A stretch of DNA of 64,000 nucleotides. It comes from a virus (lineage: Duplodnaviria > Heunggongvirae > Uroviricota > Caudoviricetes). Below the pieces are notes generated by a model. The model worked only from the letters and a program-made list of their open reading frames with translations, was not told where the DNA came from and did not search any database. The DNA lies in IMG/VR virus record IMGVR_UViG_3300042922_001018, one strand, 5' to 3'. Within the stretch, counting starts at the first letter, position 1. The number at the start of each line of letters is the position of its first letter. Below are positions 1 through 64,000 of the stretch, piece after piece. The position numbers and the translations under genes were made by a program.

Positions 1-1
1 C

Positions 2-355
2 GACCAGCCGCGCACGCACTCCGGCCGTTTTTCCGTCAAGACCGGAACACAGCCGGAACTTACGCTGCCCATGCTCTCCGGCGGAGACCCGCCACTTCCC
101 CACACTGACACAGGCGAAGGTCCGGGCGTTCAAGTGTCCGTTGACCTTCGCGGTGGGAACTACAAGCACCCGAAGTTCGGAACGTTCCATCGTGACGGTT
201 GCGGCGACGCCGTAGACCTGGAACCCCTTGGGGTTGCGCGCACTTACCGCGATGTGCGAGACTTGGCACGCACCCTCGGTCCGAACTTCAACCTCCCCAC
301 TGCCACCATCAAGCGCAAGTGCGCTGACTGCCTGAAAGCTGCCCTAGGAGACTGA
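2..355 (+). CDS. Tagged-family protein, 5' truncated by window edge; C-terminal Cys/His cluster
   Basis: Frame is open from base 2 (DQPRTHSGRFSVKTGTQPELTL) into ORF 71..355; HxxxC...CxxC near the end. Confidence 0.75.
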   Translation, partial: DQPRTHSGRFSVKTGTQPELTLPMLSGGDPPLPHTDTGEGPGVQVSVDLRGGNYKHPKFGTFHRDGCGDAVDLEPLGVARTYRDVRDLARTLGPNFNLPTATIKRKCADCLKAALGD

Positions 356-356
356 C

Positions 357-1292
357 ATGACGTTCGCAGAGACCGACCACCCGCGCGAGAGCGATGGCAA
401 GTTCGCCGAGAAGACCGGCGCAGCACCGGAGGTAGAGCTGGACGGCTTCCTCCTGTCGCCTGAAGCAGAACCAGTAGACTTCCCGAACGGGCAGCACGTC
501 CTCTACAAGCGATGGGACGGCGATGCCCCGGCCCGTATCCTTCACGGTGACCCGTACGAGGACACCGGCAACCGTGTCTACACGCTCATCATGGATGACG
601 GTAACACGTGGTCCGGCGTCTATGCGGAAGAACTCCGAGTTGACCCGAGCGTCGATTCCACCGACTCGATTGCTCGCTCCGCGTCGTTCGATGCCGGATA
701 CAAGCTGGTCCGCGAGATGACGGACGGCCGGGTCTCCCGTTCGGAGCGTATGCACCTTGTGGACATCGAGGCTGGTATCAACGAGGCCATGAACGAAGAG
801 TGGCGTAACCAGGCTCTCCGCGGCTTCGCGCGTCTTGGCGAAGAGACCGAAGGCACCGAGGACAAGCACCTCCGAGACATCATCGACGAGGCAGTGGACG
901 ACGCCCACGCATCGCTGAAGCGTCGCGGGTTCCTGGAAGGCGAGGAGCGGGAGCTGGCGGTCACGCGGCAGACGGCACTGGCGCTGTTCTACCGCAACCG
1001 TATCGACGACTCGTCGGATGACTGGACGCAGGACCACTACGACCACGTGACTCGCGCATGGCGCGAAGCAGTCGGCCCCATCCACCCTGACGACGAAGCC
1101 CGTCCGGCTTCGTGGGACGCGACGCAGCACACCGCGATGTCGCCTGCCCGGAAGTACGAAGACTACAGCGACAAGGAGCTGCGCGAGCAGCGTGACCGCG
1201 CTTGGTCGGAGTACCGCGCAGACGGCGAACCCGGCGCCCGTCGTGCAGCTCAGGTGTTGGACGCTGCGGCCGAGCACCGCGGACTTCAGTGA
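357..1292 (+). CDS. Tagged-family protein, unknown cargo
   Basis: Starts MTFAETDHPRESDGKFAEKTGAAPEVEL; SD aggag upstream. Confidence 0.85.
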   Translation: MTFAETDHPRESDGKFAEKTGAAPEVELDGFLLSPEAEPVDFPNGQHVLYKRWDGDAPARILHGDPYEDTGNRVYTLIMDDGNTWSGVYAEELRVDPSVDSTDSIARSASFDAGYKLVREMTDGRVSRSERMHLVDIEAGINEAMNEEWRNQALRGFARLGEETEGTEDKHLRDIIDEAVDDAHASLKRRGFLEGEERELAVTRQTALALFYRNRIDDSSDDWTQDHYDHVTRAWREAVGPIHPDDEARPASWDATQHTAMSPARKYEDYSDKELREQRDRAWSEYRADGEPGARRAAQVLDAAAEHRGLQ

Positions 1293-1822
1293 CCTTCGTC
1301 GCGACGGAGCGTGTGAACCCCACTGGGTCCACCGGCCGTGAAGGGTTTGACCCTTCACAACATCCACGGTCATCCTCCGGCCGGTTCACTGAGAAGACTG
1401 GCTCCTTGCCGGAGGTGGAACTCGGCTATCGGTGGAAGGAAATCTGGGAGTTCGATGACGGCTGGACGATGGCTGTCGAGCAGGCGAACAGTTACTACCC
1501 CGAGTTCAAGCGCGGGTGGCTCCGATTGCCAGACGGCACCCCTATCGGCATGATTCACTGGTCCACGAAAGACGCAGAGCCGTGCATCTGCGACATCGAA
1601 GTGCGCGACGAGTATCGCGGGCAGGGCTTGGCGAAGCGGCTCATTCATTCGGTCGAAGACCAGATTGGTGGGCGACTACACACGACAGGTAGCTTCACAC
1701 CGGAAGGCCGCGCCGCGCTGGCAGCCGCCACACCACAGGCCTCAGGGTACCCGGCGAGGCAGCATGATTTCAGGTCGATGACGTTCATCCATGACTGGGA
1801 TGCGCTCCAGACGAACAGCTAA
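1289..1822 (+). CDS. Tagged-family protein with GNAT acetyltransferase cargo
   Basis: GTG overlaps the previous stop (GTGA); FDPSQHPRSSSGRFTEKTGSLPEVEL; acetyl-CoA motif IEVRDEYRGQGLAKRL. Confidence 0.8.
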   Translation: MTFVATERVNPTGSTGREGFDPSQHPRSSSGRFTEKTGSLPEVELGYRWKEIWEFDDGWTMAVEQANSYYPEFKRGWLRLPDGTPIGMIHWSTKDAEPCICDIEVRDEYRGQGLAKRLIHSVEDQIGGRLHTTGSFTPEGRAALAAATPQASGYPARQHDFRSMTFIHDWDALQTNS

Positions 1823-1833
1823 GAAGCTCGTTG

Positions 1834-1842
1834 CCGCCTACA
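1834..1842 (+). promoter_or_regulatory. CCGCCTACA box, 7 nt before ATG
   Basis: ccgcctaca-ttcgggc-ATG(1850). Confidence 0.75.
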
Positions 1843-1849
1843 TTCGGGC

Positions 1850-2230
1850 ATGACATTCTCCGAGACTGAGGTCCGCCGAGACGCGGGCGGTAAGTTCGCC
1901 GAGAAGCTTGGCGCTTCGCCGGAGGTAACTCTTCCCCCGGCGCCGTTCGAGAGCTACGAGGTACGCGGTGTCAAGCCGGGTGACCTCGTGGACACTGAGA
2001 GCAACACGCACGACGGGCCTTTCGACTTCGCGTTCATGCACAACCGAGCTTTCCGCCAGGCATGGAAGTCTGCGGGGCGTCCGCGCCATCTTCGCGTTCT
2101 ACAGGCGGGCCGAGCGAAAGAGGACGGCCACACGGACAACGCCATCATTTTCGACCTCGGCGGGGAGCCGTTCGAGTTGACTTTCCATCGCGACCGCGAG
2201 ATGCTTGTTTCGCGCCCGAACAAGGAGTGA
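1850..2230 (+). CDS. Tagged-family protein
   Basis: MTFSETEVRRDAGGKFAEKLGASPEVTL. Confidence 0.85.
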   Translation: MTFSETEVRRDAGGKFAEKLGASPEVTLPPAPFESYEVRGVKPGDLVDTESNTHDGPFDFAFMHNRAFRQAWKSAGRPRHLRVLQAGRAKEDGHTDNAIIFDLGGEPFELTFHRDREMLVSRPNKE

Positions 2231-2233
2231 GCC

Positions 2234-3034
2234 ATGAGCTTCAACGAGTCTGAAATCAACCGCGCCACTGACGGCAAGTTCTCCGAGAAGGAGGGCACCC
2301 CGCCTGAGGACGGCTTCGCGAAAGAGCTGGCTGACACTCTCTGGTCCATCCGTGAGCGTGACGCCCGAGAAGGCGTCTGCGGCGTGGACTACGACCACAC
2401 CGAGACCACCACGTATGAGGACGACGAACTCGTTCAGTGGAAGTGCGAAGAGTGCGGTGCGGAGGGCGAAGTTGACCTCACCGAAGAGCCGGGCGACCTT
2501 CTGTCGGGCAAGACGATGGATGACCTGATGGGCCGCACCGCCGACGAGCCGGGCGCTCTGAACGGTTTCCGTCTGGACGACCTCATTATCTACGAAGACG
2601 GCGAAGACGGCGACGATGAGGACGACGACTTCGACATCACCCGCAAGTTCTCGTACCAGCGTTCCTACCCAGGTATGAGCGGCATCCCCGCAACTTCCAC
2701 CAAGCACTGCGCTGAGTGCGGGGACGAGATGCGGGTGAACGCCGAAGGAGTCTCGAACCACATCGCCGCCGACGGCGGCATCGACTACGACAAGGACGCT
2801 CAGCACGCAGCCATTGACGACGCCGCGTACGGCGACGCCGATGAGAGCAATGTGCTCTTCGTTACGGATGACGGGTTCGAGGTTCAGCGTGCCACCGACG
2901 AAGGCTCGTACGCGGTGTACGCGGCTGACGGCACGTTCCTCACGAACGTCACCAGCGCATCGGAGGACCACCTCAGCATCGAGGATGAAGTTCGAGAGCG
3001 TCTGGCAGAGCTGAAGGCCGCTAGCGGACAGTAA
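2234..3034 (+). CDS. Tagged-family protein, very acidic, CxxC motifs
   Basis: MSFNESEINRATDGKFSEKEGTPPE; SD aaggag; CEEC and CAEC; D/E runs. Confidence 0.85.
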   Translation: MSFNESEINRATDGKFSEKEGTPPEDGFAKELADTLWSIRERDAREGVCGVDYDHTETTTYEDDELVQWKCEECGAEGEVDLTEEPGDLLSGKTMDDLMGRTADEPGALNGFRLDDLIIYEDGEDGDDEDDDFDITRKFSYQRSYPGMSGIPATSTKHCAECGDEMRVNAEGVSNHIAADGGIDYDKDAQHAAIDDAAYGDADESNVLFVTDDGFEVQRATDEGSYAVYAADGTFLTNVTSASEDHLSIEDEVRERLAELKAASGQ

Positions 3035-3041
3035 CGCTGTA

Positions 3042-3050
3042 CCGCCTACA
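3042..3050 (+). promoter_or_regulatory. CCGCCTACA box
   Basis: ccgcctaca-gacggtc-ATG(3058). Confidence 0.75.
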
Positions 3051-3057
3051 GACGGTC

Positions 3058-3858
3058 ATGACATTCGCCGAATCTGAGCACCCGCGCGCCACCGACGGTA
3101 AGTTCGCTGAGAAGGTCGGCGCCGCGCCTTCCATCTCGCTGGACGTGAAGCCACCCATCACGGCGAAGGTCGTGCATCAGCAGTGGATTGGCGATTACGC
3201 GGTCGATACCGGCGAGGAGACGGAGTTCGACATCCGGGCGGTTCTCGACGCGGCGCCCCTGGAGGACATTCGCTCGATGGAAAGCTCTGGCGACCGGGAC
3301 TGGCTTCACTTCGATGCTGTCAACGCTGGCCTCATTGAACCCGCCGAAGGACCGTTCTACATCGACACGTTCGCTGCTGAAGAAGACCTCGAAGAGTACA
3401 TCGCGGCTCGCGAGGCGGCAGGCCAGGAAGACCCGGTAGCGGAGCTGGAGCCGTCTCAGAAGCTTGTCCGCGAACGCGTTGGCGCGGCACTCCAGGGCGC
3501 TCGCGGCGCTCTCCCGCTGTCCATCATCACCATGGACGGGAGCGAAGACGGAGACCTCAGCGCAAGCCGCACCGGGCATCTTGTTGCTGACGGCATCCTG
3601 CGGGCGCAGCACTCTTTGAACGCGCTCGCGGTGGACTCCGCACGTCTCGATGAGTCCGACCGTAAGCACCTGTCCGACATCGACCAGCTTCGTGACCTCA
3701 TCAGCTACGACCGTCTGAACCAGGCCACGGTGACCCCGGAGAGCCGACAGAAGGTTGTTCGTATCGTCGCTGGTCTGAACGACTACCTGTGGAACCGTGA
3801 AAACCACCTGTCTCAGCAGGACACGCTCGAATCTCAGCCCGCCGCATCTGTCGAGTGA
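3058..3858 (+). CDS. Tagged-family protein
   Basis: MTFAESEHPRATDGKFAEKVGAAPSISL. Confidence 0.85.
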   Translation: MTFAESEHPRATDGKFAEKVGAAPSISLDVKPPITAKVVHQQWIGDYAVDTGEETEFDIRAVLDAAPLEDIRSMESSGDRDWLHFDAVNAGLIEPAEGPFYIDTFAAEEDLEEYIAAREAAGQEDPVAELEPSQKLVRERVGAALQGARGALPLSIITMDGSEDGDLSASRTGHLVADGILRAQHSLNALAVDSARLDESDRKHLSDIDQLRDLISYDRLNQATVTPESRQKVVRIVAGLNDYLWNRENHLSQQDTLESQPAASVE

Positions 3859-3921
3859 CGACCTTGCTCGTGCAGAGGTAAGCACCCCGCGGAGGCCCGG
3901 CCGCTAGACTGAGGCCTGACC

Positions 3922-4353
3922 ATGACCTTTCTCGTTGACCTTCTCATGCCGAAGCGTCCGCCTCGCGGCGAGCGCGAACCCGGCCTGTCAACCATGGCCA
4001 TCGCCGAAGTCCCTTTCAAGCACGAAAGAAATCGTGACGCATTCGAGCCGTGGGCGCTGCGCCCCGTCATCCACACGCTCCACCCCGTCATCACTCATGT
4101 GACCGATGAGGGAGACCCGCACTGGGAGGTCTGGTTCGTCCACAACAACCGACCGGTTGTTCTCGCGGTCCCTTCTCCCGGCGTCGGGGAACTGTCGATG
4201 GATGACCTCACTGAGTACCTGTCGAAGTCGGTCTCCCATGAACGTCAGGGCACCGCCTCCGCGGATGAGCTGCGGGCTGCGCGTTTCGCCCGCCGCGTCC
4301 GCGAGATGGTGTGCCTGGAGACATGGCCAGAACCACAGCCGCCTACCATTTGA
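3922..4353 (+). CDS. Hypothetical protein (untagged)
   Basis: ORF fills the gap; TAGACT -10-like hexamer upstream. Confidence 0.6.
   Translation: MTFLVDLLMPKRPPRGEREPGLSTMAIAEVPFKHERNRDAFEPWALRPVIHTLHPVITHVTDEGDPHWEVWFVHNNRPVVLAVPSPGVGELSMDDLTEYLSKSVSHERQGTASADELRAARFARRVREMVCLETWPEPQPPTI
4339..4347 (+). promoter_or_regulatory. CCGCCTACC variant box
   Basis: ccgcctacc-atttgac-ATG(4355). Confidence 0.65.
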
Positions 4354-4354
4354 C

Positions 4355-5113
4355 ATGACCTTCGACCCGAATGACCACCCACGCTCGACAGACGGCACCT
4401 TCGCAGAGAAGGTCGGTTCGAGCGCGGAGGTGAAGCTCTCCGTTAGTGAGCTGGACCACGGGCTATTCGACGATGTGCGGACACAGGCTGGCGAAGCGTA
4501 CGAGACGTACGGTCGAGCGCTCGCTACCGAGCGTATCCAGCGCAAATACCCGACCGCTGTGCGCGCCACGGTCGCGGTAACCCAACACGATGAGGTCACG
4601 GTCTCTTCTATCGAAGATGCAGACGGCGTACTCCTCTGGGAGGCGAGCGAACTGAACGAAGGCGACGCTATCCACCACGCTGCCGCAAGCATCCCGGCCG
4701 ACGCTGTGCAGAACGGTTCGTACCTCGACCTCGGCGGAACACCTGACTCGCAGGAGGCGTTCACGCACTACCACCGCGCTGCAACTGAGACGCAGGCGGT
4801 CGCGGTGCAGGCGCTAGCGAACAGCATCCGTCTCCGCTTCCCCGAGGCGGTATCGGTGGAGATGGACGCGGACGACGCGGATGACGATGACCCGGACATC
4901 GAGCGCCGCCCGACCGCGGTGTTCAACGCTGCTGGCGAGAAGATGTGGACTTCAGGCTCGGGCGATGAGAGCATCTTCGCTCCCAACAGCCGCGACCGCG
5001 AGTACCTTCAGTACGCGAACTTCGAGTACGACGGTGACACGGATGCGATGGTCGTCCGCCTGCCTGTGAACCTTTTCGATGAGTCCACGTGGCCTGAGTC
5101 CACACCTTTCTGA
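4355..5113 (+). CDS. Tagged-family protein, acidic
   Basis: Internal ATG of ORF 4106..5113: MTFDPNDHPRSTDGTFAEKVGSSAEVKL. Confidence 0.85.
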   Translation: MTFDPNDHPRSTDGTFAEKVGSSAEVKLSVSELDHGLFDDVRTQAGEAYETYGRALATERIQRKYPTAVRATVAVTQHDEVTVSSIEDADGVLLWEASELNEGDAIHHAAASIPADAVQNGSYLDLGGTPDSQEAFTHYHRAATETQAVAVQALANSIRLRFPEAVSVEMDADDADDDDPDIERRPTAVFNAAGEKMWTSGSGDESIFAPNSRDREYLQYANFEYDGDTDAMVVRLPVNLFDESTWPESTPF

Positions 5114-5132
5114 ACCAAGGAGCAACACCAAC

Positions 5133-5954
5133 ATGACTTTCAGCGAGACCGATGTCGTACGCGACGCCGCGGGTAAGTTCTCGGAGAAGACCGGCTCGGC
5201 GCCGGACATCTCAGTGACCCCGCCCAAGAAGACATACATCTACCGCGTGGAAGGCGACGACCACGAGACCGAGGACGTAGAAGCATCCAGCGAGGAAGAG
5301 GCGCTGAACATCGCCGCAGAGCTGTTCGAGGAGCGCTACAGCGGTGACGAAGAAGATGATGACGATGACTCCGAACCGACGGATGTCCGTGACCTTCTGT
5401 TCGTGAAGGCGGTCTACGAAGGCGACATCAACGACTACGACGACGAGTGGACGAAGGTCACGCCGGGCAAGCACTTCCACGACCCGAACTACGAGCATGT
5501 CGCTGGACGATACGCGGGCTACGAGGTGAAGAACTACCGGAAGCTCCCCATCGGGATGGAAGGTGGCGCATTCACCGCGAGCATCTGGCGTGACGGCAAG
5601 CGTGTCATGCTTGTCGAGAACGCGGGCAACGGCGGCGCGAACACGTACACTGACCTGAGCAGCCCGAAGACCCCGCTTCGGCACCGTGGCGAAGAGATTG
5701 ACCGCTTCAAGAAAACCGCAAGCGCCATGTACGGCCCGGACAAGTACGAGAGCGATGATGCGCTCTTCGCGTTCGTGCAACTCGGTAGCGAGGTTGACCG
5801 CTTGGCCCGCATCAACGGTTGGTCGCGTACAGAGACCGCCGAAGCGATGGCAGAGGACTACGAGAAGCAGATGGCCGAGTTCGGAAGCAAGGCGGATGAA
5901 GTTGAACTCGCGGCGCTCCGCGACCCGTCCATCATCTCGCGCCTGACCGACTGA
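5133..5954 (+). CDS. Tagged-family protein, acidic
   Basis: MTFSETDVVRDAAGKFSEKTGSAPDISV; SD aaggag. Confidence 0.85.
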   Translation: MTFSETDVVRDAAGKFSEKTGSAPDISVTPPKKTYIYRVEGDDHETEDVEASSEEEALNIAAELFEERYSGDEEDDDDDSEPTDVRDLLFVKAVYEGDINDYDDEWTKVTPGKHFHDPNYEHVAGRYAGYEVKNYRKLPIGMEGGAFTASIWRDGKRVMLVENAGNGGANTYTDLSSPKTPLRHRGEEIDRFKKTASAMYGPDKYESDDALFAFVQLGSEVDRLARINGWSRTETAEAMAEDYEKQMAEFGSKADEVELAALRDPSIISRLTD

Positions 5955-5993
5955 TTTTCCACGACCTACCACGGCCAGTGGTAGACTCTTAGA

Positions 5994-6692
5994 GTGACCC
6001 GGAAAATCCTGACTGCCATCGGTGCGGTATTCGTGTTGTCTGGACTCGGTCTCCTCAGCTTCCTCGGCGTCGGGTTCTTCGCGGACCAGAGCGAGCTTGA
6101 CCAGAAACAGCAGGACACGCAGGCGCTCATCCAGGAATGGGACGGTGGTTCGGCTACCCGCGTTGACACCGCGCCGACTGGTGACATCCCCGTTACCACG
6201 CGGCCAGCTACCTACGACGAGTTCGGCGTTCTCTATGTCCCGCGATGGGGCGCAGACTATGTCGCGCCCATCCTCGAAGGCGACAAGACGAAGGAAGTCT
6301 CTTCGTGGCACGGTGTTGACCACTACCCGAGTTCGCAGATGCCGGGAGAGCTGGGCAACTTCGTCGTCACCGGCCACAACGGCCGGAACGAGACGGGGCG
6401 CTTCTCTCACCTGTCGCAGAGCGAAGTAGGCGACCTCGTCTATGTCGAAACCGCAGACGGTTGGTACACCTACAAGCTGACTTCGTTCGAGACCATCGAC
6501 CCGTCCGAGAACGAAGTGCTTCTCCCCGTCCCTCGTGAGGAAGGCGTCGCGCCTACGAAGAGCGTCATCACGCTCATTTCCTGCACGCGCGAATGGTGGG
6601 GAACCACCGGGCGTTACGTTGCCTACGGCGACTTCGTAGAGTTCACCCCGCGCGCGGCGGGCGCCCCTGCCGATGTAACGGCGATGCGTTGA
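5994..6692 (+). CDS. Sortase (class E-like)
   Basis: N-terminal TM; HYPSSQMPGELGNFVVTGH; TLISC and downstream Arg catalytic pattern. Confidence 0.9.
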   Translation: MTRKILTAIGAVFVLSGLGLLSFLGVGFFADQSELDQKQQDTQALIQEWDGGSATRVDTAPTGDIPVTTRPATYDEFGVLYVPRWGADYVAPILEGDKTKEVSSWHGVDHYPSSQMPGELGNFVVTGHNGRNETGRFSHLSQSEVGDLVYVETADGWYTYKLTSFETIDPSENEVLLPVPREEGVAPTKSVITLISCTREWWGTTGRYVAYGDFVEFTPRAAGAPADVTAMR

Positions 6693-6820
6693 CCGCTCCT
6701 GCGCGCTGGAACTACCGGCGAAGTAGTTAACCAGACACAGCACCATTCCGTCTTGCCACTGTCAAGATAGGGCGCTCGTACTTGTCCGCCAAACGGATGA
6801 CACCGTGTATACTGATGTAC

Positions 6821-9800
6821 ATGCTGCGAAAGTCATCTATCGCCCTCGGGGCCACTCTCACTCTTGTCGGTTCAATGATTGCACTGCCGGGCGTTGCCCT
6901 CGCAGCGCCGGGAGACGCCGTCTCCATCCCTGATACAAGCCTCCGCGAAGCCGTCAAGGCCGCGGTCGGCCACCAGCCTGACAACCTCGCCGACCCCACC
7001 GAGGGGGAGATGGCGTCCATCACCAACCTGAACCTGAGCGGTCGGAACGTCACCGACCTCACGGGTATCCAGTACGCGACGGCCCTCACCTCGCTCAACC
7101 TCTCCGGCAATGCGGTCACGGACATTACGCCGCTGACGACGTTGACGGGTCTGGTCACCTTGGACCTCTCGCTCACGCCGGTCACCACCATCGAGCCGCT
7201 CGCGGGCAAGACCGCTCTCGCCTCACTCGACCTGACCGCGACCAACTCCAACGAGACCGCCGCGGAGACGACCTTCTCGACCCTCACCGGTCTGGAGTTC
7301 CTCGACCTGTCCAGCACTGACCTCACCGAGGAGGCTGCCGCAGCGACCAGCGTCATCGAACTCATCATCGACGACAACCTCGCCACGAACCTGGACGGGT
7401 ACGAGGCGCTCACCAACCTGCGTGCGCTGTACGCAGACAACAACCCCTTCGAGAACCTCGACGGTCTGAAGGGCAAGAACCTCGACTACCTCGGGGCTGG
7501 CGTTACCCAGGTGCGTGACCTTTCCGGCATCACCGCCCAGAACGGTCGCGTGCTCACCGAGGTTCCGCTCTCTGCGGGCGTCGGCGAAGATGTGGACCTC
7601 ACGGTGACTGGCGTCGGAACCACAGGCCAGGTCGAGCTGTCCGTCGCCGCTGGCACCTACGACCCGGACGAGCAGACCGTCTCCTACCCGGCTGCGGGCG
7701 CGTTCCAGGCATCCTGGAACCAGCTTTCGGGTGAGTCCTTCCAGTTCACCGGCAACCTCAACATCGAGGTTGCCGCGACCGCCCCTTCGGGTGTTACGGA
7801 CTTCGATGTCTCTGGCCGCATCGCATCGGCCAACCTCAACTGGGCGCTTCCGAACACCAACGGCCTCGGCGACATCGACGAGTACACCATCGTGCTCTCC
7901 AACGATGGTTTCGTCACTTCCACCCAGGTCTCGGCACCGGGCGACGCAACGTCTCTCGTCATTCCGGACCTCGAAGGCGGCAACTACACCGCGCGCATCA
8001 CGTACACGACGACCGAAGGCGCGCTCTCCCCTGAGTCCACCGCCGCATTCACGGTCTACGCCGAGCCTTTCCCCGTTCCGGGCAATGTCGATGCCTCCTA
8101 CATCGAGGCGAGCGATTCGATTGGCTTCCGGTGGACCGGCGGTGCGCCCAGCTACATCCTGACGGTCACGGATGACATGGGTGAGACGACCGAGTTCACG
8201 GTCAACGACACCAGCATCACTATCCCTGCTTCCGAGTTCGCTGACCCGGCACGCCTGACATTCACCGTCGAAGCCGGTGACGACCAGGGGTCGCTCGGCG
8301 CCGTTTCTACCCCGACTGTCATCAACACGGAGACTGGCTACGTCGGCCCCGTGACTGTCGGCGCGGCTGTCACCAACGTCGTAGCTGGCGAGATGGACGC
8401 AGAGCGCATGGCCGTCCCGGTCAGCTTCGATGTCCCGGAGGGCACGCAGAACGTCCGCTACACCTACGACGGCGGCGCAGGCATCGGCCTTGTGACGGCG
8501 TTCGAGACGCTGGAAGCTGGCCCCAACACCATCTACATTCCGGTTCGGTCGGGCCAGGAGTACAGCGTCGTCATCGCCGCTCGCACCGAGAGCAGCGACT
8601 ATGTGGCCGCTCCCGCTGTTGAGTTCGAGGCTCCAGAACTCGGTTCTGTAACGGGCCTCGTCGGTACTCTCGGTGACGGCAACGTCACGCTGAACTGGAA
8701 CCCGGTCGCGGGCGCCGCAAGCTACGAGGTCACTGTGATTCTCGAAACGACACAGACCCCGGTCTTCATCCCGGTAGACGGAACGACCGCAACACTGACC
8801 TTCAGTGACTTCCCTGCGAACAACGAGCAGTACGAAATCGGTGTCCGCGCGGTGGACGCGAACGGCGGCAAGGGTCTCTTCTCCACTATCCTCGAAGTGA
8901 ACCCCGGCGCCGAGTACGTCGGCCCGAGCAACGGGATGCTCCCGGCGCCCACCAACCTCGCCAGCACCTACAACGCGGCAGACAACACGTTCACCTTCAC
9001 GTGGACGGGTGACGCGGCGGCTGACCGTTACATCCTCTCGATGAACGGCATGGATTACCTGGCGGACGAGCCGACTCTGACAGTTTCGGCCGGTGCCGCG
9101 GGTACCGAGTACGATGTCATCGTCTACCAGCGGGCTATCGGCGGGCAGTACGGCCCCGGTACCTCCATCGACGTGGTGACCCCGGATGACGGCCCTGTCG
9201 TTCCGAGTGAACTGAGCGGTGTCGTCGTGGACGGCGATGTCGTCGCTAGCTGGCCCGCAATCCCCGGCGCTGTCAGCTACGAAGTCGGTATCGGCGACCT
9301 CGACCGGAACTCGGGTGACCTCGTTCCCGTGGACGGCACTTCCGTCACTGTCCCGGACGGCGCTACGCGTACGTTCATCCTGACGGTGGCTGGTCTCAAC
9401 GCCGACGGCGAGCAGGTCCAGGGTACGAGCTACCAGGGCATCTGGAACGCTGGCGGGACCGAGTTCCTCGAACTGACCCCGCCGCCCGCAGGCATCGAGG
9501 TCGGCACTGTCACCGCCACTGACGAAGCGGTGACGGTCGATTGGGAAGCCATCGACGCCGACTTCTACCGCGTGATGGCGACCAACGGTACTGAGACCCT
9601 CGTCTCGCCGGTCCTGACCGGAGACGTGTCCTCCTACGCCTTCGACCGCGCAGCGTTCGCTCCTGGTTCGACCTGGACCTTCACGGTGACCGCGCGTGAC
9701 GCATCCTCCGTGTGGTCCGCGCCTGCCGGTGCTGAACTCGCCTTCCCCGCTGATGGCGGTTCGGGCGACGGCGGCTCCGGCGATGGTTCTGGTGACGGTG

Positions 9801-9994
9801 GCTCGGGTGATGGCTCCGGAGACGGCACTGGCGCCACTGCTGGTGACGCTACCGGTACCGACCCCATCAAGCAGTCCGGTGAAGGCGACCTGTCGCTTCT
9901 CGCCGGTGGCCTCCTGGTCGCCGCTGGCGCTGGCCTGATGGTCGCCCCGCTCGTCCGTCGCAAGAAGGGTCTGGCGGGCGCCAACGCCTCGTAA
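6821..9994 (+). CDS. Cell-wall-anchored surface protein: internalin-like LRRs plus FN3-like repeats
   Basis: Signal peptide; IPDTSLREAV cap and LTSLNLSGNAVTDITPL LRRs; beta-sandwich repeats (LNWNPVAGAASYEV); Gly/Ser/Asp linker; IKQSG + TM + RRKK tail; TATACT-N7-ATG. Confidence 0.85.
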   Translation: MLRKSSIALGATLTLVGSMIALPGVALAAPGDAVSIPDTSLREAVKAAVGHQPDNLADPTEGEMASITNLNLSGRNVTDLTGIQYATALTSLNLSGNAVTDITPLTTLTGLVTLDLSLTPVTTIEPLAGKTALASLDLTATNSNETAAETTFSTLTGLEFLDLSSTDLTEEAAAATSVIELIIDDNLATNLDGYEALTNLRALYADNNPFENLDGLKGKNLDYLGAGVTQVRDLSGITAQNGRVLTEVPLSAGVGEDVDLTVTGVGTTGQVELSVAAGTYDPDEQTVSYPAAGAFQASWNQLSGESFQFTGNLNIEVAATAPSGVTDFDVSGRIASANLNWALPNTNGLGDIDEYTIVLSNDGFVTSTQVSAPGDATSLVIPDLEGGNYTARITYTTTEGALSPESTAAFTVYAEPFPVPGNVDASYIEASDSIGFRWTGGAPSYILTVTDDMGETTEFTVNDTSITIPASEFADPARLTFTVEAGDDQGSLGAVSTPTVINTETGYVGPVTVGAAVTNVVAGEMDAERMAVPVSFDVPEGTQNVRYTYDGGAGIGLVTAFETLEAGPNTIYIPVRSGQEYSVVIAARTESSDYVAAPAVEFEAPELGSVTGLVGTLGDGNVTLNWNPVAGAASYEVTVILETTQTPVFIPVDGTTATLTFSDFPANNEQYEIGVRAVDANGGKGLFSTILEVNPGAEYVGPSNGMLPAPTNLASTYNAADNTFTFTWTGDAAADRYILSMNGMDYLADEPTLTVSAGAAGTEYDVIVYQRAIGGQYGPGTSIDVVTPDDGPVVPSELSGVVVDGDVVASWPAIPGAVSYEVGIGDLDRNSGDLVPVDGTSVTVPDGATRTFILTVAGLNADGEQVQGTSYQGIWNAGGTEFLELTPPPAGIEVGTVTATDEAVTVDWEAIDADFYRVMATNGTETLVSPVLTGDVSSYAFDRAAFAPGSTWTFTVTARDASSVWSAPAGAELAFPADGGSGDGGSGDGSGDGGSGDGSGDGTGATAGDATGTDPIKQSGEGDLSLLAGGLLVAAGAGLMVAPLVRRKKGLAGANAS

Positions 9995-10008
9995 CACAAG
10001 CCCAACCG

Positions 10009-10045
10009 CACTGACCGCCCCGGCTATTTGTCGGGGCGGTCAGTG
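10009..10045 (+). terminator. Stem-loop terminator
   Basis: cactgaccgccccg / cggggcggtcagtg inverted repeat after stop. Confidence 0.8.
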
Positions 10046-10087
10046 TTCGTTCAGCATCCCGAAAACCCCTGATAGACTGAAGCAGAA

Positions 10088-11800
10088 ATGACGAACCCCG
10101 CACCAGCCACCGGACTCCAGCGCCTCAAAGTGACCGCGCCGAATGGCATCAGCCTGGGCAACAAGTCCCAGATTGACAAGCTCATCGGAGTCGTGGAGAA
10201 GACGCATGGAACGGGCTGGCGCCTCGCATCGGTAGACGAGGAGAACCGCCAGCTCCACCTTACGCGTGTCTCCGAAGTGGTCAACCTGAAGAAGTCCGAG
10301 ACTCGCAAGGACGCCTTCGATGTGTCCCTGCCCCGTGAGTACAAGGCATCCGATGCCGAACGTGCCGCGGCCGAGCTGGAATCGAATCCCGACTACGCAG
10401 GGTATGTCATGACGGACTTCAACCCATTCCTTCACGTGGCTACTCTCACCCGTCTCTCGAAGGAAGAAATCGTCGCGCGCGGCTACCTTGCGCAGACGCT
10501 CGGCGTCAAGCCGTGGGACATCCAGGTGCAGTCCACCGCAGTAGGTGGATACGCGGTCAAGCTGCCTCGCCAGTACGTCCCGGCGAAGCATGACGACAAG
10601 CTCACTGAGGTCGTCGAGACAGCCGTCGGTGCGCCCGGCTGGTACATCCAGTTCAACCCGAAGGAACGCACCGCGGAAATCATCCCCGGCGACCTTCCGA
10701 CGTTCCCGGCCATGATTCCCTTCCCGCTCGCGAAGGCTCTGAAGTCTGGGGACAACGTATTGCAGTTCGGCGAGCGCCTCGGCCCGAACTCGAACTCGCC
10801 CGGTGGCCCCGCCATCATCGACTTCGACAGCGCGGCCCACAGTCTCCTCTCCGGTACATCCGGCTCGGGTAAGACGGTGACCATCAACGGCATGATTACG
10901 TGGCAGCTCCTCACCGGCCACGAACTCGTTGTCATCGACTTGCCGCACAAGGCGGTGGACTTCACGTGGTGCCGCGAGTTCGTACGCGACGGCGGCTGGG
11001 GCTGTGACTCGCTGGAAGCCAGCGTGGCAGCTCTGGAAATGGTGTACCGCGAGGGCATGGAGCGCGCGAAGATTCTGAAGGAACACGATGTCACGAAGGT
11101 GGATGAGCTGCCGAAGCACCTTCGGATGAAGCCCATCTTCGTCGTCGTGGACGAGCTGAGCGGTCTGCTCATCCTTGAAGAGGTGCCGAAGGGTCTCGCG
11201 AAGGACAACCCGATGGTGCTGGAAGCGAACCGTATCAACCTGCTGAAGCAGACGCTCCTGAACCGCATCAAGAAGATTGCGGCCGAGCTGCGATTCGTGA
11301 AGATTCGCCTCCTGCTCTCATCCCAGGTCTCCTCGACCGATACGGGCGTCCCCACATCCCTGCGCATGAACCTGGCGAACAAGATGCTTCAGGGCACGAA
11401 CCCGACGGACAACAACCGTCGCCTCGCGCTCTCTGACGCTCTCTCCGTACCGAAGGTGCCGACCCACGTCCGTGAAGACCCGAAGGCCGGTAAGGGTGTC
11501 GGTGTGGCCGAGCTGGAGGGTCAGACGCCTGCGGTGTACAAGGGCTACTACGCTCCTGTCTCCGAGTACAAGAAGGCTATCGAAGCGCGCGGCTGCAAGA
11601 AGACGATGCGCCCTGCTCCGACTCCGGAAGAGATTGCTCGCTTCACGCCGAGCATCGACGAGGAAGACGCGGCGAAGGGCTTCGGACGCCAGAAGCGCAC
11701 GCTAGAGCCGTGGGAGATGGACGCGGACGGCAGGCCGTTGTCCGGCTTCGAGCGCGCGAACGCAGCGAAGCACGCCGCGACGGTCGGCGCCCGCGGCTGA
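10088..11800 (+). CDS. FtsK/SpoIIIE-domain ATPase
   Basis: Walker A GTSGSGKT, Walker B VVVDE, REGMERAKIL helix, SSQ motif. Confidence 0.85.
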   Translation: MTNPAPATGLQRLKVTAPNGISLGNKSQIDKLIGVVEKTHGTGWRLASVDEENRQLHLTRVSEVVNLKKSETRKDAFDVSLPREYKASDAERAAAELESNPDYAGYVMTDFNPFLHVATLTRLSKEEIVARGYLAQTLGVKPWDIQVQSTAVGGYAVKLPRQYVPAKHDDKLTEVVETAVGAPGWYIQFNPKERTAEIIPGDLPTFPAMIPFPLAKALKSGDNVLQFGERLGPNSNSPGGPAIIDFDSAAHSLLSGTSGSGKTVTINGMITWQLLTGHELVVIDLPHKAVDFTWCREFVRDGGWGCDSLEASVAALEMVYREGMERAKILKEHDVTKVDELPKHLRMKPIFVVVDELSGLLILEEVPKGLAKDNPMVLEANRINLLKQTLLNRIKKIAAELRFVKIRLLLSSQVSSTDTGVPTSLRMNLANKMLQGTNPTDNNRRLALSDALSVPKVPTHVREDPKAGKGVGVAELEGQTPAVYKGYYAPVSEYKKAIEARGCKKTMRPAPTPEEIARFTPSIDEEDAAKGFGRQKRTLEPWEMDADGRPLSGFERANAAKHAATVGARG

Positions 11801-11846
11801 AGCTCCGCTATGGATGGGTAGCGACTCCCCGTGGTACCATGTTGGG

Positions 11847-12311
11847 ATGAGCAACCGTGACTTGTACTACGCCTCCGGCAGACAGCCTGTCCGTCTCCTC
11901 TTCGTTCTCATCCCGCTTCTTTTCGTTGGTGGCGGCGGGTTCATTCTCGGCGCTGGAGGCCTCCTCGCTTACCTCACCGGGGCAGGAAATCCGCTCGCAC
12001 CTTTCATTGTGCTACTCGTCGTCAGCGCAATCGCTGCTGTAGGCGCGGTCCTGACGCTGCGGAGGGTCCGGCGGTACCACCAGGCCTCGGAGGCCGCTCT
12101 CACGGCGTTTGCGGCAGAAGCCGGAGTCGTAGACCCGAACGGCGTATTGAAGCTCTCGACGGTTGTCCCCGAAGGCTATGAGCACCGCTTCGGCGGGGGT
12201 TCTGTTCTCCTCAACGGGCAACCCGTTATGGCAGAGTTGGTCTCCACGCGCGAGCGTATCGAGCTTCGAGTAGGGAACGGCTCACCGGCCGTCATCGCGG
12301 CGTTGGTCTGA
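11847..12311 (+). CDS. Hypothetical membrane protein
   Basis: Two hydrophobic segments; TACCAT-N6-ATG. Confidence 0.65.
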   Translation: MSNRDLYYASGRQPVRLLFVLIPLLFVGGGGFILGAGGLLAYLTGAGNPLAPFIVLLVVSAIAAVGAVLTLRRVRRYHQASEAALTAFAAEAGVVDPNGVLKLSTVVPEGYEHRFGGGSVLLNGQPVMAELVSTRERIELRVGNGSPAVIAALV

Positions 12312-12318
12312 GCGCGGC

Positions 12319-13083
12319 TCAGTCGATACGACGGTAGACGGTCTCGACGCCGTATTCAGACTTCGAGCTGATGACGATGTCGCCGCCACGGTCGAAGACT
12401 TCGTCGTCCGGGGTGATGGTCGCCTCGGAGCCGCTGTCCCACTTGATACGACCGTTCTTCGAAGAGACAACAGTACGGTCGTCCGCCATGCGAGCGGAGA
12501 CGCCACCGTTACGGTAGGTCTGTGTCGCCACGTCGTACCCAGCCTGTGAGACGACAGCGAACTTGGCACCCGGTTCGAAGCGACGGCCAGCTTCCGCCTT
12601 CGAGAGTGGCTTGTCGATGCGCTCGCGGTAGACGTAGTGGCTCGCGTCGGAGTAAAGCACGATGAGCGGGAGGTCAAGGCGCGCGGTCTTGAAGCCCTGA
12701 CTGGTCACCCAGTCGCCGTAGTTGAGGTCGTTCCACAGCTCTCCCGCAGGAATCGGCTCACCGATGTGCTCACCGCGCGCATTCAGCTCGGTCCAGTTCT
12801 CGTTGTCGAACTTCTGGTATCGGACCGGCTTCGGGTTCTCCACCTTGGGGTCAACGACGGTCAGGACAGAGGTACGAGGCGCGTCGAAAAACTCATCGTC
12901 GTCCGCTGGCTGAAGCGGAAGATACGGCCGCATCGGGCGGTCCCCACGGTCGAGGTCATTGTCCCAGCGGCTTGAAGCCCACGGGTTACCTGATGCGGCA
13001 AGGCTCACTTCAGGGGTGCCGCCAACCTTCTCCGAGAAGCGTCCAGCGTTATCTCGGGATACGTCCAGCTCATTGAAAGTCAT
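12319..13083 (-). CDS. Tagged-family protein
   Basis: MTFNELDVSRDNAGRFSEKVGGTPEVSL. Confidence 0.85.
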   Translation of the reverse strand: MTFNELDVSRDNAGRFSEKVGGTPEVSLAASGNPWASSRWDNDLDRGDRPMRPYLPLQPADDDEFFDAPRTSVLTVVDPKVENPKPVRYQKFDNENWTELNARGEHIGEPIPAGELWNDLNYGDWVTSQGFKTARLDLPLIVLYSDASHYVYRERIDKPLSKAEAGRRFEPGAKFAVVSQAGYDVATQTYRNGGVSARMADDRTVVSSKNGRIKWDSGSEATITPDDEVFDRGGDIVISSKSEYGVETVYRRID

Positions 13084-13090
13084 GCCCGCA

Positions 13091-13099
13091 TGTAGGCGG
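13091..13099 (-). promoter_or_regulatory. CCGCCTACA box
   Basis: Minus strand ccgcctaca-tgcgggc-ATG(13083). Confidence 0.75.
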
Positions 13100-13204
13100 C
13101 TACAGCCCCGCCAACACTATCTCACAACCGCCTTCGAAGAGGCTCCTGGACCTCGTTCACCTTCGGGAACCCTCTTTAGTAGGCTCAGGGAGAGAGGACA
13201 CGAA

Positions 13205-13756
13205 ATGGCATCAGTTCTAGTAGAAGACCGGGTTGGGCTTGACCCCACCGGCAACGAGTATGTCGCGGAGTACGCCGAGGTACCCCAGCGTGAGGACGGG
13301 TCGAAGTACCCATTCGCGCTCATCGCTCCGACCACACCAGGCACCGTATTTTCCGACTCCCTGACCGAACTCGTCGAAGGCATTATCGACGGGTACGACG
13401 AAGCGGAAGACGATGACGATGCCCTGTGGATGCGAGTCAACCACCTCGCTACCCTCGCGTGGCAGGCCCAGGCATCCACGCTCCTCCATGAAGGAGACCG
13501 AGCAGATTCTCCTGTTCGCTTCTTCGACGAGGACACCATCACGGCGGTCTTCGCGGACAAGCTCGACATCCTCGACTTCGAGGAGTGGGCGGTCCAGTAC
13601 CCGCTCTTCCTCCTCACGACTTCCTATGCTCCGTACACTCAGGCTCCGCGCCCGAAGGGCGAGTGGATTGTCTGGCTCGACCCGTACACCGAGCGGACGT
13701 ACCTCGAAGCTCTGGCGCACCTCGGTTACTGCGAAGTCGTCGTCCTCGAAAACTGA
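13205..13756 (+). CDS. Hypothetical acidic protein
   Basis: MASVLVEDRV start with ggagagagga SD; typical codon bias. Confidence 0.7.
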   Translation: MASVLVEDRVGLDPTGNEYVAEYAEVPQREDGSKYPFALIAPTTPGTVFSDSLTELVEGIIDGYDEAEDDDDALWMRVNHLATLAWQAQASTLLHEGDRADSPVRFFDEDTITAVFADKLDILDFEEWAVQYPLFLLTTSYAPYTQAPRPKGEWIVWLDPYTERTYLEALAHLGYCEVVVLEN

Positions 13757-13792
13757 CTTGTCGTACGGGGCGACGCCTGGTAGCCTTGCCCC

Positions 13793-14182
13793 GTGAGCTT
13801 CCTGTGGCTGCAAGTCCGTCTCGTGGACATCTTGACATTCAAGCTGTCCAACGCGCGCTGCGCCTACGTTCACCGGCAAATCGTTGAGAACCAGCCAGGT
13901 GGCTGGTGGGTCGTAGATACCATCGGCTTCAAGAAGGAGGCTCGCTTCCTGCGGGCCTTGGACCGAGAAGCCCTCGACTCGTACGCCGCTGCCGGGGCTA
14001 TCATCGCGTCTCGGTTGCCGTTCACGGCTGATGGCGCGTCCCTCGGCCGCTCGCTCAGAGCCATCCATGCATCCGGGTCATCTATCAGCGCAGGGCTAGA
14101 AGTCTTCCGGGTTCTCAGCCCAGAGAAAGCATGCGCTGTCCTCGAAGATGGTGTGCCCCTCGAATACATCCACGCGTTCTGA
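13793..14182 (+). CDS. GxPxEY-tail family protein
   Basis: Ends EDGVPLEYIHAF. Confidence 0.65.
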   Translation: MSFLWLQVRLVDILTFKLSNARCAYVHRQIVENQPGGWWVVDTIGFKKEARFLRALDREALDSYAAAGAIIASRLPFTADGASLGRSLRAIHASGSSISAGLEVFRVLSPEKACAVLEDGVPLEYIHAF

Positions 14183-14231
14183 CTGGACACCCTTCCGCTC
14201 GCGTGGTACTGTGGCATCGAATGGAGGCGCG

Positions 14232-15005
14232 ATGACTGACTACGCGAAGGTGTACGGGTACGACCCGCACACGTCCAGCAAGGTAATGCCTGTCGCGCTG
14301 GCATCCATCATCGTTGCGGTTATCAGTCTGTGCGTAACCGCTGTCGCGTTCGCCAATGCGGAGGCTGTTGGTGCGCTCACCGCCCCCATCGCCGTCACCG
14401 CGTTCGTATTCGCATTGCAGGCTGACAACATCGACCCCATCGGCCGAACCCTGGCGTACCGCATCCCGCTCCGATACCGCGAAGTCGTGCGGAAGGGATA
14501 CAACTACGGGTGGCGAGACCACTTCAAAACGAGTCCGCGCGCTGCCGTGTTCGCGAAGTCGATGATTGTCGCCGACCACGCTGAGTTCACCATCAACAGC
14601 GAGAAGACAGGTGGAGGCGGGAGGACGAGCGCTGCTGGCGTACGGTTCTGGGGCTTCTTCCACGACGACAACGAGCGAGAACTCAACCCGTTCTTCGCAT
14701 CCTGGAAGGCAGCTCGCTCCCTTGACGCGGACGAAATCCCCTGGGACGAGATGCCGAAGCTCTTGGCGTTCGCTGCCGACGCGAGTCGCTTTATCGCTTC
14801 CCGTGACCCCGAGGATGCTCGGACCCTCACGGAAATCACTCTTGCATGGCACAAGTCGGGAATGTCCGCAGAAGACGCTCTCGGCATCATCGACCGCTAC
14901 CCTCTCGCACTGGCAAAGATGCTTCTCGCGGGTGTTCCTCTAGAGTACGCTATGACGCTCACGGACACCGTCCCTGGGGTAACCGGCATCGACAACCTAT
15001 GGTAG
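14232..15005 (+). CDS. GxPxEY-tail family protein with N-terminal TM segments
   Basis: SD ggagg; LAGVPLEYAMTL near the C-terminus. Confidence 0.7.
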   Translation: MTDYAKVYGYDPHTSSKVMPVALASIIVAVISLCVTAVAFANAEAVGALTAPIAVTAFVFALQADNIDPIGRTLAYRIPLRYREVVRKGYNYGWRDHFKTSPRAAVFAKSMIVADHAEFTINSEKTGGGGRTSAAGVRFWGFFHDDNERELNPFFASWKAARSLDADEIPWDEMPKLLAFAADASRFIASRDPEDARTLTEITLAWHKSGMSAEDALGIIDRYPLALAKMLLAGVPLEYAMTLTDTVPGVTGIDNLW

Positions 15006-15014
15006 GCTAGTACA

Positions 15015-17288
15015 GTGACAGACGATACGGAACGCGAAGAACAGACTGACGCCCACTTCACCATCGAACTCCTGGCGCGAGCGGTCCAGCTTGCGACAGG
15101 CAACGACGACGCTGGACCTCGTGAGGGCCAGGCGGCGTTCACGAAGAACGTGGCGAACGCCATGACTCTCGGCGGTGAAGGCGAAGTCGTCGGCATCATG
15201 CCGACCGGTACGGGTAAGTCGTTCGCCGCCCTCTCGACGGCAGCGGCACGTGCCGTGCGTCACCGCGAGCGTTCCGTCATCTCCACCGAGTCGCTTTCGC
15301 TCCAGGCCCAGTACGCGGAGAAGGACGCTCCGACCATGCAGGCGGCGGTCCTCGACCTCACCGGCTACGAACTCGACGTGGCCGTGATGAAGGGCTTCTC
15401 GAACTACGTCTGCGGACAGCGCGCCGCTATGAGTGCCAAAGCCGCCCTCAGCCTGGACAGTGCGCCGGTCACGGCGAAGCAGCTTCGCGACGCCGCAGAG
15501 CGCCTCTTCAAGGGCGAAGGTACGCCCGCCCCTCTCATGGAAGAACTCGGCGCCGACGGCGATACAGTTCTGCCGCTGGTGGAGTGGGCGCTCGGGCAGC
15601 ACTTCGGTCCTGAGACGGAAGAGGTCGGTGACCGCTTCTCGTACGAGGGCAAGATGACCGGCCGCGACTGGAATGCCGTCAGCATTTCGTCTGCGGACTG
15701 CATCGGCAAGGAGTGCCCGCTTCGTGATGTCTGCAAGGTCGTCAAGTCTCGTGAGCACGCGCGCAACGCCGACATCGTCATCACGAACCACTCGATTCTC
15801 GCCGTCCAGGCTGCGAACAACATCCCAGTTCTCATTGGCAACCCGAACCTGAAGCGTGAGAGCGACGAGGAGGGCTTCAAGCACCTCATCGTGGACGAGG
15901 CGCACACGCTCCCTGGCCAGGTCCGCGCGCAGGGTTCCAACGAACTCTCCGGCGGCAAGGTCATCAGCGCGGCCCGTGCGGTCAGTCGAGTCATCGACGA
16001 CGCGGCCTGGGTGAAGCGTGGTGAGCAGCTCGCCGAACTGGTCGAGCAGCAGATTTCGCAGCTCTCGGGCGGCAAGGACGAGCGCAAGCTGGTCGTCGAA
16101 GATGACCCGATGCTGGCCCCGCTCGCTGGCGCCGCGAAGGCGTGGGCGAAGGAGGGAACGTCGTTCCTGAAGATTGCCACGACCTCGTCGGTTCCTGAGG
16201 TGCGCATCCGTGCGAACCGTGCGAACAACGCACTGACGATGCTGGTCGCTGCGGCGGAGAACATCGCGGAGTACAAGGCGGGGGTCGCTCGCTGGATTGA
16301 GCGTCCGTCGTACGGCGGACCGAAGCGTGGCGCTCAGTGGCACGTTGCTCACGCCTCCCCTGTCGATGTCTCGAACGCCATCAAGAACTCGCTCTGGAAC
16401 ACCCCGGTTCGACCCGACAAGGATGGCGTCTTCCCGGATGCTGACCCCATCACCGGCATCGTGATGAGCGCTACGCTCCCGTCACGCTTCGGTATGCAGG
16501 TCGGCATGGAAGTCCAGGAGAAGGACTACCCGAGTCCGTTCGACACGGCATACGGTTCGTCCGTCCTCTACATCCCCCGCGCAGACAACCCGGTGGACAT
16601 CGGAGAACTCGGCGCGCCGAACCGTTGGAGTGGTAAGACCACTTTCGACACGAAGAAGCACGCCCTCTGGGCCGCTGAGCACATCGTCGAGCTGTGCCAG
16701 GCGAACGGTGGTGCCGCGCTCGTCATCGGTGCAACAGGCGACAACGCTCGCCTGTACGCGGACATGCTGCGCATGAAGACGAACCTTCGGGTACTCTCCC
16801 AGTGGGACGGTGAAGGTCTTCGTCAGCTCATGGACGAATGGCGCGAAGATGAGAACTCGGTTCTCGTTGGAACCCGTTCGCTCATGACGGGTGTGGACGC
16901 ACCGGGCCAGACCTGTTCCCTGGTCATCCTGGACCGTCCGCCGCGCTCGGCCGGTAACCCGGTGGACGACGCTCGTGTGGACGCGCTCACTCAGCGCCTC
17001 GGTGACAAGTGGGCGGCAGACCGTTACGTCTACGTCGCGGATGCCACCGCCCTCACTGAGCAGGCCGCTGGTCGTCTCATCCGTTCGGTCAGCGACCACG
17101 GCATGTTCGCGCTCCTGGACCCGCGGCTGCTGAAGGTCGGCACCTACAAGTACCCGGCCCCGACCCGCGACCTCTACATGAAGTCAGTTCGCCGGTTCGA
17201 CAACAAGATGGCGGGCAAGGAAGAGTCGCGTGCATGGCTTCGCGCTCAGCAGGCGTCGCGGATGACGGACAACTCCGACGCCCTCTAA
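15015..17288 (+). CDS. dinG: DinG/YoaA-family ATP-dependent DNA helicase
   Basis: Q motif REGQ, PTGTGKS, KGFSNYVC and further Cys (FeS), ITNH, DEAH, SAT, GVD, QAAGRLIR. Confidence 0.92.
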   Translation: MTDDTEREEQTDAHFTIELLARAVQLATGNDDAGPREGQAAFTKNVANAMTLGGEGEVVGIMPTGTGKSFAALSTAAARAVRHRERSVISTESLSLQAQYAEKDAPTMQAAVLDLTGYELDVAVMKGFSNYVCGQRAAMSAKAALSLDSAPVTAKQLRDAAERLFKGEGTPAPLMEELGADGDTVLPLVEWALGQHFGPETEEVGDRFSYEGKMTGRDWNAVSISSADCIGKECPLRDVCKVVKSREHARNADIVITNHSILAVQAANNIPVLIGNPNLKRESDEEGFKHLIVDEAHTLPGQVRAQGSNELSGGKVISAARAVSRVIDDAAWVKRGEQLAELVEQQISQLSGGKDERKLVVEDDPMLAPLAGAAKAWAKEGTSFLKIATTSSVPEVRIRANRANNALTMLVAAAENIAEYKAGVARWIERPSYGGPKRGAQWHVAHASPVDVSNAIKNSLWNTPVRPDKDGVFPDADPITGIVMSATLPSRFGMQVGMEVQEKDYPSPFDTAYGSSVLYIPRADNPVDIGELGAPNRWSGKTTFDTKKHALWAAEHIVELCQANGGAALVIGATGDNARLYADMLRMKTNLRVLSQWDGEGLRQLMDEWREDENSVLVGTRSLMTGVDAPGQTCSLVILDRPPRSAGNPVDDARVDALTQRLGDKWAADRYVYVADATALTEQAAGRLIRSVSDHGMFALLDPRLLKVGTYKYPAPTRDLYMKSVRRFDNKMAGKEESRAWLRAQQASRMTDNSDAL

Positions 17289-17290
17289 GC

Positions 17291-17335
17291 AACGCGAGAG
17301 CCGCCCCGAAACCTTCTCGGGGCGGCTCTCGCGTT
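17291..17335. terminator. Bidirectional stem-loop between convergent genes
   Basis: aacgcgagagccgccccga / tcggggcggctctcgcgtt. Confidence 0.85.
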
Positions 17336-17337
17336 CT

Positions 17338-17700
17338 CTAGTTGAGGACTTGCGTGCTGAGGGTGTAATCGGAAGCCGTGGCGTTCAGCATCACGGTCGC
17401 CTCCACGTCATACTCGGTGCCGTCATCCTCGAACGAGCACGTGATGACCTTGCCATCCGACAGGTCGAGAGCGGCATCGCCGCAGTCGATGTCCGGGCGG
17501 GAGCTTGCGTTCGCTTCCACCGCGTCAGCGACGCGAGCCGCGAACGATTCAGCGGATACCGGCAGCGTGGCACCTTCCTCGAACTCGACGTACTCCTCGG
17601 TGGGAGCTGCCGAGGTTGGCGCCGGAGCGTTGCCACCTGAGCAACCGGCCATGAACATGACGGCAAGGACGATGGGGGCGAGAGCCGCTACTTTACGCAT
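17338..17700 (-). CDS. Lipoprotein (DUF4333-like)
   Basis: MRKVAALAPIVLAVMFMAGC lipobox; IDC...ITC pattern. Confidence 0.7.
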   Translation of the reverse strand: MRKVAALAPIVLAVMFMAGCSGGNAPAPTSAAPTEEYVEFEEGATLPVSAESFAARVADAVEANASSRPDIDCGDAALDLSDGKVITCSFEDDGTEYDVEATVMLNATASDYTLSTQVLN

Positions 17701-17740
17701 AGGCCTAGCATACCGCAGAATCGCCGTGTAGACTAGTCGC

Positions 17741-18076
17741 ATGCCGAACGATGTCATGACGCTGGTCTACCGCTTGTACGCGGCCGACGGCGCCCTGCTG
17801 TATGTCGGCATCACGGAAGAGCTGGACAAGCGCTTCCTGCGCCATTCTGCGCGCCTCTGGTGGCCGGAGGTAGCGTCGGTGCTCCTGGAGGCGTACGAGA
17901 CGCGTAGAGACGCCCTGAGGGTCGAGTCGTGGGCGATTTACACCGAAGGCCCGGTGCACAACCGACTCCGGCCGGATGCTGATGAAGATGAACTGCCGCA
18001 GCCTTTGAGCAGTGTCATCTCCGGCATCGAAGCTTTCACGCCGCGTCCGCGCCCGAGATTGCGAGGCCGGAGATGA
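17741..18076 (+). CDS. GIY-YIG nuclease family protein
   Basis: LVYRLY...LYVGIT...R...E...P.HN. Confidence 0.8.
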   Translation: MPNDVMTLVYRLYAADGALLYVGITEELDKRFLRHSARLWWPEVASVLLEAYETRRDALRVESWAIYTEGPVHNRLRPDADEDELPQPLSSVISGIEAFTPRPRPRLRGRR

Positions 18077-18948
18077 GCGTCCAGTACACCGAGGCCGACT
18101 ACCACGTTGGCCATCCGGTACTGAAGCGCCAGCTCGCGCGCTGGCAGGTCAAGCCGTACCCGAACGACAGTGACCCTCGCCCGCTGCCTACACATGAGGC
18201 GATGCAAGACCACTTCGAGACGCCCGAAGAACTCGTGACCTACATCGGGATGATACTGGCGGATGTCCCGCACAACGACATCCTGGATGATTTCATGCGC
18301 GGCGAAGCTCGGCCTTACTACACTCGCGGCGAGTACATCGTAGACGCGATGCACCTCGTGACGTTGCTCTCAGCTCAGTTTGAGGAGCGGCCGGTGGAGA
18401 GCGACGAATGGAAGACGCTTCTTGCCAGCGCGTTGCGCGCAGTTCGCCGCTTCGGCCCGGCGCCGTCGAACAAGCAGTTGAGTCAGACCATCAAGAGCCT
18501 ACGCCGTTACCCGGTGGTGGACACGGGAGCGTTACTCGGCCGTCATACTCACCACGAAACGGGAAGTCCGACTCGACGAGAGTCGTACCGTGCCAAGGCT
18601 CTCATCGAGTCGGGATATGCGCTGCAAACGGGCGTAGCCTTCGACTACCTGGACCGGCTGGCGGGCGCTTCACTCCCGCTATTCGGCAACAGTCTGCGTT
18701 TTGTGATTCATGCGGCGGAATGGGAGGATGCAGGCGTGGACCCCGAGTACGCGGGTTCGCTGGCTCGACCGTTGGAAGTAGCGGATGGCCTAGGACCGCT
18801 GACTGAAGGCGTCATCGTCCTGCATCAAGGTGGCGTGCCCGCCGAGTATGCGCGCACGTGCGCGCTGCATCAGATGTCAGCAGCGAGCATCGTCGCAGCC
18901 TGGAAGAACAACCTGGCGCCGGAGTACGCGGTCAGCTTCCTGTCCTGA
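18073..18948 (+). CDS. GxPxEY-repeat family protein
   Basis: GVDPEY, GVPAEY, NLAPEY. Confidence 0.75.
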   Translation: MSVQYTEADYHVGHPVLKRQLARWQVKPYPNDSDPRPLPTHEAMQDHFETPEELVTYIGMILADVPHNDILDDFMRGEARPYYTRGEYIVDAMHLVTLLSAQFEERPVESDEWKTLLASALRAVRRFGPAPSNKQLSQTIKSLRRYPVVDTGALLGRHTHHETGSPTRRESYRAKALIESGYALQTGVAFDYLDRLAGASLPLFGNSLRFVIHAAEWEDAGVDPEYAGSLARPLEVADGLGPLTEGVIVLHQGGVPAEYARTCALHQMSAASIVAAWKNNLAPEYAVSFLS

Positions 18949-18953
18949 AACGA

Positions 18954-18993
18954 CTCTGCCGCCCGAGCCTGTGGAAGCACTCGGGCGGCAGAG
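18954..18993. terminator. Stem-loop between convergent genes
   Basis: ctctgccgcccgag / ctcgggcggcagag. Confidence 0.8.
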
Positions 18994-19009
18994 GGTCTGT
19001 GAAGGTCGG

Positions 19010-19411
19010 TTAGGCCGCAGCGTCCGACGAAGCATCAGCGGCCCGCGAGGGTTCCGCTTGTTCGCCGAAGTTGACTTGTACCTTCCGGGCCTTCGCCTTC
19101 TCGGAAGAAGGCAGCGTCACGGTGAGAACGCCAGCGTCGTAGGACGCGGTGACGGCATCGGGGTCTACGAAGTTTCCTACCTCGAAGACGAAGCTGTAGT
19201 TGCCGGGGACTCCCATGAGACCTCGAACTACACGCTCCATGCCTTCCGGGTTGAACGGTTCGCGTTCCGCCATGATGGAAAGCTTGCCGTTCTCCACCGA
19301 GGCGTCGATGGAGCCAGGACGTACGCCTGGCATGTCAACACGGATGACGAGCTTGTCGTCTCCGCGGTAGGCTTCGGTCGTGCCGAACAGCATGTCGAAA
19401 GGGTTTGCCAT
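19010..19411 (-). CDS. Hsp20/alpha-crystallin small heat-shock protein
   Basis: VDMPGV...IDASVENGKLSI...ASYDAGVLTVTLP. Confidence 0.92.
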   Translation of the reverse strand: MANPFDMLFGTTEAYRGDDKLVIRVDMPGVRPGSIDASVENGKLSIMAEREPFNPEGMERVVRGLMGVPGNYSFVFEVGNFVDPDAVTASYDAGVLTVTLPSSEKAKARKVQVNFGEQAEPSRAADASSDAAA

Positions 19412-19434
19412 GTTCTTCTCCTGTTCTGTTCACA

Positions 19435-19455
19435 GTTGAGCCGGGTTCGCTCAAC
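19435..19455. promoter_or_regulatory. HAIR-like inverted repeat (HspR operator)
   Basis: GTTGAGC-N7-GCTCAAC vs consensus CTTGAGT-N7-ACTCAAG, between the -10 (TACAAT, 19467-19472, minus) and the hsp20 start. Confidence 0.75.
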
Positions 19456-19481
19456 TTCCTTCTCCCATTGTACCACATGTG

Positions 19482-19508
19482 CTAGCAGTCGAGGCAGGAG
19501 AGTGCTAA
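19482..19508. promoter_or_regulatory. CIRCE-like element (HrcA operator)
   Basis: CTAGCAGTC-N9-GAGTGCTAA vs TTAGCACTC-N9-GAGTGCTAA (2 mismatches). Confidence 0.75.
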
Positions 19509-19880
19509 CGCGCCGGAGCTGAAAACCGGTCGTGGTAAGATGAAATACGGACAAGGAGGTTGCATGACTGTTCAAGTTACCCACCCACCCCTAGTCCGCG
19601 CCGTGCCGATTTCGATGCGAACGGTACGCCGCGCGAATCGCAGCTTCATGGGAGGCCGGTCTCCTCCGTGAGATGAACTGTTGAGTCTGCAACGTCTGGT
19701 AAGCGAGACGTATCTTCCCCTCATGGTCCCAACCGTAAACCACGTGCCATTTGAGTCGGGTGGACGACATCTGAGACGAACCCTTCGGACAGACCCACGG
19801 ACTGACTGACGCCCTCGCTGTGTATTCGCGGGGGCGTCGGCCTTGTTGCGGCAACCTGCGAGAGCTGGTACGCTTCACGC

Positions 19881-20360
19881 ATGGAGAAGGACGCACGTAT
19901 CGCACACGTCTGGGATGACATGGACCATCCTGCCGAAGCGTGGGCACTCGTCGCCGCGGCCGATAAGCGTTTCGCTTACAGCCTCGGTATGGCGGAAGCG
20001 GTCTCGCTTTTCGAAGCCATCGACACCGCGCTGGCCGCAGCGGTTCCTCAGAGCTATCTCGCCCTCTTGCTGGAGACGACGGACGACTGGAACGGAGCGG
20101 GCCTGATTGCTGAAGTGGCTGCCTCCGCGTATTCCTACAAGATGGACCCCGAGTACGTGCAAGCCGTCTATCTACTGGAGTATCGTTTCGACGACTGGAA
20201 GACGCTGAGCGAGCGCCTTGTAGAACTCTACCTCGGTGGTGTGCCCGCTGAGTACGCGAAGCAGACCGCGTCCGGGAGTCTCTACGTGGCTGACATCACT
20301 GCGGCGTGGCAAGCCGGTATCGCGTCAGAATACGTGGCTCCAATGGTAGGCCAGGAATGA
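19881..20360 (+). CDS. GxPxEY-repeat family protein
   Basis: MDPEY, GVPAEY, GIASEY. Confidence 0.75.
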   Translation: MEKDARIAHVWDDMDHPAEAWALVAAADKRFAYSLGMAEAVSLFEAIDTALAAAVPQSYLALLLETTDDWNGAGLIAEVAASAYSYKMDPEYVQAVYLLEYRFDDWKTLSERLVELYLGGVPAEYAKQTASGSLYVADITAAWQAGIASEYVAPMVGQE

Positions 20361-20387
20361 CCGTCCCGCTCATGGTAAGGTGAGAGG

Positions 20388-20876
20388 GTGACTGACGACC
20401 GGTTCGGTAAGCTCGAAAGAGAGCTTGTGTTCCCCGCGCTCACGATGAAGATGTACTTCGAGTTCGAAGAACGCCAGGGACGCGAGCTGGGTCCGGCAAT
20501 CGGCGCCCAGCTCATCGAAGCTATCGACTACGCGCTTGTCCACTCGAAGGCCGCGACAAGCTACCTGGAGCAACTCCTCGTCTGCTCAACTGGCGACTGG
20601 GGAACCTCCATGCTCGCTATGGGGACAGCACGCACAGCGTACCGTCATCGGATGGACCCCGAATACGTCATCGACATCATCCGATGCCCATTCGTGTCAA
20701 GCGGGCGGGACGAAGACGAACGGATAGAGAACCGTCTGCTCGCCCTGCATCATGCGGGAGTACCGAAAGAGTACGCCCTGTCGCTGCGTGTTGCGAGCCT
20801 GAGCGTAGAAGAAGTCGTCTCCGCCTGGCAGTCCGGCATCGCCGCTGAGTACGCAGTCGTCTCGATGGGCCGATGA
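20388..20876 (+). CDS. GxPxEY-repeat family protein
   Basis: MDPEY, GVPKEY, GIAAEY; paralog of upstream gene. Confidence 0.75.
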   Translation: MTDDRFGKLERELVFPALTMKMYFEFEERQGRELGPAIGAQLIEAIDYALVHSKAATSYLEQLLVCSTGDWGTSMLAMGTARTAYRHRMDPEYVIDIIRCPFVSSGRDEDERIENRLLALHHAGVPKEYALSLRVASLSVEEVVSAWQSGIAAEYAVVSMGR

Positions 20877-20877
20877 C

Positions 20878-21282
20878 ATGACCTCGTATCAAGAACGCAT
20901 CCGGTCTGAGTTCCCCGGCTTGTACTCCAGCTCGCTGGCGCGTGTCATCCAGGCCGAAACCGTCCCCGAAGACTACCTCCGCGTCTTGCTTCTCGACGCG
21001 GACGAGTTCTTCGACACGATGGTCATTGCTCTCGTAGCGCCGCAGTGCGCGGCGGCGGGAGTCCCAGCCGAGTATCTCCGTGACACCTGGCGGCTGCCTT
21101 TCTCCGGCGGTCAGGACGACGGCATGCCGGAACGACTCATCGAGCTCTATGCCGCCGGAGTACCCAGAGAATACGCGAGCCAGCTATCGCACCCGAGACG
21201 AGACGTAGGCGACATCATCTCTGCGTGGTCTGCGGGACTGGCGCCGGAGTACGCAGAAGAACTCTGGCGGGCAGTCGGTTAA
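20878..21282 (+). CDS. GxPxEY-repeat family protein
   Basis: VPEDY, GVPAEY, GVPREY, GLAPEY. Confidence 0.75.
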   Translation: MTSYQERIRSEFPGLYSSSLARVIQAETVPEDYLRVLLLDADEFFDTMVIALVAPQCAAAGVPAEYLRDTWRLPFSGGQDDGMPERLIELYAAGVPREYASQLSHPRRDVGDIISAWSAGLAPEYAEELWRAVG

Positions 21283-21752
21283 GCCGCGGCTGGGTCGGCG
21301 TACTTCGAGCGGTCGAGAGTACGGTGCTTGTCGCTCCGCCGGTTCACCCAGTTGGTGACGATAGTCCATGGCTGCTTCTTGTGCTCGCCGGGTCGCATGA
21401 CCATCACGATGTCGTCCTGGTTGCTTGACGGGTGCGGGACGCGGACAAGCAGCTTCGAGACTCGCCCTCCCGAAACAGACACCTCGATGACCTGGCATTC
21501 GCGCAGGTCTACCTTGTCCAGCTTCGGGATGTAGTTGTACCGGTCGTTCTCACGCTCTCGGTCGGCGTGGCCGGTGTATTCGCAGAAGATTTCACGCTGA
21601 GGCACAGTCACATTCGAGGGGATGCCGATGTCACGGTGATACGTGATTTCGTCGGCGGGCTTCTGGAACAGAGCGACCTCCGGCTGTGAGCCGACCTTGT
21701 TGTCGAAACGTCCGTCAGTCTGACGCCGGACATTGGCCTCGTTGAATGTCAT
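21279..21752 (-). CDS. Tagged-family protein; cargo possibly DUF4258/RelE-like RNase fold
   Basis: MTFNEANVRRQTDGRFDNKVGSQPEVAL; YTGHA..R and IVTNWVN...D.H.TL motifs. Confidence 0.75.
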   Translation of the reverse strand: MTFNEANVRRQTDGRFDNKVGSQPEVALFQKPADEITYHRDIGIPSNVTVPQREIFCEYTGHADRERENDRYNYIPKLDKVDLRECQVIEVSVSGGRVSKLLVRVPHPSSNQDDIVMVMRPGEHKKQPWTIVTNWVNRRSDKHRTLDRSKYADPAAA

Positions 21753-21759
21753 GCCGGAG

Positions 21760-21768
21760 TGTAGGCGG
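21760..21768 (-). promoter_or_regulatory. CCGCCTACA box
   Basis: Minus strand ccgcctaca-ctccggc-ATG(21752). Confidence 0.75.
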
Positions 21769-21806
21769 ACTTGCCAGGGGAAGCGTGTCCGTGTACTATC
21801 GGTGGC

Positions 21807-22268
21807 ATGTCTTCAGCCATGCGGTATCCCGGCACCCGAGGAACGGTCGAACAGTTCTTCACGCTCTGGTACAGCGTCCCGCAGCACTTCGCGGGGTTCG
21901 AGTCGCCCGAAGACATCATCACGCACCTGGCTAGTCTCGGCTTCGACATGCGACTCTACCGTCGTCGGCCATCCAAGAAGCTGGCACTGCACGAGAAGCA
22001 CGCGAACGGCATGCAGCTCAGCGTTCACGAGGGCGCGCGCCTCCTCGGCGTCTTCAGCAACGATGTGGAGTACACCCGGAAGTTCCTTACGGCGATGACC
22101 GACGACATGGTACTGATGGAGGCTAACGCCAACCTCCGACAGTTGCACCATGTCAGAGTCGAGCCGGGCTACGCTGCACGCCTCGGAAGCGCGGGCGTAG
22201 CCGCGCGCACCATCACTGCCATGTGGGCTGAGGGTGTGGCCGAAGAGTACGTTCTGGCAATCGCTTAG
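21807..22268 (+). CDS. GxPxEY-tail family protein
   Basis: TACTAT-N7-ATG; VEPGY...MWAEGVAEEYVLAIA. Confidence 0.7.
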   Translation: MSSAMRYPGTRGTVEQFFTLWYSVPQHFAGFESPEDIITHLASLGFDMRLYRRRPSKKLALHEKHANGMQLSVHEGARLLGVFSNDVEYTRKFLTAMTDDMVLMEANANLRQLHHVRVEPGYAARLGSAGVAARTITAMWAEGVAEEYVLAIA

Positions 22269-22903
22269 ACGATACCGTTCAGCGCGAAGTCGTCGCGATG
22301 GCGCCAATCCGCTGAAGTCTGGACATGGTTCGGACGGACCCACTTGGCTACGAGCTGCCCGAACTCCCCAGCGGGAATGCGCCCTGCCGAGCGCATGACG
22401 AAACCTTCAGAGGTCTGCGTGTCCTTTCCGCTCGCCTTCCATGCGTCAATCGCCGAGGCGGCATCCGAACCGCGGTACAGCACTGGCACCGTCTTCAGTC
22501 CGAGAAGTTCTGCCATCTCCGCAGTGGAATCCCAGTCGAGAAGGTCGCCCGAGTCATCCCACATCCCGAACACCAGGAAAATCGACTCCAGAGAGGCGTA
22601 CGCGACGCTACGACGCGCGTACAGGCTTTCCCCGGACACGCGCCACCCCTCGGGGATATCGTGCCGCACAGAGGCCCACAGCGCTTTGGCAGGGGAGTCC
22701 CACGGTTGGGACTTCGAGTCGAGGGAGCGGGCGTAGAAGTCATCGCTCATCATCGTGAGATTCCCGCCGTCCATCTTCTCCGTGACGACGTAGTCGGGGA
22801 GGCTCAGGAAGCTCTGGTAGGCCGTCGCAGACATGATGCGGTCATCGTTCGTCGCCCCTGGCGAGAACGGCAGATGCGAAGTCCGCGGGTACTTGGTGGC
22901 CAT
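22265..22903 (-). CDS. ATP-dependent RNA ligase family protein
   Basis: KYPRTSHLPFSPG, motif I TEKMDG, GE, EGFVMR, AKWVR. Confidence 0.88.
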   Translation of the reverse strand: MATKYPRTSHLPFSPGATNDDRIMSATAYQSFLSLPDYVVTEKMDGGNLTMMSDDFYARSLDSKSQPWDSPAKALWASVRHDIPEGWRVSGESLYARRSVAYASLESIFLVFGMWDDSGDLLDWDSTAEMAELLGLKTVPVLYRGSDAASAIDAWKASGKDTQTSEGFVMRSAGRIPAGEFGQLVAKWVRPNHVQTSADWRHRDDFALNGIV

Positions 22904-22963
22904 CCTTCGACCCTATCAGATTTGACGAGCGAAGGGAAGGGGTAACGCTGGTAGACTAGGCCC

Positions 22964-23455
22964 ATGCAGTTCGCATTCCCCGACGTTTTCGCGCCTATGT
23001 ACGCGACTCTTCTGGTGTGCGGTGTTATCGCTCTCGTCGGCACTGTCGTCGGCGTCATTGCCGTCCGGACGGCGGCGCCGATGGAGCAGGGCGTGAGGGC
23101 GACCCTTTCCACAGTCATCACGATTCTCCTTGCCGTCGTTGTGGCTGCCATCGTCAACCCGATGCTGGGTGACGCACAACGGAACACCCTCGAAACGGAA
23201 CAGCGCGATTGGGTGCAGTCCGAGTACAACATCACGCTGACCGATGAGCAGTTCGAGGCGCTGCGCTTCCCAGGCCTTGACCCTGGGGAAGGAACCGTTA
23301 CCTACGGCACAACGGAAGTGACGCAGTGGGACGCCCCGGTAACCGTCAAGCTCATCTCGGAGGACGGTCGATTCTCGGTTGTCATGGCGAATGGCTCGCC
23401 GCTGCCCGAAGAAGCACCGCCACCACCGAGTGACGAACCTGTGAGTGAGCCGTAA
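22964..23455 (+). CDS. Membrane protein, paralog of 27209..27661
   Basis: 2 TM + YNITL...YGTTEV...GSPLP; TAGACT-N6-ATG. Confidence 0.7.
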   Translation: MQFAFPDVFAPMYATLLVCGVIALVGTVVGVIAVRTAAPMEQGVRATLSTVITILLAVVVAAIVNPMLGDAQRNTLETEQRDWVQSEYNITLTDEQFEALRFPGLDPGEGTVTYGTTEVTQWDAPVTVKLISEDGRFSVVMANGSPLPEEAPPPPSDEPVSEP

Positions 23456-23458
23456 ACT

Positions 23459-23467
23459 CCGCCTACA
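23459..23467 (+). promoter_or_regulatory. CCGCCTACA box
   Basis: ccgcctaca-gccaggc-ATG(23475). Confidence 0.75.
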
Positions 23468-23474
23468 GCCAGGC

Positions 23475-24263
23475 ATGACCTTCGACTCATCTCAACATCC
23501 GCGCAACACGGACGGTAAGTTCTCTGAGAAGGTCGGTTCACAGGCCGAAGTATCGCTTCCGGCTGCCCAGAAGCCGGATACGCTCGTCCAAGATGTCAAG
23601 GACGCCTGGGATGAACGACACGCGAAGAAAGCCGACATCTCCTTCCGTATCGAAGAAGCAACCGCTGTCATGCGCTCCTCGCAATGGCACCCGGCCATGC
23701 CAGACATGGGCGACAGTCGTGAGAAAGACAAGTACCTCTCGGCGGAGTATCGACTAGCGGAAGCTCTCGCTGAACGTGACGCCAGCCGGATGCTCGTGGC
23801 TCGCGCTGTAGGTACAGCAGGGAAATCGACGGGAAGCGTTGAAGCGGGGGTTGTCGGCGGGACCGGTAATGCGCTCGCATCTCTCATCTCCCTGCCTCGC
23901 ACGCTGAAGATGTTCCGCCTGAAGCGGCTTGCGGCGCGGCATCCGGAGCTACGAGAGCTGGACGCAACTGTGAACTCGCGGCCGGAGACTCGACGCGAGC
24001 TTATCGACAGTCGCGCCGCCGCCTTCGCTCGCGAGAACGGCAGGCCGGACCCTGCGCAGTTCGCGGCCTGGCTGCGAGACTTCTACCGGCTGGACTTTCC
24101 CATGGACGCGAACGCTACCCCGCAAGAGCGCGCAGTTCGCCGGGACGCAGAGCTGACCCGCGCCAACGTCCTTCCCGCTGCGCGTGAGGCGTACTTGTCG
24201 AATGACCCGCAGCGGTACATCGACGGCCTTGACCCCCGGAGGACGGACCTCAACCAGTGGTAG
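23475..24263 (+). CDS. Tagged-family protein
   Basis: MTFDSSQHPRNTDGKFSEKVGSQAEVSL. Confidence 0.85.
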   Translation: MTFDSSQHPRNTDGKFSEKVGSQAEVSLPAAQKPDTLVQDVKDAWDERHAKKADISFRIEEATAVMRSSQWHPAMPDMGDSREKDKYLSAEYRLAEALAERDASRMLVARAVGTAGKSTGSVEAGVVGGTGNALASLISLPRTLKMFRLKRLAARHPELRELDATVNSRPETRRELIDSRAAAFARENGRPDPAQFAAWLRDFYRLDFPMDANATPQERAVRRDAELTRANVLPAAREAYLSNDPQRYIDGLDPRRTDLNQW

Positions 24264-24264
24264 A

Positions 24265-24273
24265 CCGCCTACA
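24265..24273 (+). promoter_or_regulatory. CCGCCTACA box
   Basis: ccgcctaca-ttcgggc-ATG(24281). Confidence 0.75.
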
Positions 24274-24280
24274 TTCGGGC

Positions 24281-24907
24281 ATGACTTTCAACCCGACCGA
24301 ACACCCGCGCGCGAACGACGGCAAGTTCGCCGAGAAGCTCGGCTCCGCCGCCGAGGTATCCCTCGATGCTGGTCCGGACTTCGAGAAGCTTGCCGCGAAG
24401 GCGAACCGCGCCGGGAAGCGCTCCGGCGACAAGCGTCTTGACATCACCGATGGTGACGCCGCCCTTGTCGAAGAGCTGACCGCAGCGCTGCGCGACCCTC
24501 GTGTCCCCGAGTCCGTGTTCGATGCAGCGGCGACGTTCGCCGAGCGGCTCGAAGATGCCAACTTCCACAGCGCTGTCCGCCGCCTGGACGCGGCGGTCGG
24601 TGAAGCTGCGTACCGTTCTGACCCGAGTGCTCCGGTCAAGAACCCGGCTGCTGTCATGCAGGCGTCTGCTGACATGGACCTTGTCCGCACGGCCGCTGAC
24701 CAGTACGGCTCTCGGATTCACCAGACCTACCTGGAGACACAGGACGCGGCTACCGCTGCTGAATGGGCGCAGGAGCGTATCGACAACAATCTGGTCTTCA
24801 ACCCGAACCTGGATGAGGAACTTGCTCGCGAGCTTCACGGGCGAGTAACCGGCTGGCGCCGCAGCGAACTTCTGGCGAACCCGAGCCTGCCCGCAGACCT
24901 TCGCTGA
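24281..24907 (+). CDS. Tagged-family protein, helical
   Basis: MTFNPTEHPRANDGKFAEKLGSAAEVSL; C-terminal NPxL (LRV-like) repeats. Confidence 0.85.
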   Translation: MTFNPTEHPRANDGKFAEKLGSAAEVSLDAGPDFEKLAAKANRAGKRSGDKRLDITDGDAALVEELTAALRDPRVPESVFDAAATFAERLEDANFHSAVRRLDAAVGEAAYRSDPSAPVKNPAAVMQASADMDLVRTAADQYGSRIHQTYLETQDAATAAEWAQERIDNNLVFNPNLDEELARELHGRVTGWRRSELLANPSLPADLR

Positions 24908-24929
24908 GCTGCGCGCACACGGGCATCCA

Positions 24930-24938
24930 CCGCCTACA
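24930..24938 (+). promoter_or_regulatory. CCGCCTACA box
   Basis: ccgcctaca-tccgggc-ATG(24946). Confidence 0.75.
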
Positions 24939-24945
24939 TCCGGGC

Positions 24946-25998
24946 ATGACTTTCGACTCCGCTGCTCACCCCCGCGCTACCGATGGCACCTTCGCTGAGA
25001 AGGTAGGCGCAAGCCCCGAAATCGCGTTGCCACAGGACGAAGGTCTCCACGTCATCGGGCTACCGCGCGATGAAGGCATGGGCATCATCTACACCGACCT
25101 CGACGTTCTCCAGTACGCGAAGGACTACTACGAAGAGGACTGGGAGACCAGCGAAGACCGCGAAGCCATCCTTGCTGAGCGCCGTGACGAGTACCTGACG
25201 TACCGCCAGACGACCAATGGCATCGAGGAAGCCGCTCGCTACTTCAACTCCGGTGCCAAGGAGACCGTTCTGGACGGCGATGAAGAAGTGGAACTCGCAG
25301 ACCTGCCCGCTACCGTCCGCCACAACGCTATCGAAGCGGCGCTCGCCGTTGAGGCAGACGACGTGGAAGGCATCCGCGCCATTTACGCGCTCGGCGAGAA
25401 CGCTTCCGACGAATGGAACGACCACGAGTTCGGCGGCGAACTGGCCGACATCATCGGGACGAAGATTCTCACCGACCCGCTGAAGCTCCCCCGCGACGAT
25501 GAAGGACGCCCGGTCTATGACTTCGAAGGCGTAGCCCAGCGCGAGAAGTACCACCGTGCCGCGAAGGCATCCCTGGAGGTGCTTGCATCGGGCGCGAAGA
25601 TTCCTGCGAACCTTGACCACTGGGGACGTGTGTACTGGGCCGCTGAAGAGAAGCGTACTCCCGCTGAACTTGCGAAGGTACTCCTCACCGAGTCCGAAGG
25701 CGAGTTCGCTCGCGTCATCCTCGACCACAAGAAGGTCACGCCTGAGATGGTCACGTACGCCGCCCGCTCGAACGATGGTGCCGTACAGCACGCCGTTATC
25801 CAGCACCCGAAGGTCACAGCCGCCGCTCTCCGGGAGGTGCAGGCTCGCGTCGAACGCGACTACGCTCACGCCACCGACCCGCTGAACGCGTGGGGCACGA
25901 TGAAGTCGTACTACGACCAGTCGGCCGCGCAGGCATCACGCTTCATGGGCTACATCTCGGATGCACGTGGGCGTCTCGGCGCCGACGGCGCATGGTAA
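24946..25998 (+). CDS. Tagged-family protein with helical-repeat C-terminal domain
   Basis: MTFDSAAHPRATDGTFAEKVGASPEIAL. Confidence 0.85.
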   Translation: MTFDSAAHPRATDGTFAEKVGASPEIALPQDEGLHVIGLPRDEGMGIIYTDLDVLQYAKDYYEEDWETSEDREAILAERRDEYLTYRQTTNGIEEAARYFNSGAKETVLDGDEEVELADLPATVRHNAIEAALAVEADDVEGIRAIYALGENASDEWNDHEFGGELADIIGTKILTDPLKLPRDDEGRPVYDFEGVAQREKYHRAAKASLEVLASGAKIPANLDHWGRVYWAAEEKRTPAELAKVLLTESEGEFARVILDHKKVTPEMVTYAARSNDGAVQHAVIQHPKVTAAALREVQARVERDYAHATDPLNAWGTMKSYYDQSAAQASRFMGYISDARGRLGADGAW

Positions 25999-26007
25999 AC
26001 TAGAGAG

Positions 26008-26736
26008 ATGGACCTTTCCGCACTACACCGAGTTCGAGAGGAAGCCGAAAACGGCTCCGTCTCTGGTGATGCTGCGAAGGACGCTATTCTCGCCGTCATG
26101 TTCGGTACGGCTGATGACGTGGCGCTCTTCCAGGCTGCTCTCGCTGCTGCCGACGCGGCCGACTCCGCAGGAGACACGAACGTTGCCCGCGCGCTTCGAG
26201 ACGGTGTGAAAGCGAAGGCTGACCTGGATTACCGCACGCTCGCTAAGGGCGATGACGGTGAGTACATCTGGCCGGTGAAATCTTCAGACTCCCGTGAGGA
26301 GTCGGCGGTCGCCGTTCGCGCGCTTGCTGCCGAAGCGGGCGAATACATCAAGGCCCACGAGCGTGAACGCATCACCTGGGCGTACGATGACGACCGCACT
26401 GTCGCTGAACTCAGCGCCGTACTGATGAACGAGTTCAGTGCCGAGTTCTACCGTGCGGTTCTCCTCCGCGATGACTGCACGCCGGAGATGGTGGACTACT
26501 GCTCCTACCACCCAAGCATCTCCGTCATCCACTCTGTCGCCGTCCACCCTGCTGCGGGCGAGGCCACGCTTCGTCGCATTGAGGGCATGGCTTTGCATGA
26601 GGCGGATGAGGCGGAGACTGCTGGACAGTCGGCAGAAGGCGACACGTTCCTGTCTCTGGAGCAGAAGGAAGCTGCGGCCCGTGCTCTCGTGTACGCCGCA
26701 CGGATGAACCGCATGCGCCGTTTCGGTATTGCCTGA
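26008..26736 (+). CDS. Untagged paralog of the C-terminal domain of 24946..25998
   Basis: RTVAELSAVL..EF...TPEMV.Y...HP....LR shared; TAAACT-N6-ATG. Confidence 0.75.
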   Translation: MDLSALHRVREEAENGSVSGDAAKDAILAVMFGTADDVALFQAALAAADAADSAGDTNVARALRDGVKAKADLDYRTLAKGDDGEYIWPVKSSDSREESAVAVRALAAEAGEYIKAHERERITWAYDDDRTVAELSAVLMNEFSAEFYRAVLLRDDCTPEMVDYCSYHPSISVIHSVAVHPAAGEATLRRIEGMALHEADEAETAGQSAEGDTFLSLEQKEAAARALVYAARMNRMRRFGIA

Positions 26737-26774
26737 GCGATTGCGTTCTGGTACGCTGGGGTACGGAGGACATC

Positions 26775-26939
26775 ATGGCTCACACGTTGAAGCGTTCTGA
26801 CAAGCACATGGCACAGGAGTGCCGCTACGGCTGCTGCACCGAAGTCTACGGCAAGGGCATCAAGCTCACGCGGCGTCGCGTGAAGCGCGTGAGCGAGGGC
26901 CAGTTCAAGCGCGAGCTGCGTTCCGGCGTTCTCGGATGA
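26775..26939 (+). CDS. Small basic Cys-containing protein (54 aa)
   Basis: SD ggagga; MAHTLKRSDKHMAQECRYGCC...; ATGA overlap with next ORF. Confidence 0.6.
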   Translation: MAHTLKRSDKHMAQECRYGCCTEVYGKGIKLTRRRVKRVSEGQFKRELRSGVLG

Positions 26940-27187
26940 GCCGTCCGAAGAAGACGGCCAATCTCGAATCGGCGGAGCGTTTTGCGCGCCGCCACAGGTT
27001 CTACATCCACGCCGACGGTCGCCGGATGCCCATTCTCGTTCGGTCCAGCTCCGGACTCTCGGCTACAGCGCATGTACGCGCTCGCGCGGAGCGTCTGCGA
27101 CTCATTCTCGGGCCACCGCTCCCAACCCCTGACGAACCCACGCGACGGAAGCCAGTACGGCGCAGAATCCTGCCACCTCCGCGGTAG
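26936..27187 (+). CDS. Small basic hypothetical protein
   Basis: ATGA coupling; MSRPKKTANLE. Confidence 0.45.
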   Translation: MSRPKKTANLESAERFARRHRFYIHADGRRMPILVRSSSGLSATAHVRARAERLRLILGPPLPTPDEPTRRKPVRRRILPPPR

Positions 27188-27208
27188 CCTCCTGGTAGGC
27201 TAGGTCGC

Positions 27209-27661
27209 ATGGTCACCGCCTTCATCAACCCGCAAGTGTTCACTATCGCCGGTATCATCGCGGTCATCCTGACAGCTACGGCGGTGATGCTCGTCAAGCG
27301 AGCGCGACGACCGAAGAGGTTCTCTTGGAAGGTCGAAGCGGCTCTCGGTGTGCTCGTCCTCGCCTCCGGCTGGCTGGTAAGCACCGTCACGTTCAACATC
27401 CAGACCGGCCTCATGAACAGCGCCCGACAGGCGTCCATCGAGGAGACGTACGGCATCAAGCTCGGAAGCGACGGTCTTGCAGACCTGAAAGCTCCCCGCG
27501 GCGCGCCCCCGGCGCCGGAGGAGGGCAAGTTTACGAGCTTCGGTGTCACCCAGGTCGTTCACGAGCGCCAGGTCTTGACTATTTTCCTGTCCTGGGACGG
27601 CGAACAGTTTGAGCTTCGTGATGAAGACGGAGAGCCGCTGCCGAAGGTACAGGCAGAGTAA
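27209..27661 (+). CDS. Membrane protein, paralog of 22964..23455
   Basis: 2 TM + YGIKL...FGVTQV...GEPLP; TAGGCT-N7-ATG. Confidence 0.7.
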   Translation: MVTAFINPQVFTIAGIIAVILTATAVMLVKRARRPKRFSWKVEAALGVLVLASGWLVSTVTFNIQTGLMNSARQASIEETYGIKLGSDGLADLKAPRGAPPAPEEGKFTSFGVTQVVHERQVLTIFLSWDGEQFELRDEDGEPLPKVQAE

Positions 27662-28198
27662 CTAGGCTGGGATGTACCGGCCGGTGACCTCGAAGGTCTG
27701 ACCGGTCAACGGCGCGAGAGCCGCAATCCATCGAGCCGCGGTGTGCTCTCCCGGCTGGATGTACGCCAGCGTGACGTGCGGCGTGTACGCCGGGAAGCAG
27801 TCGATGTGAGGCAGCAAGCGCAGCCGGTCATGGCCTTCCTCCAGGTTCGCGGTGACCACGAGCTTCGCTACGACACAAGAGAACTCAGGGGTCGGGAAGA
27901 CGTGGATACGCTCGACTGTCACCGGCTCCGGTGTCCACCCCTCCAGCACACGGTCCACGTGGGCAGCGGGCACGGTCTCCAGAATGCCCTGATGCAGGGT
28001 GAGATGCGCGGAGGTCTCCGCCACCGCGCCCTGCGCGTACCGTGTCTTGTGCGTCGTCCCGAAGAACAGCTCGTCCGGCCCGTCGATGTAAGCGCTGACC
28101 GGGATGTTCGCAACATCCAACATGATGGCATCCAGGCTGTATAGGTCGATGCCGACCTCAGGGTAGATGTCTTCGTGGTCGAACGCAGAGAACGTCAT
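27662..28198 (-). CDS. 2H phosphoesterase (Acb1/T4 57B-like)
   Basis: Two HxT motifs: AHLTL and FPAYTPHVTLAY. Confidence 0.82.
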   Translation of the reverse strand: MTFSAFDHEDIYPEVGIDLYSLDAIMLDVANIPVSAYIDGPDELFFGTTHKTRYAQGAVAETSAHLTLHQGILETVPAAHVDRVLEGWTPEPVTVERIHVFPTPEFSCVVAKLVVTANLEEGHDRLRLLPHIDCFPAYTPHVTLAYIQPGEHTAARWIAALAPLTGQTFEVTGRYIPA

Positions 28199-28235
28199 GC
28201 GCTCATCATAGCGCAGAAATCACTGCCGCGCACAT

Positions 28236-29267
28236 TCAGCGGGCGTCGAACCCTTCGACGCGCTTCACGTAATCCTGGTAGTGCGATGCCTGTGTCTCGG
28301 TGAGCTTCGAGAGGTCAACACGCTTCGTCATGCCGCCCCAGCCATCCGGCACGTCACGTACGGCGCCGGGGACCGTGAGAAGCTGCTGCTTGAACTCGGT
28401 GAACCCGGCCTCGACCTCTTCCGGTGTCGCCTGCCAACCCAGGTCGTAGACCGACTGGTAGTTGATACGGGGAGCCTGCGTGAATGTGGAGCCAGGCTTG
28501 AAGTCGCCGCTCAGCTCTACCGCGGGGACATTCCGGATGCGCTCGAAGGACTGGTCATCCCCACGGTCGCGAGCGACCTCCAGAGCCTTCTGGACGGCCT
28601 CTTCGCGCTGGTCGAGTGGGAACACCCAGTCGTTCACAGGACGGCCGTCTGGGGTCTTGTAGCGCGAGACAGACTCGATACCGAGTGCCGTGCTGCCGTG
28701 GTTACCGCCCATGCCGTACGTGCTCACCGCATACACCGGCTCTTCCGCCTTCGTCCAGACCTCGTCGCCGAGAACGAAGAGCTGGTTCGCACGAGTCTGA
28801 ATGTCCATCGCTACGCCCGCGGGAGTTCCCTCATCGGAGTAGGGGCCGCGCCAGCCGCCTTCGAACATGCTCTTGATGTCGTCCGCCGAGGTCTTCGACT
28901 TCACGTACAGCTCGCCGTTGTGAACGCGGTACTCGCCCGGCGTGAACTGGTCACCGTTGAACGAGATGGCGACCGGCGCGTCGTCGTCGCCGAGAATGGA
29001 GACAGTAGCCTCCAGGTCAATCGTGCGTTCGATGTCACGCGGCTTGCGAGCGCGGGGCGGGATGACATTGCGTTCCGTCCAGTTGACGGTCAGCGGGACA
29101 ATCAGTTCCGGCTCGTATGGGCCACCGAGGGAGAGTTCCGGAGCTTGTGGACGGTCCCCGTCCACTGCGCGCAGCGATTCGCTAAGCGATATCTCTGCCG
29201 CCGACCCCTGCTTCTCCGAGAAGCGGCCGATGGTGTCGCGCTGGATGTTGGTCTCGTTGAACGTCAT
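28236..29267 (-). CDS. Tagged-family protein
   Basis: MTFNETNIQRDTIGRFSEKQGSAAEISL. Confidence 0.85.
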   Translation of the reverse strand: MTFNETNIQRDTIGRFSEKQGSAAEISLSESLRAVDGDRPQAPELSLGGPYEPELIVPLTVNWTERNVIPPRARKPRDIERTIDLEATVSILGDDDAPVAISFNGDQFTPGEYRVHNGELYVKSKTSADDIKSMFEGGWRGPYSDEGTPAGVAMDIQTRANQLFVLGDEVWTKAEEPVYAVSTYGMGGNHGSTALGIESVSRYKTPDGRPVNDWVFPLDQREEAVQKALEVARDRGDDQSFERIRNVPAVELSGDFKPGSTFTQAPRINYQSVYDLGWQATPEEVEAGFTEFKQQLLTVPGAVRDVPDGWGGMTKRVDLSKLTETQASHYQDYVKRVEGFDAR

Positions 29268-29274
29268 GCCCAGA

Positions 29275-29283
29275 TGTAGGCGG
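29275..29283 (-). promoter_or_regulatory. CCGCCTACA box
   Basis: Minus strand ccgcctaca-tctgggc-ATG(29267). Confidence 0.75.
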
Positions 29284-29316
29284 AGATGTAACCCAGATAG
29301 GCTCCGCCTAGGCCGG

Positions 29317-30027
29317 TTACGACTCGCGCTTGTGCTTGCGCAGCTTCCGCGACGATGTCAGCGTGACCTGACCTCCGCACTCCGGGCACGTTCCCCAGTT
29401 GCCGGAGTAGTACCCGACACGGTGCGGCTTCTCCCGGTCCAGGTTCGAGCCGGTTCCGGGGCACACGGACTCATCCACTGGCTTCGTGGTCAGTTCCGTT
29501 GGCGCGCTCGGGAAGCAGATGGTGCAGAGCGTCGCGCCGTGCTCTTTCACTGCTTCCGCCTCCGTCAAACCGGAGACGTTCGGGAGCCACGAGACTCGCG
29601 TCGTCGGGCGGAACGAAGAGCAATACTGCGAGCTGTGGATGTGCTCGACCAGGAAGAAGCGATTCCAGCCCTTGTACAGCTCCTTGTCGAGCTTCTCGGC
29701 TTCGACACGGAACGGGGCAGCCTCTTCAAGGAGCCGGTCGGATTCCTTGAACTGCGCGTCGATGCGAGGGATGAGACGCTCACGGGCAGTGGCCGAATAC
29801 TGCCCCAGTGTCTTACGGGTCTTCGTCGCAGACTTGTACAGTGCTGCGGCCTGGTCCCGAATGTCGTAGTAGGCGTTCCATGTTTCAGCGATACGGGTGT
29901 CCGCATCTCGCGCGGCAGCAATCTCAGTCGCGCGGTCGGTAGCGAGATTCAGCTCCGGCGCAGACCCGAGCTTGTCAGCGAACCGTCCGACAGTGTCGCG
30001 GTTATGCTCGGTCTCGTTGAATGTCAT
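29317..30027 (-). CDS. Tagged-family protein with Cys/His Zn-binding cargo
   Basis: MTFNETEHNRDTVGRFADKLGSAPELNL; HIHSSQYC, CTIC, CPG, CPEC, H. Confidence 0.85.
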   Translation of the reverse strand: MTFNETEHNRDTVGRFADKLGSAPELNLATDRATEIAAARDADTRIAETWNAYYDIRDQAAALYKSATKTRKTLGQYSATARERLIPRIDAQFKESDRLLEEAAPFRVEAEKLDKELYKGWNRFFLVEHIHSSQYCSSFRPTTRVSWLPNVSGLTEAEAVKEHGATLCTICFPSAPTELTTKPVDESVCPGTGSNLDREKPHRVGYYSGNWGTCPECGGQVTLTSSRKLRKHKRES

Positions 30028-30469
30028 GCCCGGATGTAGGCGGGTTCCGAGACACGCGAACGGCGAAAAGGATACCGAGGACCGTGCCCATCAGAGGCAA
30101 CGTTCCTACGATGAGAATGACAAGATGCGGAAAGAACTCGAAGCTGGAGGAGTCATAGTACGGGCTGCCTTGTCCTACGACAACATACGAGTAGAGCGCC
30201 GCAGTCGCAGTGTTCACGCCGAGGTAGGACAGGACGCCAGACCAGCCTAGTTTTAACGACGGGTACAGGAACAGTCCCGCGAATACGGTCTCAGCGACAA
30301 TACCGTAAAGTAGGACGTTGCCAAAGCCGACCCAGATATCTTCAGGTAGACCTTGGGTAGCTGTACCCGCAGTGCCATTGCCAAGCCAGTATGCGTTAGC
30401 GATAACGGATGCAGCCGCCGCCGATACGGCAAACACCACGCTGGACAGGAAGAGAACGAGAAACTTCAT
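30002..30469 (-). CDS. Membrane protein (tandem paralog)
   Basis: MKFLVLFLSS; ANAYWL and SGVLSYLGVN shared with neighbour. Confidence 0.65.
   Translation of the reverse strand: MKFLVLFLSSVVFAVSAAAASVIANAYWLGNGTAGTATQGLPEDIWVGFGNVLLYGIVAETVFAGLFLYPSLKLGWSGVLSYLGVNTATAALYSYVVVGQGSPYYDSSSFEFFPHLVILIVGTLPLMGTVLGILFAVRVSRNPPTSGHDIQRDRA
30035..30043 (-). promoter_or_regulatory. CCGCCTACA box
   Basis: Minus strand ccgcctaca-tccgggc-ATG(30027); lies inside the 3' end of the upstream membrane gene. Confidence 0.75.
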
Positions 30470-30888
30470 GCTGCCAGACGCTCTCTCTTCGCACCCCAGA
30501 TGATGAGAAGCGTGATACCCAGGACGACAGGCGCCGCGAAGACGTAGACGATGGCGAGCGCCGCCCATCCGGCGTAGTTCGCCGGGTCTGCGTTGGTGAC
30601 CTGGATGAAACATGTCCACGCCGCGGCGGCAGCGTTCACAACGAGGTACGAGATGACCCCGGACCGACCAAGACGCAGTGATGCATACCCGAACAGGACC
30701 AGGAACAGAGCTTCAGCGCTAAGGCCAGTGACGAGAGCGGGGAGAACATCGTCCCACACCGTCTCCTGCCGGTAACCTTCAAGGTCGGGAACGAGCGGAG
30801 CGTTCAGCCAGTAGACGTTCGCGAGGAACGTGGCGACAGCAGCGGAGAGGCCGAATACCGCGCTCCCACCGAACAGCAGTCGCTTCAC
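30466..30888 (-). CDS. Membrane protein (tandem paralog)
   Basis: GTG coupled to the nrtR stop; ANVYWL and SGVISYLVVN. Confidence 0.65.
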   Translation of the reverse strand: MKRLLFGGSAVFGLSAAVATFLANVYWLNAPLVPDLEGYRQETVWDDVLPALVTGLSAEALFLVLFGYASLRLGRSGVISYLVVNAAAAAWTCFIQVTNADPANYAGWAALAIVYVFAAPVVLGITLLIIWGAKRERLAA

Positions 30889-31526
30889 GCCCACCGCCAC
30901 ATGGCCGAGGGTCGTCCACGGCCCGAGGCGCCAGCCGGAGCTTCCAGCTTCTCCACAGCCTTGTTCGAGGCTAGCCATCGGCCGAAGTTGGAAGCGTGTG
31001 TCGGCCAGGCACCCAGCGCTTCTGAGAGCGCGAGCGCGTCGCTCGTCGAGAACTTGGACCCGAGCAGTGCCTTGGTCGCGGGTACGTCTACCCAGAGAAG
31101 CTGCGAGAGACGCGCGAGCGCGGCCTTGACTATGTTGTCGTGGTCGAACGGCAGCCCAGCGGCCTCCGCTGCCGGGGTCCAGGTGACACGGGTGCTCGGC
31201 GTCCTGCCGAACTCCTGCACAGACAGAAGGGCGATGGAGATGGTGGCGCCGCGAGGGTCGCGGTTCGTTCCGTCGAACGCTCCGAACTGCGTGAGGTATC
31301 CGCTGTGCTCAGCGAGGATGCCAGCCTTCGAGTTCAGGGCGCGGAACGCGGCGTGCTGAATGGTCTCACCCTGCATGAGCAGGACTCCGGGGAGCGCCTG
31401 CTCACCGACGAACGGCTCGAAAACTCGTCGTCCGGTTCCGACTTCGAGCGTAGCAGCGCCCGTGTTGAACCTCACCGGCACCACGTCGATGCTGATGAGA
31501 GGCTGTTCGTTCTGGTCTACTTTCAT
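30885..31526 (-). CDS. nrtR: NrtR-like Nudix-wHTH transcriptional regulator
   Basis: SIDVV, ALPG, degenerate Nudix box, RDPRG, LPFDH, C-terminal SNF.R...GRGRP. Confidence 0.8.
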   Translation of the reverse strand: MKVDQNEQPLISIDVVPVRFNTGAATLEVGTGRRVFEPFVGEQALPGVLLMQGETIQHAAFRALNSKAGILAEHSGYLTQFGAFDGTNRDPRGATISIALLSVQEFGRTPSTRVTWTPAAEAAGLPFDHDNIVKAALARLSQLLWVDVPATKALLGSKFSTSDALALSEALGAWPTHASNFGRWLASNKAVEKLEAPAGASGRGRPSAMWRWA

Positions 31527-31571
31527 GATGGCTCTGTCCCTACCGTAACATCTGACGCGCGAACGCGCAAC

Positions 31572-32465
31572 TCAGTGCTTCCGGCTCAGGCTCCCTCCTC
31601 GTACATTCGCCACATCGCTGATGACGATGACCGCGTTCGGGTCCGCCTTCTCGACCGCTTCCGTCATCTCGGCTTCTTCCATCCGGGTGAAGTACGCCAT
31701 GACGATTTTCACGTCGTTGACCATGTCGTCGTTGTGGGCATCCAGGTAGATGACCTTCCGGCCGATAGCCTTATGGATAGCCTCCCCGACCGCGAGGTGG
31801 TTCTGGGACACAATCTGGGCGCTCTTGCTCTCATAACCGCCCTCCATCACTCGCTTAATCATCGTGCTCGCGAAGAAGTAGAACATGATGAACGAGTACA
31901 TCGCAGCTTCCCACGAGTAGACGAACGCCGCCGCGAGGAAGATGAGAACGTTCACGGAGAGGATGAACTTCTCCACGTCGATGTTCGTGCGCTTCGACAC
32001 GATGTGGGCCAGGGCTTCAAGACCGTCCAACGCGCCACCGAAGCGCAGTGCCAGACCGACCCCTGAGCCGATGAGCGCACCGCCGAACACCATTGCGATG
32101 AGGGGTTCGTCGGTCCACGCAGGCTGATGATGCAGCACGATAGCGGCTACCGAGAGCGCGGCGATGCCGAGCGCGGTACGGTACGCAGCGCTGAAACCGG
32201 ACGCCTTCCACGCCACGATGATGAACGGGAAGTTCAAGATGGCGAGCACGACGCCGAGCGGTACGCTCACCGCGTCCGCCACCATGATGGAGATGCCCGT
32301 GATGCCGCCGTCGATGAAGCCGTTCGGGACGAGGAAGAACTCCAGGCCGATGGCAACGATGACGGCCGCAGCGAGGATAGCGATGACCCGGATGACCTCG
32401 TGGAACGCTGGGTGAAGGTCCGAGGTCGTGCGGCGGAAGCGTGCTACTGCCTTGTCAAGTGCCAT
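31572..32465 (-). CDS. YitT family membrane protein
   Basis: FLVPNGFIDGGITGIS, LNFPF, GGALDG, C-terminal DPNA domain. Confidence 0.88.
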   Translation of the reverse strand: MALDKAVARFRRTTSDLHPAFHEVIRVIAILAAAVIVAIGLEFFLVPNGFIDGGITGISIMVADAVSVPLGVVLAILNFPFIIVAWKASGFSAAYRTALGIAALSVAAIVLHHQPAWTDEPLIAMVFGGALIGSGVGLALRFGGALDGLEALAHIVSKRTNIDVEKFILSVNVLIFLAAAFVYSWEAAMYSFIMFYFFASTMIKRVMEGGYESKSAQIVSQNHLAVGEAIHKAIGRKVIYLDAHNDDMVNDVKIVMAYFTRMEEAEMTEAVEKADPNAVIVISDVANVRGGSLSRKH

Positions 32466-32772
32466 GAGCCTGTCCCGCGTCTCGCCGTCCGTCCATCGAC
32501 GGGAAGTTCGACAGCACCCACTCATCCTTGTGGAAGACCGTATACGCCTCCGGTGCAAGGCGTTCGCCCACCTCCCACAGCACCTTCACGAACTCGCCTT
32601 CGCGTTCGATGCCGATAGCGGTGACTCCGTGCGCCCAGCTTGCCGGGCGGATACGGTCACCGAAATCTACGGTTCCGACGGGAACCACATACTCGTGAGG
32701 CCGAGCTGCTGCTTCGGCTGCTTCACGAGTCGAGTCGTACGTCTCGTCCATCTCTGTTCCTTCGTTCGTCAT
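32455..32772 (-). CDS. Hypothetical protein
   Basis: Overlap-coupled small ORF. Confidence 0.55.
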   Translation of the reverse strand: MTNEGTEMDETYDSTREAAEAAARPHEYVVPVGTVDFGDRIRPASWAHGVTAIGIEREGEFVKVLWEVGERLAPEAYTVFHKDEWVLSNFPSMDGRRDAGQAHGT

Positions 32773-33008
32773 CTCAATAGCTTTCCGTTCGCGTCAGCGA
32801 ACCGGGGATGCGTGCACCAGCCCGGCGTGTACCGATGTACCGGGCCGTCGCAGATGCAGTATTGCGAGGTCTCACTGGTGCCGTAGGCGAACGATGCCAC
32901 GACCTGTTCTACGATGCCGCGCGCATACTCGACAGTCCAACCACGCGACTGTGCAAGCTCCGTGGCGGACTCATCCAGCTCGCGTTCAATCTCCGGCGAG
33001 TACGGCAT
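32769..33008 (-). CDS. Hypothetical protein with Cys/His cluster
   Basis: CIC...H...C.H; coupled ORF. Confidence 0.55.
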   Translation of the reverse strand: MPYSPEIERELDESATELAQSRGWTVEYARGIVEQVVASFAYGTSETSQYCICDGPVHRYTPGWCTHPRFADANGKLLR

Positions 33009-33738
33009 CGTGGCCTTCCTTCGTCCAGTGCTTCCAGGCGTCCTGCATCATGCTCTCAGCACCGCTCTGCAACGGGAAGGTCCGCCAGCCGCATTCTCCG
33101 CATGTGGCCTGGTGCTCGGCCCACATCTCGCCCTTGCACTCTCTCACGAGAAGCGACGTTCCGAGGATGCGGTACTCCCAGGTGTGGCCGACGAGCCATG
33201 ACTCGTACGTGTACTCGTCACGGTCGTAGCGTCCGCCCATCATGGGGTCTTCCCGAAGGCGGAGAACAGACACATCCTGGTGGGGAGTCTCCTCCCAGTC
33301 CGTCTTCGGACGGTGGCGTACGATAACGCTACCTTCGCGGATGTCTGCGGCGATGGCCGGGTGGTAGATTTTCTTGTCCGGACCACGCATCGCGTAGCGC
33401 CAGTCCACGCTGTCTTCTTCAGCCCAGACCTGTCGTGCGTTCCAGCCGTCCACGTAGTCCGCGGTCAGTTCCTCGCGCGGGGGCTTCTGGGCCGCACGTT
33501 CTTTCAGGTTCTCGATGAGGTCGAACAGCACGTCTCCGGCGCCCCACACCTGAGCGGTTTCCCACGTCTCTGCGCCGCCTGCGCGGCCCCGTTCGGTCGC
33601 CTCCGGACTGAGCAGTTCGCGAATGAGCTTGCCATCGACGAGCGCCCGGAGGACGGCCGCTACCTGCGGCTCGCCTACCGGTTCGGACTTCAGGCGCCGC
33701 ATGATGCGGTCCACCATCTCGTCCGTGCTCATCGTCAT
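32986..33738 (-). CDS. Hypothetical phage-like protein, C-terminal H-CxxC-H
   Basis: Start taken at MTMSTDEM. Confidence 0.55.
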   Translation of the reverse strand: MTMSTDEMVDRIMRRLKSEPVGEPQVAAVLRALVDGKLIRELLSPEATERGRAGGAETWETAQVWGAGDVLFDLIENLKERAAQKPPREELTADYVDGWNARQVWAEEDSVDWRYAMRGPDKKIYHPAIAADIREGSVIVRHRPKTDWEETPHQDVSVLRLREDPMMGGRYDRDEYTYESWLVGHTWEYRILGTSLLVRECKGEMWAEHQATCGECGWRTFPLQSGAESMMQDAWKHWTKEGHDAVLAGD

Positions 33739-33915
33739 GTCACATTCCGTTCGCGATGTCCAGCGTGCGTCGTGCGTCGGTGAGGGCGCGCGCCTCGCGA
33801 CGCTTCTCCCACCAGAAGCGGATTCCGCTCCAGCCGATGACCTTGAACATGTTGTACCTCCCAGTACGCCTTGTCCCCACCCTACCATCTCGGCAGGGTG
33901 GGGACAAGAGATGCC

Positions 33916-35412
33916 TCACGCGGCGGCGAGAACCTCGCGAACCTCGGCGAAGGTCTGCTTGCGGACGAACGCGCCGTCCTTCCAGACCGTCTGAAGCACG
34001 CTGGCGGCTTCCTGCTCCGGCGTTGCCTTCTGCTGGAGGTACAGCTTGCCATCCTCGTCTCGGAGGACCGCCAGGCGACCGGTCGCGCTCTTCTTCGTGC
34101 CGTCATCCGTGACCGGGTTCTTGAAGAGGTTGTGCTCCTCATCGTCCACGACCGCCAGCGTCGCCTTGATGGCGCTGGAGAAGGTGTCACGGGTGTTGTA
34201 CTGGTAGGTGAACGAGCCGATACCGAACACGACGTTCGTCGAAGCGAACCCCTTCTCCGCGAGACGGTCGATGATGGCCCGTGCGCGCTCGGCCGTGATG
34301 CTGTCGCCGTAGATGACGCCCACGTGCGAGTCGAGCTGCTTGAAGCCCTTCTCGTTGATGGTGCCGCCGAAGGCATCCCAGAGGAGTTCCACGACGCCCT
34401 TCTCAGGGTTCGTCAGTTCGGTCTTGCCGCGGAGCTGTGCCGCCTCGAACTCGGTGAGCGTGCCGGTGAGGATGTCCACCGGGTTGCCCGAGTCGGGACG
34501 GACGACAATCTTGCCGTCACGAGCCATGACCTCGTCCTTCAGCGACGGAAGGTAGTCGGTGACGACCTTCCAGAGGTCGAAGGTGTCCGAGACGACCGAG
34601 ATGATGCCGACCGGGTTCGCGTTCAGCAGGCGGCGGAACAGCTCGCGCTCACCGACGGTCGCGATGCCCGTGCACATGACCGAGTGCTCGGTGGCGGGAA
34701 CGGAACCGGCGGTGTACGGGCCACCGTAGTAGTCGTCAATCCATTCGAGGCTGACGAGCGAGTCCGTGCCGTAGAAGGACAGGAGGTGACCGGCGCCCGA
34801 CATGGCTGCCGTCTCGCTGGACGACATGCCGCGGTACGAGAAGTCGTGACCTTGCCAGTCCACGAAGCCGATGTCGCCGCCCGTGCGCTCGCAACCCTCG
34901 ATGAGGATGTTGCGGAAGTTGTGCGCGATGGTCGCCGACGTGGAAGCCTGCCACACCTCGGCCGAGACAACCGTCTCGATGTAGTTGGTCAGCCAGAAGA
35001 ACTCCGGCTCCGTGTTCTCGATGGTGAAGGACGGGACGCCGATGGGCACCAGGGTGCCTTCGGGGACGGCCTTGAACTCCAGCGGCAGGTAGCCCTTGCG
35101 GTGCAGCGCCCGGATGTGGTCCGACCCGATGTTGTTGGGGCCGAGAACCGAGTTGATGCGCTCGACGTAGAGGTCGGCGACGAGGTCTTCGTCAGCCGCG
35201 AAGAACGGGATGAACGCGTCGATGGCGAAGCGCTGGAGGAAGGCCTGGAGACCGAAGTGCACGACGTGGTCGATGCCGGGAATGCGGCTCTTGCGGTTCG
35301 TGAAGTTCGAGTAGACCATCGTGGTGTTACCGGCCAGTTCGTACTGGCGGATGTGGCCGAGCTTGTAGGCGTCGGTGTGGAACAGTGCTGCGACGGGGGC
35401 GAAACGGCTCAT
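33916..35412 (-). CDS. nadV: Nicotinamide phosphoribosyltransferase family (NadV/Nampt; possibly Namat)
   Basis: TDAYKLGH, HDFSYRG, PATEHSVM, VSDTFD, RPDSG, IYGDSIT, GIGSFTYQ, KKSATG; SD gaaagga before ATG 35412. Confidence 0.93.
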   Translation of the reverse strand: MSRFAPVAALFHTDAYKLGHIRQYELAGNTTMVYSNFTNRKSRIPGIDHVVHFGLQAFLQRFAIDAFIPFFAADEDLVADLYVERINSVLGPNNIGSDHIRALHRKGYLPLEFKAVPEGTLVPIGVPSFTIENTEPEFFWLTNYIETVVSAEVWQASTSATIAHNFRNILIEGCERTGGDIGFVDWQGHDFSYRGMSSSETAAMSGAGHLLSFYGTDSLVSLEWIDDYYGGPYTAGSVPATEHSVMCTGIATVGERELFRRLLNANPVGIISVVSDTFDLWKVVTDYLPSLKDEVMARDGKIVVRPDSGNPVDILTGTLTEFEAAQLRGKTELTNPEKGVVELLWDAFGGTINEKGFKQLDSHVGVIYGDSITAERARAIIDRLAEKGFASTNVVFGIGSFTYQYNTRDTFSSAIKATLAVVDDEEHNLFKNPVTDDGTKKSATGRLAVLRDEDGKLYLQQKATPEQEAASVLQTVWKDGAFVRKQTFAEVREVLAAA

Positions 35413-35434
35413 GATGTGGATTCCTTTCGGTTGG

Positions 35435-36268
35435 TCAAACGAGGTAGGGGAGAACGGGGACGACGACGGCGCCGACATCCTCGCGACGGGCACCGGGGTG
35501 CGAGTCGGTGGTGTAGATGGTGGAGAAGTAGTTGCGGAGTTGGTTGGCCTTGCCGCTGAAGATGCCGTGCGAGACCCAGAGCGACATGCGCTCGCGCTCG
35601 ACGCCAGCGGCCTCAGCAAGTCCGCAGAAGGTTCCGCCACCGTCGCAGATGTCATCGACGACGAGGAGACGACCCTCGGCGGGCAGTTCCTCGACCCGGA
35701 AGTCCGACAGCTTGCCGGTCGCTTCGACACGATGCTTCGTGGCCTTGAACACCGGGAGGTGCAAGGCTGCGGCGACATGCTCGGCGCGAGCAACCGCTCC
35801 CTTGTCCGGGGCGATGACTCCGACGTAGCCGTTGTCGGCGGCGGAACGAGCGCGTCCAGCAACGGCACGACGTACTGCACGAGTCGAGTCCACCACGCGG
35901 ACGTTGTGGACGAGTTCGGTGATGACGGGCGAGTGCGGGTCGAAGATGACGACCTCATCCAGCTTGAAGCTGTTGATGATGTCGGCGTACACCTTCGCAC
36001 CGAAGGGGATGCCTCGGTCGGCCCGTGCTGCGGGGAAGTAGGGGATGTAGGCGACCGTGCGCTCGCCGCGCTGGCGGGCCATGTCGGCCCACATGCCGAG
36101 GTCGATGATGTCGGCCGGGTCCGCGCCGTAGAGAACGGCTCCGGTGGTCTTCTCCGTGAGGTTCTCCGGAACGCGGAGGTGACGCTCACCACCGGGGAAC
36201 TGGAACGCCTCGACCTGCGAATCGACGTGCCATCCCTGAGGTACTTGTGCGAGGAATCTCGTGCTCAT
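35435..36268 (-). CDS. Ribose-phosphate pyrophosphokinase-like (Prs; possibly Adps)
   Basis: FPGGE, PYFPAARADR, DPHS, PDKGA, VDDICDGGGTF, VSHGIFS. Confidence 0.9.
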   Translation of the reverse strand: MSTRFLAQVPQGWHVDSQVEAFQFPGGERHLRVPENLTEKTTGAVLYGADPADIIDLGMWADMARQRGERTVAYIPYFPAARADRGIPFGAKVYADIINSFKLDEVVIFDPHSPVITELVHNVRVVDSTRAVRRAVAGRARSAADNGYVGVIAPDKGAVARAEHVAAALHLPVFKATKHRVEATGKLSDFRVEELPAEGRLLVVDDICDGGGTFCGLAEAAGVERERMSLWVSHGIFSGKANQLRNYFSTIYTTDSHPGARREDVGAVVVPVLPYLV

Positions 36269-36292
36269 GACTTCAGTCTAGCATACGTTTTT

Positions 36293-36305
36293 CGTCATGA
36301 TGACG
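36293..36305. promoter_or_regulatory. Candidate NrtR operator
   Basis: Palindrome cGTcatgatgACg (GT-N7-AC) in T-rich flanks, just upstream of the TAGACT -10 (36275-36280) of the prs-like gene. Confidence 0.5.
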
Positions 36306-36306
36306 T

Positions 36307-36687
36307 TTATTCGTGGAGCGGTCCTTCGCCCCCGAGCGTGCGGATGTGCAAGATGGCATCGGCGGTGTCATCGGCTGATGTCGCGAAGTTCGCTAACCAG
36401 GCGAGGTCACGCCGCATGAAGAGGAAGTGGACGAAAAGCAGGACGAAAAGTTCGTCCAGATTCTTGGCACGCGACATCTGCGGGTGGTTGACTTGGTCAT
36501 CGTTGGCGAACCATTCCTCAGCGCGCTCGTAGTACCTGCCGTCCAGCGCATCTTCCAGAGCACTGAACTCGGCGATGACCTTGCTCCATCGTGGCATCAC
36601 GTCGTCAACGGGGCCGTAGACGACAGCCTTGACAGCCATCGAACAATACCGAAGACGGTCAAGCACCTCGCGAGTCAGTTCCGGCAT
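36307..36687 (-). CDS. Hypothetical protein
   Basis: ORF coupled to the upstream gene. Confidence 0.5.
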   Translation of the reverse strand: MPELTREVLDRLRYCSMAVKAVVYGPVDDVMPRWSKVIAEFSALEDALDGRYYERAEEWFANDDQVNHPQMSRAKNLDELFVLLFVHFLFMRRDLAWLANFATSADDTADAILHIRTLGGEGPLHE

Positions 36688-36896
36688 CACGCTCGCAGGT
36701 AGCCGTAGAAGTAACCGATGCCTGCAAGGTCGGAGTACAGGCCTGCCAGTAGGGCCGGGCAGTCGCGGGAGACGTACTTGAAGCCCTCGCTGTCTTCCTT
36801 CACGAATGGGCGAACAGCCTCAGCCGCGCGGTTGAAATCCGCGAGCCAGACATCGCGTCCCGGACCGGTCACCTTCACGTCGCTATCAGAAGCCAT
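36687..36896 (-). CDS. Hypothetical protein
   Basis: Start taken at MASDSDVKV. Confidence 0.45.
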   Translation of the reverse strand: MASDSDVKVTGPGRDVWLADFNRAAEAVRPFVKEDSEGFKYVSRDCPALLAGLYSDLAGIGYFYGYLRA

Positions 36897-36928
36897 AGGT
36901 TCAGCGTACAGGAGGCAGATGCTTTCTG

Positions 36929-37339
36929 TCAATCCAGGAACCACTCGCGAAGCTCGCCGTGGTAGTGGGGGCACTCTGCGAGAACCCCGTCCAGATGTGT
37001 TTCGAAGTCACCGAGCGCTTCCTGGAACAGCTTGTACGCATGCGCACCGCGCCTAGCCCTGACGAAGTCATAGAACAGTGCGGCCATCGCTGTCGCTGCG
37101 GCGCCTTCCGCCTGAGGCAGTTCTGGGCGACGGAAAGTCATGACGTTCGCGTTCTCGGCAACCACCGCTTCGTCATAGAAGCTCACGGGCAGTGACGAGT
37201 CCAAATCAGCGAGACGAGCGACGAGATTGCTCCACGATGGCGCAATGTCCTCTGGGGGACTCCACTGGAGTTGTGAGAAGGCTCCATCGACCCATGCGAC
37301 AGCGGTTTCGATGTTCTTGGTCATCTGGAGGGTCAGCAC
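36929..37339 (-). CDS. Hypothetical protein
   Basis: TAGACT -10 upstream. Confidence 0.55.
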   Translation of the reverse strand: MLTLQMTKNIETAVAWVDGAFSQLQWSPPEDIAPSWSNLVARLADLDSSLPVSFYDEAVVAENANVMTFRRPELPQAEGAAATAMAALFYDFVRARRGAHAYKLFQEALGDFETHLDGVLAECPHYHGELREWFLD

Positions 37340-37435
37340 CGTGACAGTCTACCCCAAAGAAAAGACCCGCACTCACGTGGAGTACGGGTCGGTATTCTCA
37401 GCCTACCATAGGGCGAAGTGTGGTAAACTACGGCC

Positions 37436-37831
37436 ATGCTCACCGTGCTTGTAGATGACGACCGCTGCTTCGTCGCGCCTCGTAACGAGGGCGAGCATGT
37501 TGTCGCGCGCACCAGCATCGCGGGCCTCGCCCTCCTCCAGAGTTACCGGGAGGCTGGCCGGGTCATCGAAGAGCTGTGGCTCGACCACGACCTCGGCGGC
37601 GAAGACACCAGCATGGTCATCGTGGACATGCTCGCCGAGGCCGCGTTCAACGACGACCCTTACCCGGTTCGCCGCATCTACGTTCACTCGATGAACAGGT
37701 CTGGCGCTGAGGCGATGGTCCGCTCGCTCAGCAACTACGGCTACGCCGTTACACGCGCCACCGTGAAGGGCACGCTTGCCTACGTGGAGCCGGAGCTACG
37801 CGGTCGGGCCGTGTTAGACTCGCTCGCATGA
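37436..37831 (+). CDS. Cyclic-phosphate-processing receiver domain protein
   Basis: LVDDDR, LWLDHDLGG, VHSMN.SG. Confidence 0.8.
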   Translation: MLTVLVDDDRCFVAPRNEGEHVVARTSIAGLALLQSYREAGRVIEELWLDHDLGGEDTSMVIVDMLAEAAFNDDPYPVRRIYVHSMNRSGAEAMVRSLSNYGYAVTRATVKGTLAYVEPELRGRAVLDSLA

Positions 37832-38358
37832 GACGTGACCTCGCGTGGGCGAAAGCCGACATCATCGACCTGTTGCCCGACTTCACCGTGGCTCAGGCGA
37901 GTGACCTCGGCCGGTCGATGTTCGCCGCAGCCTGCGACCGGCAACTGACGCCGCAGCAGAACCTCGATGTCCTCGACACGATTCGTGCGGGCCTCGGCTA
38001 CTACGAGGTGCGCGCTGACGGCGACGAAGCATGGCGAGCGGTCGTCATGAGCTGGCGACAGGACCAGCGCGTCTACGAGCAGAAGGTTCTCAGAGACCAA
38101 CTCACGGCGGTCGAAGTCTTCACCGAAGAGCATCTCGGTATCCTCATGGACCCGGAGCGGAACACCGTGCTCAACAACCTCGGTCTCGGCATGAAGGCTG
38201 ATGCCTTCTACGCGGCTCATCCAGGCACGCGGCGTGCAACGAACTACGGTGGCCGCACCTACCTTTTCAGTGCGGCGGAGAACTGCCGTCACGCGGTGAA
38301 AAGCGCGCCAGGTGGCGGGGTCAAATGCGGGAAATGCCCCGGCTGGTTCTGCTTCTGA
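37828..38358 (+). CDS. Hypothetical protein, C-terminal Zn ribbon
   Basis: ATGA coupling; CRH...CGKCPGWFC. Confidence 0.6.
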   Translation: MRRDLAWAKADIIDLLPDFTVAQASDLGRSMFAAACDRQLTPQQNLDVLDTIRAGLGYYEVRADGDEAWRAVVMSWRQDQRVYEQKVLRDQLTAVEVFTEEHLGILMDPERNTVLNNLGLGMKADAFYAAHPGTRRATNYGGRTYLFSAAENCRHAVKSAPGGGVKCGKCPGWFCF

Positions 38359-38415
38359 ACACGGGGCATTAGCCTGCGCTCGGCCAGAGAGCTACCCTTC
38401 GATAAACTGATAGAT

Positions 38416-39582
38416 ATGAGACAGCTTTCTTTTGCATGCCCGGAACGGGACGAACGTGGAGCAACCGACCCCATCCTCATCATCGCGGGTATCGCCATCA
38501 CGCTCATCCTGCTCGTCGGCGGCTCGTTCGCGGTCTCCGGATTCATCGCGAACGCGAACGACACCAACGCGAAGAGCGACCTCGACCGCATCGCCACCGC
38601 GCAAGCTGCATTCCTCGCTGAGCACGACCGATACGGTGCGCTCAGCGTCGGACCCGGCGTCAGCACGAAGAACACCGAGCTGGCCGATTCATCTATCGGG
38701 TTCACTCCGACTGCGGGGAATGACGCCCTCGTTCACACTACCGACCAGAGCTGGGCAGCGGTTACTGAATCGGCCTCCGGCCGTATCTTCATGCGTTCGT
38801 CCGCAAGCGCGACTCAGGTCGATGTCACCAGCGCAGTCGGAACGTTCAGCCCATGGGCTGAGGCTCGACAGAACTTCGTCACCAACCCAGCCCAGGTTGC
38901 TTCAGGTTCCAGTCTAGAGCGTACGACCGCCGTACCGAACCTCACGGTTACCAGCGTGGCAACAGACGGGCACCCGTCTATCGCCACCGCGACGCGCGTC
39001 ACCGCGACGGCCAGCATCCCGAGTTCCACTCGTCCTTCCTTCAAGTTCAACGGCGACCTCGACGCAGCCACACCGAACGGAGGCTACCCGGTCACCCCTG
39101 GGCAGGCATACCAGTTCGCGGCTGACTGGAAAGCCAGCATCGGCGATGTTCGGCTACGGTATCGCTACCACGACGGAACATCATGGATTGGCATGGCAGG
39201 ACAGACCAGTTCGGCAAACGTCACTGATTATGGTTCGTACAAGACCACTTCGTTCGGCCGGTACGGAACTACCGCTCCAGCGGGAGCGACGCATGTCGTC
39301 GTCACTCTCGAAATGAACCGCGCAGGCGGTTTCCCCCGTGATGCGTGGTTCGAGTACACGGGTCTGTACTTCGGTCAGGTTGACGGCCTGAACCGTCACT
39401 ACTTCGATGAGAGCGCCGAGACCAGTACCCTCCGCGCTCGCTGGCTCGGCGAGCCGAACGCGTCCGCTCGCGTTCTGGAGGCACGCACGCTGACGCCAGG
39501 CGAAGACTCGTGGACAGCCACGCTCCCCGCAGACATCTCCCGGTCCACCATCAGCGAGATGGCGAACCGGGTCGCAGGCTAA
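38416..39582 (+). CDS. Type IV pilin-like protein with beta-rich C-terminal domain
   Basis: ERDERG|ATDPILIIAGIAITLILLVGG class III-like signal, followed by an AKSDL..IATAQ helix. Confidence 0.65.
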   Translation: MRQLSFACPERDERGATDPILIIAGIAITLILLVGGSFAVSGFIANANDTNAKSDLDRIATAQAAFLAEHDRYGALSVGPGVSTKNTELADSSIGFTPTAGNDALVHTTDQSWAAVTESASGRIFMRSSASATQVDVTSAVGTFSPWAEARQNFVTNPAQVASGSSLERTTAVPNLTVTSVATDGHPSIATATRVTATASIPSSTRPSFKFNGDLDAATPNGGYPVTPGQAYQFAADWKASIGDVRLRYRYHDGTSWIGMAGQTSSANVTDYGSYKTTSFGRYGTTAPAGATHVVVTLEMNRAGGFPRDAWFEYTGLYFGQVDGLNRHYFDESAETSTLRARWLGEPNASARVLEARTLTPGEDSWTATLPADISRSTISEMANRVAG

Positions 39583-40388
39583 GCCCGGAACGAGTCGCCG
39601 ACGCGGGGCTTCGGCACGCCCTCGCAAGTGATGTCCTGAACGCTGAGGCGCCGCGTGTCAAGGACCGCCATGTTCTCGTCACTGAACTCTCGGTCCAGAC
39701 CGTAGATAGCGGTCTGGAAGCCACTGAACGGGAAGGTTCCGCGCACCCGACGGTGCCAGTGGCCGTGCCAGAGCTGGGTCGGCATGACATGCTGAAAGAT
39801 GCGGTTGAGCTGGATACGGCTCGTCTCGGCGTAGTGCCGCTCAGCCATGTCCCATCGCCCTTCCAGCGCGGCGATGTCCAACTCGGGGATGCCGGTGGGC
39901 GCGTCGTGGCACAGCATCACGTCGATGGTGCCGGGAATGACGTTGCGGATGATGTCGTCCGCTTCGGTGCGCGAGATGTTCTCCTGGAGGAACCAGTCGA
40001 GACCGCGCGTACGCTGCTTGTAGTCGATGCTGGACGCGCCGGAGACGGCAAGAAAGCGACGCTTGTCACGCTCGAACTCGTAACCGCGCGGCACGATGAC
40101 GATGTCCTTCGTCAGCCAGATGAGACCATCGGCAGAAGCGGACTGACGCTCCACCCAGTCGTAGTCCTCGTGGTTACCGAGCACCACGTAGAGCTTCATG
40201 GGGTGACCCGAGTTGTCGATGGCTTCCTGCATCTTGTCGATGTAGAAGTTGATGCCGTCCACAGTACCGATGAAGCCGATGTCACCCAGATGCCAGATTT
40301 CATGCACCTTGGCAGCAGCGAACCCGGCGATGGCCTTCTCAGCCCAGTTGACGTTCTTGTGCCAGTCTCCGGCAATACCGATTCGCAT
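39579..40388 (-). CDS. Calcineurin-like metallophosphoesterase
   Basis: GDWH, LGD, GNHE, HDAP, HGHWH. Confidence 0.9.
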   Translation of the reverse strand: MRIGIAGDWHKNVNWAEKAIAGFAAAKVHEIWHLGDIGFIGTVDGINFYIDKMQEAIDNSGHPMKLYVVLGNHEDYDWVERQSASADGLIWLTKDIVIVPRGYEFERDKRRFLAVSGASSIDYKQRTRGLDWFLQENISRTEADDIIRNVIPGTIDVMLCHDAPTGIPELDIAALEGRWDMAERHYAETSRIQLNRIFQHVMPTQLWHGHWHRRVRGTFPFSGFQTAIYGLDREFSDENMAVLDTRRLSVQDITCEGVPKPRVGDSFRA

Positions 40389-40413
40389 GGGCTTTAGTCT
40401 ACCTCATGAACCA

Positions 40414-41013
40414 TCAGAACAAGGTATCATCTGTCGTGAATTCTGGAACAGAATCCCTGGCTTGCGCACGAATCAGGCGTTCAGCCTCTTCCGGACCGAC
40501 GACTTTCTCCAGAACGGGGAACTGGCCGGTCTGTGCCAGCCATTCGACCGCCTCCTGGCTGCGACCCGAAGGCACAGGAGCGGTGAAGGAACCAGCGGGA
40601 CCGGTCAGCTTGACATCGACGACATGACGGCCGTTCCGGGTGTACGGGTAGCCCTGCTGAGTGAGCTTCACTTCGGCGGGCGGTTCGTCGGGAACGACGC
40701 TCATCCACTTTACGCCGGGCATCTCCATGATTCGGGTCATCGCGCGGCGAACCTCGGGCTGGTACGCCTTCTTACCCAGACGAGAGCGCTGCACGTCGAG
40801 GTACTCGTTCTGCTCCATGTCGTGAGGTGCGAACATGAAGACGGTGAGCGCCCCCGGTGAACCGGCAGCGACGTAACGGAAGCGAGGAGGAAGCGTGCTG
40901 TCCGCGTCAAGGGCCGACTGGACTGAGGCTTGGTCATTCAAGGACACTTCGGGATGTGTCCCCTTCCATTCAGCGAACTTGCCGTCGCCGGACCGAGGCT
41001 GTTCTCCGTACAT
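40414..41013 (-). CDS. Tagged-family protein (variant tag)
   Basis: MYGEQPRSGDGKFAEWKGTHPEVSL; TAATG coupling. Confidence 0.8.
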   Translation of the reverse strand: MYGEQPRSGDGKFAEWKGTHPEVSLNDQASVQSALDADSTLPPRFRYVAAGSPGALTVFMFAPHDMEQNEYLDVQRSRLGKKAYQPEVRRAMTRIMEMPGVKWMSVVPDEPPAEVKLTQQGYPYTRNGRHVVDVKLTGPAGSFTAPVPSGRSQEAVEWLAQTGQFPVLEKVVGPEEAERLIRAQARDSVPEFTTDDTLF

Positions 41014-41618
41014 TACCGGCGCTCGAACAGTTCCAGGCGCTCAGCCTTCTCCTGGCTCTCCAGGTGGACTTCGTACGCTACCCGGCGGGATTCTTCATGC
41101 TGTTCGATAGAAGCCGCCACCTTCTTCGCCTTCGCGAAACGGGCGGGGATAGCGTCAGCGGAGGTGTACGGCATCAGGTTCACATAATGGGTCGCGCGCT
41201 CTAGACCCGCAGTGGTCTGGTAGGCGTAACTCGGGTCCGTCTGGGCCTCAATGACCATCATCGGGTCACCGCTCTGGTAAGAGTCGTAGTGGACCTGTAC
41301 GCCTGCCTCTGCCTCGAACGCGGCGTCCGCTCGTTCGCTCCGGTTCCGAGCCTCCTCGGCATGCGGGCGCAACGCATCCGCAATGATTTCGCGGGAGGTA
41401 GTCGAGGTGGTCCATTCGCTCTGGTCCACGCCCTGAAGGTGAGTCTCCAGGTGGTAGCGCTCCATCGAATCGAGCGCGTACAACGTCGCCACATCGTCCC
41501 AGTAAGGGTCCAGGCCAGAGAGACTCGCGAGCAGGTCTTGTTCGGGCTTCGTGCCAGTCTTCGGGGCGAACTTGCCGTCCGTCTCGCGCGCTACTTCATT
41601 CTCGTCAAACATGGTCAC
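41013..41618 (-). CDS. Tagged-family protein
   Basis: (MT)MFDENEVARETDGKFAPKTGTKPEQDL; GTGA coupling. Confidence 0.8.
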   Translation of the reverse strand: MTMFDENEVARETDGKFAPKTGTKPEQDLLASLSGLDPYWDDVATLYALDSMERYHLETHLQGVDQSEWTTSTTSREIIADALRPHAEEARNRSERADAAFEAEAGVQVHYDSYQSGDPMMVIEAQTDPSYAYQTTAGLERATHYVNLMPYTSADAIPARFAKAKKVAASIEQHEESRRVAYEVHLESQEKAERLELFERR

Positions 41619-42259
41619 TCGCTACCATACACGATGAAGTCGTAGTCGTCACCAACGAAGTCGGAGAATGCAGAGTTCTGCTCGCTGAGAGCCTTGTAGA
41701 ACGCATCCCCGCGCTGCGTGTCTTCCTCTTCTACACCGTACTCAGTGAACTCGGACATCTCGCGGATGTAGCTGGCCTTGTCGTAGTCCTCGACGCTGTG
41801 CGCGTCCGACGCGCTGGACTGAAGAATCTGCGCGATGGTTGGCGCCTCAGTCAGGGCGGAACCCATGTGGTACTCGATGTTGAACTCACGGCCGTCATCG
41901 GTGCGCAGCGTAACGTCGTAGTTGTGGGTGTCTCGACCAGATGCTTCGCCGGAAGCGTTAGCGGACTGGCCGAAGCCCTGGTAGTTCGCGGTGGCTGTGA
42001 CGCCTTCGGCTTCTACCCATCGAAGGATGCGCTCCGTCTCCTCATCATCGGCGCGGCCGTATCCGAGTGGGAACTCTTCTTCCTCTACGAGCGACGCGAC
42101 GGCAGGCGAATCGGGATTCCCACGGAAACCGACGATGTCGCCGGACAGCGTCGAGTCGGCGATGAAGTTCTCCAGCTCGACCTCGGGAGGCCAGCCTTCC
42201 TTCTTCTCGAACTTCCCGTCATTGGCGCGCGGGTGAAGGTCATCTCGGAAGTCAGTCAT
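41615..42259 (-). CDS. Tagged-family protein, acidic
   Basis: MTDFRDDLHPRANDGKFEKKEGWPPEVEL. Confidence 0.85.
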   Translation of the reverse strand: MTDFRDDLHPRANDGKFEKKEGWPPEVELENFIADSTLSGDIVGFRGNPDSPAVASLVEEEEFPLGYGRADDEETERILRWVEAEGVTATANYQGFGQSANASGEASGRDTHNYDVTLRTDDGREFNIEYHMGSALTEAPTIAQILQSSASDAHSVEDYDKASYIREMSEFTEYGVEEEDTQRGDAFYKALSEQNSAFSDFVGDDYDFIVYGSE

Positions 42260-42266
42260 GCCGAGA

Positions 42267-42275
42267 TGTAGGCGG
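42267..42275 (-). promoter_or_regulatory. CCGCCTACA box
   Basis: Minus strand ccgcctaca-tctcggc-ATG(42259). Confidence 0.75.
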
Positions 42276-42287
42276 AACGATGGACGC

Positions 42288-42971
42288 TCAGTCGTTCGAG
42301 AGGAACCCGAAGATGTTCAGCAGCGCGGTGAACAGGTTGTAGATGTCCAGGAAGACGTTCAGCGCGTAGTAAGACGGCGGAAGCTCATCGGCGCCTACAC
42401 GGTCGCGAATCATCTGGATGTCGATGAACGTGTAGATGGAGAAGATGGCGACGACAGCCAACGAGATGACGAAGGAGAGGACCGGGAGCTGGAAGAGGAA
42501 CGCGTTCAGCAGGCTCAGCACGATGATGCCGAGGACGATGGCGAACATCGCGGGCATGAAGCGGTACATCGACTTCTTGCTGGTCCATCCCCAGTACGCC
42601 ATCACGCCGAACACGAAAGCAGTACCGAGCGCTGCCATGCCGACCACGTTCCCTGCGCCTGCCGCCACGTACGCGTTCAGCGTCGGGTACAGCACGACAC
42701 CGAGGATGGTGGGGATGACCACCGCAAACACACCCATGAGCTTCTTGGCTTTCCGCGCGAAAGCGGAAGCGATGAGCGCGATGAGCACGACGAAGTACAG
42801 CGGCATCATGAGAGCGGCCGGAACGAGCGGGCCGAGAATGAACGTCCCGACCGCAGCGGTCGCGAAGGAGATGCCGAGCCACAACATCACCTTCGAGTAG
42901 AAGCTGTTCTCCGTCTTCTGGACTGGCGCGGGCGCGTAGACGGGTTCTGCGGGAGGAGGCGTAAGTGACAT
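42288..42971 (-). CDS. Bax inhibitor-1/YccA family membrane protein
   Basis: About 7 TM; YTFIDIQMI and ALNVFLDIYNLF. Confidence 0.88.
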   Translation of the reverse strand: MSLTPPPAEPVYAPAPVQKTENSFYSKVMLWLGISFATAAVGTFILGPLVPAALMMPLYFVVLIALIASAFARKAKKLMGVFAVVIPTILGVVLYPTLNAYVAAGAGNVVGMAALGTAFVFGVMAYWGWTSKKSMYRFMPAMFAIVLGIIVLSLLNAFLFQLPVLSFVISLAVVAIFSIYTFIDIQMIRDRVGADELPPSYYALNVFLDIYNLFTALLNIFGFLSND

Positions 42972-42997
42972 GCATCCATTCTACCGCATGGTCCCGT

Positions 42998-43435
42998 TTA
43001 GCTGACGCCGCCTTCCTTCTGAGCGCAGACGACAAGACGGCCTCCATTGACGACCTTGTCGCGGAGACGCTCCTGGGCGTCCTGCTCGTACTTCGGGGCT
43101 GCGCCGTGCTCATGCAGCGCTGTCACCTCGTCGATACGCCGAGCCAGTTCTTTCGCTGACGGAGCGCTAAGAGCGAGGACAGAGAAGGCAAGACCCTCAC
43201 GGCCTGTCGGGTAAGTGTAGAGCTGGCAGTCATAGGCCAGAGCATCGACAGAACGCTTGAACCAGGATACGGCGAAGCCGCTGCGGGCGGACTCGGACGG
43301 CGCGACCTCGATGTACGCGGTAAAGAGTTTCCTCCCTTCGCGGTACCCGGTCTTTCCGGGTACGAGGAGAATCTGCTTGTCACGGCGGGAAGCGAACACA
43401 ATGGCCTTTCGGGTCGGAAGCTTCGAGCCTAGCAA
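42998..43435 (-). CDS. Hypothetical protein
   Basis: ORF fills the gap; start uncertain. Confidence 0.45.
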   Translation of the reverse strand: MLGSKLPTRKAIVFASRRDKQILLVPGKTGYREGRKLFTAYIEVAPSESARSGFAVSWFKRSVDALAYDCQLYTYPTGREGLAFSVLALSAPSAKELARRIDEVTALHEHGAAPKYEQDAQERLRDKVVNGGRLVVCAQKEGGVS

Positions 43436-43477
43436 ATGCGTACTTGCATCACTGAGCGTGTCGTGTAGACTGGCCGG

Positions 43478-44122
43478 GTGAGCACAGGTATTCTCTTCCC
43501 GAACGTGAGGCCCAAGGCTTCCGCGCTAGCGCTCATTCAGCGGGACCGCCACCCCCGCGTTCTACGGTACGCCGAGGCGGCAATGCGCAGCAAGCTCGGC
43601 GTATCCGAGCATCGAGAGAACCTCTGGATTGAGGGTTACCAGCGATTCGGTGACGAGTTCGAAGCAACTTTCGCGGCGCTGAAAGGGAACTTCAACACCA
43701 TCAAGCGCCCGGCGCGAATGCACAATGAGCTGGAGGGGAAGCTCGCGGACCCGTGGATGCTGGTCGGTCGGCGTCTGGAAGAGCTACCGCAGAGCGTTCA
43801 AGACGCGTGGCATCTCTTCCGTAGTCGCGAGGATGTCGTCCGCGTCTGGATAAACGACCCGAAGCCTCCTGTTGACCTCGCCGACATCTTCAGTTGGGCG
43901 GTAGGCGACGGATACTTCGACTGGGAGAACCTGGGGAAGACCTGGACCGACCGCATCACCACCAAGTTCCGCTGGACGCTCCCCGAGCTTCGTGAAGTGA
44001 TGGCTTACGGCCTCACGCATGAAGAAGTGGACGAGTACCGTCGCCGTGGGCTGAAGACGGCGAAGCAGTTCGCCGCGCATTTCCGGGATGGAATCCCCAT
44101 CGAGTACATCGTGGTCATCTGA
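43478..44122 (+). CDS. GxPxEY-tail family, RHP/GYxRFGD subfamily
   Basis: RHP...GYQRFGDEFE...DPW; ends DGIPIEYIVVI. Confidence 0.75.
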   Translation: MSTGILFPNVRPKASALALIQRDRHPRVLRYAEAAMRSKLGVSEHRENLWIEGYQRFGDEFEATFAALKGNFNTIKRPARMHNELEGKLADPWMLVGRRLEELPQSVQDAWHLFRSREDVVRVWINDPKPPVDLADIFSWAVGDGYFDWENLGKTWTDRITTKFRWTLPELREVMAYGLTHEEVDEYRRRGLKTAKQFAAHFRDGIPIEYIVVI

Positions 44123-44832
44123 TGGCAGAGCGGCTCATCACGTCGAAGAACGCGTTCTTCAACGTCCGACCGGGCACCACTGGCGCGAGGCGCCAGCAGC
44201 CTGCAACCATTGACGAAGCGCGACACCCGGCGCTCGCCCGGTACGCGGTCATGTCGGGAACGTACTCCAACAGCCCGGCGCTGCCAGGATTGTGGCAAAA
44301 CGGCTACAACCGGTTCGGCGACGAGTTCGAAGCGCTTGTCTCCGACATCTCCTCCCGGAAGCCGACCGAGTACGCCAAGCGTCTCCTACAGCTCGACGAC
44401 CTCTGGAAGCTCGTGGGCCTCCGGTGGGAAGAGCTACGCCCAGAAGAACAGCTCGCGTGGGAGCATGCTCGTTCCGACAGCCGCAGCCGCGCGCTTCCTC
44501 ATATCGCCCGCCGAACGACGCCGGAGCGGTATCCCGAGCTGCTCGCATGGTCTGGCGTCAACCGCATCGAGTTCTTCCACGGCCGTGCCTGGGGAGAAGC
44601 CATCTATGGCAGCGCCATCAGCAAGGTCGCCCAGGGACAGCAGGGCCACCGCTTCTACTACAAGAGCCTCATGACAGAGCCGCGCGTTGAAGACCTCCTG
44701 CTTCTTGCTGAAGCGGGCGTAACACCCGCTGAGCTGTACATGGTGGTTTCGCAATACGGCCTCACTGTGGAGCAGGCGCGTATTCACTTCATCGAGGGCA
44801 TCGCGCCGGAGTATCTCGTCGCCATGGAGTGA
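44122..44832 (+). CDS. GxPxEY-tail family, RHP/GYxRFGD subfamily
   Basis: RHP...GYNRFGDEFE; ends EGIAPEYLVAME. Confidence 0.75.
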   Translation: MAERLITSKNAFFNVRPGTTGARRQQPATIDEARHPALARYAVMSGTYSNSPALPGLWQNGYNRFGDEFEALVSDISSRKPTEYAKRLLQLDDLWKLVGLRWEELRPEEQLAWEHARSDSRSRALPHIARRTTPERYPELLAWSGVNRIEFFHGRAWGEAIYGSAISKVAQGQQGHRFYYKSLMTEPRVEDLLLLAEAGVTPAELYMVVSQYGLTVEQARIHFIEGIAPEYLVAME

Positions 44833-44869
44833 CTCCGGCGCGCACGAAACCGCGTGATACACTCAGAGT

Positions 44870-45217
44870 ATGCCGGGCGACAACTACTTCCGTGACCTGG
44901 AAGCCGAGTACATCGCAGCAGCTCTGAGCGATGATTCCAGCGACCAGGAACATACCCCTGCGTCCGGCGTAACGGAGAGCATCTGGTCTGGGTACGTCCA
45001 GTCCGAAGACGGCGTAGCCGTGTACGCCATCGGCGAGCGGGAAGATGTCGTCATCACCGATGACCTCCTCAACGGATACCTCTTCGATGACCCCTTCGCC
45101 GCAGCCATCGAGCCGGAGTTCCAGGCACAGGTCATCACATCTGTCATCGCGGTTGTAGGCCATGTCCCGACCGAGAACGAAGTGGTCGATGCGCTCTCGG
45201 AAGCCTTCATCACCTGA
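44870..45217 (+). CDS. Small highly acidic protein
   Basis: TACACT-N6-ATG; D/E-rich with almost no K/R. Confidence 0.65.
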   Translation: MPGDNYFRDLEAEYIAAALSDDSSDQEHTPASGVTESIWSGYVQSEDGVAVYAIGEREDVVITDDLLNGYLFDDPFAAAIEPEFQAQVITSVIAVVGHVPTENEVVDALSEAFIT

Positions 45218-45451
45218 CCCGCCGTCTCGGCGTCGGAGTGCTCTTCAAGACCGCATAGACGCCGGTCTCGCTGACCCGATTTCGGACTACGAACGAGAAC
45301 AGTCGCGTCAGCTTGCTCTCGTCTACATACGTCGCTTCGGGAAGCACTCGTTCATCCGGGCCTTCGGTGAAGACCACTACCGCCGGGTTACCGCGGCTCC
45401 GGATTCGTCTCGGCCCCTGCCGCTCTCATAGAACCGGTGTAGGATGGCGGA

Positions 45452-46102
45452 ATGCGCGTCATCATTGCAGAACTCTCCGTCGTCTATACAGGCCGTGGAG
45501 ACACCTATCTTCCGCCCGCGGTCCGCGCTCTCATCCTGAAAGGTGACGGCGCCGTCTCCATCCACGACGATGCAGGCAACAAGCCGCTCAACTACATGAA
45601 CGGCGGAAAGTACGAGCTGACGGAGACCCAGATGCACGATGGTTCCGTCCTGTGGTCCTTCGATACTCGCCAGGAGTCCATCCAGGTTTCGCTGCACCGC
45701 ATCGTCTCGGATACCGCACACGAACTGGACGTGGAAGCCCCACGGCTCGAACGCGACGGTACGGAGTCGCAGCTTCAGGAATGGATTGCCCAGCACCCCG
45801 AATCCATCGGGCCTGGCTTCACATTCGTCGCCCGTGAGTACGCGACCGGCGCTGGGCCGGTAGACATTCTCGTTGCTGACGCTAGCGGGCGCCCCGTCGT
45901 CGTAGAAGTGAAGCGCACGGCCATGCTCGGAGCCTGCGACCAAGTCGGGCGTTACGTCGCCGCGATTCGTGAACAGCCTGGCTTCGAGGACGCTGTAGGC
46001 ATCATCGCCGCACTGGACATCCGGCCGAAGACCCAGATTCTTGCAGACAAGCGAGGCATCGAAACAGTCACGCTACCCGCATACTGGCGCGACCACGGAT
46101 AA
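45452..46102 (+). CDS. nucS: Endonuclease NucS/EndoMS
   Basis: MRVIIA...Y.GR...LP.A.R...K.DGAVSIH.D...KPLNYM; REYAT..GPVDIL; VVEVKR; Q..RY. Confidence 0.9.
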   Translation: MRVIIAELSVVYTGRGDTYLPPAVRALILKGDGAVSIHDDAGNKPLNYMNGGKYELTETQMHDGSVLWSFDTRQESIQVSLHRIVSDTAHELDVEAPRLERDGTESQLQEWIAQHPESIGPGFTFVAREYATGAGPVDILVADASGRPVVVEVKRTAMLGACDQVGRYVAAIREQPGFEDAVGIIAALDIRPKTQILADKRGIETVTLPAYWRDHG

Positions 46103-46112
46103 GCTGGTAGCT

Positions 46113-46427
46113 GTGCCCGTAAAATCCAAGACGCCCGCCGTACCGAGAGACCTCACGCCCCTCGGCGCGGCGATGCTCGTCCTGGGATGGGTTCTACTCG
46201 TAGCCGGTGGCGGGCACCTCATCAGCCAGCTCATCCCATTCATCACCGTAGCCTTCTCATCCGCCCTGGCGGGCGCACCGGAAGGACTCGCTCTTCTCTT
46301 GTTGCCTGTAGCCGTGGTCGCCACCTTCGGCATCCAGGTGTACCTGACGAAGAACAACAGCGCGGGACCAGCACTCATGAACGGCGTCGTCATCTTCGGG
46401 CTGGTCCTATTCACGCTCCTGCGCTGA
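46113..46427 (+). CDS. Small membrane protein
   Basis: 3 hydrophobic segments. Confidence 0.6.
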   Translation: MPVKSKTPAVPRDLTPLGAAMLVLGWVLLVAGGGHLISQLIPFITVAFSSALAGAPEGLALLLLPVAVVATFGIQVYLTKNNSAGPALMNGVVIFGLVLFTLLR

Positions 46428-46465
46428 ACGCGCGCGTCCCTCGAATGATGCAGTAGACTGCAAGC

Positions 46466-46789
46466 ATGACCACGCTCACCGCGCCCAAGCGACTCACTGG
46501 TGGACAGAAGTACGCCACAGTGATGTTCTACCTGGCCTCTCTCGTACTCGGTTGGAAGGCTGCGCAGTTCGCAACCGTCGCCGTCCTGGAGAGTGTGTAC
46601 ACCGGGTACGGCATCGTATGGGCAGTCCTCTCAGTCCAGCTCTTCCTCGCTGGCTTCGGGGCGTCCCTCTACTTCATGTTCACCGGCCGCTCCACTCGCC
46701 GCGCTGACCTGGGAGCTGCCGGTGTGGCTCTCAGCGCAGCCATCGTGGCCGCGGCATGCTGGGTCATTATGCAGGTCGCTCTTCGCTAA
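46466..46789 (+). CDS. Small membrane protein
   Basis: TAGACT-N6-ATG; 3 TM. Confidence 0.65.
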   Translation: MTTLTAPKRLTGGQKYATVMFYLASLVLGWKAAQFATVAVLESVYTGYGIVWAVLSVQLFLAGFGASLYFMFTGRSTRRADLGAAGVALSAAIVAAACWVIMQVALR

Positions 46790-46814
46790 ACTGGGAGGCA
46801 ACCGAAAGGCACGG

Positions 46815-47324
46815 ATGTCTAACCCTCAGTACCCGAGTCCTCCGCCGTACCAGCCTCAGCCGCCAACGGCGCAGCCTCACTACGTCCAGCCTCATCCGCA
46901 GTCGTGGCAGCAGCCAGGACCGGGCTACGTTCTACCTCAGCACCCGTACGGGCACGGATACCCGCCGCCGCCGCAGTATGGCCCGCCTCAGCCTGAGCGC
47001 GCTACCGGCGGTCGTATCGCCATGTTCTCGGTAGCTGCCTCACTCAGCGGCATCTCGTGGCTCTTCGGCCTGTTCGCCCTCGTCGGCGGATTCAGTTCCG
47101 GTGGTGACTCAACTGCTGGGATGATTCTGCTTCTTGTCGCGGCAGTATCGGTCGGTGGCTCCGCGTTCTTCATCTACCGCGCGGTGAAGACGAAGTTCCG
47201 CTACCTCTGGTCCATCATGCTCCTCGTCCTGAATGTCGTACTCCCGATTCTCTTCTTCATCCTCATCTTCGGCCTCCTGCTTCTCCTCTTCGCTGGAGCA
47301 GCTTCAGTCGGGACGTTCGCGTGA
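46815..47324 (+). CDS. Membrane protein with Pro/Gln/Tyr-rich N-terminus
   Basis: SD gaaagg; 3 TM. Confidence 0.65.
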   Translation: MSNPQYPSPPPYQPQPPTAQPHYVQPHPQSWQQPGPGYVLPQHPYGHGYPPPPQYGPPQPERATGGRIAMFSVAASLSGISWLFGLFALVGGFSSGGDSTAGMILLLVAAVSVGGSAFFIYRAVKTKFRYLWSIMLLVLNVVLPILFFILIFGLLLLLFAGAASVGTFA

Positions 47325-47644
47325 CCTACCCTTCCATGGTGCGGGAAACGCCGACTACAGGTCGTATCGTCCTGTTCGTCATCTCCCTCATACTTGCGGT
47401 CATCCCGTGGGCTTTCTGGTTCATCACCGGGCTAGCCACGGGCGGCATCTTCGTGCTCAGCATCATGTTCCTCTGTGGCTTCCTCCTCGTGGGAGGGCTG
47501 CTCGCCTGGTTCATAGTCATGGCGGTACGGAGCGGGTATCGCTACAAATGGTCCATCTGGATTATCGTCGTTGGCTTCGTCCTACCCGCGCTGGCGACAG
47601 GCGCACTGGTTCTCCTCATCGCCCTGGCGTTCGCGGCCTGGTAA
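47321..47644 (+). CDS. Small membrane protein, paralog of upstream gene
   Basis: TGRI...AV...RY.WSI shared; GTGA coupling. Confidence 0.65.
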   Translation: MTYPSMVRETPTTGRIVLFVISLILAVIPWAFWFITGLATGGIFVLSIMFLCGFLLVGGLLAWFIVMAVRSGYRYKWSIWIIVVGFVLPALATGALVLLIALAFAAW

Positions 47645-47653
47645 GCTGAGCAG

Positions 47654-48046
47654 ATGGAAGAAGAGTCCGTTGCTGACGCTCCACACCCTCGTACTGGCGG
47701 CACGCCTGTAAGTGACGAGCTGAACAGCCGCCTCAACGCTCCACTCGCACGCCGACTCGTATGGGGCGGTGCCGTAGGCGGCTCCATCTGGTTCTGGTGG
47801 TACGCCATCAGGGCCATCTTCGGTTACTCCTTCCTCGCAAGCCTCTCCCCTGACCTCGCCCCCGCGATGGTATTCGCGCTCATTGTGGGCGCCATCGGGG
47901 TCGCGAGTGCCGTCTTCATCCTCATCGCCGGATACCGCAAGAACCTGTCTGTCGGCTACTCCCTCTTGTACTTCGCGGTCGCCGCTGTGACATGGCTCAT
48001 CATTGCCTACGGCACCGACCACATCGTGATGTCGCTGCTCGGTTGA
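47654..48046 (+). CDS. Small membrane protein
   Basis: 3 TM. Confidence 0.6.
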   Translation: MEEESVADAPHPRTGGTPVSDELNSRLNAPLARRLVWGGAVGGSIWFWWYAIRAIFGYSFLASLSPDLAPAMVFALIVGAIGVASAVFILIAGYRKNLSVGYSLLYFAVAAVTWLIIAYGTDHIVMSLLG

Positions 48047-48056
48047 CAACTCGGCG

Positions 48057-48761
48057 GTGAACGCCTACGCTGATGGCATGCGTCAGGCGCTCACCTACCA
48101 GCTTCTTCAGTACCGGCCGTCCTCCGGTGACCTGGCGAGCATCGACGCAGCGCGCCACCCCGGCGTCGCCCAGTGGGTTCGAGACAGCTACGAAGACCGG
48201 ACTACCGCCCAGAGCATCCGTTGGCTTCGCGGCTACCGACGCTTCGGTGACGTGTTCGAGCGTGCTACCCAGCTCGACCCGCACGACCCGGCTGTGAAGC
48301 TCGCCGACCCCTGGTATCTCGCGGGACTGCGCGAAGAGGATTTCACCCCCGCGACGCGTTCATTCCTGCACTCGATGTACGAGCGGGACATGGGTTCCCA
48401 AGGCCTCTCCCTCTTCATCTCTGCATTCGCGAAGCTCGGGAACCTGCCGGATAACTTCCAGGAACAGATGCGGTGGGCCGGTGGACGGTACATCGTCCCC
48501 AAGTCCTTCTGGGGTAGCTGGGTCAATGGACTGCTCGGCGAGTATGCGAGCACGTGGACTCCGGAGAACATCGACGAACTGATGACGGCTGGTGTTCGTC
48601 GCCGTGAGATGGATAAGGCGCTCGCGGCGGTCTACGGTGTGTCGGTGGATGTGACGCGGAACATCCATGAACAGGTTCTCCCCGATGTTCCGTATTCGGT
48701 CGTCAAGGCAGTGGTGCTAGATGAAGTGCCTGTAGAGTACGTCCGTGCCACGTTGACGTGA
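48057..48761 (+). CDS. GxPxEY-tail family, RHP/GYxRFGD subfamily
   Basis: IDAARHP...GYRRFGDVFE...LADPW; ends EVPVEYVRATLT. Confidence 0.75.
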   Translation: MNAYADGMRQALTYQLLQYRPSSGDLASIDAARHPGVAQWVRDSYEDRTTAQSIRWLRGYRRFGDVFERATQLDPHDPAVKLADPWYLAGLREEDFTPATRSFLHSMYERDMGSQGLSLFISAFAKLGNLPDNFQEQMRWAGGRYIVPKSFWGSWVNGLLGEYASTWTPENIDELMTAGVRRREMDKALAAVYGVSVDVTRNIHEQVLPDVPYSVVKAVVLDEVPVEYVRATLT

Positions 48762-48797
48762 CTCCTCACGCACGTCAACGTGTGCTACTCTGAGGTC

Positions 48798-49325
48798 GTG
48801 TCCGAGAACAATGTGCAAGCTGATGACAGTGAGTTCATCACGCTGCGCAGAAGCGAATGGTCTGCGTACCAGGCGTACGTGAAGGGCATCGAACGCCGTG
48901 TCCAGGATTACGAAGCGGACGAACTGCGTCGCGAGGAGTACAACCGCGAACGTTCAGTTGAAGAAGCTGCGCAGAAGAAGCGACTGTCGAGGACACGCGG
49001 TGTCATGACCCGCATCACGGCGCTGTACCTCGGCGGCTGGGTGTTCTTCGCACTCGGCGCCGGGTCGCTTCTTCTGTTCGGTCTCAGCGCTCTCCCTGGG
49101 GCTATCGACCGTATCTCTGGCGGTGACGTTCTCGGATGGGCGACGGTGGCAGTCCTCGGCGCAGTCCTCGTTCTGCTCCTGATGGTCGCCGGGTACCAAC
49201 GCATCCGTCGGCCGCTAGCAGTATTCGCGGTCGGGCTGCTCGGGCCATTGTTGGTGTGGGGACTCGTGTACCTGGGCAGCACCGCAGGCATCGTCACTAT
49301 CCTGCCGATGGCGCCACCGGTCTAG
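48798..49325 (+). CDS. Membrane protein with N-terminal coiled coil
   Basis: TACTCT-N6-GTG; 3 TM. Confidence 0.65.
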   Translation: MSENNVQADDSEFITLRRSEWSAYQAYVKGIERRVQDYEADELRREEYNRERSVEEAAQKKRLSRTRGVMTRITALYLGGWVFFALGAGSLLLFGLSALPGAIDRISGGDVLGWATVAVLGAVLVLLLMVAGYQRIRRPLAVFAVGLLGPLLVWGLVYLGSTAGIVTILPMAPPV

Positions 49326-49357
49326 CGGTCCTCTGAAACATGGGGTAGGATGAGGGC

Positions 49358-50284
49358 ATGAACACGCTCACCAGCTCCCACGGTTTCCCCGTCCCGCAGG
49401 CGAACAACCTCTCCCGCATCGGTGATGTCGCCCTCTACGTCAACGCGGGTCTCACGACCGCCGCTGACATCGGCGCGGCCTTCCCGCAGAACCGCTCGAA
49501 GGCGCCGGAGAACTCTTCCCGCGACGGGCTGTACTACCTCGACGCCGCAGGGTACCTCGGCCTCGTGACCCGTGAGCGTGACGGCCGCGTGATGTCGTTC
49601 GAGCTGACCGAGTCCGGCAAGCGCTTCGTCGCACTCGACAGCAACGGCCGGGAAGCGTACCTGCGGGCTATCGCCATCGCGACCCCGCTCATGCAGGCGT
49701 ACGCTTACGCGAAGGGCAAGGGGCTGTTCGAGCTTCTCGTCGCTGAGGGCATGGGTGAGCAGACCGCCCGCCGCCGCGTCTCCACCGCGTACGCCTGGGA
49801 CAAGGCGCTCGGCGCGCCGACGAAGGGCTACAAGAACCTGCCGACCTCAGTCCGGAAGGGCGACAAGGAGCCGAAGCAGAAGGACCGCCCGATTCTCGGT
49901 GTTCCCTACGAGGACCGAGGGAACTTCGCCATCGCAGAGCTGAACGACTATCTCACGGTTCGCGGCTACGAGACCCGTTCGGGCAAGACCCGCGAAGGCA
50001 ACTTCGACCTCGGATGGCAGCGTGGCAGCGACACCGTCATCGTCAACCACGCCGAGACCGGCGCCCGTGGTCACCGTGACCGCATCCGGTACGCGGACGG
50101 TCGCATTGCGGAGCACCGCCGCTACCTGGAGAAGGCCGGTATCCGCAACGTCCACGCCATCATCCTGACCTCCGACACGCTCGAAGATGCGGACCTTCTC
50201 CTGAACTCGCGGTACGACGACGAGAAGACCCTCGTCGTGAACATCGACGACCTGAGCGCGCTCCAGCGCCGCGGCCTCGTCTGA
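49358..50284 (+). CDS. Winged-helix protein with possible degenerate restriction-endonuclease-like C-terminal domain
   Basis: PQAN...RDGLYYLDAAGYLGLV...LT..G...RRVST; later FDLGW...VIV. Confidence 0.55.
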   Translation: MNTLTSSHGFPVPQANNLSRIGDVALYVNAGLTTAADIGAAFPQNRSKAPENSSRDGLYYLDAAGYLGLVTRERDGRVMSFELTESGKRFVALDSNGREAYLRAIAIATPLMQAYAYAKGKGLFELLVAEGMGEQTARRRVSTAYAWDKALGAPTKGYKNLPTSVRKGDKEPKQKDRPILGVPYEDRGNFAIAELNDYLTVRGYETRSGKTREGNFDLGWQRGSDTVIVNHAETGARGHRDRIRYADGRIAEHRRYLEKAGIRNVHAIILTSDTLEDADLLLNSRYDDEKTLVVNIDDLSALQRRGLV

Positions 50285-50312
50285 ACTCATCGTCCGGTAG
50301 AATCGGCGGTGA

Positions 50313-50362
50313 CGTAGAGCTGCCCGCCCCACTGTTCATCCTCGGGGGCGGGCAGCTCTACG
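50313..50362 (+). terminator. Stem-loop terminator
   Basis: cgtagagctgcccgcccc / ggggcgggcagctctacg followed by atttt. Confidence 0.85.
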
Positions 50363-50410
50363 ATTTTCGAGCGGGGACAACGCCACGAAAAACGTGCTAC
50401 ACTCGTGCGC

Positions 50411-50857
50411 ATGGAAGACATCGAGCAGCTTGACGCCATGTTTCAGAATGAGCAGCAGGCGGCTGTTGCGGTAGACCCTCCCCGGCCTCGGGACTTGCTC
50501 GCCGGTTACACACCGCGGACGAAGCCCGGCAATGTCATCTGGTTCTTCATCGCGCTTCTCATCTCGACCGTGCTGTGGAGTTTCACCTGGACGCCGGTCC
50601 TGAACTTCATCGCAATCTGGAATGACCCGCCCGAGGGCGTAGACGGGTACAGTGTCCTTGCCCCGACAACCATCGTCTACCTCGGCGCGTGTCTGCTGCT
50701 CTCGACCATTGCGGGAGCTGCGGCTTTCGCCAACCGCTTCCGGCCGACGTTCACATGGCCGGTGCTCGTTCTCGCCATCTCAGCGTGCTTCTTCACCGCC
50801 ACGATGGAGATGTCCACCGGGAAAGCGCTGCTTGACCTGCTGCCGTTCCCCGTCTAA
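50411..50857 (+). CDS. Membrane protein
   Basis: TACACT-N7-ATG; 3 TM. Confidence 0.65.
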   Translation: MEDIEQLDAMFQNEQQAAVAVDPPRPRDLLAGYTPRTKPGNVIWFFIALLISTVLWSFTWTPVLNFIAIWNDPPEGVDGYSVLAPTTIVYLGACLLLSTIAGAAAFANRFRPTFTWPVLVLAISACFFTATMEMSTGKALLDLLPFPV

Positions 50858-51699
50858 GACAGGACGGCAAGGAACTCGCGCGCTGGTTTAGCCTCGAACC
50901 CATCGGCTGTCGCCTTGCGTCGCCCGGCCGTATACGTTACATCGAAATAGTGGAACGTCGCGCGGTCGCCAAGCAGCTTTTCGAAGAACTCATCGCCCTC
51001 AACCACGCGGTTCGCAAGAAGAACAGTCGCACCCTGGTCGGCGTACCCGAGAGCTTCCTGAACCAGAGAGCGCTGAGCGTCGTCATCGAACCCGGTGCCG
51101 TATGTCGTGAACGAGCCACGGTAAGGCGGGTCTAGATAGATGAGCGAGCCTTCGCGCTTGTACTCCATCTCGCGGTAGTCGCCTGATGTGATGCTGGCGC
51201 CGCGCAGGGCAACCGACCACTGACGGACCAAGTCCGTCTTCACGACCTGCTCCATCTTCGTATGGTTCAGCAGCCCAGCGGGTGTCCCGAACAGGCCGCG
51301 CGAATCGGCGCACGTCTGCCAGATGCCATTGAAGCCGAGGCGCATCAGCACGAACAGCGTCGCGTCGTCCGGGTCAGCCCAATAGATTGAGCGCAGCGCG
51401 TAGTAGAACGCTTTCCGCTCATCCTTCGACGGAAGTTCCAGGTACGGGATGACCAAAGATTCCACGCGGTCGAGGAAACCGTCCACGTCGTCGCGCACAG
51501 CAGCGAGCACGCTCATCAGCTCAGCGTTGATGTCGTTCAGGTGAGCGGGGAGCACGACGGTTCCTTGAAGCCAGCCGAACACGGCGCCGCCGCCGAAGAA
51601 AGGTTCCACGTACCTCTGGAAAGGGCCGGAAGGCCACACATCAGAGTATCGAGCGAGCAAGCGGCTCTTGCCACCCGCCCACATGTAGAAAGGCTTCAC
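50854..51699 (-). CDS. Dam-family (D12 class) DNA adenine methyltransferase
   Basis: WAGGK, EPFFGGGAV, NDIN, FNG, YLDPPY; GTG coupled to the upstream stop. Confidence 0.92.
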   Translation of the reverse strand: MKPFYMWAGGKSRLLARYSDVWPSGPFQRYVEPFFGGGAVFGWLQGTVVLPAHLNDINAELMSVLAAVRDDVDGFLDRVESLVIPYLELPSKDERKAFYYALRSIYWADPDDATLFVLMRLGFNGIWQTCADSRGLFGTPAGLLNHTKMEQVVKTDLVRQWSVALRGASITSGDYREMEYKREGSLIYLDPPYRGSFTTYGTGFDDDAQRSLVQEALGYADQGATVLLANRVVEGDEFFEKLLGDRATFHYFDVTYTAGRRKATADGFEAKPAREFLAVLS

Positions 51700-52277
51700 G
51701 CAGCCCATCCTGCCAGGGCCAGATTCAGTTCGATGATGCGGGGGATGTCGGCTTCAGCTTCTTCGAGCGTCCGCCACCGGTAGAGACCGAGGACTCCTTC
51801 ATCGGAGTCCCACACGTCCCGCTTCTCCGGTTCGAAGATGGCGACAGCGGTTCCCAGAGTTCGCTCAGCGGAGCGGCCGTCGAAGAACCCGTCACCGAGA
51901 CAGAAGGTCACGTAGCGTTTCACCCCAAGGCGCTGGGAGATGGCGAAGTTCTTGTACCAGCGCTCGATAGCGTTGCCGCGCTCGCCCTGGAACTTGCATT
52001 CAACAGCTACGAGCGGCTGTCGCTTCCGGTCCACGAAGATACCGCCGTCAGGCCTGAACCCCGCGATACGGGAAGCGTCGTCGAGACTGGTCTGCAAGGC
52101 GACGCGTAGGTCATTGGCTGAGAGACCCTTCACCCATCGGGTTGAAGAAGGGATGCTCTGGATGTACTCACGGGTCAGCGTGTCGAGCTGCCGCGAGCTA
52201 AGATTCCCCGCGGTAGAGCCTAGCTGGATGCCTCCGCGGAATCCATCCTGCCGTTGCCGGGCGGGGGTTTCCGTCAT
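51696..52277 (-). CDS. EcoRI-like PD-(D/E)XK restriction endonuclease
   Basis: PDGG...VECKFQG...GNAIERWYKN mirrors EcoRI PDGG...EAKHQG...GNAIERSHKN. Confidence 0.75.
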   Translation of the reverse strand: MTETPARQRQDGFRGGIQLGSTAGNLSSRQLDTLTREYIQSIPSSTRWVKGLSANDLRVALQTSLDDASRIAGFRPDGGIFVDRKRQPLVAVECKFQGERGNAIERWYKNFAISQRLGVKRYVTFCLGDGFFDGRSAERTLGTAVAIFEPEKRDVWDSDEGVLGLYRWRTLEEAEADIPRIIELNLALAGWAA

Positions 52278-52379
52278 TCTGAAAGGCTATCATGCGTTTC
52301 TCAGGACGGCGGTGGTGCTACGTGTCCGGGCGTCTGTAGCGGTATCACCGTACCGTAGAGCACCCTGTACTATCGAAGT

Positions 52380-53453
52380 ATGGCGGACCGGGACGGCTGC
52401 GGAGAAACCGCAGCGAAGCGACATCACATCGTTCCCCAAACGTATCTGAAGAACTTCGGGCTGTCTAAGGGTGACCGGCCATCCAAGCATGTCTCCTATG
52501 ACAAAAAACAGGAAGAGTATCTCCGGAATCAGTCGAGCGTCAATATCGCGGTCATCAAAGACTTCAATAAATCTGTAACGCATCCAGGAGCGCCATCAGA
52601 GTTTGAGAGTTGGCTATGCGGGCAAGAAGGTCTACTTTCAAGTCGTTTCCGCGCTCACCCCGCGACGCTGCACCGAGATTGGCTGTGCAGGGCTGCGGCA
52701 CTCCAGCATATTCGTTCCCAGCAAGCAAGAGATGGAATAAATCAGGCTTTCGAGACCACTCTAGAGGAATGGTCTATACCAGGGGTGGTATCAATACAGA
52801 GGCGAGCAGATAAAGTCGCTATGCACTATTACGCCGTCAGGCTCGGACTGACTAAATACGCCGGTCTCCTAGCTCAGCGACGTATCTACTCCGTCGAGAA
52901 TCCCTACCATAATCTCATCACTTCTGACTCCCCCGTGGCGCAGGTCGGACCCGGCGGCGGGCTGATTGGAGCGACGCGCGTGGTGTTCCCCTGGAACCGA
53001 ACCACCGCGATAGTCTTCGGTCCGCCTTGCAAGCATCTAGCGGACCTATTCCGCGAAACACGCATCTTCTCCTGCCCATGTAGCGAAGCTACGTATATTC
53101 GACATGGGGGAAGGGACGAACGATTCACGGTGGACACTGCGCTAATGGCAGATATCAACAGACTGACGTATTCGAATGCACAACGATTCGTCTATGGACA
53201 CCCAAGTGACGAGAGTCTGATTCAGCAGTCGAGTCCTAGTGTCCTCGGCCCCATTCCGCCCTTCGGGAGAAGGCAACCCGAAAGCCCGATTCTCTCGGGC
53301 GTCCGAGTATTCGACTCGTCTGTTGCCTTCTCAGACGAGTCGAACGTTGAACAGGCAGTCGCCAGAGCTAAGGAAGAAGCCCAACGAGCTACACCTCCTT
53401 GGCGACGCCTGACTGAGCTAGAACTAGTAAGATTCTCGGCTCATCGACCCTGA
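52380..53453 (+). CDS. DUF4238 family protein
   Basis: HHIVPQTYLKNF and ITSDSPV; visibly more AT-rich than flanks. Confidence 0.75.
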   Translation: MADRDGCGETAAKRHHIVPQTYLKNFGLSKGDRPSKHVSYDKKQEEYLRNQSSVNIAVIKDFNKSVTHPGAPSEFESWLCGQEGLLSSRFRAHPATLHRDWLCRAAALQHIRSQQARDGINQAFETTLEEWSIPGVVSIQRRADKVAMHYYAVRLGLTKYAGLLAQRRIYSVENPYHNLITSDSPVAQVGPGGGLIGATRVVFPWNRTTAIVFGPPCKHLADLFRETRIFSCPCSEATYIRHGGRDERFTVDTALMADINRLTYSNAQRFVYGHPSDESLIQQSSPSVLGPIPPFGRRQPESPILSGVRVFDSSVAFSDESNVEQAVARAKEEAQRATPPWRRLTELELVRFSAHRP

Positions 53454-53494
53454 GCGCGCGTTCTTTCATAACCTCGGGTCGAGACTATGAAGTC

Positions 53495-53992
53495 TTACCA
53501 GCGGGTGACTGTTGCTGTGTCCCGCTCTGAAGCTGTGATGTGGCCCATCTTGAAGCTAAGGTCAGCAGTGTCTCGAATCGTGGAAGCCATTTCGCTCGCG
53601 CTGTGGCCGAACGACTCGATACGGTTTTCACGAACTTCGTCTGTCTGCATACCTGCGTACGCCGCAGCGAGTGCTTCCTCCGGCTTGCGGCCTCTCCATG
53701 ACCACTTCTTCGGCTCTTCGCCGTAGCTCACCTCGAAGTTGCGGAACCCAGACCGTCGAGCGATAAGCGTCAAGCCGTCCGGCCCATCGACGCTCCACGT
53801 GCGCTTACCGTTTTCATCACGGCCCTGCGAGGGGTTCAGTTCCGGAGTCGGCTCCACGATACGAGCACCGAGGCCCGCGATTTCCGGGTGCTCGGCATCG
53901 AACTCCGCAAGTGAAATCTCCGGACGCGAGCCACGCTTTTCAGAGAAACGACCGATAGTGTCGCGGTCTACCGCGAGTTCGTCGAAAGACAT
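53495..53992 (-). CDS. Tagged-family protein
   Basis: MSFDELAVDRDTIGRFSEKRGSRPEISL. Confidence 0.85.
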   Translation of the reverse strand: MSFDELAVDRDTIGRFSEKRGSRPEISLAEFDAEHPEIAGLGARIVEPTPELNPSQGRDENGKRTWSVDGPDGLTLIARRSGFRNFEVSYGEEPKKWSWRGRKPEEALAAAYAGMQTDEVRENRIESFGHSASEMASTIRDTADLSFKMGHITASERDTATVTRW

Positions 53993-53999
53993 GCCCAGT

Positions 54000-54008
54000 T
54001 GTAGGCGG
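54000..54008 (-). promoter_or_regulatory. CCGCCTACA box
   Basis: Minus strand ccgcctaca-actgggc-ATG(53992). Confidence 0.75.
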
Positions 54009-54057
54009 TCTGTGCGCGCCCTCTAACAGCTTCCCGCCGAAGATGTAGTCTCCGGGT

Positions 54058-55719
54058 TCAACCCCGCGCGAAGCGTGTCAGTACGTACCGCGTCTTCCCC
54101 GAATCCCAGATACGGTCGAGACCGTTGACCGCCGCGAGCTGTCGTTCGCTCAGACTCTCTTCGAACTTCAGGGCAGGGTCAGCCCGGAATCGAGCGAGTC
54201 GGTAGCTGAACTTGTGCTCCCGCCGGTTACCGACCCGGTACTTGTAGTCCGGCGCCAGCTCCCCATCCTTCACCCAACCTGTGCGCTCATACAGCGAGCC
54301 GTCCGAGACTTCATGGTCCGCGAACGTAATGAGATGCGTCCAGCTCGGGTCCGCTTTCTCTACGTGGCGGATGAGCTTCGACTGTCCGCCGAGGACATGA
54401 GCAGCCGTGGCGTAGCGCTCTAGACGCAGCTCTCCGGGCTTTCCCGTGCGCTTCAACGACATGACAGCGACAAGATGACCGTCATGCTCCAGACCCATGT
54501 GATACGTGGCCCCGGTGAAGCCCTGGATGTGGTTCGCTTCCAGGAACTCACGAGCCTCGGCCGTCGTCACCGAACGGGCGGTGGTAGAGCGTGCGGCAAC
54601 CCGCGGTTCCGCGGATGCTCCCAGCTTGTGTGCGAGCATCCGCTCGACGATGGGCCGTCGGCCCGCCCAGTCATCCTCCCAGACCTGGATGAGGCGAATG
54701 CCCAGGGCTTCACAAGCCTCTCGCTTCGCGGCGTGGACGCCCTTCGGCTTGAACCGCTCAGAGTGCCAGTACACACCGTGGCACTCGACGGCGATGTTCA
54801 GACTCGGGGCGAAGATGTCCAGCTCGCTGATGCCTGCGAAGCGGCGCACCGTGGTCTCAGTCTCGACGCCTAGCGAAGCGACGTAGTCAGCGATTTCTTG
54901 CTCGAAGCGGGAGACGAACGTCTTCGAGGCGCAGTCCGGGCAGCCGTGCCCGTCTACGATGTCAGCGATACGGGCGCGCCACACATGCCCAGATGAACAC
55001 TGCCAGAGAGCGCTGTAGTCGGAACGACGGGCTACCTCAGACGCCAGTTTCTCGTTGTCCTCATGCCACATCAAGGCGGACTGCGGTTCGAGAGTTGCTA
55101 GGTCGTTGAAGCCTGGCAAGATACGACTTCCGCCGCAGACCGCACAGCCGGTGCCGTTGACCGCTCGGGCGGTAACCTTCGTCTCCCATACGTGGCCGAG
55201 CGCACATTGCCACTTCGCCATGTATCCGGAACCGAGAACGACTTCAGACGCCATTTTCGAGTTGTCCGGGTGCCACTCTGCTGCGAGGTCTGGCCGAAGC
55301 GTCGCTAGGTCATTCTCGCCGGGGGCAACTTGACGGCCGATGCAGACCTTGCACTGGCGCCCTTGCATCCGTGAGTAGACTCGTGCGTACCATTCGTGAT
55401 TGTTAGCGCAACGCCAATGCGCCATGTAGTTCGACCCGCTCATTACGTCAGACGGCGCTCTGTCATTGTCAGGGTGCCACTCGGCGACTAGCTCGGGGAA
55501 GAGCGTGGCAAGGTCATTGACTCCAGTGATGACCTTCTTTCCGGAACAGTAGGGACAGCCATGCCCGGACATCCGCCGCTTGGAAGGAGCGTCCCAAGTG
55601 TGCCCCGATGCGCACTTCCATGACACATACGTTCCACTGGCTACTTCGTTCGGTGAACGTTCATCGTTCCATTCAGCGAGCAGCGCGTTGCTCAGCTCCG
55701 GGACGATTCTCTCTACCAC
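54058..55719 (-). CDS. Four Zn-ribbon repeats + Vsr/Hef-like endonuclease + C-terminal GNAT/Mom-like domain
   Basis: 4x W.C..(G/N)H.W...C..C; ELDIF...IAVECHGVYWH...IQVWEDDW; FLEANHIQG...ITFAD...GSLYERTGW. Confidence 0.75.
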   Translation of the reverse strand: MVERIVPELSNALLAEWNDERSPNEVASGTYVSWKCASGHTWDAPSKRRMSGHGCPYCSGKKVITGVNDLATLFPELVAEWHPDNDRAPSDVMSGSNYMAHWRCANNHEWYARVYSRMQGRQCKVCIGRQVAPGENDLATLRPDLAAEWHPDNSKMASEVVLGSGYMAKWQCALGHVWETKVTARAVNGTGCAVCGGSRILPGFNDLATLEPQSALMWHEDNEKLASEVARRSDYSALWQCSSGHVWRARIADIVDGHGCPDCASKTFVSRFEQEIADYVASLGVETETTVRRFAGISELDIFAPSLNIAVECHGVYWHSERFKPKGVHAAKREACEALGIRLIQVWEDDWAGRRPIVERMLAHKLGASAEPRVAARSTTARSVTTAEAREFLEANHIQGFTGATYHMGLEHDGHLVAVMSLKRTGKPGELRLERYATAAHVLGGQSKLIRHVEKADPSWTHLITFADHEVSDGSLYERTGWVKDGELAPDYKYRVGNRREHKFSYRLARFRADPALKFEESLSERQLAAVNGLDRIWDSGKTRYVLTRFARG

Positions 55720-55823
55720 CCTGAAAGTCTACCACGCGTATCGACGCTGACCCCGGAACGTGTGCTACGCTGGAGTGTGGCCCATCACGGCCGCGATACG
55801 GAACTGACTAGGAAGCATTACAG

Positions 55824-58800
55824 ATGGCCTTCGTCCACGGACACGTACACTCCGAGTTTTCAGCGCTCGATGGGATGGTGCGGCTCAACGCTGCCTTCCA
55901 GAAGGCGAAGGAGGCAGGGCAGACCGCTCTTGCCATCACCGACCACGGTACGCTCGGTGGCATCTGGAAGGCCCGGAAGTTCGCGAAGGAAACCGGCGTC
56001 AAGCTGATTCCCGGCGTCGAGGTCTACGTCGCCATCGGCTCCCGCTTCGAGAAGAACAGCATCGAAGTCCCCATCGAGTCCCCGCTCTCCTCTGACGATG
56101 CCTGCTCGCACGGTGACGACGAGCACAGCCACGGCATCGACCTGTTCGCCGACGAGGGTCTCGCTGACGAGCACACCGCCGAGACCGACGCTCGCGAAGC
56201 CCGCGGCATTCTCGCTGACCCCGACAGCACGGAGGCGCAGAAAGCGGCTGCCCGAGCTACCCTCGGAAACCCGACCGACGAAGCGCCCGTGGACCCGGAC
56301 GCCGGAGATGCCAAGGACGGCATCCGCAAGAAGCACTACTGGCACCTCACCCTCCTCGCACGGAACGCTGCCGGATGGCAGAACCTCATCGCCATTCAGA
56401 ACGAGGCGTTCGCAACCGGCATCTACTACAAGCCGCGCATCGACTTCGACCTCCTGAAGAAGCACTCCGAAGGCATCATCGCTCTCACCGGCTGCCTCGG
56501 TGGCGTCGTCGCTGAGCCGGTCGGTCGTGCCTACGACGCCCGCAACCGCTCCGAAGAGGCCCGCGGACTCCTGCGCACCATCGCTGAACGGGTCGCCCAG
56601 ACCAACGGCATCGACATGGACACGCTCGGAACGGCCCTCGTCTCCGTGGACCGCCGATTCGAGAGCGTGACCGCCATGCTCGAAGAGGCACGTGACCCCG
56701 AGGGCGAGCCAGTCTCCGACGCCGAGCGCCTCATCACTCAGGAGATGCTCGACTTCCACCGCATCCGCAAGACTGCCGACGAGCGCGTCGCCGAAGGCAC
56801 CGGACAGGCTCGCGGCAACATCGAGACCCTCATCGAAGCGCTCGGCCACGAGAACGTGTACATCGAGGTCATGGAGCACGGCATCCCGTCCGAGCAGGCC
56901 ATCATCGGCGACATTGCCGCGCTCGCCGACGAGTACAAGCTCCCGCTGTTCGCCTCGAATGACGCCCACTATCTCGAAGAGGCTGACCACGAAGCCCACG
57001 AGGCGTGGCTCGCCATGCAGTCGAAGAGCACCCTCGCCGACCCGAAGCGTTACCGTTTCACCGGCCACGGATTCTTCCTCCGCACTGAAGAGCAGATGCG
57101 CGCCCTCCGTGAGGACACATGGTGGCAGGACGCTGTCTCCAACACCCAGACCGTTGCAGACCGGGTCGAGGAAGACATCATCCCGGACCCGGCACCCCGC
57201 ATGCCGCGCTTCCAGTTGCCGGAAGGCGAGACTCGCACCAGCCGTCAGTTCATGATTGACCTCATCTTCGCGGGTGCCGCTGAGCGGTACGGCGCGAACT
57301 GGCGTGAAGAGCGCCCCGACGTGAAGGAACGCCTCAACTACGAGTTCAAGGTCATCGACTCGATGGGCTTCCTCGACTACTTCGGCATCGTGTGGGACGT
57401 GATTTCGTGGGCACGGTCCACACGACCCGTCTACCCCGGTGGCCCGGACAAGAAGCCCATCCTCGTCGGTCCCGGCCGTGGCTCCGCCGCAGGTTCGCTC
57501 GTGTCCTACTGCCTCCGTATCGTCAACGTGGACCCGCTCGAATACAACCTCCTCTTCGAGCGTTTCCTAGAGCCGGGCCGACCGGACTGGCCCGACATCG
57601 ACATGGACTACGAGAAGTCCCGCCTGGACGAAGTCCTCGCGTACATGATGCACAAGTGGGGCGTCCGCTCCGTGGCTCGTATCGGCTCGTTCGCCATTTC
57701 GAAGTCCCGTGCCAGCATCAAGAACGCCGCGCGCGTGCTCGGTGTCAAGGGCGGCGCCGGAGACAAGCTCTCGAAGCTCGTACCTGTCGCATTCGGTCAG
57801 CCGTGGCCCATCGAGAAGATGTTCGACGAGACGAAGGCCGAAGGAAACGACTTCCGCAAGCAGCTCGCCCGCTTCGGCGACGACGGCGAGCGCATCATCG
57901 ACCTCGCGAGCAAGTTCGAAGGTCTCGTCACTGGTGTCGGCATCCACGCTTGTGGTGTCGTCGTCGCGGACATCGACCTCGATGAGCTGGTGCCCCTGCG
58001 CCAGGACACCTCGAAGATTCAGGGTGAGCAGCTCTCCGCTGTCACCGCGTGGGACTCGAAGGACATCGAAGCCGCGGGCCTCCTGAAGCTCGACTTCCTG
58101 TCGCTGCGTACGCTCGACATCATCTCGCTGGCGACCGAGCACATCCAGGAGACGACCGGCGAGGTCATCGACCCCGACGACCTCCCGAACCCGAACGACC
58201 TGACCAACCCGCGCGTCGCAGCGGCATACCGTCTCCTCGTCGAGGGCAAGACCTCCGGCATCTTCCAGTCGGAGAGTGCTGGTATGACGAAGGTCTACCA
58301 GAACATCCAGCCGTCTGGCCTGGAAGACCTCAGCGCCGTGGTGGCGCTGTTCCGGCCCGGCCCCCTCGCAGCGCAGATGGACGTTCGTTACGCCGACCGT
58401 AAGCACGGCCGCGAGTCCGTGACCTACGACTACATCACGCTGGACAAGGCGGAGCAGGAAGTCATCGACGGCGTTCTCGGCGTCACCTACGGTACGACCG
58501 TGTACCAGGAGCAAATCATGCAGCTCTCGCGCGTCGTCGCGGGCTTCGATGCGAAGCTCTCGAACAAGATGCGCAAGGCCATGGGCAAGAAGCTCAAAGA
58601 GGTCATGGATGAGGTCGAAGTCCTCTTCATCGAAGGTGCGCAGAAGAACGTCTCCGTCGCCGGGGAAGCGAAGCTTGCGTTCAAGGAAGCGACCGCTCGT
58701 CGCCTCTGGGACTTGCTGAAGGGTAACGCCGACTACCTGTTCAACAAGTCACACTCCGTCGCGTACGCGCAGGTCGCGTTCATCACCGCGTACCTGAAGG

Positions 58801-60266
58801 CAAACTGGCCCGCCGAGTTCGGCGCCGCCGTTCTCGCGACCACGGAGAAGAAGGAAAGCCGCGTCGCCACCATCCGGTCGCTGACCGCGGAAGGCATCGA
58901 AGTTCTCGCGCCCTCCGTCAACAAGAGCCGCCCGATGACGTTCCCCGAAGGCTCCAGCGCTGTTCGCCTGGGCCTCACGGAAATCAAGGGTCTCGGCAGC
59001 ATCGGTGAGGCCATCTACAAGCACCGCGTCTGGACCGACTCGGAGGGCGCCCAGAAGTCGGACCCGTACCACGACCTCCGCAACGTCGCCTTCCGCGTGA
59101 AGGATGAAGCGGGCAAGTCCATCCAGGTGAACCACCTCGAAGCCCTCGTCGAGTCCGGCGCTTGCGATGAGTTCGGTCCGCGCATGGGTCAGTTCATGGT
59201 CTGCCGCACCGTTGTGCGGACGGACATGACACCGCTCGACATGGAGTGGGGGCCGGTAGAGCGTGCCTCTCGCCAGCGTGCGCGTCTGTACACCTCGCTC
59301 GGCGAGCACCCGCTGACGACCGTGCAGCCCTACATCAAGTCCTGGCGTACGCCGGACAGCGTCGTCTACGGGAACACTGTCTACGGCCAGTCTCCTCTGC
59401 CCATCGGCCGCGTTCTCCAGAGCGCGAAGGACGGCGACAACGCTCTCACCCTCGGCCTCCTCGCCGCATGGTCCGAGCGCACCTACGCGGGTGGCCGCAT
59501 GGCGAACATCACGCTGGAAGGCTCCGGCCACTCCATCGACTGCGTCATCTGGGACGGCTCGCTCACCGAAATCAAGGCCGTCTACGACGGTGAGGCGCCG
59601 ATGCCTGGTTCCATCATCGCGATTTCGGGACGCGTCGTTCTGAACCTCGTAGAGGTCGAAGACGACGAAGGCAACGTCTCCGACATCTCGAAGAAGGAGA
59701 TGATGGTCACGAAGGCTTTCCCCGTCCCCATCCCCGACGCGCCTGTCGGAGAGCTGAAGCCCTGCGCTATCAGCGTCCCCGTCCCGATGCCGCTACCTGA
59801 GCCGGTCAAGAAGACTCGCGCGAAGAAGGAGACGAAGACTGAAGACACTCAGCCGACGCTCGCCGTCGGCGTCATCGACGCTCCGGACATCTTCGACGAC
59901 CTGTTCTTCGCGGACCCGTCGCTGGCTGAAGACTATGCCCCCGCCCCCACCGAGTTCACGCCCGATGGTACGCCGGTCAGCCAGCCTGCGGAGCCAGTGA
60001 CCACCGACCTCGTGGTCATGAACGTCCCGGTTCTTGTGACGAGTCGCGTGCCGAAGGGCATGATGAAGCGCCATCTCCAGAACTGCGGATGGGGCGATGT
60101 CGCGGAACAGGTTCTCGCGACGTACAAGACGAGCGGTCACGGCACGGAAGACAAGTTCTACCCGGTGTCTTCCGGCGACATCCGCAAGGGCGTCTACGTC
60201 TCAACGCGGCTGTTCGGTGGCGGTCTCACGTCGATGGAAGAGGTTCCCGACCTCCTCTGGAGTTGA
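55824..60266 (+). CDS. dnaE: DNA polymerase III alpha subunit
   Basis: PHP HVHSEFSALDG, TDHG, NDAHY; GRGSAAGS; PDIDMD; HACG; KLDFL; RPGP; YQEQ; FNKSH; OB fold. Confidence 0.96.
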   Translation: MAFVHGHVHSEFSALDGMVRLNAAFQKAKEAGQTALAITDHGTLGGIWKARKFAKETGVKLIPGVEVYVAIGSRFEKNSIEVPIESPLSSDDACSHGDDEHSHGIDLFADEGLADEHTAETDAREARGILADPDSTEAQKAAARATLGNPTDEAPVDPDAGDAKDGIRKKHYWHLTLLARNAAGWQNLIAIQNEAFATGIYYKPRIDFDLLKKHSEGIIALTGCLGGVVAEPVGRAYDARNRSEEARGLLRTIAERVAQTNGIDMDTLGTALVSVDRRFESVTAMLEEARDPEGEPVSDAERLITQEMLDFHRIRKTADERVAEGTGQARGNIETLIEALGHENVYIEVMEHGIPSEQAIIGDIAALADEYKLPLFASNDAHYLEEADHEAHEAWLAMQSKSTLADPKRYRFTGHGFFLRTEEQMRALREDTWWQDAVSNTQTVADRVEEDIIPDPAPRMPRFQLPEGETRTSRQFMIDLIFAGAAERYGANWREERPDVKERLNYEFKVIDSMGFLDYFGIVWDVISWARSTRPVYPGGPDKKPILVGPGRGSAAGSLVSYCLRIVNVDPLEYNLLFERFLEPGRPDWPDIDMDYEKSRLDEVLAYMMHKWGVRSVARIGSFAISKSRASIKNAARVLGVKGGAGDKLSKLVPVAFGQPWPIEKMFDETKAEGNDFRKQLARFGDDGERIIDLASKFEGLVTGVGIHACGVVVADIDLDELVPLRQDTSKIQGEQLSAVTAWDSKDIEAAGLLKLDFLSLRTLDIISLATEHIQETTGEVIDPDDLPNPNDLTNPRVAAAYRLLVEGKTSGIFQSESAGMTKVYQNIQPSGLEDLSAVVALFRPGPLAAQMDVRYADRKHGRESVTYDYITLDKAEQEVIDGVLGVTYGTTVYQEQIMQLSRVVAGFDAKLSNKMRKAMGKKLKEVMDEVEVLFIEGAQKNVSVAGEAKLAFKEATARRLWDLLKGNADYLFNKSHSVAYAQVAFITAYLKANWPAEFGAAVLATTEKKESRVATIRSLTAEGIEVLAPSVNKSRPMTFPEGSSAVRLGLTEIKGLGSIGEAIYKHRVWTDSEGAQKSDPYHDLRNVAFRVKDEAGKSIQVNHLEALVESGACDEFGPRMGQFMVCRTVVRTDMTPLDMEWGPVERASRQRARLYTSLGEHPLTTVQPYIKSWRTPDSVVYGNTVYGQSPLPIGRVLQSAKDGDNALTLGLLAAWSERTYAGGRMANITLEGSGHSIDCVIWDGSLTEIKAVYDGEAPMPGSIIAISGRVVLNLVEVEDDEGNVSDISKKEMMVTKAFPVPIPDAPVGELKPCAISVPVPMPLPEPVKKTRAKKETKTEDTQPTLAVGVIDAPDIFDDLFFADPSLAEDYAPAPTEFTPDGTPVSQPAEPVTTDLVVMNVPVLVTSRVPKGMMKRHLQNCGWGDVAEQVLATYKTSGHGTEDKFYPVSSGDIRKGVYVSTRLFGGGLTSMEEVPDLLWS

Positions 60267-60271
60267 CGACT

Positions 60272-60280
60272 CCGCCTACA
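60272..60280 (+). promoter_or_regulatory. CCGCCTACA box (leadered variant)
   Basis: Box, then SD aaggag, then ATG 60303. Confidence 0.65.
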
Positions 60281-60302
60281 GCGAGAGGACCGAAGGAGAC
60301 CA

Positions 60303-61127
60303 ATGTCCACTCACGAGTGGGAGGGCGGGACTATCCAGCTCCCGTCCGACCAGGCAACCGCTATTCGGCATGCCATCGTCGCGCGACACAATGCCATCAG
60401 CGAGCGAGCTTTCGCTGCCGCTAAAGAGGTATGGGACAAGGCTACGCCTGCCCAGCGGAAGGACTCGGACTACCTCGGCGACAAGCTCTCGGACAAGCTC
60501 ATCTCCAAGTCGTACGGCTGGTACTCCCGGCCGCGTGATGACTACGGCGCTGAGGCAGCCGCTCTGGACCGCGCGCAGAACCTTCTGGAGCTGCGCAGGT
60601 ACGGTAAAGACCCACGTGCCCCACAGAAGAAGAACCTGCCCCTCGTCGGTAAGACGGAGACGCAGTTCGAGAGCGACAACGCAACCGTCGTCTTCGACAC
60701 CAAGAAGAACACGCTCCGCTGGAGCGCAGACGGTAACCACGGAGTCGAGAACGCTCACGGCGAGTGGCTCTGGGAAGCGGTGGATGCCGAACTCGACAAG
60801 GTGAAGTGGACACGTGGCAGTGGCGGCGTTATCGGAGGCGGCAACGAGTACCGCCCCAGCGAGGTTGCGAGCAAGGGCTACGGCCCGACGGGACTGAAGG
60901 ACGCACCCCAGGTCACACAGCCGTTCATGAAGGCTGACGGCACCCGAGTAACCCAGCGCGAGATTGACGAAGCTCGGGCGAAGCAGTTGCGCGGCCAGGC
61001 CCGCGAGAAGAACGCTGAAGCTCGCGCTCTGAAAGCACGCGCCGCAGCCCTCGGCTCGCAGGACCGGCGAACCAACGGTCAGTTCGACTACCGTCGCGGC
61101 TCATACCCAGAGGTGCGACTGCGGTAA
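60303..61127 (+). CDS. Protein carrying the family tag at its C-terminus
   Basis: Ends QDRRTNGQFDYRRGSYPEVRLR. Confidence 0.8.
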   Translation: MSTHEWEGGTIQLPSDQATAIRHAIVARHNAISERAFAAAKEVWDKATPAQRKDSDYLGDKLSDKLISKSYGWYSRPRDDYGAEAAALDRAQNLLELRRYGKDPRAPQKKNLPLVGKTETQFESDNATVVFDTKKNTLRWSADGNHGVENAHGEWLWEAVDAELDKVKWTRGSGGVIGGGNEYRPSEVASKGYGPTGLKDAPQVTQPFMKADGTRVTQREIDEARAKQLRGQAREKNAEARALKARAAALGSQDRRTNGQFDYRRGSYPEVRLR

Positions 61128-61152
61128 CGCTCAGTCGATGTAGACTGCTGAT

Positions 61153-61566
61153 ATGGCTCACATAACCTCCGGCGTAGACCAGTGGGGTGCATATATCTGC
61201 ATCGACGGATACGACCCGTCGCCCGGCCAGCGAGGCTGGTACAAGAGCATGCGTTCGCCGGTAGGCCTCGGCCGCAGCAATCTCGTGGACGCAGAGGACT
61301 GGCGGAGGCGTACAGTCCGAGAGATTCGCCATCTGATGCGGAAGCTGAACCTTCCCGATGGTACGAACTTTCACCAAATCATCCGCGCCCACCAAGGCCT
61401 GCCTCTGACATGCGAACCCGAGCGCGGCCCCAGCAGGGAAGCAGAAGACTGCCGTCTCATCGCTGAGTTCGAGTGGGAAGCGCGACAGAACTGGGTGGCC
61501 TGTCCCGCAAGTCTCGACGAGCTGCTGGAACGTCATTTCCGGAACAGTCGCGAGCTTACAAGCTGA
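61153..61566 (+). CDS. Hypothetical protein
   Basis: TAGACT-N6-ATG. Confidence 0.55.
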   Translation: MAHITSGVDQWGAYICIDGYDPSPGQRGWYKSMRSPVGLGRSNLVDAEDWRRRTVREIRHLMRKLNLPDGTNFHQIIRAHQGLPLTCEPERGPSREAEDCRLIAEFEWEARQNWVACPASLDELLERHFRNSRELTS

Positions 61567-61633
61567 TGTCGGAAGGGTGTTCTAGCCTCTGATGAGAGCA
61601 AAATCAGCGCTGAACAGGGGCGCGTGCAACGCG

Positions 61634-61642
61634 CCGCCTACT
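61634..61642 (+). promoter_or_regulatory. CCGCCTACT variant box (leadered)
   Basis: Box, then SD gaggag, then ATG 61674. Confidence 0.6.
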
Positions 61643-61673
61643 AGCTGATACAGTCATCCACGAGGAGAACCCC

Positions 61674-62765
61674 ATGACTTTCAGTGAGACCAACGTCCGA
61701 CGCGACACGCTCGGCAAGTTCAGCGACAAGCTGGGCAGCGCTCCCGACGCCAGCGTGCTCGCGACTCTCAACGACCCCGCCGAGGAGACCCGCAACGAGC
61801 GTCTCGTCCGCGAGTTCAACCAGCGCCGCTCGCTGCTCCAGAAGGCAGGCTACGCCAAGGCAACCGCACAGGTCGCCGTCGCCGATGTCCGCGAAACTGC
61901 TCGCGACGACGACAAGCGCGCCGACTGGTGGGAGCAGAACTTCGTCACTGGCGAGTTCGCACCGGAGAAGGCGGGCAGCTTCGCCCTCATGCCGGACAAC
62001 TACACCCCTGGCATGACCACCGGCCGCTCCGCCGAAGGCAACCGTCGCACGCACCGCATGCTCTACGAAGGCGCAGGCGTCTCCGTGCGTATGCCGTCGG
62101 CTACCGCCATCAAGCGCTTCTCGGCCGACAACAAGAACCGCTCGTTCGATGTTCCTCTGTCCATCGAGATTGACGGCCAGCAGGTCGCCGGTCACGTCCG
62201 CGTCACCAAGAACGGCCCGAACCAGTGGGGCGTCTCCTCGCTCGGCTTCCCCGGCGACAAGGCCGACCGTGTTTCGGAGGCGGTATCCGCCGTACTCGAA
62301 TCGCGCCGTCCGTCCACCGCGCTCCGCGAGGTCAACAGCCTCATCGAGCGTCGCCGCGAGCGTCTCGCGATGGCGGGCGCCAAGGTCGAGCCTGTCGCAT
62401 CCTCGTTCATCGACGGCATCGGCTACAACGAAGCGGGCAACGAGCTGTACGTCACCATGGGCAACGAGAAGACCGGCGAAGTCCGTGCGTACGCTTACCG
62501 TGTCCCGCGCGACGTGTACCACGCCATCCGCAACTCCGACTCCCCCGGCAAGGCGTACAACGCCCTCGTCAAGAAGGGCGGCGCCGAGCAGGTCGCCGGT
62601 GGCAAGAACAACCCCGCTCAGGTCGGCTTCGACGAGTCCACTGGTCGCTTCTTCAACAAGGCGCGTGGGTTCCGGTTCAGCCGTCACACTGAGGCGGACA
62701 AGAGCGCGAAGCGGTCGCGCACCATCGCTCTGAAGCGCGTCCTCGGAGTACCGGTCAAGGACTAA
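61674..62765 (+). CDS. Tagged-family protein with KTSC domain
   Basis: MTFSETNVRRDTLGKFSDKLGSAPD; SSFIDGIGYN...LYV...Y.Y.VP..VY.....SPGKAYN. Confidence 0.85.
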   Translation: MTFSETNVRRDTLGKFSDKLGSAPDASVLATLNDPAEETRNERLVREFNQRRSLLQKAGYAKATAQVAVADVRETARDDDKRADWWEQNFVTGEFAPEKAGSFALMPDNYTPGMTTGRSAEGNRRTHRMLYEGAGVSVRMPSATAIKRFSADNKNRSFDVPLSIEIDGQQVAGHVRVTKNGPNQWGVSSLGFPGDKADRVSEAVSAVLESRRPSTALREVNSLIERRRERLAMAGAKVEPVASSFIDGIGYNEAGNELYVTMGNEKTGEVRAYAYRVPRDVYHAIRNSDSPGKAYNALVKKGGAEQVAGGKNNPAQVGFDESTGRFFNKARGFRFSRHTEADKSAKRSRTIALKRVLGVPVKD

Positions 62766-62821
62766 CACCCGCACAGCACGTCGTCAGACGTAGACTGTGA
62801 CGCCGCCGCGAGTGCGGCAAA

Positions 62822-62849
62822 GAGAGGCCTCGGATGTCCGAGGCCTCTC
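62822..62849 (+). terminator. Stem-loop terminator
   Basis: gagaggcctcgga / tccgaggcctctc followed by gggtttt. Confidence 0.75.
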
Positions 62850-62872
62850 GGGTTTTCTGGTACTATCTGACT

Positions 62873-63169
62873 ATGACCATCGGAGTATTCGTTTTCCTCG
62901 CCGCAGTGTCCCTCCTCATGGCGGGCGCCTACCGAACCGGGTTCTCCGCAGGGCGCACCGATGTCGGAACTGCGGTAGCTCTCGGGTTCAATCTCGGACT
63001 CATCTGGGGCTTCGGCCTGACATGCCTCGGGGTTATTCACTGGGGCACTGACAGCCTCGTCCCGCTGAGCATCGGTGGCGTGTTCATCGTCATCGTTTTC
63101 AGCATGGTTGCCGCATGGCCCGCGCTGCTGCGTCGGAAGAACGAAATCCAGGCTGGCTTGCCGTCCTAA
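62873..63169 (+). CDS. Small membrane protein
   Basis: TACTAT-N6-ATG; 3 TM. Confidence 0.6.
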   Translation: MTIGVFVFLAAVSLLMAGAYRTGFSAGRTDVGTAVALGFNLGLIWGFGLTCLGVIHWGTDSLVPLSIGGVFIVIVFSMVAAWPALLRRKNEIQAGLPS

Positions 63170-63192
63170 CGAACCCGTGTTAGGCTATCGTC

Positions 63193-63816
63193 ATGTCTGA
63201 ACTGACGATTCTCTGGCCCGAAGGCTCCCCCATCCCCGAGGTCTCCCAAATCTGGGTGGACTACGAGACGGACAGCAACGACTTCAAGACCGGCCACATC
63301 CTCGAAGCCGGAATCATCTACACGGACCGTGACCTCAACGTCATCGCGGAACGAGAGGCAACCCTCCCGCTTTCCGCCGTCTCGAAGGCGCGCATCGCTG
63401 ATGTCGAGTTCGTCTTCAACATGCACACCGAGTCGGGTCTTCTCGCTCGACTTCACGACCCAGCCGTCCCGAAGGTGAGCGTATCCGAGCTGGAGCAGCT
63501 CATCCTCGGCGACCTGAAGCGCTTCGGTCACACCAAGAAGCTCCGCTTCTGCGGCTCCGGGTCCACCGGGTTCGACTACTACTTCACGCAGCGTCTCATG
63601 CCCACTCTCGGCGCGTTCAGCCCCGTCTTCTACCAGGAAGACGTACGCTACGTCCGCAACGCGTACCGCCAGGCCACAGGTGGCAAGGAAGTTCCCGGTG
63701 AGTACCACCAGGCGAAGACACACCGCGCAATCGAGGACATCCGCCTACATCTGGCAGAGTACAAGGCCTACGGTGAAGTGATGTTGGCGGGAGCCAAAGC
63801 ACTGAACCTCGTCTGA
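63193..63816 (+). CDS. orn: Oligoribonuclease-like DEDDh exonuclease
   Basis: WVDYET, ILE.G...TD.DL, MHTESGL, FD..F, HRAIEDI. Confidence 0.85.
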   Translation: MSELTILWPEGSPIPEVSQIWVDYETDSNDFKTGHILEAGIIYTDRDLNVIAEREATLPLSAVSKARIADVEFVFNMHTESGLLARLHDPAVPKVSVSELEQLILGDLKRFGHTKKLRFCGSGSTGFDYYFTQRLMPTLGAFSPVFYQEDVRYVRNAYRQATGGKEVPGEYHQAKTHRAIEDIRLHLAEYKAYGEVMLAGAKALNLV

Positions 63817-63827
63817 GGAGCAACATC

Positions 63828-64000
63828 ATGAGTAGTCTCACAACGGAGTGGAACACTACCTTCGAGAACTGGCAGCCGGTCCGCCGTGCTGAGTTCCCGT
63901 GCCCCTGGTGTACGCGTGGCCTTGCACAGGTCGAGAACCGATGGAAGCACGAAACCGGGCAGTCATGCCTGTGGAGCGAGTTCCCGCTGGAAGTGTCCCA
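63828..64000 (+). CDS. Hypothetical protein, 3' truncated
   Basis: SD gaggag, ATG 63828, frame appears open to the window end. Confidence 0.45.
   Translation, partial: MSSLTTEWNTTFENWQPVRRAEFPCPWCTRGLAQVENRWKHETGQSCLWSEFPLEVS

Follow-up and report, generated by a model that had tools for sequence, protein, structure and literature searches.

A portable peptide tag shared by unrelated proteins of a probable conjugative giant plasmid: a candidate label for proteins travelling with mobile DNA

Twenty-one otherwise unrelated proteins encoded in a single 64,000-nucleotide stretch of DNA (hereafter the window) share a tag of ~28 residues, which is found in 20 listed ORFs and in one further copy at a C-terminus. 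We propose that this tag is a portable, terminal and flexible docking motif that marks establishment or conflict proteins for travel with conjugating DNA into the recipient. As a reading of sequence, this proposal is about evenly poised between right and wrong, and both the partner of the tag and the delivery of its cargo are things that we infer. Because its core also starts the cargo modules of phage head proteins, the tag is probably a label on proteins that accompany mobile DNA into the next cell.

The core of the tag reads F-x6-R-x3-G-[KR]-F and is followed by a plasmid-specific tail that closes with E-V-x-L. The initial annotation had assigned the tag to 20 ORFs with R, G, F and G kept; all 20 carry the motif, and the four residues (positions 10, 14, 16 and 21) are invariant. 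A profile derived from the tags, as that annotation had suggested, separates them from untagged frames: 19 listed tags score 48-63 bits and the truncated first ORF 23 bits, while the best untagged frame reaches 7.9 bits. Since this profile was built from the same tags that it scores, a Markov chance control was added. The pattern R-x3-G-[KRTQ]-F-x4-G has 21 six-frame matches in the window, where 40 simulations gave 0.65 on average and never more than 2, and a chance origin was rejected on these counts. Other details of the earlier description need adjustment. Most of the ORFs begin with MTF as described, but ORFs 41013, 41618 and 42259 have other starts; the position is N-terminal in general, but the tag of ORF 1289 starts 17 residues in; and the first ORF, placed at the window edge, truly starts 14 bases before it. 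The list was correct for all 20 ORFs and overlooked the twenty-first copy, which ends ORF 60303-61127 and is kept at the C-terminus of its ortholog in a 378-kb relative. Two further tagged genes, also absent from that list, lie just upstream of the window. Among single-copy database matches, the tag lies within 15 residues of the N-terminus in 117 of 120, and the bodies form 62 unrelated clusters. No family corresponding to the tag was found in Pfam, PHROGs or PDB sequences, nor any published account of the motif in the literature covered, which excluded subscription journals. The tags, and the promoter-like box that accompanies many of them, lie as follows:

2-67, plus strand: tag of the truncated, 122-aa first ORF, found by the profile
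357-440, plus strand: tag heading ORF 357-1292, a 311-aa protein whose body is acidic
1340-1423, plus strand: internal tag, found by the profile, of ORF 1289-1822 (GNAT acetyltransferase by Pfam)
1834-1933, plus strand: box (1834-1842) and tag of ORF 1850-2230
2234-2317, plus strand: tag of ORF 2234-3034, with a ribosome-binding site and no box
3042-3141, plus strand: box and tag of ORF 3058-3858
4339-4438, plus strand: variant box and tag of ORF 4355-5113
5133-5216, plus strand: tag of ORF 5133-5954, with a ribosome-binding site and no box
10088-11800, plus strand: FtsK/SpoIIIE-type ATPase, kept in related plasmids; a candidate part of the transfer machinery
13000-13099, minus strand: box and tag of ORF 13083-12319
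21669-21768, minus strand: box and tag of ORF 21752-21279
23459-23558, plus strand: box and tag of ORF 23475-24263
24265-24364, plus strand: box and tag of ORF 24281-24907
24930-25029, plus strand: box and tag of ORF 24946-25998
29184-29283, minus strand: box and tag of ORF 29267-28236 (DUF8359)
29944-30043, minus strand: box and tag of ORF 30027-29317 (Honk gp72-like body)
40939-41013, minus strand: shortened tag of ORF 41013-40414, gene 3 of a tagged run
41532-41618, minus strand: tag of ORF 41618-41013
42173-42275, minus strand: box and tag of ORF 42259-41615
53909-54008, minus strand: box and tag of ORF 53992-53495
60272-60280, plus strand: private box before ORF 60303, with longer spacing and a ribosome-binding site; the ortholog in a relative is boxed
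61038-61124, plus strand: C-terminal tag copy at the end of ORF 60303-61127
61674-61757, plus strand: tag of ORF 61674-62765 (KTSC domain)

Beyond the tag, these proteins have little in common. Their bodies show no mutual BLAST similarity at E<0.01, in keeping with the divergence reported initially, and none has more than a single Pfam domain that passes the cut-off. Among the cargo types named at the time, GNAT (1289) and KTSC (61674) are borne out by Pfam, and most bodies belong to no family. All are soluble proteins of 122-363 aa with no transmembrane stretch. The highest 19-residue hydropathy among them is 1.21; a Sec, Tat or lipoprotein signal peptide was rejected for lack of a hydrophobic core of ~10-19 residues, which agrees with the earlier view. 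In the predicted structure of ORF 29267-28236 the tag region has a pLDDT under 50 and the body is folded, and a 115-row model of the tag predicts a beta-bridge between R10 and F16. Judging from these models, the tag is flexible and exposed on soluble cargo, as T4SS substrates need. Foldseek returned no match for the DUF8359 body or for the tag model. Matches in the Atlas (LPD28, PBECR1, LPD3 and portal-NUDIX clusters) all lie under 0.9 or have a low TM-score and serve as leads only. The body of ORF 30027-29317 is 57% identical to Microbacterium phage Honk gp72, a non-structural and untagged protein, and untagged plasmid orthologs of tagged bodies exist as well. Such comparisons indicate that the tag is portable and has been added onto captured cargo such as the Honk gp72-like protein, which upholds the claim of a shared tag on unrelated cargo. 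In the KTSC protein, a variant of the tag is kept in about 48 of 57 homologs.

The private box is a leaderless promoter-like element, CCGCCTACA-N7-ATG, which is dedicated to tagged genes and precedes most of them; the initial annotation, which had described no dedicated promoter, has to be amended in this respect. Clean box matches stand in front of tagged genes in 13 of 13 cases, and sigA-type boxes in 0 of 24. On an Arthrobacter plasmid, one box subtype precedes tagged genes in 21 of 26 cases and another in 1 of 38 (p=3e-11). The boxed tagged genes may thus be co-regulated, with the box in a promoter-like role. This 9-base box is the only DNA-level motif of the box-tag unit. Indeed, DNA-level conservation of the tags does not exceed that of the protein: codon identity at residues shared among tags is 0.562, against a background of 0.563, and the comparison supports the earlier claim that selection is acting on the tag peptide, not on its DNA. 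A DNA-repeat artefact was rejected, and a mobile DNA promoter cassette, which should be conserved in its DNA, fits poorly with synonymous sites that are randomised. One could still imagine an expression or stability cassette, in which a promoter and first codons spread by recombination and the peptide acts as a leaderless-translation enhancer or protease shield. Box and tag are tightly linked, and some tags contain near-identical stretches of 36-48 bases, at which assemblies break, and which therefore point to recent DNA-level copying of some tags. Apart from the randomised synonymous sites, however, a related box subtype heads 37 untagged genes on the Arthrobacter plasmid, and the conserved C-terminal copy and the internal copies in phage polyproteins cannot act in initiation, making such a cassette quite improbable.

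The window is part of the 450-kb soil contig Ga0456364_0000048, which carries VirB4-like and coupling-protein-like ATPase genes; about 92 kb of it was examined directly, including 28 kb upstream of the window. Most similar to it are complete Micrococcales plasmids of 400-610 kb, any one of which has up to ~35 tagged genes. Five complete relatives are deposited as plasmids of cultured strains; their VirB4-like ATPase is 44-49% identical, and pilus ATPases and sigma factors are present in all five. The coupling-protein-like gene is 41% identical to a RefSeq-annotated T4SS protein, with only weak P-loop matches in Pfam, and a search of metagenomes with it found one locus. Judged by gene content, the element is probably a giant plasmid of soil actinobacteria, and a conjugative one. 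Some features count against the conjugative delivery reading: the relatives are typed as non-mobilizable by PLSDB, no canonical relaxase (Replic_Relax included) passed the cut-off in them, and the tagged genes are scattered and not grouped in one leading region. Folding the tag together with the coupling-protein-like ATPase gave a score of 0.00, which carries no weight here. Three DNA runs show presence only; they could themselves be the samples of origin.

A giant phage or phage-plasmid whose virion genes escaped recognition, and whose tag serves its own capsid as in the T4 analogy, would account for a core typical of phage head cargo and for the phage-like accessory genes in the window (NAMPT, RNA ligase and DnaE). 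It is a very improbable alternative: the T4SS-type ATPases are conserved, and no terminase, HK97-type capsid or MuF match was found in the five complete cultured-strain plasmids, in a search with five Pfam families that failed to detect some control phages too. Searches with DnaE found generic DnaE loci only among genome contigs and no matches among viral contigs; the window has no tRNA or Rfam matches. The initial annotation had left the destination as a virion or a transfer machine. The VirB4-like and coupling-protein-like genes favour the transfer branch, and the virion branch is the less favoured one given no capsid-type match in five relatives.

Outside the plasmids, the tag core spans bacterial phyla and an archaeal virus. 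In phage homologs, every effector module of the portal-fused and polyvalent head proteins opens with it; the genes are fused to the portal or adjoin the portal gene, the polyvalent-protein modules headed by the core include ART-PolyVal, peptidase and sigma, and internal tag copies occur in polyproteins. A tagged sigma-domain protein, for instance, is found in a plasmid and in a phage polyprotein. In the phage contexts examined, the core always lies in head-cargo genes. Just before it is a putative, phage-specific protease site, with a protein-specific upstream motif (similarity 1.31 within proteins and 0.29 between them), as inferred from motifs picked after inspection. The core is on the cargo side of this putative cut, and the tag would therefore stay on the cargo; since a maturation cut would expose the core at a new N-terminus, the tag would act after capsid loading. 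In T4, IPI-III have a capsid targeting sequence, a propeptide of 10-19 residues, which loads the protein and which gp21 then cuts off (PMC9026906). Like that sequence, the tag is a short N-terminal peptide shared by unrelated cargo and portable to foreign proteins (PMC9026906). Unlike it, the tag has ~28 residues, may be C-terminal and belongs to an element with no detected capsid; the T4 sequence lies before the cut and is removed, whereas the phage tag homologs follow the putative cut, including on portal-tethered effectors. The analogy to T4 capsid targeting drawn initially therefore fails in detail, and direct membership in that family was rejected.

That actinophage head cargo, for example gp67 of Gordonia phage GodonK, has this core as well might also reflect mimicry, in which the plasmid copies a phage cargo tag so that infecting phages take up its proteins into their heads, for defence or for a ride to new cells. 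A plasmid without its own capsid, as far as tested, would fit. However, a tag that follows a putative cut on portal-anchored proteins is unlikely to be a loading signal, and among plasmids the tag has split into several element-specific styles; we regard mimicry as having only a slim chance. Another proposal deserves real weight, unlikely as we think it: an in-cell docking motif that tethers effectors to a universal target (element DNA, ribosome, RNA polymerase or a chaperone), with plasmid proteins never transferred. Phage cargo would need the tag after injection, and plasmid proteins would use it wherever they are made. A core that occurs in different bacterial phyla and also in an archaeal virus implies a universal partner, and action after loading is consistent with this. 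In the NF-YA GxGGRF loop, R283, G287 and F289 contact DNA (PMC12101057) with an R-x3-G-R-F spacing identical to that of the tag, a lead only: NF-YA is eukaryotic, basic and part of a trimer, the tag is net acidic (mean charge -1.7), making plain DNA binding less likely, and neither NF-YA nor any solved structure gave a profile or fold match to the tag. The restriction of the examined phage cores to head-cargo genes and the untagged, non-structural phage homolog of one cargo also speak against in-cell docking.

The proposed travel tag also has parallels in two other known systems. In phages and conjugative elements, polyvalent proteins combine diverse effector domains, and it has been proposed that they accompany the DNA into the new host (PMC5512222). 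The tagged proteins are likewise encoded by an element with VirB4-like and coupling-protein-like genes, and the core heads polyvalent modules; unlike those many-domain chains, the tagged effectors are separate proteins, which are tagged individually and most of which have a promoter-like box to themselves. A term search of Iyer et al. 2017 (PMC5512222) found no tag motif or linker signal. Conjugative T4SS signals, known from F, RP4 and pKM101 (the "conjutome"), serve plasmid proteins that reach recipients by way of a VirB4/coupling-protein machine; they are variable and mostly C-terminal or internal (PMC11288057), a point against the proposal. Soluble cargo is common ground, as are VirB4-like and coupling-protein-like genes carried by the element itself; in contrast, the present system has one conserved motif, dozens of candidate substrates, a dedicated promoter-like class and a core common to phage head cargo. 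A conserved motif on dozens of substrates with their own promoter class is not described in PMC11288057.

How might such a label work? The sequences show that a unit of promoter-like box and tag has been joined to captured genes and that selection on the peptide maintains it. The private box could then be read as one programme in the donor before mating, probably via a plasmid-encoded sigma factor, and something along the route of transfer would take hold of the exposed R-to-F mini-hairpin, so that soluble cargo is handed to the recipient. To our knowledge, portal phages and conjugative plasmids have no protein machine in common, and travelling DNA is therefore the first guess for the partner, with coupling or FtsK ATPases second. 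By comparison, phage head cargo bears this core too; there the putative maturation cut would expose it, and it would act after capsid loading. A broader generalisation, tentative and on balance doubtful, is that one short peptide, common to bacterial and archaeal tailed phages and to giant conjugative plasmids, links proteins of any kind to DNA in transit irrespective of the transfer machine, and that these plasmids made it a dedicated, separately transcribed delivery programme of dozens to ~100 single effectors, including a sigma factor.

Which proteins accompany DNA in conjugation and phage ejection is a largely open question, as known signals are few and variable. The delivery idea is open to direct testing because both cultured plasmid hosts (Pseudarthrobacter chlorophenolicus A6 with pACHL01, and Arthrobacter sp. 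zg-Y1110) and cultured phages with the core (GodonK, Orimi01, phiE131 and HHTV-1) exist. If it is true, a conserved tag that can be searched for would allow the proteins delivered by the little-studied family of 400-600-kb Micrococcales plasmids to be predicted, dozens of uncharacterised proteins would become candidate establishment or anti-defence factors, and phage ejection and conjugative transfer would become linked.

The shared tag is a real feature of the window. Its motif is present in 20 of the 20 ORFs, correctly located, for which the initial annotation had claimed it (consensus M-T-F-x-E-x4-R-x2-D-G-K-F-x-E-K-x-G-x2-P-E-V-x-L), and the residues described there as kept are invariant (R10, G14, F16, G21). 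The core pattern, R-x3-G-[KRTQ]-F-x4-G, gives 21 six-frame matches against 0.65 expected (40 simulations, maximum 2), the 21st being a C-terminal copy at the end of ORF 60303-61127 that also ends its ortholog in a 378-kb relative. Placement at the ORF start holds for most ORFs but not for ORF 1289, where the tag lies 17 residues inside; the ORF listed as '<2' truly starts 14 bases upstream of the window, and two further tagged genes lie immediately upstream. The bodies are indeed unrelated, with no mutual BLAST match at E<0.01, and no membrane segment was found in the tagged proteins. Pfam confirms the GNAT and KTSC cargos and names only DUF8359 besides. No family model or paper was found for the tag motif. 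At 29130-29267 (-), the tag carries a 19-residue insertion, absent in 19 of 19 homologs, that repeats the tag's own distal half, a recent duplication within the tag.

Selection on the peptide, as originally proposed, withstood a check for conservation at the DNA level: among 19 tags, 56.2% of 2,182 identical-residue pairs use the same codon, against 56.3% expected from background codon usage. By codon position, identity is 0.60/0.68/0.44 (positions 1/2/3). Some tags nevertheless have 36-48 near-identical bases in common, enough to break assemblies. Such stretches, combined with random-like codon sharing, suggest that the unit was probably spread by recombination and kept by selection on the peptide. 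In the AlphaFold model of the DUF8359 protein, residues 1-50 have pLDDT under 50 with a well-folded body behind, and modeling with 115 aligned tags yields no more than a short turn plus an R10-F16 bridge (pLDDT 79, pTM 0.27), which predicts a mini-hairpin, not a domain.

Most tagged genes also share a promoter-like box, CCGCCTACA, found 13 times in the window where 0.56 copies would be expected. Across the window and 19.6 kb upstream of it, this box stands ahead of 13 genes with a start codon about 7 bases on and a close upstream stop, and 13/13 are tagged, whereas a sigA-type extended -10 box at equal distance precedes 24 ORFs, of which 0/24 are tagged (p about 4e-10). Where a tagged gene lacks the box, it lies downstream of a boxed gene or comes with a ribosome-binding site. 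Promoter and tag could together form an expression or stability cassette, an improbable reading in our estimate. Leaderless transcripts are typical of Actinobacteria, and the box-to-start spacing fits them. A near-perfect sigA extended -10 box also lies about 6 bases ahead of the start in many untagged genes (e.g. 5994, 15015, 26008, 55719), which suggests that leaderless transcripts are used across most of the element.

The window begins at position 238,260 of a 450,372-bp JGI contig that is also present in soil runs. Its DnaE is nearest (37-45% identity) to 375-608-kb plasmids of Curtobacterium, Arthrobacter, Pseudarthrobacter and Paenarthrobacter, which carry orthologs of many other window genes.

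Further features of the window (coordinates, strand, product)
15015-17288, +, DinG-type helicase
19010-19411, -, small heat-shock protein
22265-22903, -, RNA ligase
27662-28198, -, 2H phosphoesterase-like protein
42288-42971, -, Bax-inhibitor-1-like membrane protein
50854-51708, -, Dam-type adenine methylase
54058-55719, -, treble-clef repeat/REase/Mom-like fusion
55824-60266, +, DnaE of 1,480 aa, longer than chromosomal DnaE

Upstream on the same contig are an 863-aa VirB4-like ATPase (44-49% identity in five such plasmids), a 1,419-aa FtsK and an 840-aa protein with 41% identity to a plasmid pS16 protein annotated as T4SS DNA-transfer protein; genes for pilus ATPases and for sigma factors occur in all five complete relatives. 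TerL_ATPase, Terminase_6C, Phage_capsid and MuF had no match in these five, nor Terminase_6N in the four tested, families that also failed to detect some control phages. The relatives yielded no relaxase above cut-off. Where the initial annotation had left capsid or portal and conjugation genes as alternative companions of the tag, co-occurrence on this contig and in the related plasmids favours the latter (VirB4-like and T4SS-like genes) over the former. The element is likely a conjugative megaplasmid, a grading held at this level because of the missed control phages, the lack of a relaxase above cut-off and the roughly 92 kb of contig directly examined; that it is instead a cryptic phage seems quite improbable.

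Several other loci deserve mention. The RNA ligase, 2H phosphoesterase-like, small heat-shock and Bax-inhibitor-1-like genes, with repair and stress functions, are scattered among the tagged genes. At 5994-9994 (+), a sortase gene precedes that of an LRR/fibronectin-III surface protein of ~1,040 aa, a candidate adhesin that could serve in attachment or mating contact, and the protein at 38416-39582 (+) has a prepilin-like N-terminus and homologs near the pS16 pilus ATPase region. A phosphoribosyltransferase and NAMPT (34696-36268, -) form an NAD salvage pair, kept in related plasmids, which could counter NAD-depleting defences. Ahead of the coupling-protein-like gene, some 23-24 kb upstream of the window, lies a non-coding stretch of 1.1 kb (L176:4329-5473), a candidate origin of transfer or replication; pACHL01 and pS16 have 1.6-1.9 kb gaps at the matching position.

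The tag was found in all five related plasmids. Full readings gave roughly 35 tagged genes by eye in pS16 (a regular expression gives 17-23) and no fewer than 22 in the Arthrobacter zg-Y1110 plasmid, in several styles that retain G-x-F and the distal E-x-x-L throughout, nearly all behind a related box, CCGC-N-CACA. In the Arthrobacter plasmid, box subtype splits tagged (21/26) from untagged (37/38) genes (p=3e-11). One tagged and boxed protein there (L168:8045-9064, -) weakly matches sigma-70 region 2 (E=3e-4) and is possibly a delivered sigma factor. By sequence comparison, gain and loss affect the tag as one unit: in ORF 30027 a tag precedes a body that, from residue 4 onward, has 57% identity to gp72 of Microbacterium phage Honk. 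The phage protein is untagged, and its gene neighbours an RtcB ligase in a group of small genes close to the end of the genome. The plasmids, too, have untagged orthologs. The tag is retained in 20/20 DUF8359 and about 48/57 KTSC homologs.

A profile search (E<=0.001) returned 498 representatives. Among the best 150, 120 are single-copy, with 117 of these tags within 15 residues of the N-terminus and bodies in 62 clusters; the other 30 are long or repeated proteins in which multiple copies stand a median 272 residues apart, with modules such as ART-PolyVal, peptidase, FtsK, sigma and RelA. One such multi-copy gene lies directly 3' of a Mu-type portal gene. Among cultured viruses, the core also occurs in GodonK gp67 (gene after portal), in HHTV-1 gp13 (between terminase and gpF), and in the C-terminal extension of the portal-position protein of Orimi01 and phiE131. 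In the latter pair (L123:2270-4381, Pseudomonas phage Orimi01; L124:2611-4890, Burkholderia phage phiE131), a shared linker-site-tag junction precedes different C-terminal modules, by eye ART-like and PBECR-like. Immediately before each copy, long proteins carry a protein-specific short motif: positions -7 to -2 score a similarity of 1.31 within and 0.29 between proteins, compared with 0.32/0.16 further upstream and 0.21/0.21 downstream. The GodonK motif, a pattern picked after inspection, occurs 20 times in 3,718 residues of protease, portal and capsid precursor and 8 times in about 7,000 elsewhere. These motifs look like maturation-protease sites; if so, each released module starts with the tag, by cleavage in phages and by translation in plasmid proteins. 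The earlier analogy to T4 internal proteins does not hold in detail, as the T4 capsid-targeting propeptide is cut off (PMC9026906) whereas the phage-homolog tag lies on the cargo side of the putative site. Membership of that class was rejected, since the tag lacks removal, a defining feature, the sites themselves being putative. The tag should act after capsid loading, because a portal-fused module is in the head to begin with, and a polyprotein would need just one copy for loading. That tagged plasmid proteins hitchhike on infecting phages is highly improbable.

A partner shared by portal phages from three bacterial genera, by an archaeal virus and by a conjugative plasmid would in the first place be DNA. 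The R/G/F spacing equals that of NF-YA R283/G287/F289, which contact DNA (PMC12101057). The tag has a net negative charge, though, and searches showed no homology. Docking of tagged proteins within the cell, without transfer, is a rather unlikely alternative. To the proposal that the tag marks proteins for travel with DNA and delivery to the recipient we give about an even chance. Polyvalent proteins (PMC5512222) and conjugative protein transfer (PMC11288057) follow a similar cargo logic, but tagged plasmid proteins are single-domain and the tag is only a putative signal, so neither class includes them as defined. Under the delivery proposal, tagged proteins would be produced under a transcription programme of their own, grasped by the R-x3-G-x-F hairpin and passed to the recipient. 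There they would aid plasmid establishment, and the tagged sigma-domain protein of the Arthrobacter plasmid would suit the start of plasmid transcription.

Follow-up and report, generated by a model that had tools for sequence, protein, structure and literature searches.

Why a set of genes whose products are alike in the first ~28 residues only should begin at one fixed distance from one short sequence is the question raised by this locus. The common region is an N-terminal tag, MTFxExxHPRxxDGKFxEK, and the short sequence, here called the box, was described in a first-pass annotation of the window (the whole 64,000-nt stretch of DNA that was analysed) as a private promoter-like element of the tagged genes. 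The position of the box at a gene set with a common N-terminal tag makes it most likely the element's own promoter. We consider it probable, from the arrangement of the sequence, that this is a -10-type promoter without a -35 element, from which leaderless mRNAs of the tagged genes would be made.

The element carries VirB4-like and FtsK-like genes and is a giant soil-actinobacterial, plasmid-like element of the conjugative type. The DnaE gene had no near match in the phage collection.

The 9-nt box CCGCCTACM, that is CCGCCTAC(A/C), was found in 14 exact copies in the window against 0.76 expected (sd 0.77), a count reached in none of 100 shuffles. Twelve of the 14 lie exactly 7 nt 5' of an ATG that opens a tag, M(T/S)F...R..(D)G(K/R)F.EK, and all twelve sites listed in the annotation were confirmed. 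On the plus strand, CCGCCTACA is located at 1834..1842 (ATG 1850, 126 aa) and 3042..3050 (ATG 3058, 266 aa), the variant CCGCCTACC at 4339..4347 (ATG 4355, 252 aa), and further boxes at 23459..23467 (ATG 23475, 262 aa), 24265..24273 (ATG 24281, 208 aa) and 24930..24938 (ATG 24946, 350 aa). The minus-strand boxes are at 13091..13099 (ATG 13083, 254 aa), 21760..21768 (ATG 21752, 157 aa), 29275..29283 (ATG 29267, 343 aa), 30035..30043 (ATG 30027, 236 aa), 42267..42275 (ATG 42259, 214 aa) and 54000..54008 (ATG 53992, 165 aa). The proposed link to tagged genes holds: the box with its 7-nt spacer was present at 12 of 19 tagged genes and at 0 of 62 untagged ones (Fisher p 7e-10). A relaxed search of the window (up to two mismatches, spacing N5-N9) gave no convincing further gene.

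Three copies are placed differently. Two had been reported to precede family genes led by a Shine-Dalgarno (SD) sequence, and both genes are indeed SD-led, but one box has a mismatch and one tag is C-terminal. The exact box at 60272..60280 (+) is followed after 22 nt by the SD-led ATG 60303, whose 274-aa product has a tag-like C-terminal end, ...DRRTNGQFDYRRGSYPEVRLR; the one-mismatch box CCGCCTACT at 61634..61642 (+) lies 31 nt before the SD-led tagged gene 61674 (363 aa). The remaining exact copy, 63741..63749 (+), which the annotation did not list, is within the 3' end of gene 63193-63816 and 78 nt before ATG 63828. It is conserved in the relative L132, there too within coding sequence, and is probably a chance copy (~0.76 expected) or a weak internal promoter. 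With the one-mismatch copy included, 15 of 15 boxes have the direction of the downstream gene.

When the twelve N7 sites were aligned, positions -16 to -8 were invariant except for a single A>C, and nothing was conserved upstream of -16. The spacer mostly ends in GGC, as had been noted (G-3 in 12/12, G-2 in 10/12, C-1 in 12/12). None of the twelve spacers contains an SD, all twelve starts are ATG, and the absence of a -35 was borne out in larger sets: information content was ~0 from -70 to -18 in 59 window-family sites and in 56 sites of the Curtobacterium megaplasmid pS16, described below, and neither a conserved position nor an enriched 4-mer was found from -42 to -24.

The box stays fixed while the sequence on either side of it, spacer and upstream flank alike, differs, as do synonymous positions in the tag codons, which indicates selection on the box itself. 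Metagenome relatives with 75-85% nucleotide identity keep the exact box in diverged flanks. Among orthologs identified by protein-body similarity, 13 of 14 have the exact box while the flanks are ~55% identical; some of these sites were search seeds and at least four were not, and across the relatives 18 box-N7-tag sites were unseeded. The box is kept in the orthologs of the 3058 gene (L128, L133), the 24946 gene (L137, L138), the 29267 gene (L138, L139) and the 30027 gene (L139). The 4355 gene has the same C variant at N7 in L128; in L133 CCGCCTACC is kept, but with a ~50-nt leader and an SD. Such conservation bears on the reading that the box is a functionless 5' flank, copied together with a tag-coding cassette during duplication or recombination of the tagged genes. 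Box and tag are adjacent in twelve genes, and the tagged proteins share nothing but their beginning, as this reading would have it. It is nevertheless already disfavoured, and we regard it as very improbable, since copying would not keep the box invariant while spacer and synonymous tag sites diverged, nor retain it in orthologs with such different flanks. The box also heads the 60303 gene with its C-terminal tag and is thus separable from tag-coding DNA, and a different, equally invariant box takes the same position on Curtobacterium plasmids.

A functional box could act as a promoter, and the untagged genes of the same element offer a comparison. About half of those in the window start as TGGTAGACT-N6-ATG/GTG; the motif tGGTAgrCT precedes ATG or GTG 30 times at N6 and 8 more times at N7. 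By its sequence and spacing, tGGTAgrCT-N6 is the actinobacterial sigma-A leaderless layout (TAnnnT). In Corynebacterium glutamicum, leaderless mRNAs make up 33% of all mRNAs, with a -10 TAnnnT a few nucleotides before a 5'-terminal AUG or GUG (PMC3890552). The box takes the place of the untagged genes' -10, as the annotation had supposed from its spacing, but at tagged genes only. Like sigma-A leaderless promoters of Actinomycetota (PMC3890552), it is a -10-type element at a fixed short distance from the start, with no SD, a weak or absent -35 and AUG or GUG starts only. It differs from them in that CCGCCTACA is 1 nt nearer to the ATG, the Curtobacterium form CCGCNCACA has no TA, and invariant CCGCC upstream and G-3/C-1 downstream are added. 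The window box does not have the TAnnnT hexamer; its sequence is TACAnn, in which 4 of 12 copies have T as the sixth base, and that of the pS16 variant is CACAnn. Taken as TACAnn, the hexamer ends 5 nt before the ATG, not 6, and the discriminator is GC-rich, which counts against the promoter reading.

The predicted promoter core would consist of CCGCCTACA and the conserved G-3/C-1 immediately before the start codon. RNA polymerase would initiate at the start codon's own A, 7 nt 3' of the box, so each boxed tagged gene would be made as a leaderless mRNA; we infer this start, and the promoter function, from the anatomy, specificity, conservation and rarity of the box, which are observed directly. 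Six tagged genes have no box, 357, 1289/1313, 2234 and 5133 on the plus strand and 41618 and 41013 on the minus strand. Each adjoins an upstream tagged gene, as had been stated, and each has an SD or an overlapping stop/start; thus 42259 is the first gene of a three-gene tagged unit in which 41618 and 41013 come next. The box-less genes would share the transcript of a boxed gene, with translation starting from their SD, and the box-defined regulon would then coincide with the peptide tag.

The position of the boxes relative to upstream genes allows another explanation, a signal acting at the RNA level in polycistronic transcripts, either for SD-independent ribosome recruitment or re-initiation, or for a processing cut before the AUG that yields leaderless mRNAs. 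In the window 10 of 12 boxes have a same-strand upstream gene, with gaps of 1-65 nt (one 438) that allow read-through transcripts, and on pS16 38 of 46 do, with typical gaps of 17-35 nt. Most boxes begin 0-15 nt after the same-strand stop codon (10/12 and 38/46), the spacing from box to AUG never varies and an SD is absent, all of which would suit such a signal. We judge it unlikely. Boxed genes also stand in divergent contexts (2/12 in the window, 8/46 on pS16), where they need their own promoter: the 13091 box has a divergent upstream neighbour, and the 21760 box is in a 54-nt divergent intergenic region with no TANNNT upstream of it on the same strand. Copies with a leader of 20-50 nt were found at 60272, 61634, L121:70, L132:12482, L133:12513 and three sites on pS16, and they have a canonical SD, which would be superfluous under an RNA-level signal. 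No conserved or stable fold was detected around the box (mean z +0.45). The box resembles what we take to be the anti-SD (CCUCC) of the 16S 3' end, not its complement, and this also speaks against a role at the RNA level. The leadered copies show the box to be separable from the start codon, which favours the promoter reading; a purine stands at the predicted +1 in 5/5 of those that precede tagged genes and in 3/3 on pS16.

Two megaplasmids of cultured, non-clinical Curtobacterium strains, pS16 (Curtobacterium sp. MCSS17_016) and pCPAA3 (C. pusillum AA3), have a backbone in common with the window element. They carry the variant CCGCNCACA-N8-ATG (CCGC[G/A/C]CACA-N8-ATG/GTG), in 48 copies on pS16 against 1 in the control and in 46 copies on pCPAA3 against 0. 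On pS16 the proteins encoded downstream of the variant have tag-like N-termini, positions -3 to -1 read GG(C/T), and 8 of 56 sites start with GTG. In 401 genomes of Microbacteriaceae, the assumed host family, box-N7-ATG occurred at most once per genome, under the reversed control. The box is not a host motif, being at or below chance in host-family genomes. A stringent pattern had no match in viral contigs; a looser pattern with 14 specified bases gave unrelated single matches in genome contigs, with no tag after any among the matches listed, and its Microbacterium locus was a starting point for the family searches. A literature search with the box string returned unrelated primer matches only and no publication describing the box, and no paper was found on promoters of these two Curtobacterium megaplasmids.

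The Curtobacterium variant is also informative on whether the box is an operator, at which an element-encoded DNA-binding regulator would switch the tagged set by acting on ordinary promoters, like the stoperators of Cluster A mycobacteriophages. The box is asymmetric like the stoperators, recurs many times, always has the orientation of its gene and is placed at gene starts; several HTH regulators are encoded on pS16, and an operator role is compatible with the box doubling as a promoter. Yet nothing else is conserved that could act as the promoter. The pS16 variant is without any TA dinucleotide, so a sigma-A -10 cannot hide beneath it, and spacing to +1 with single-base precision suits start-site selection better than repressor placement. 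An operator over ordinary promoters therefore seems to us a doubtful explanation, and we return to the box as promoter.

The reader of this promoter is probably, as we infer from the sequences, RNA polymerase with a specificity factor that is not the housekeeping sigma, because the box has no TANNNT signature and both its sequence and spacing change in a distant plasmid lineage. The annotation had suggested an element-encoded sigma factor or RNA polymerase and a search for their genes, which did not bear this out: no member of either family was found among the window genes, nor in the 108 ORFs of relatives among the families listed (25 of 46). On pS16 no RNAP beta-prime domain was found, and the Sigma70_r2 match was a FliA-like gene only, inside a flagellar cluster. 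The sigma region-3 motif LGREPT was found neither on pS16 nor in the window or the loci of the relatives. Region-4-like matches on pS16 were rejected as readers, being LuxR or Xre-type HTH regulators without homologs in the window and relatives, and a 427-aa ORF adjoining the VirB4-like gene was rejected as a sigma, with no Pfam match at E<=1. A sigma-28/FliA-type promoter (-35 TAAA, -10 GCCGATAA) is no more than a lead: the likeness is limited to the GCCG start of the pS16 box, there is no -35, and pS16 contains 1 copy of GCCGATAA. The gene for the specificity factor could belong to the element or to the host; since both Curtobacterium plasmids have one variant, a factor of the host lineage is as possible as an element-encoded one.

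Several known systems resemble parts of this arrangement. T4 late promoters consist of an TATAAATA box that gp55 recognises together with gp33 and the gp45 clamp. The analogy drawn in the annotation fits in anatomy, as both are compact -10-type boxes without a -35 that serve a dedicated regulon on a mobile genome. However, TATAAATA is AT-rich, whereas the box here is GC-rich and fused to the start codon of genes predicted to be leaderless; the search of the window revealed neither a gp55-like sigma nor any other, and the element is of conjugative plasmid type. The hrp box of HrpL is a private ECF-sigma promoter paired with the N-terminal secretion signal of type III effectors, so that, as proposed here, proteins with nothing else in common have the same N-terminal signal and their genes the same private promoter. 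The HrpL promoter has two parts (-35 and -10) and its reader is an identified ECF sigma; the GGAAC-like -35 of ECF-sigma promoters, with a 16-17 nt spacer from a short -10, is not present at our box. Export of the tagged proteins is putative. The Bacillus subtilis plasmid pBS32 reportedly encodes its own sigma, SigN (ZpdN), and is comparable in being large and in having a separate class of promoters for some of its genes; the reader is known for pBS32, while none was found for the box. The start-associated sequences (SAS) of Cluster K mycobacteriophages, GGGATAGGAGCCC, lie 3-7 bp before start codons, and a translation role was proposed for them from their SD core AGGAG at the ribosome-binding position (PMC3203893). 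They too are asymmetric repeats of one orientation that stand beside the starts of a gene subset in actinobacterial mobile DNA, prefer ATG and hardly occur in host genomes. The box differs from SAS in having no SD or purine run, in its position at -16 to -8, and in that some copies precede a leader of 20-50 nt with an ordinary SD.

Should the box prove to be a private promoter, the box-N7/8-ATG rule would list every tagged protein in a family of very large actinobacterial plasmids, and this set would be controlled apart from the element's many housekeeping-type leaderless genes. The variant is present in about 50 copies on each of pS16 and pCPAA3, which opens the way to bench tests of the promoter, of its reader and of what becomes of the tagged proteins. 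Tentatively, we might speculate that giant conjugative plasmids of Actinomycetota encode an unrecognised specificity factor, too unlike the sigma-70 family to be detected as a member, which guides host RNA polymerase to the box, and that dozens of tagged, recipient-bound proteins are made from leaderless mRNAs in a single burst. Such a system would be the conjugative equivalent of HrpL and the type III effectors, and box and reader would have evolved together as the plasmid lineages diverged. Under a private promoter, a candidate protein-addressing tag would be joined in one module with transcription and leaderless translation.

The nine-base box CCGCCTAC(A/C) occurred 14 times in the 64-kb window against 0.76 copies in dinucleotide-preserving shuffles, and none of 100 shuffles gave as many. 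By extracting every site with its flanks, we confirmed the claim of the first-pass annotation that 12 of 12 boxes are followed by exactly 7 nt (N7) and an ATG. All 12 ATGs open proteins starting with M(T/S)F(N/D/S)E..(HP)R..(D)G(K/R)F.EK.G..PE, hereafter the tag; tagged proteins have only their first ~28 residues in common, and no Pfam family was found for them. Box-N7 heads 12 of the 19 tagged genes and none of the 62 untagged genes (Fisher p = 7e-10), and a relaxed scan of the window, tolerating as many as two mismatches, spacer lengths from 5 to 9 nt and GTG or TTG as well as ATG starts, added no credible gene. Counting bases at each position of the 12 sites, we found -16 to -8 invariant with the sole exception of A>C at 4339, and no conserved position upstream of -16. 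The spacer usually ends in GGC as had been described (G-3 in 12/12, G-2 in 10/12, C-1 in 12/12), while its remaining positions, and the third-codon positions of the tag-coding DNA, vary freely, indicating that the box itself is conserved rather than recently copied. The pattern itself is solid, and its comparison among sites points to purifying selection acting on the box itself.

Two further boxes had been placed before genes led by a Shine-Dalgarno sequence (SD), and both positions held. The box at 60272 lies 22 nt before the SD-led ATG at 60303, but the 274-aa product of 60303-61127 ends with ...DRRTNGQFDYRRGSYPEVRLR and has its tag-like peptide DRRTNGQFDYRRGSYPEVRL at the C-terminus, as checked by translation; the one at 61634 differs at one base (CCGCCTACT) and is separated by 31 nt from a tagged gene, again SD-led. 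A copy missing from the earlier list, at 63741, falls inside coding DNA (gene 63193-63816), with the next ATG 78 nt downstream, and may be a chance match because 0.76 such copies are expected. The box-less tagged genes (357, 1289/1313, 2234, 5133, 41618 and 41013) all adjoin an upstream tagged gene, as previously noted, and have an SD or overlapping stop/start codons. In gene 1289-1822 the tag FDPSQHGRSSSGRFTEKTGSLPEVEL does not begin until about 20 codons past GTG 1289; this GTG overlaps the stop codon of the upstream gene, and GTG 1313, with an SD before it, may be the real start.

A stringent-pattern scan of metagenomes gave 24 loci of relatives (~170 kb in total), 75-85% identical to the window in syntenic stretches. 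Of their 57 box copies, 46 were followed by N7-ATG and the tag (18 of them outside the search seed), two by N7-ATG without the tag, and nine were arranged otherwise, including several leadered copies before tagged genes (L121:70, L132:12482, L133:12513) and one with an 8-nt spacer (N8). Orthologs were paired by protein-body similarity after tag removal; 13 of 14 orthologs of boxed window genes kept the exact box at N7 with a flank (-100 to -17) ~55% identical, a figure partly biased since some sites were search seeds, with at least four unseeded. The 14th ortholog, L133:12513-12590, kept the rare CCGCCTACC variant seen at window 4339-4357 and added a ~50-nt leader with SD; this pair could be considered a natural leaderless/leadered swap on one putative promoter. 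Where leadered copies precede tagged genes, a purine stands 8 nt past the box in all five cases. At L128:4147-4166 and L133:6958-6977, an N8-spaced box heads an LRV/HEAT-repeat protein (MTTSPIPLSGIQPRDAG...), whose N-terminus may be a divergent tag; at both loci this gene directly follows a 427-aa ORF adjoining a VirB4-like gene.

A tblastn search with one tag led to pS16, a 546-kb plasmid of Curtobacterium sp. MCSS17_016, which has a backbone in common with the window's family: amino-acid identities were 44% for the VirB4-like ATPase, 43-47% for the FtsK-like ATPase, 37% for the helicase, 47% for DnaE, 53% for NAPRTase and ~35% for several tagged-protein bodies. Its tagged genes carry a different box in the same place, gCCGC(G/A/C)CACA-N8-ATG, found 48 times against once in the reversed control, and 56 times with GTG starts added. 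Tag-like N-termini of several subtypes stand behind nearly all these copies, with GG(C/T) at -3 to -1 and no -35. Among the 88 copies of the pS16 box, the 32 without an N8-spaced start match a background of 24; three of the 32 are leadered, each with an SD and G at the predicted +1. On pCPAA3 (567 kb, C. pusillum AA3) the Curtobacterium variant occurred 46 times against none in controls, and the window's box was not enriched. In 401 genomes of the Microbacteriaceae, the host family assumed from the plasmid relatives, the window's box-N7-ATG occurred at most once per genome (27 in total, below the reversed control), and the stringent Curtobacterium variant once in 121 genomes. At 351611-364000, pS16 (NZ_CP126255.1) carries a complete cluster of flagellar genes that includes a FliA-like sigma factor; this plasmid behaves in a more chromid-like way than the metagenomic element. 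That the box is a passive co-duplicate of the tag cassette is contradicted by its invariance while spacer, upstream flank and synonymous tag sites vary, by orthologs keeping it exactly despite ~55% identical flanks, by the gene at 60303 with box upstream and tag C-terminal, and by this lineage-specific variant at the same place on the Curtobacterium plasmids.

For untagged genes, starts were called with a crude caller based on G+C by codon position. TANNNT-N6-ATG/GTG was found at 30 of ~62 starts and N7 spacing at eight more, where chance expectation at a fixed place is 0.7%; the consensus is tGGTAgrCT, with G at -14 in 22/30 and at -13 in 22/30. Examples are 5976-5993, 14997-15014, 22946-22963, 37418-37435, 46448-46465, 61135-61152 and, on the minus strand, 55720-55737, and no SD was present at such starts. 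In C. glutamicum, 97% of mapped starts have TAnnnT, and leaderless mRNAs, with AUG or GUG only, make up 33% of all mRNAs (PMC3890552). The arrangement is the standard sigma-A leaderless layout of Actinomycetota, and since about half of the untagged genes have it, the element is predicted to express most of its genes as leaderless mRNAs, a share far above the ~33% reported for C. glutamicum (PMC3890552). With the same crude caller pS16, in contrast, was mostly SD-led (252 SD vs 21 TANNNT). At tagged genes only, the -10 place of the untagged genes is occupied by the CCGCCTACA box, and no tagged gene of the window has TANNNT-N6.

The box is likely a promoter, and would act from the -10 place that the element's other leaderless genes use. 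Besides this position and its own selection, the box is found fused to ATG and, in other copies, 20-50 nt ahead of an ordinary SD, precedes a gene (60303) whose tag sits at the far protein end, and heads genes with a divergent upstream neighbour (2/12 in the window, 8/46 on pS16), one of them in the window lying within a 54-nt intergenic region without TANNNT on that strand. C-1/A+1 also agrees with the preference of start sites for a pyrimidine followed by a purine. The fact that 10/12 window boxes and 38/46 pS16 boxes begin a few nt past the stop codon of a same-strand gene suggests, as a rival, an RNA-level signal (SD-independent ribosome recruitment, re-initiation or processing). Against this rival stand the normal SD of the leadered copies, the divergent contexts of some boxed genes, a lack of complementarity between box and anti-SD, and the lack of structure around the box (mean z +0.45). 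The anatomy is also compatible with an operator like the L5 stoperators, though a promoter underneath would still be needed and nothing else is conserved there.

If the box is a promoter, the housekeeping sigma is an unlikely reader, because the final T of TANNNT varies in the box, the Curtobacterium variant has no TA, and the same replicon keeps perfect TANNNT at untagged genes. The proposed analogy with T4 late promoters stood as to a single compact box without -35; the sigma factor or RNA polymerase expected with it did not appear, since no such family was found among the window's genes, and the listing for 108 ORFs of relatives, which covered 25 of 46 families, contains none. On pS16 no RNAP beta-prime domain was found, and the only sigma is the FliA-like one inside the flagellar cluster; weaker region-4-like matches were LuxR or Xre-type regulators. 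Since both Curtobacterium plasmids have one variant in common, the reader could equally be a factor of the host lineage or one encoded by the element.

The window (62% G+C) encodes a DnaE-type polymerase, an FtsK/TrwB-like ATPase, a DEAD-family helicase, NAPRTase, sortase, NucS, RNA ligase, a D12 methyltransferase and an LRR/fn3 surface protein, and has no tRNA genes. The sequencing runs from which this DNA probably derives are soil metagenomes. A G+C dip at 52001-54000 (57% vs ~62%), around ORF 52380-53453 (357 aa) and tagged gene 53495-53992, may be a recent insertion. In the 1480-aa DnaE-type polymerase (55824-60266), the PHP domain spans residues 5-260 against a 164-position profile, suggesting an insertion within it. 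The 553-aa protein of 54058-55719 (-), headed by a sigma-A-type leaderless promoter layout, contains four DUF4379 treble-clef zinc fingers and weak matches to the REase_MTES_1575 nuclease and a Mom-like domain. Pfam matches in untagged genes (55 ORFs scanned) included Acb1 (anti-CBASS, weak), 2'-5' RNA ligase/LigT, RNA ligase, a cyclic-phosphate receiver domain (cREC_REC), NucS and Bax1-I, which look like counter-defence/RNA-repair flavoured cargo.

The box resembles sigma-A leaderless promoters in geometry, but not in sequence or gene set. With T4 late promoters, whose reader is known, it has the one-box logic in common while the sequence differs. The hrp-box/HrpL effector regulons pair a private promoter with an N-terminal signal, as is proposed here; however, the hrp box is bipartite, with a known sigma, and the box here has one part. 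Start-associated sequences of Cluster K mycobacteriophages are likewise oriented repeats beside start codons, but contain an SD, and a role in translation was proposed for them (PMC3203893). Our literature search found no paper on the box or on the pairing of promoter and tag. Two cultured strains of Curtobacterium allow a direct test of the box hypothesis.

Follow-up and report, generated by a model that had tools for sequence, protein, structure and literature searches.

A probable C-terminal copy of a replicon-specific N-terminal peptide tag in an uncharacterised protein family of megaplasmids

The window analysed here, a stretch of 64,000 nucleotides from the IMG/VR virus record IMGVR_UViG_3300042922_001018 which belongs to a giant plasmid-like element of actinobacteria, contains 20 open reading frames (ORFs) that start with a shared peptide tag, MTFxE..hpRxxxG[KRT]FxEKxGxxPEVxL, and one ORF of 274 codons whose product shows a related sequence at its C-terminus. 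This C-terminal tail is very probably a true member of the tag system. Tail and N-terminal tags are homologous or equivalent, selection acts on them at the protein level, and the tag is used at either end of proteins. Given that the tail and the N-terminal tags change together between plasmids, the tag is most likely a protein-level label that can be read at either end. The features considered are the following:

1289-1822, plus strand: ORF with a GTG start and a displaced tag core (1367-1423), overlapping the stop codon of ORF 357-1292
55824-60266, plus strand: gene of a DnaE-like polymerase (1480 aa), directly upstream of the 274-residue ORF, in a conserved neighbourhood
60272-60280, plus strand: promoter-like box, a perfect CCGCCTACA, in the 36-nt spacer between the DnaE-like gene and the 274-residue ORF
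60293-60299, plus strand: Shine-Dalgarno-like AAGGAGA in the leader, missing from the tagged genes with a 7-nt spacing
60303-61127, plus strand: 274-residue ORF with an ATG start, the long, tailed form of an uncharacterised megaplasmid protein family
60321-60797, plus strand: folded body, residues 7-165, in the AF2 model
60810-61061, plus strand: extension specific to tailed family members, with a disordered stretch (residues 170-216) and a long helix (residues 218-253) in the AF2 model
61062-61124, plus strand: probable C-terminal tag copy, DRRTNGQFDYRRGSYPEVRLR, residues 254-274, predicted to be disordered
61674-61760, plus strand: nearest ordinary N-terminal tag, at the start of the KTSC-domain ORF 61674-62765, given for comparison

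The translated 274-residue protein starts with MSTHEWEGG and ends with ...QDRRTNGQFDYRRGSYPEVRLR before the stop codon. Its AF2 model shows a body block with pLDDT values mostly of 74-95, a dip near residues 71-77 and a first strand from residue 7; the tail, which follows the long helix, is Gly- and Pro-rich, with a pLDDT of about 32 and no secondary structure, and is not docked on the body of its own protein. No family of Pfam, NCBIfam or PHROG matched the 274-residue protein, the AF2 model had no structural match in the PDB at E<=0.001, and tblastn against phage records gave no match; a weak single PHROG match, phrog_34171, was found to the tail region of the homologue P0063. The gene order DnaE-like polymerase, 274-residue protein, small ORF and tagged KTSC protein is kept in relatives, and the orthologous loci of the DnaE-like gene show the Pfam domains PHP, DNA_pol3_alpha and related domains. 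In the close relative L001, the gene after the tailed gene (L001:10822-11259) overlaps it by ATGA, starts with an N-terminal tag (MSLQPRHQDGRFAEKTGSPAEVSL) and encodes a product that weakly matches Arr-ms, a family of rifampin ADP-ribosyltransferases; its place in the window is taken by a different, untagged gene of 137 residues (61153-61566).

As originally described, the 274-residue ORF shows no N-terminal tag, and its C-terminus (..DRRTNGQFDYRRGSYPEVRLR before the stop codon) fits the pattern RxxxGxFxxxxGxxPEVxL, which fits most, not all, of the N-terminal tags in the window. The tag anchor, R-x3-G-x-F, is present in the tail as R255..G259-Q-F261 and appears in a longer form, R..GG-x-F, in the H and R variants of the tag described below. 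R255 and G259 are invariant in eight closer family members, and G259 is invariant in 37 tailed members. The second half of the tail, F-DYRR-G-SY-P-E-V-R-L, shows a spacing equal to that of 19 of the 19 N-terminal tags compared, and the general form of this half across variants is F-x4-[G/Q/H/R]-x2-P/A-E-V/I-x-L. The MTFxE..hP head is missing from the window tail, which is preceded by ..AALGSQD.

Profile scores within the window separate the tail from the N-terminal tags. A HMMER profile of 20 tag cores, from which the scored sequence was excluded, gave the tail 4.0 bits (E of 2.5 over 1371 six-frame segments) in an alignment spanning model positions 2-20, while the true tags reached 33-44 bits. 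A score at background level had been named in the original prediction as evidence against it, and this result formally comes close to it. With a 21-position log-odds matrix built on 42 non-redundant N-terminal tags, the tail reached 16.2 bits, compared with 39-54 bits for true tags, and an iid p of 4e-7 per position; it was the best non-tag match in the six-frame window, followed by matches of 14.8 and 11.6 bits. A matrix of 15 positions gave 15.1 bits for the tail and 9.7 for the next best match (E of about 0.16). When the search was reversed, an HMM built on seven homologous tails placed two true N-terminal tags, those of ORF 21279-21752 (E of 0.004) and ORF 53498-54022, in register at the top of the 1370 other six-frame segments. 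A broad HMM of N-terminal tags listed no tails in W01 and W02 (E<=0.01) or in W04 (1e-4). As a profile test of membership, the window tail does not score like an N-terminal member, and the tails of the Pseudarthrobacter plasmid pACHL01 and of locus L044 come nearer to doing so. Judged from the window alone, the match is suggestive and short of decisive; the decisive support comes from other replicons. The alternative to be weighed at this point is chance or convergence, by which the tail would be a C-terminal motif of its own family, unrelated to the tag; it would account for the background-level HMMER score, the pattern was fitted after the sequence had been seen, and family members often have GGQF and end in RL.

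Two other C-terminal sequences were observed in the window. The N-tagged ORF 2234-3034 shows a tag-like stretch near its C-terminus (positions 2915-2977, ..AADGTF..SEDHLS; 14.8 bits) which has no R, second G or P and is probably due to chance. About ten untagged ORFs, among them 18073-18948, 19881-20360, 20388-20876, 20878-21282, 21771-22268, 43478-44122, 44122-44832 and 48057-48761, share another block, ..W..G[IL].[PAE]EY.., a few residues before their end; in Pfam, five of these ORFs gave no match, and the block looks like a separate paralogous C-terminal module.

Conservation of the tail in homologues, on which the original prediction depended, was confirmed. Six close homologues with 62-64% identity were found on large contigs from relatives, reaching 395 kb in length, and their tails are nearly invariant, QDRRxNGQFD[YF]RRGSxPEV[RF]LR, with R, G, F, G, S, P, E, V and L fixed, although the codons of the tail differ synonymously among them. 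The family was delimited by an exhaustive profile search, which gave 718 cluster representatives at E<=1e-3. Among the best 150 of these 718 representatives, 56 show G-x-[FY]-x11-12-[LIVF] within 5 residues of the stop codon, and none has an N-terminal tag. A search for homologues with the motif at either end had been suggested, and here only the C-terminal form was found. The median length in the best 150 is 284 aa for representatives with the tail motif and 228 aa for the rest, and homologues without a tail terminate after about 190-230 aa, close to ..GGGGNYVTxxFGP... One family member, P0047, ends in ..GRDRIGRFDVKRQSSPEVTLS and scores 29 bits on the matrix of window N-terminal tags. The N-terminus of the family is conserved from residue 2, with the consensus MSxxEWExGTIxLP from residue 1; together with the strand that starts at residue 7, this would be a simple reason for a tag placed behind the protein. 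C-terminal placement is confined to the family of the 274-residue protein, which is also the only tagged family found in plasmids free of tags.

The tail and the N-terminal tags were then compared in 10 replicons in which N-terminal tags could be read beside distant family members, with positions counted from the G of the anchor. The residue of the tail at position +7 is the majority residue of the N-terminal tags of its own replicon in 10 of the 10 replicons, which comprise one with G, three with Q, five with H and one with R. In the window, G is found at +7 in the tail and in 19 of the 19 N-terminal tags compared. In loci L008, L009 and L011 the tail has Q, as do nearly all N-terminal tags; L012, L014 (a plasmid of Arthrobacter sp. 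zg-Y1110), L015 (a plasmid of Pseudarthrobacter BIM B-2242), L045 and pACHL01 show H, and L044 shows R. The acidic residue also moves in concert in the tail and the tags, occupying +11 where the variant is G or Q and +9 where it is H or R. In a permutation of the 10 replicons, 1.5e-5 of random pairings reached the similarity that the tails show to the N-terminal tags of their own replicons; since there are only four variants, few independent events lie behind this co-variation.

The tail of L044, ..RVPRGVRTGGQFAGVSRGESGVRLR, is a complete copy of the tag. Its nucleotide identity with the 13 N-terminal tags ranges between 0.51 and 0.71, with a median of 0.64 among the N-terminal tags themselves. 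Recent DNA copying is thus unlikely as the source of the likeness between tail and tags, the identity being no higher than that of N-terminal tags with each other. Locus L044 also shows 13 consecutive tagged genes and a gene encoding an RbpA-like protein, and L044:13379-14425 encodes an ArdC-N protein of anti-restriction type with an N-terminal tag of the R variant. In L008 and its 48.6-kb parent contig (Q variant, 69% GC), the tagged genes adjoin a type I-E CRISPR-Cas set and genes for an NAD-dependent DNA ligase and an RNase H.

Presence and absence of the tail follow those of the N-terminal tags on complete plasmids that carry the family. The three plasmids with a tailed homologue, from Arthrobacter zg-Y1110, Pseudarthrobacter BIM B-2242 and P. 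chlorophenolicus A6 (pACHL01), all Micrococcaceae, have 43, 45 and 48 N-terminal tag matches, whereas no such match was found on the five complete plasmids with a tail-less homologue, which belong to Dietzia, Rhodococcus rhodochrous, Euzebya, Thioalkalivibrio and Alteromonas. The exact probability of this split of three and five among the eight plasmids is 1/56. The whole record of pACHL01 from Pseudarthrobacter chlorophenolicus A6 (NC_011879, 426,858 bp; loci L022-L043) was scanned with a 15-position matrix built from its own N-terminal tags, 50 of which were counted, all 50 at the N-terminus. Over 589,209 six-frame positions the tail scored 21.1 bits (E of 0.02), the next non-tag match 12.1 bits and the weakest true tags 24-32 bits, so that the tail is the best match outside the front of proteins in the entire plasmid. 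This clear separation from background, the agreement of variants in all ten replicons, the perfect presence and absence on eight plasmids, the whole-tag copy of L044 and the reciprocal HMM matches all argue against a family-specific motif arisen by chance or convergence, which we regard as very improbable. The best explanation overall is a diverged copy of the tag at the C-terminus, in a system that is read at either end, and we hold this explanation with considerable confidence.

The 274-residue ORF also shares its upstream box with the tagged genes. The perfect box reported upstream of this ORF was found at 60272-60280, and the window, with a GC content of 62%, contains 13 exact copies of CCGCCTACA against 0.33 expected. 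Eleven of the 13 are located exactly 7 nt (nnnnGGC) before the ATG of an ORF with an MTF.. or MSF.. tag. At the 274-residue ORF, the gap between box and ATG is 22 nt and includes AAGGAGA; this gene thus has the box in common with the tagged genes, without their apparently leaderless arrangement. The thirteenth copy (63741-63749) falls within ORF 63193-63816, at its 3' end and 78 nt ahead of the ATG of the next ORF at 63828, and may be a promoter embedded in a gene. The form of the box differs by replicon: CCGCCTACA in the window, CTGCCTACA in L001-L004 and CCGCACACA in pACHL01. Upstream of the homologues in L001-L004 it is kept as C[CT]GCCTACAG, and an equivalent purine-rich block precedes the homologous gene in L001-L004 and in pACHL01. 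In pACHL01, CCGCACACA occurs in 166 copies, most commonly spaced 8 nt from the first downstream ATG (74 cases), while at the tailed gene it is found 29 nt upstream with a purine-rich ribosome-binding site in between, the same layout as in the window. The box presumably acts as a promoter. It heads about 17% of the window genes (13 boxes for a rough count of about 75 genes), and the 166 boxes of pACHL01 compare with 541 annotated features; being so common, a position under the box is weak evidence when taken alone, and boxes outnumber tags, so untagged genes must also use it. In sum, the tail resembles the N-terminal tags of its replicon in the R..G-x-F anchor, the spacing of the second half up to L, disorder, the box and the replicon variant; it differs from them in its C-terminal position, in a free end at L instead of hPR, in the window in having no MTFxE..hP head, and in a leader on the mRNA, a far lower score and restriction to one protein family.

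Two of the readings set aside in the original prediction remain set aside here. The first is that the tag is a translation-start artefact. N-terminal tags always share a small piece of DNA with their promoter and start codon, and their conservation could follow from that DNA. The C-terminal copy is some 760 nt away from the start codon and persists although its codons change synonymously, so it is not a by-product of a piece of DNA carrying a promoter or a start codon, and a side effect of this kind is ruled out by the distance of the copy. The second is a classical cleaved signal peptide: the tail is C-terminal, hydrophilic and predicted to be disordered, and has no hydrophobic core. Sec and Tat signals are N-terminal with a hydrophobic core, and in the Tat case carry S/T-R-R-x-F-L-K, while the tail is charged and shows RR followed by TNGQF; the N-terminal tags are likewise hydrophilic. 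Other known linear motifs were also rejected. Motifs binding the beta-clamp are of the type QL[SD]LF with a Q-x-x-hydrophobic-F core. The tails of the window clade show GQFD[YF], but the N-terminal tags show G[KRT]F[AS]EK and the tails of other variants GQFxxR or GQFTY. The type VII secretion signal is YxxxD/E after a WXG helical hairpin, and the tail has neither YxxxD/E nor WXG.

The position of the tag within proteins is restricted. The motif had been called position-independent, and this holds in so far as either end is used; it is otherwise found at ends only, with one family alone carrying it at the C-terminus. In about 490 kb of tag-rich DNA (the window and pACHL01), every copy lies within about 10-30 residues of the N-terminus or no more than 5 from the C-terminus, and the tag is a terminal linear motif that acts at the protein level, at either end but at ends only. 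We infer that it is a binding peptide. The ORF at 1289-1822, described earlier as having its tag shifted inward by about 18 residues, shows MTFVATE followed by 17 residues and then HPRSSSGRFTEKTGSLPEVEL, which places the R of the core at residue 27 instead of about residue 10 and the core 17 residues further in. The same 17-residue insertion is found on the other bodies P0040 and P0044; it separates the HPR core from the MTFxExx head, has the conserved sequence RVNPxGxTGREGFDPSQ and looks like a partial duplication of the tag head. P0044 and P0038, judged by the first residues after the tag, appear to be one body with and without the insertion.

Among published systems checked, the nearest parallel is found in the encapsulation peptides of bacterial microcompartments, which are short targeting modules joined by a poorly conserved linker to the N- or C-terminus (Aussignargues et al. 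2015, PMC4594438), and which in one enzyme family occur at either end depending on the system (PMC4594438). Both are terminal modules on unrelated cargo, usable at either end. Encapsulation peptides are, however, amphipathic helices some 18 residues long, poorly conserved in sequence, that bind shell proteins, whereas the tag is Gly/Pro-rich, predicted to be disordered and strongly conserved in sequence, and does not form an amphipathic helix in these predictions. Among the window ORFs that were annotated, no shell protein genes were noticed. Polyvalent proteins of phages and conjugative elements (PMC5512222) offer a second likeness, as the first half of the tag is found before successive modules in the protein P0036, and effector-like bodies such as Fic, Arr-like and ArdC-N are common to both. 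The stretches in polyvalent proteins are internal and correspond to the first half only, while the tag is a full two-part motif at the free end of single-domain proteins.

The repeats in P0036, a polyvalent-type protein of 1395 aa (PF18760, PF14528) with hPRxxDGxF three times inside it, ahead of modules, raise the question of a protease recognition or processing site, by which the N-terminal tags would be clipped leaders and the tail clipped or a docking remnant. Autoproteolytic release of modules has been argued for polyvalent proteins (Iyer et al. 2017, PMC5512222). Cleavage at the extreme C-terminus, however, would free only a few residues, the tagged sets examined show no linked peptidase, and P0036 has no second half of the tag. 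A search of the literature for the motif, including PMC5512222, found no description of it. On balance a processing site seems quite unlikely.

A second possibility is that the tag is a signal for degradation or turnover, in which an unfoldase-protease would engage the disordered terminus and keep co-expressed early proteins short-lived. Degrons read by AAA+ proteases occur at both ends of proteins, and use at either terminus, disorder and confinement to about 30 residues from an end are all in line with such a role, as are the many tagged bodies that look like potentially harmful enzymes (Fic, HD phosphohydrolase, Arr-like). We nevertheless consider it unlikely, although somewhat less so than processing: tags differ between replicons of related hosts, which points to a reader matched to the replicon and not to conserved host proteases, no protease candidate was identified, and we know of no degron that the motif resembles.

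The third possibility concerns the 274-residue protein itself, which could be part of the machinery, for example an adaptor, with the tail as a built-in competitor or a tether to the reader. It is the only family with a C-terminal motif and the only tagged family also present in tag-free plasmids, it has a fixed place beside replication genes, and its tail in the window clade is more conserved than the paralogous N-terminal tags. Yet the tail is undocked in the AF2 model, the L044 tail falls among the ordinary tags of its replicon, and the conserved, apparently fold-embedded N-terminus is the simpler reason for tagging at the C-terminus; a place in the machinery is, like processing, improbable.

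With the tail taken as a diverged copy of the tag, the family would have gained a C-terminal extension of about 80 residues in replicons with the N-terminal tag system, composed of a disordered stretch, a long helix and a disordered tag within 5 residues of the stop codon. The tail keeps the N-to-C orientation of the tag, its R..G-x-F anchor, the half x4-[G/Q/H/R]-..-E/P-..-L and the exact spacing. Because orientation is kept while the free end is hPR in N-terminal tags and L in the tail, the peptide is probably bound in a groove of the reader, which probably needs no particular free terminus; given the replicon-specific variants, the reader is also probably encoded by the replicon. The tag would single out more than 40 co-expressed proteins for a single shared fate, and one guess at this fate among several is that they are cargo selected to accompany DNA into a new cell. 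A cargo address, a turnover signal, a processing site and a role of the 274-residue protein in the machinery are the candidates for purpose; the effector-like bodies of tagged proteins (Fic, an Arr-like protein and the ArdC-N protein in L044) fit a cargo address.

For such an address, the type VII and type IV secretion signals read by ATPases of FtsK/SpoIIIE type or by coupling ATPases are a natural comparison; these signals are C-terminal and consist of YxxxD/E after a helical hairpin or of basic tails. As in these systems, many unrelated substrates would be chosen through a terminal peptide that lacks structure, and a FtsK/SpoIIIE-like ATPase is encoded in the window at 10088-11800. The known signals differ in being C-terminal and of other patterns, while the tag copies described here are nearly all N-terminal. 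A complex prediction for this ATPase with residues 225-274 of the 274-residue protein, run with no controls, gave a score of 0.00, which speaks neither for nor against binding.

We tentatively propose, as one possible reading that we hold with less than even confidence, that giant actinobacterial plasmids carry a protein-addressing code: a two-part peptide with G, Q, H and R variants, co-evolving with a plasmid-encoded reader, would mark, on each plasmid, 40-50 co-transcribed proteins for a shared fate, for instance delivery into a recipient cell along with the DNA, and the family of the 274-residue protein would be a natural example of a tag moved between ends. The shared replicon-specific variants provide a handle for finding the reader by co-evolution, and the entire system, including the C-terminal case, is present on pACHL01 of a cultured strain and is therefore experimentally accessible. 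Should the reader turn out to select proteins for transfer, large plasmids would be choosing their protein cargo by a route not described so far.
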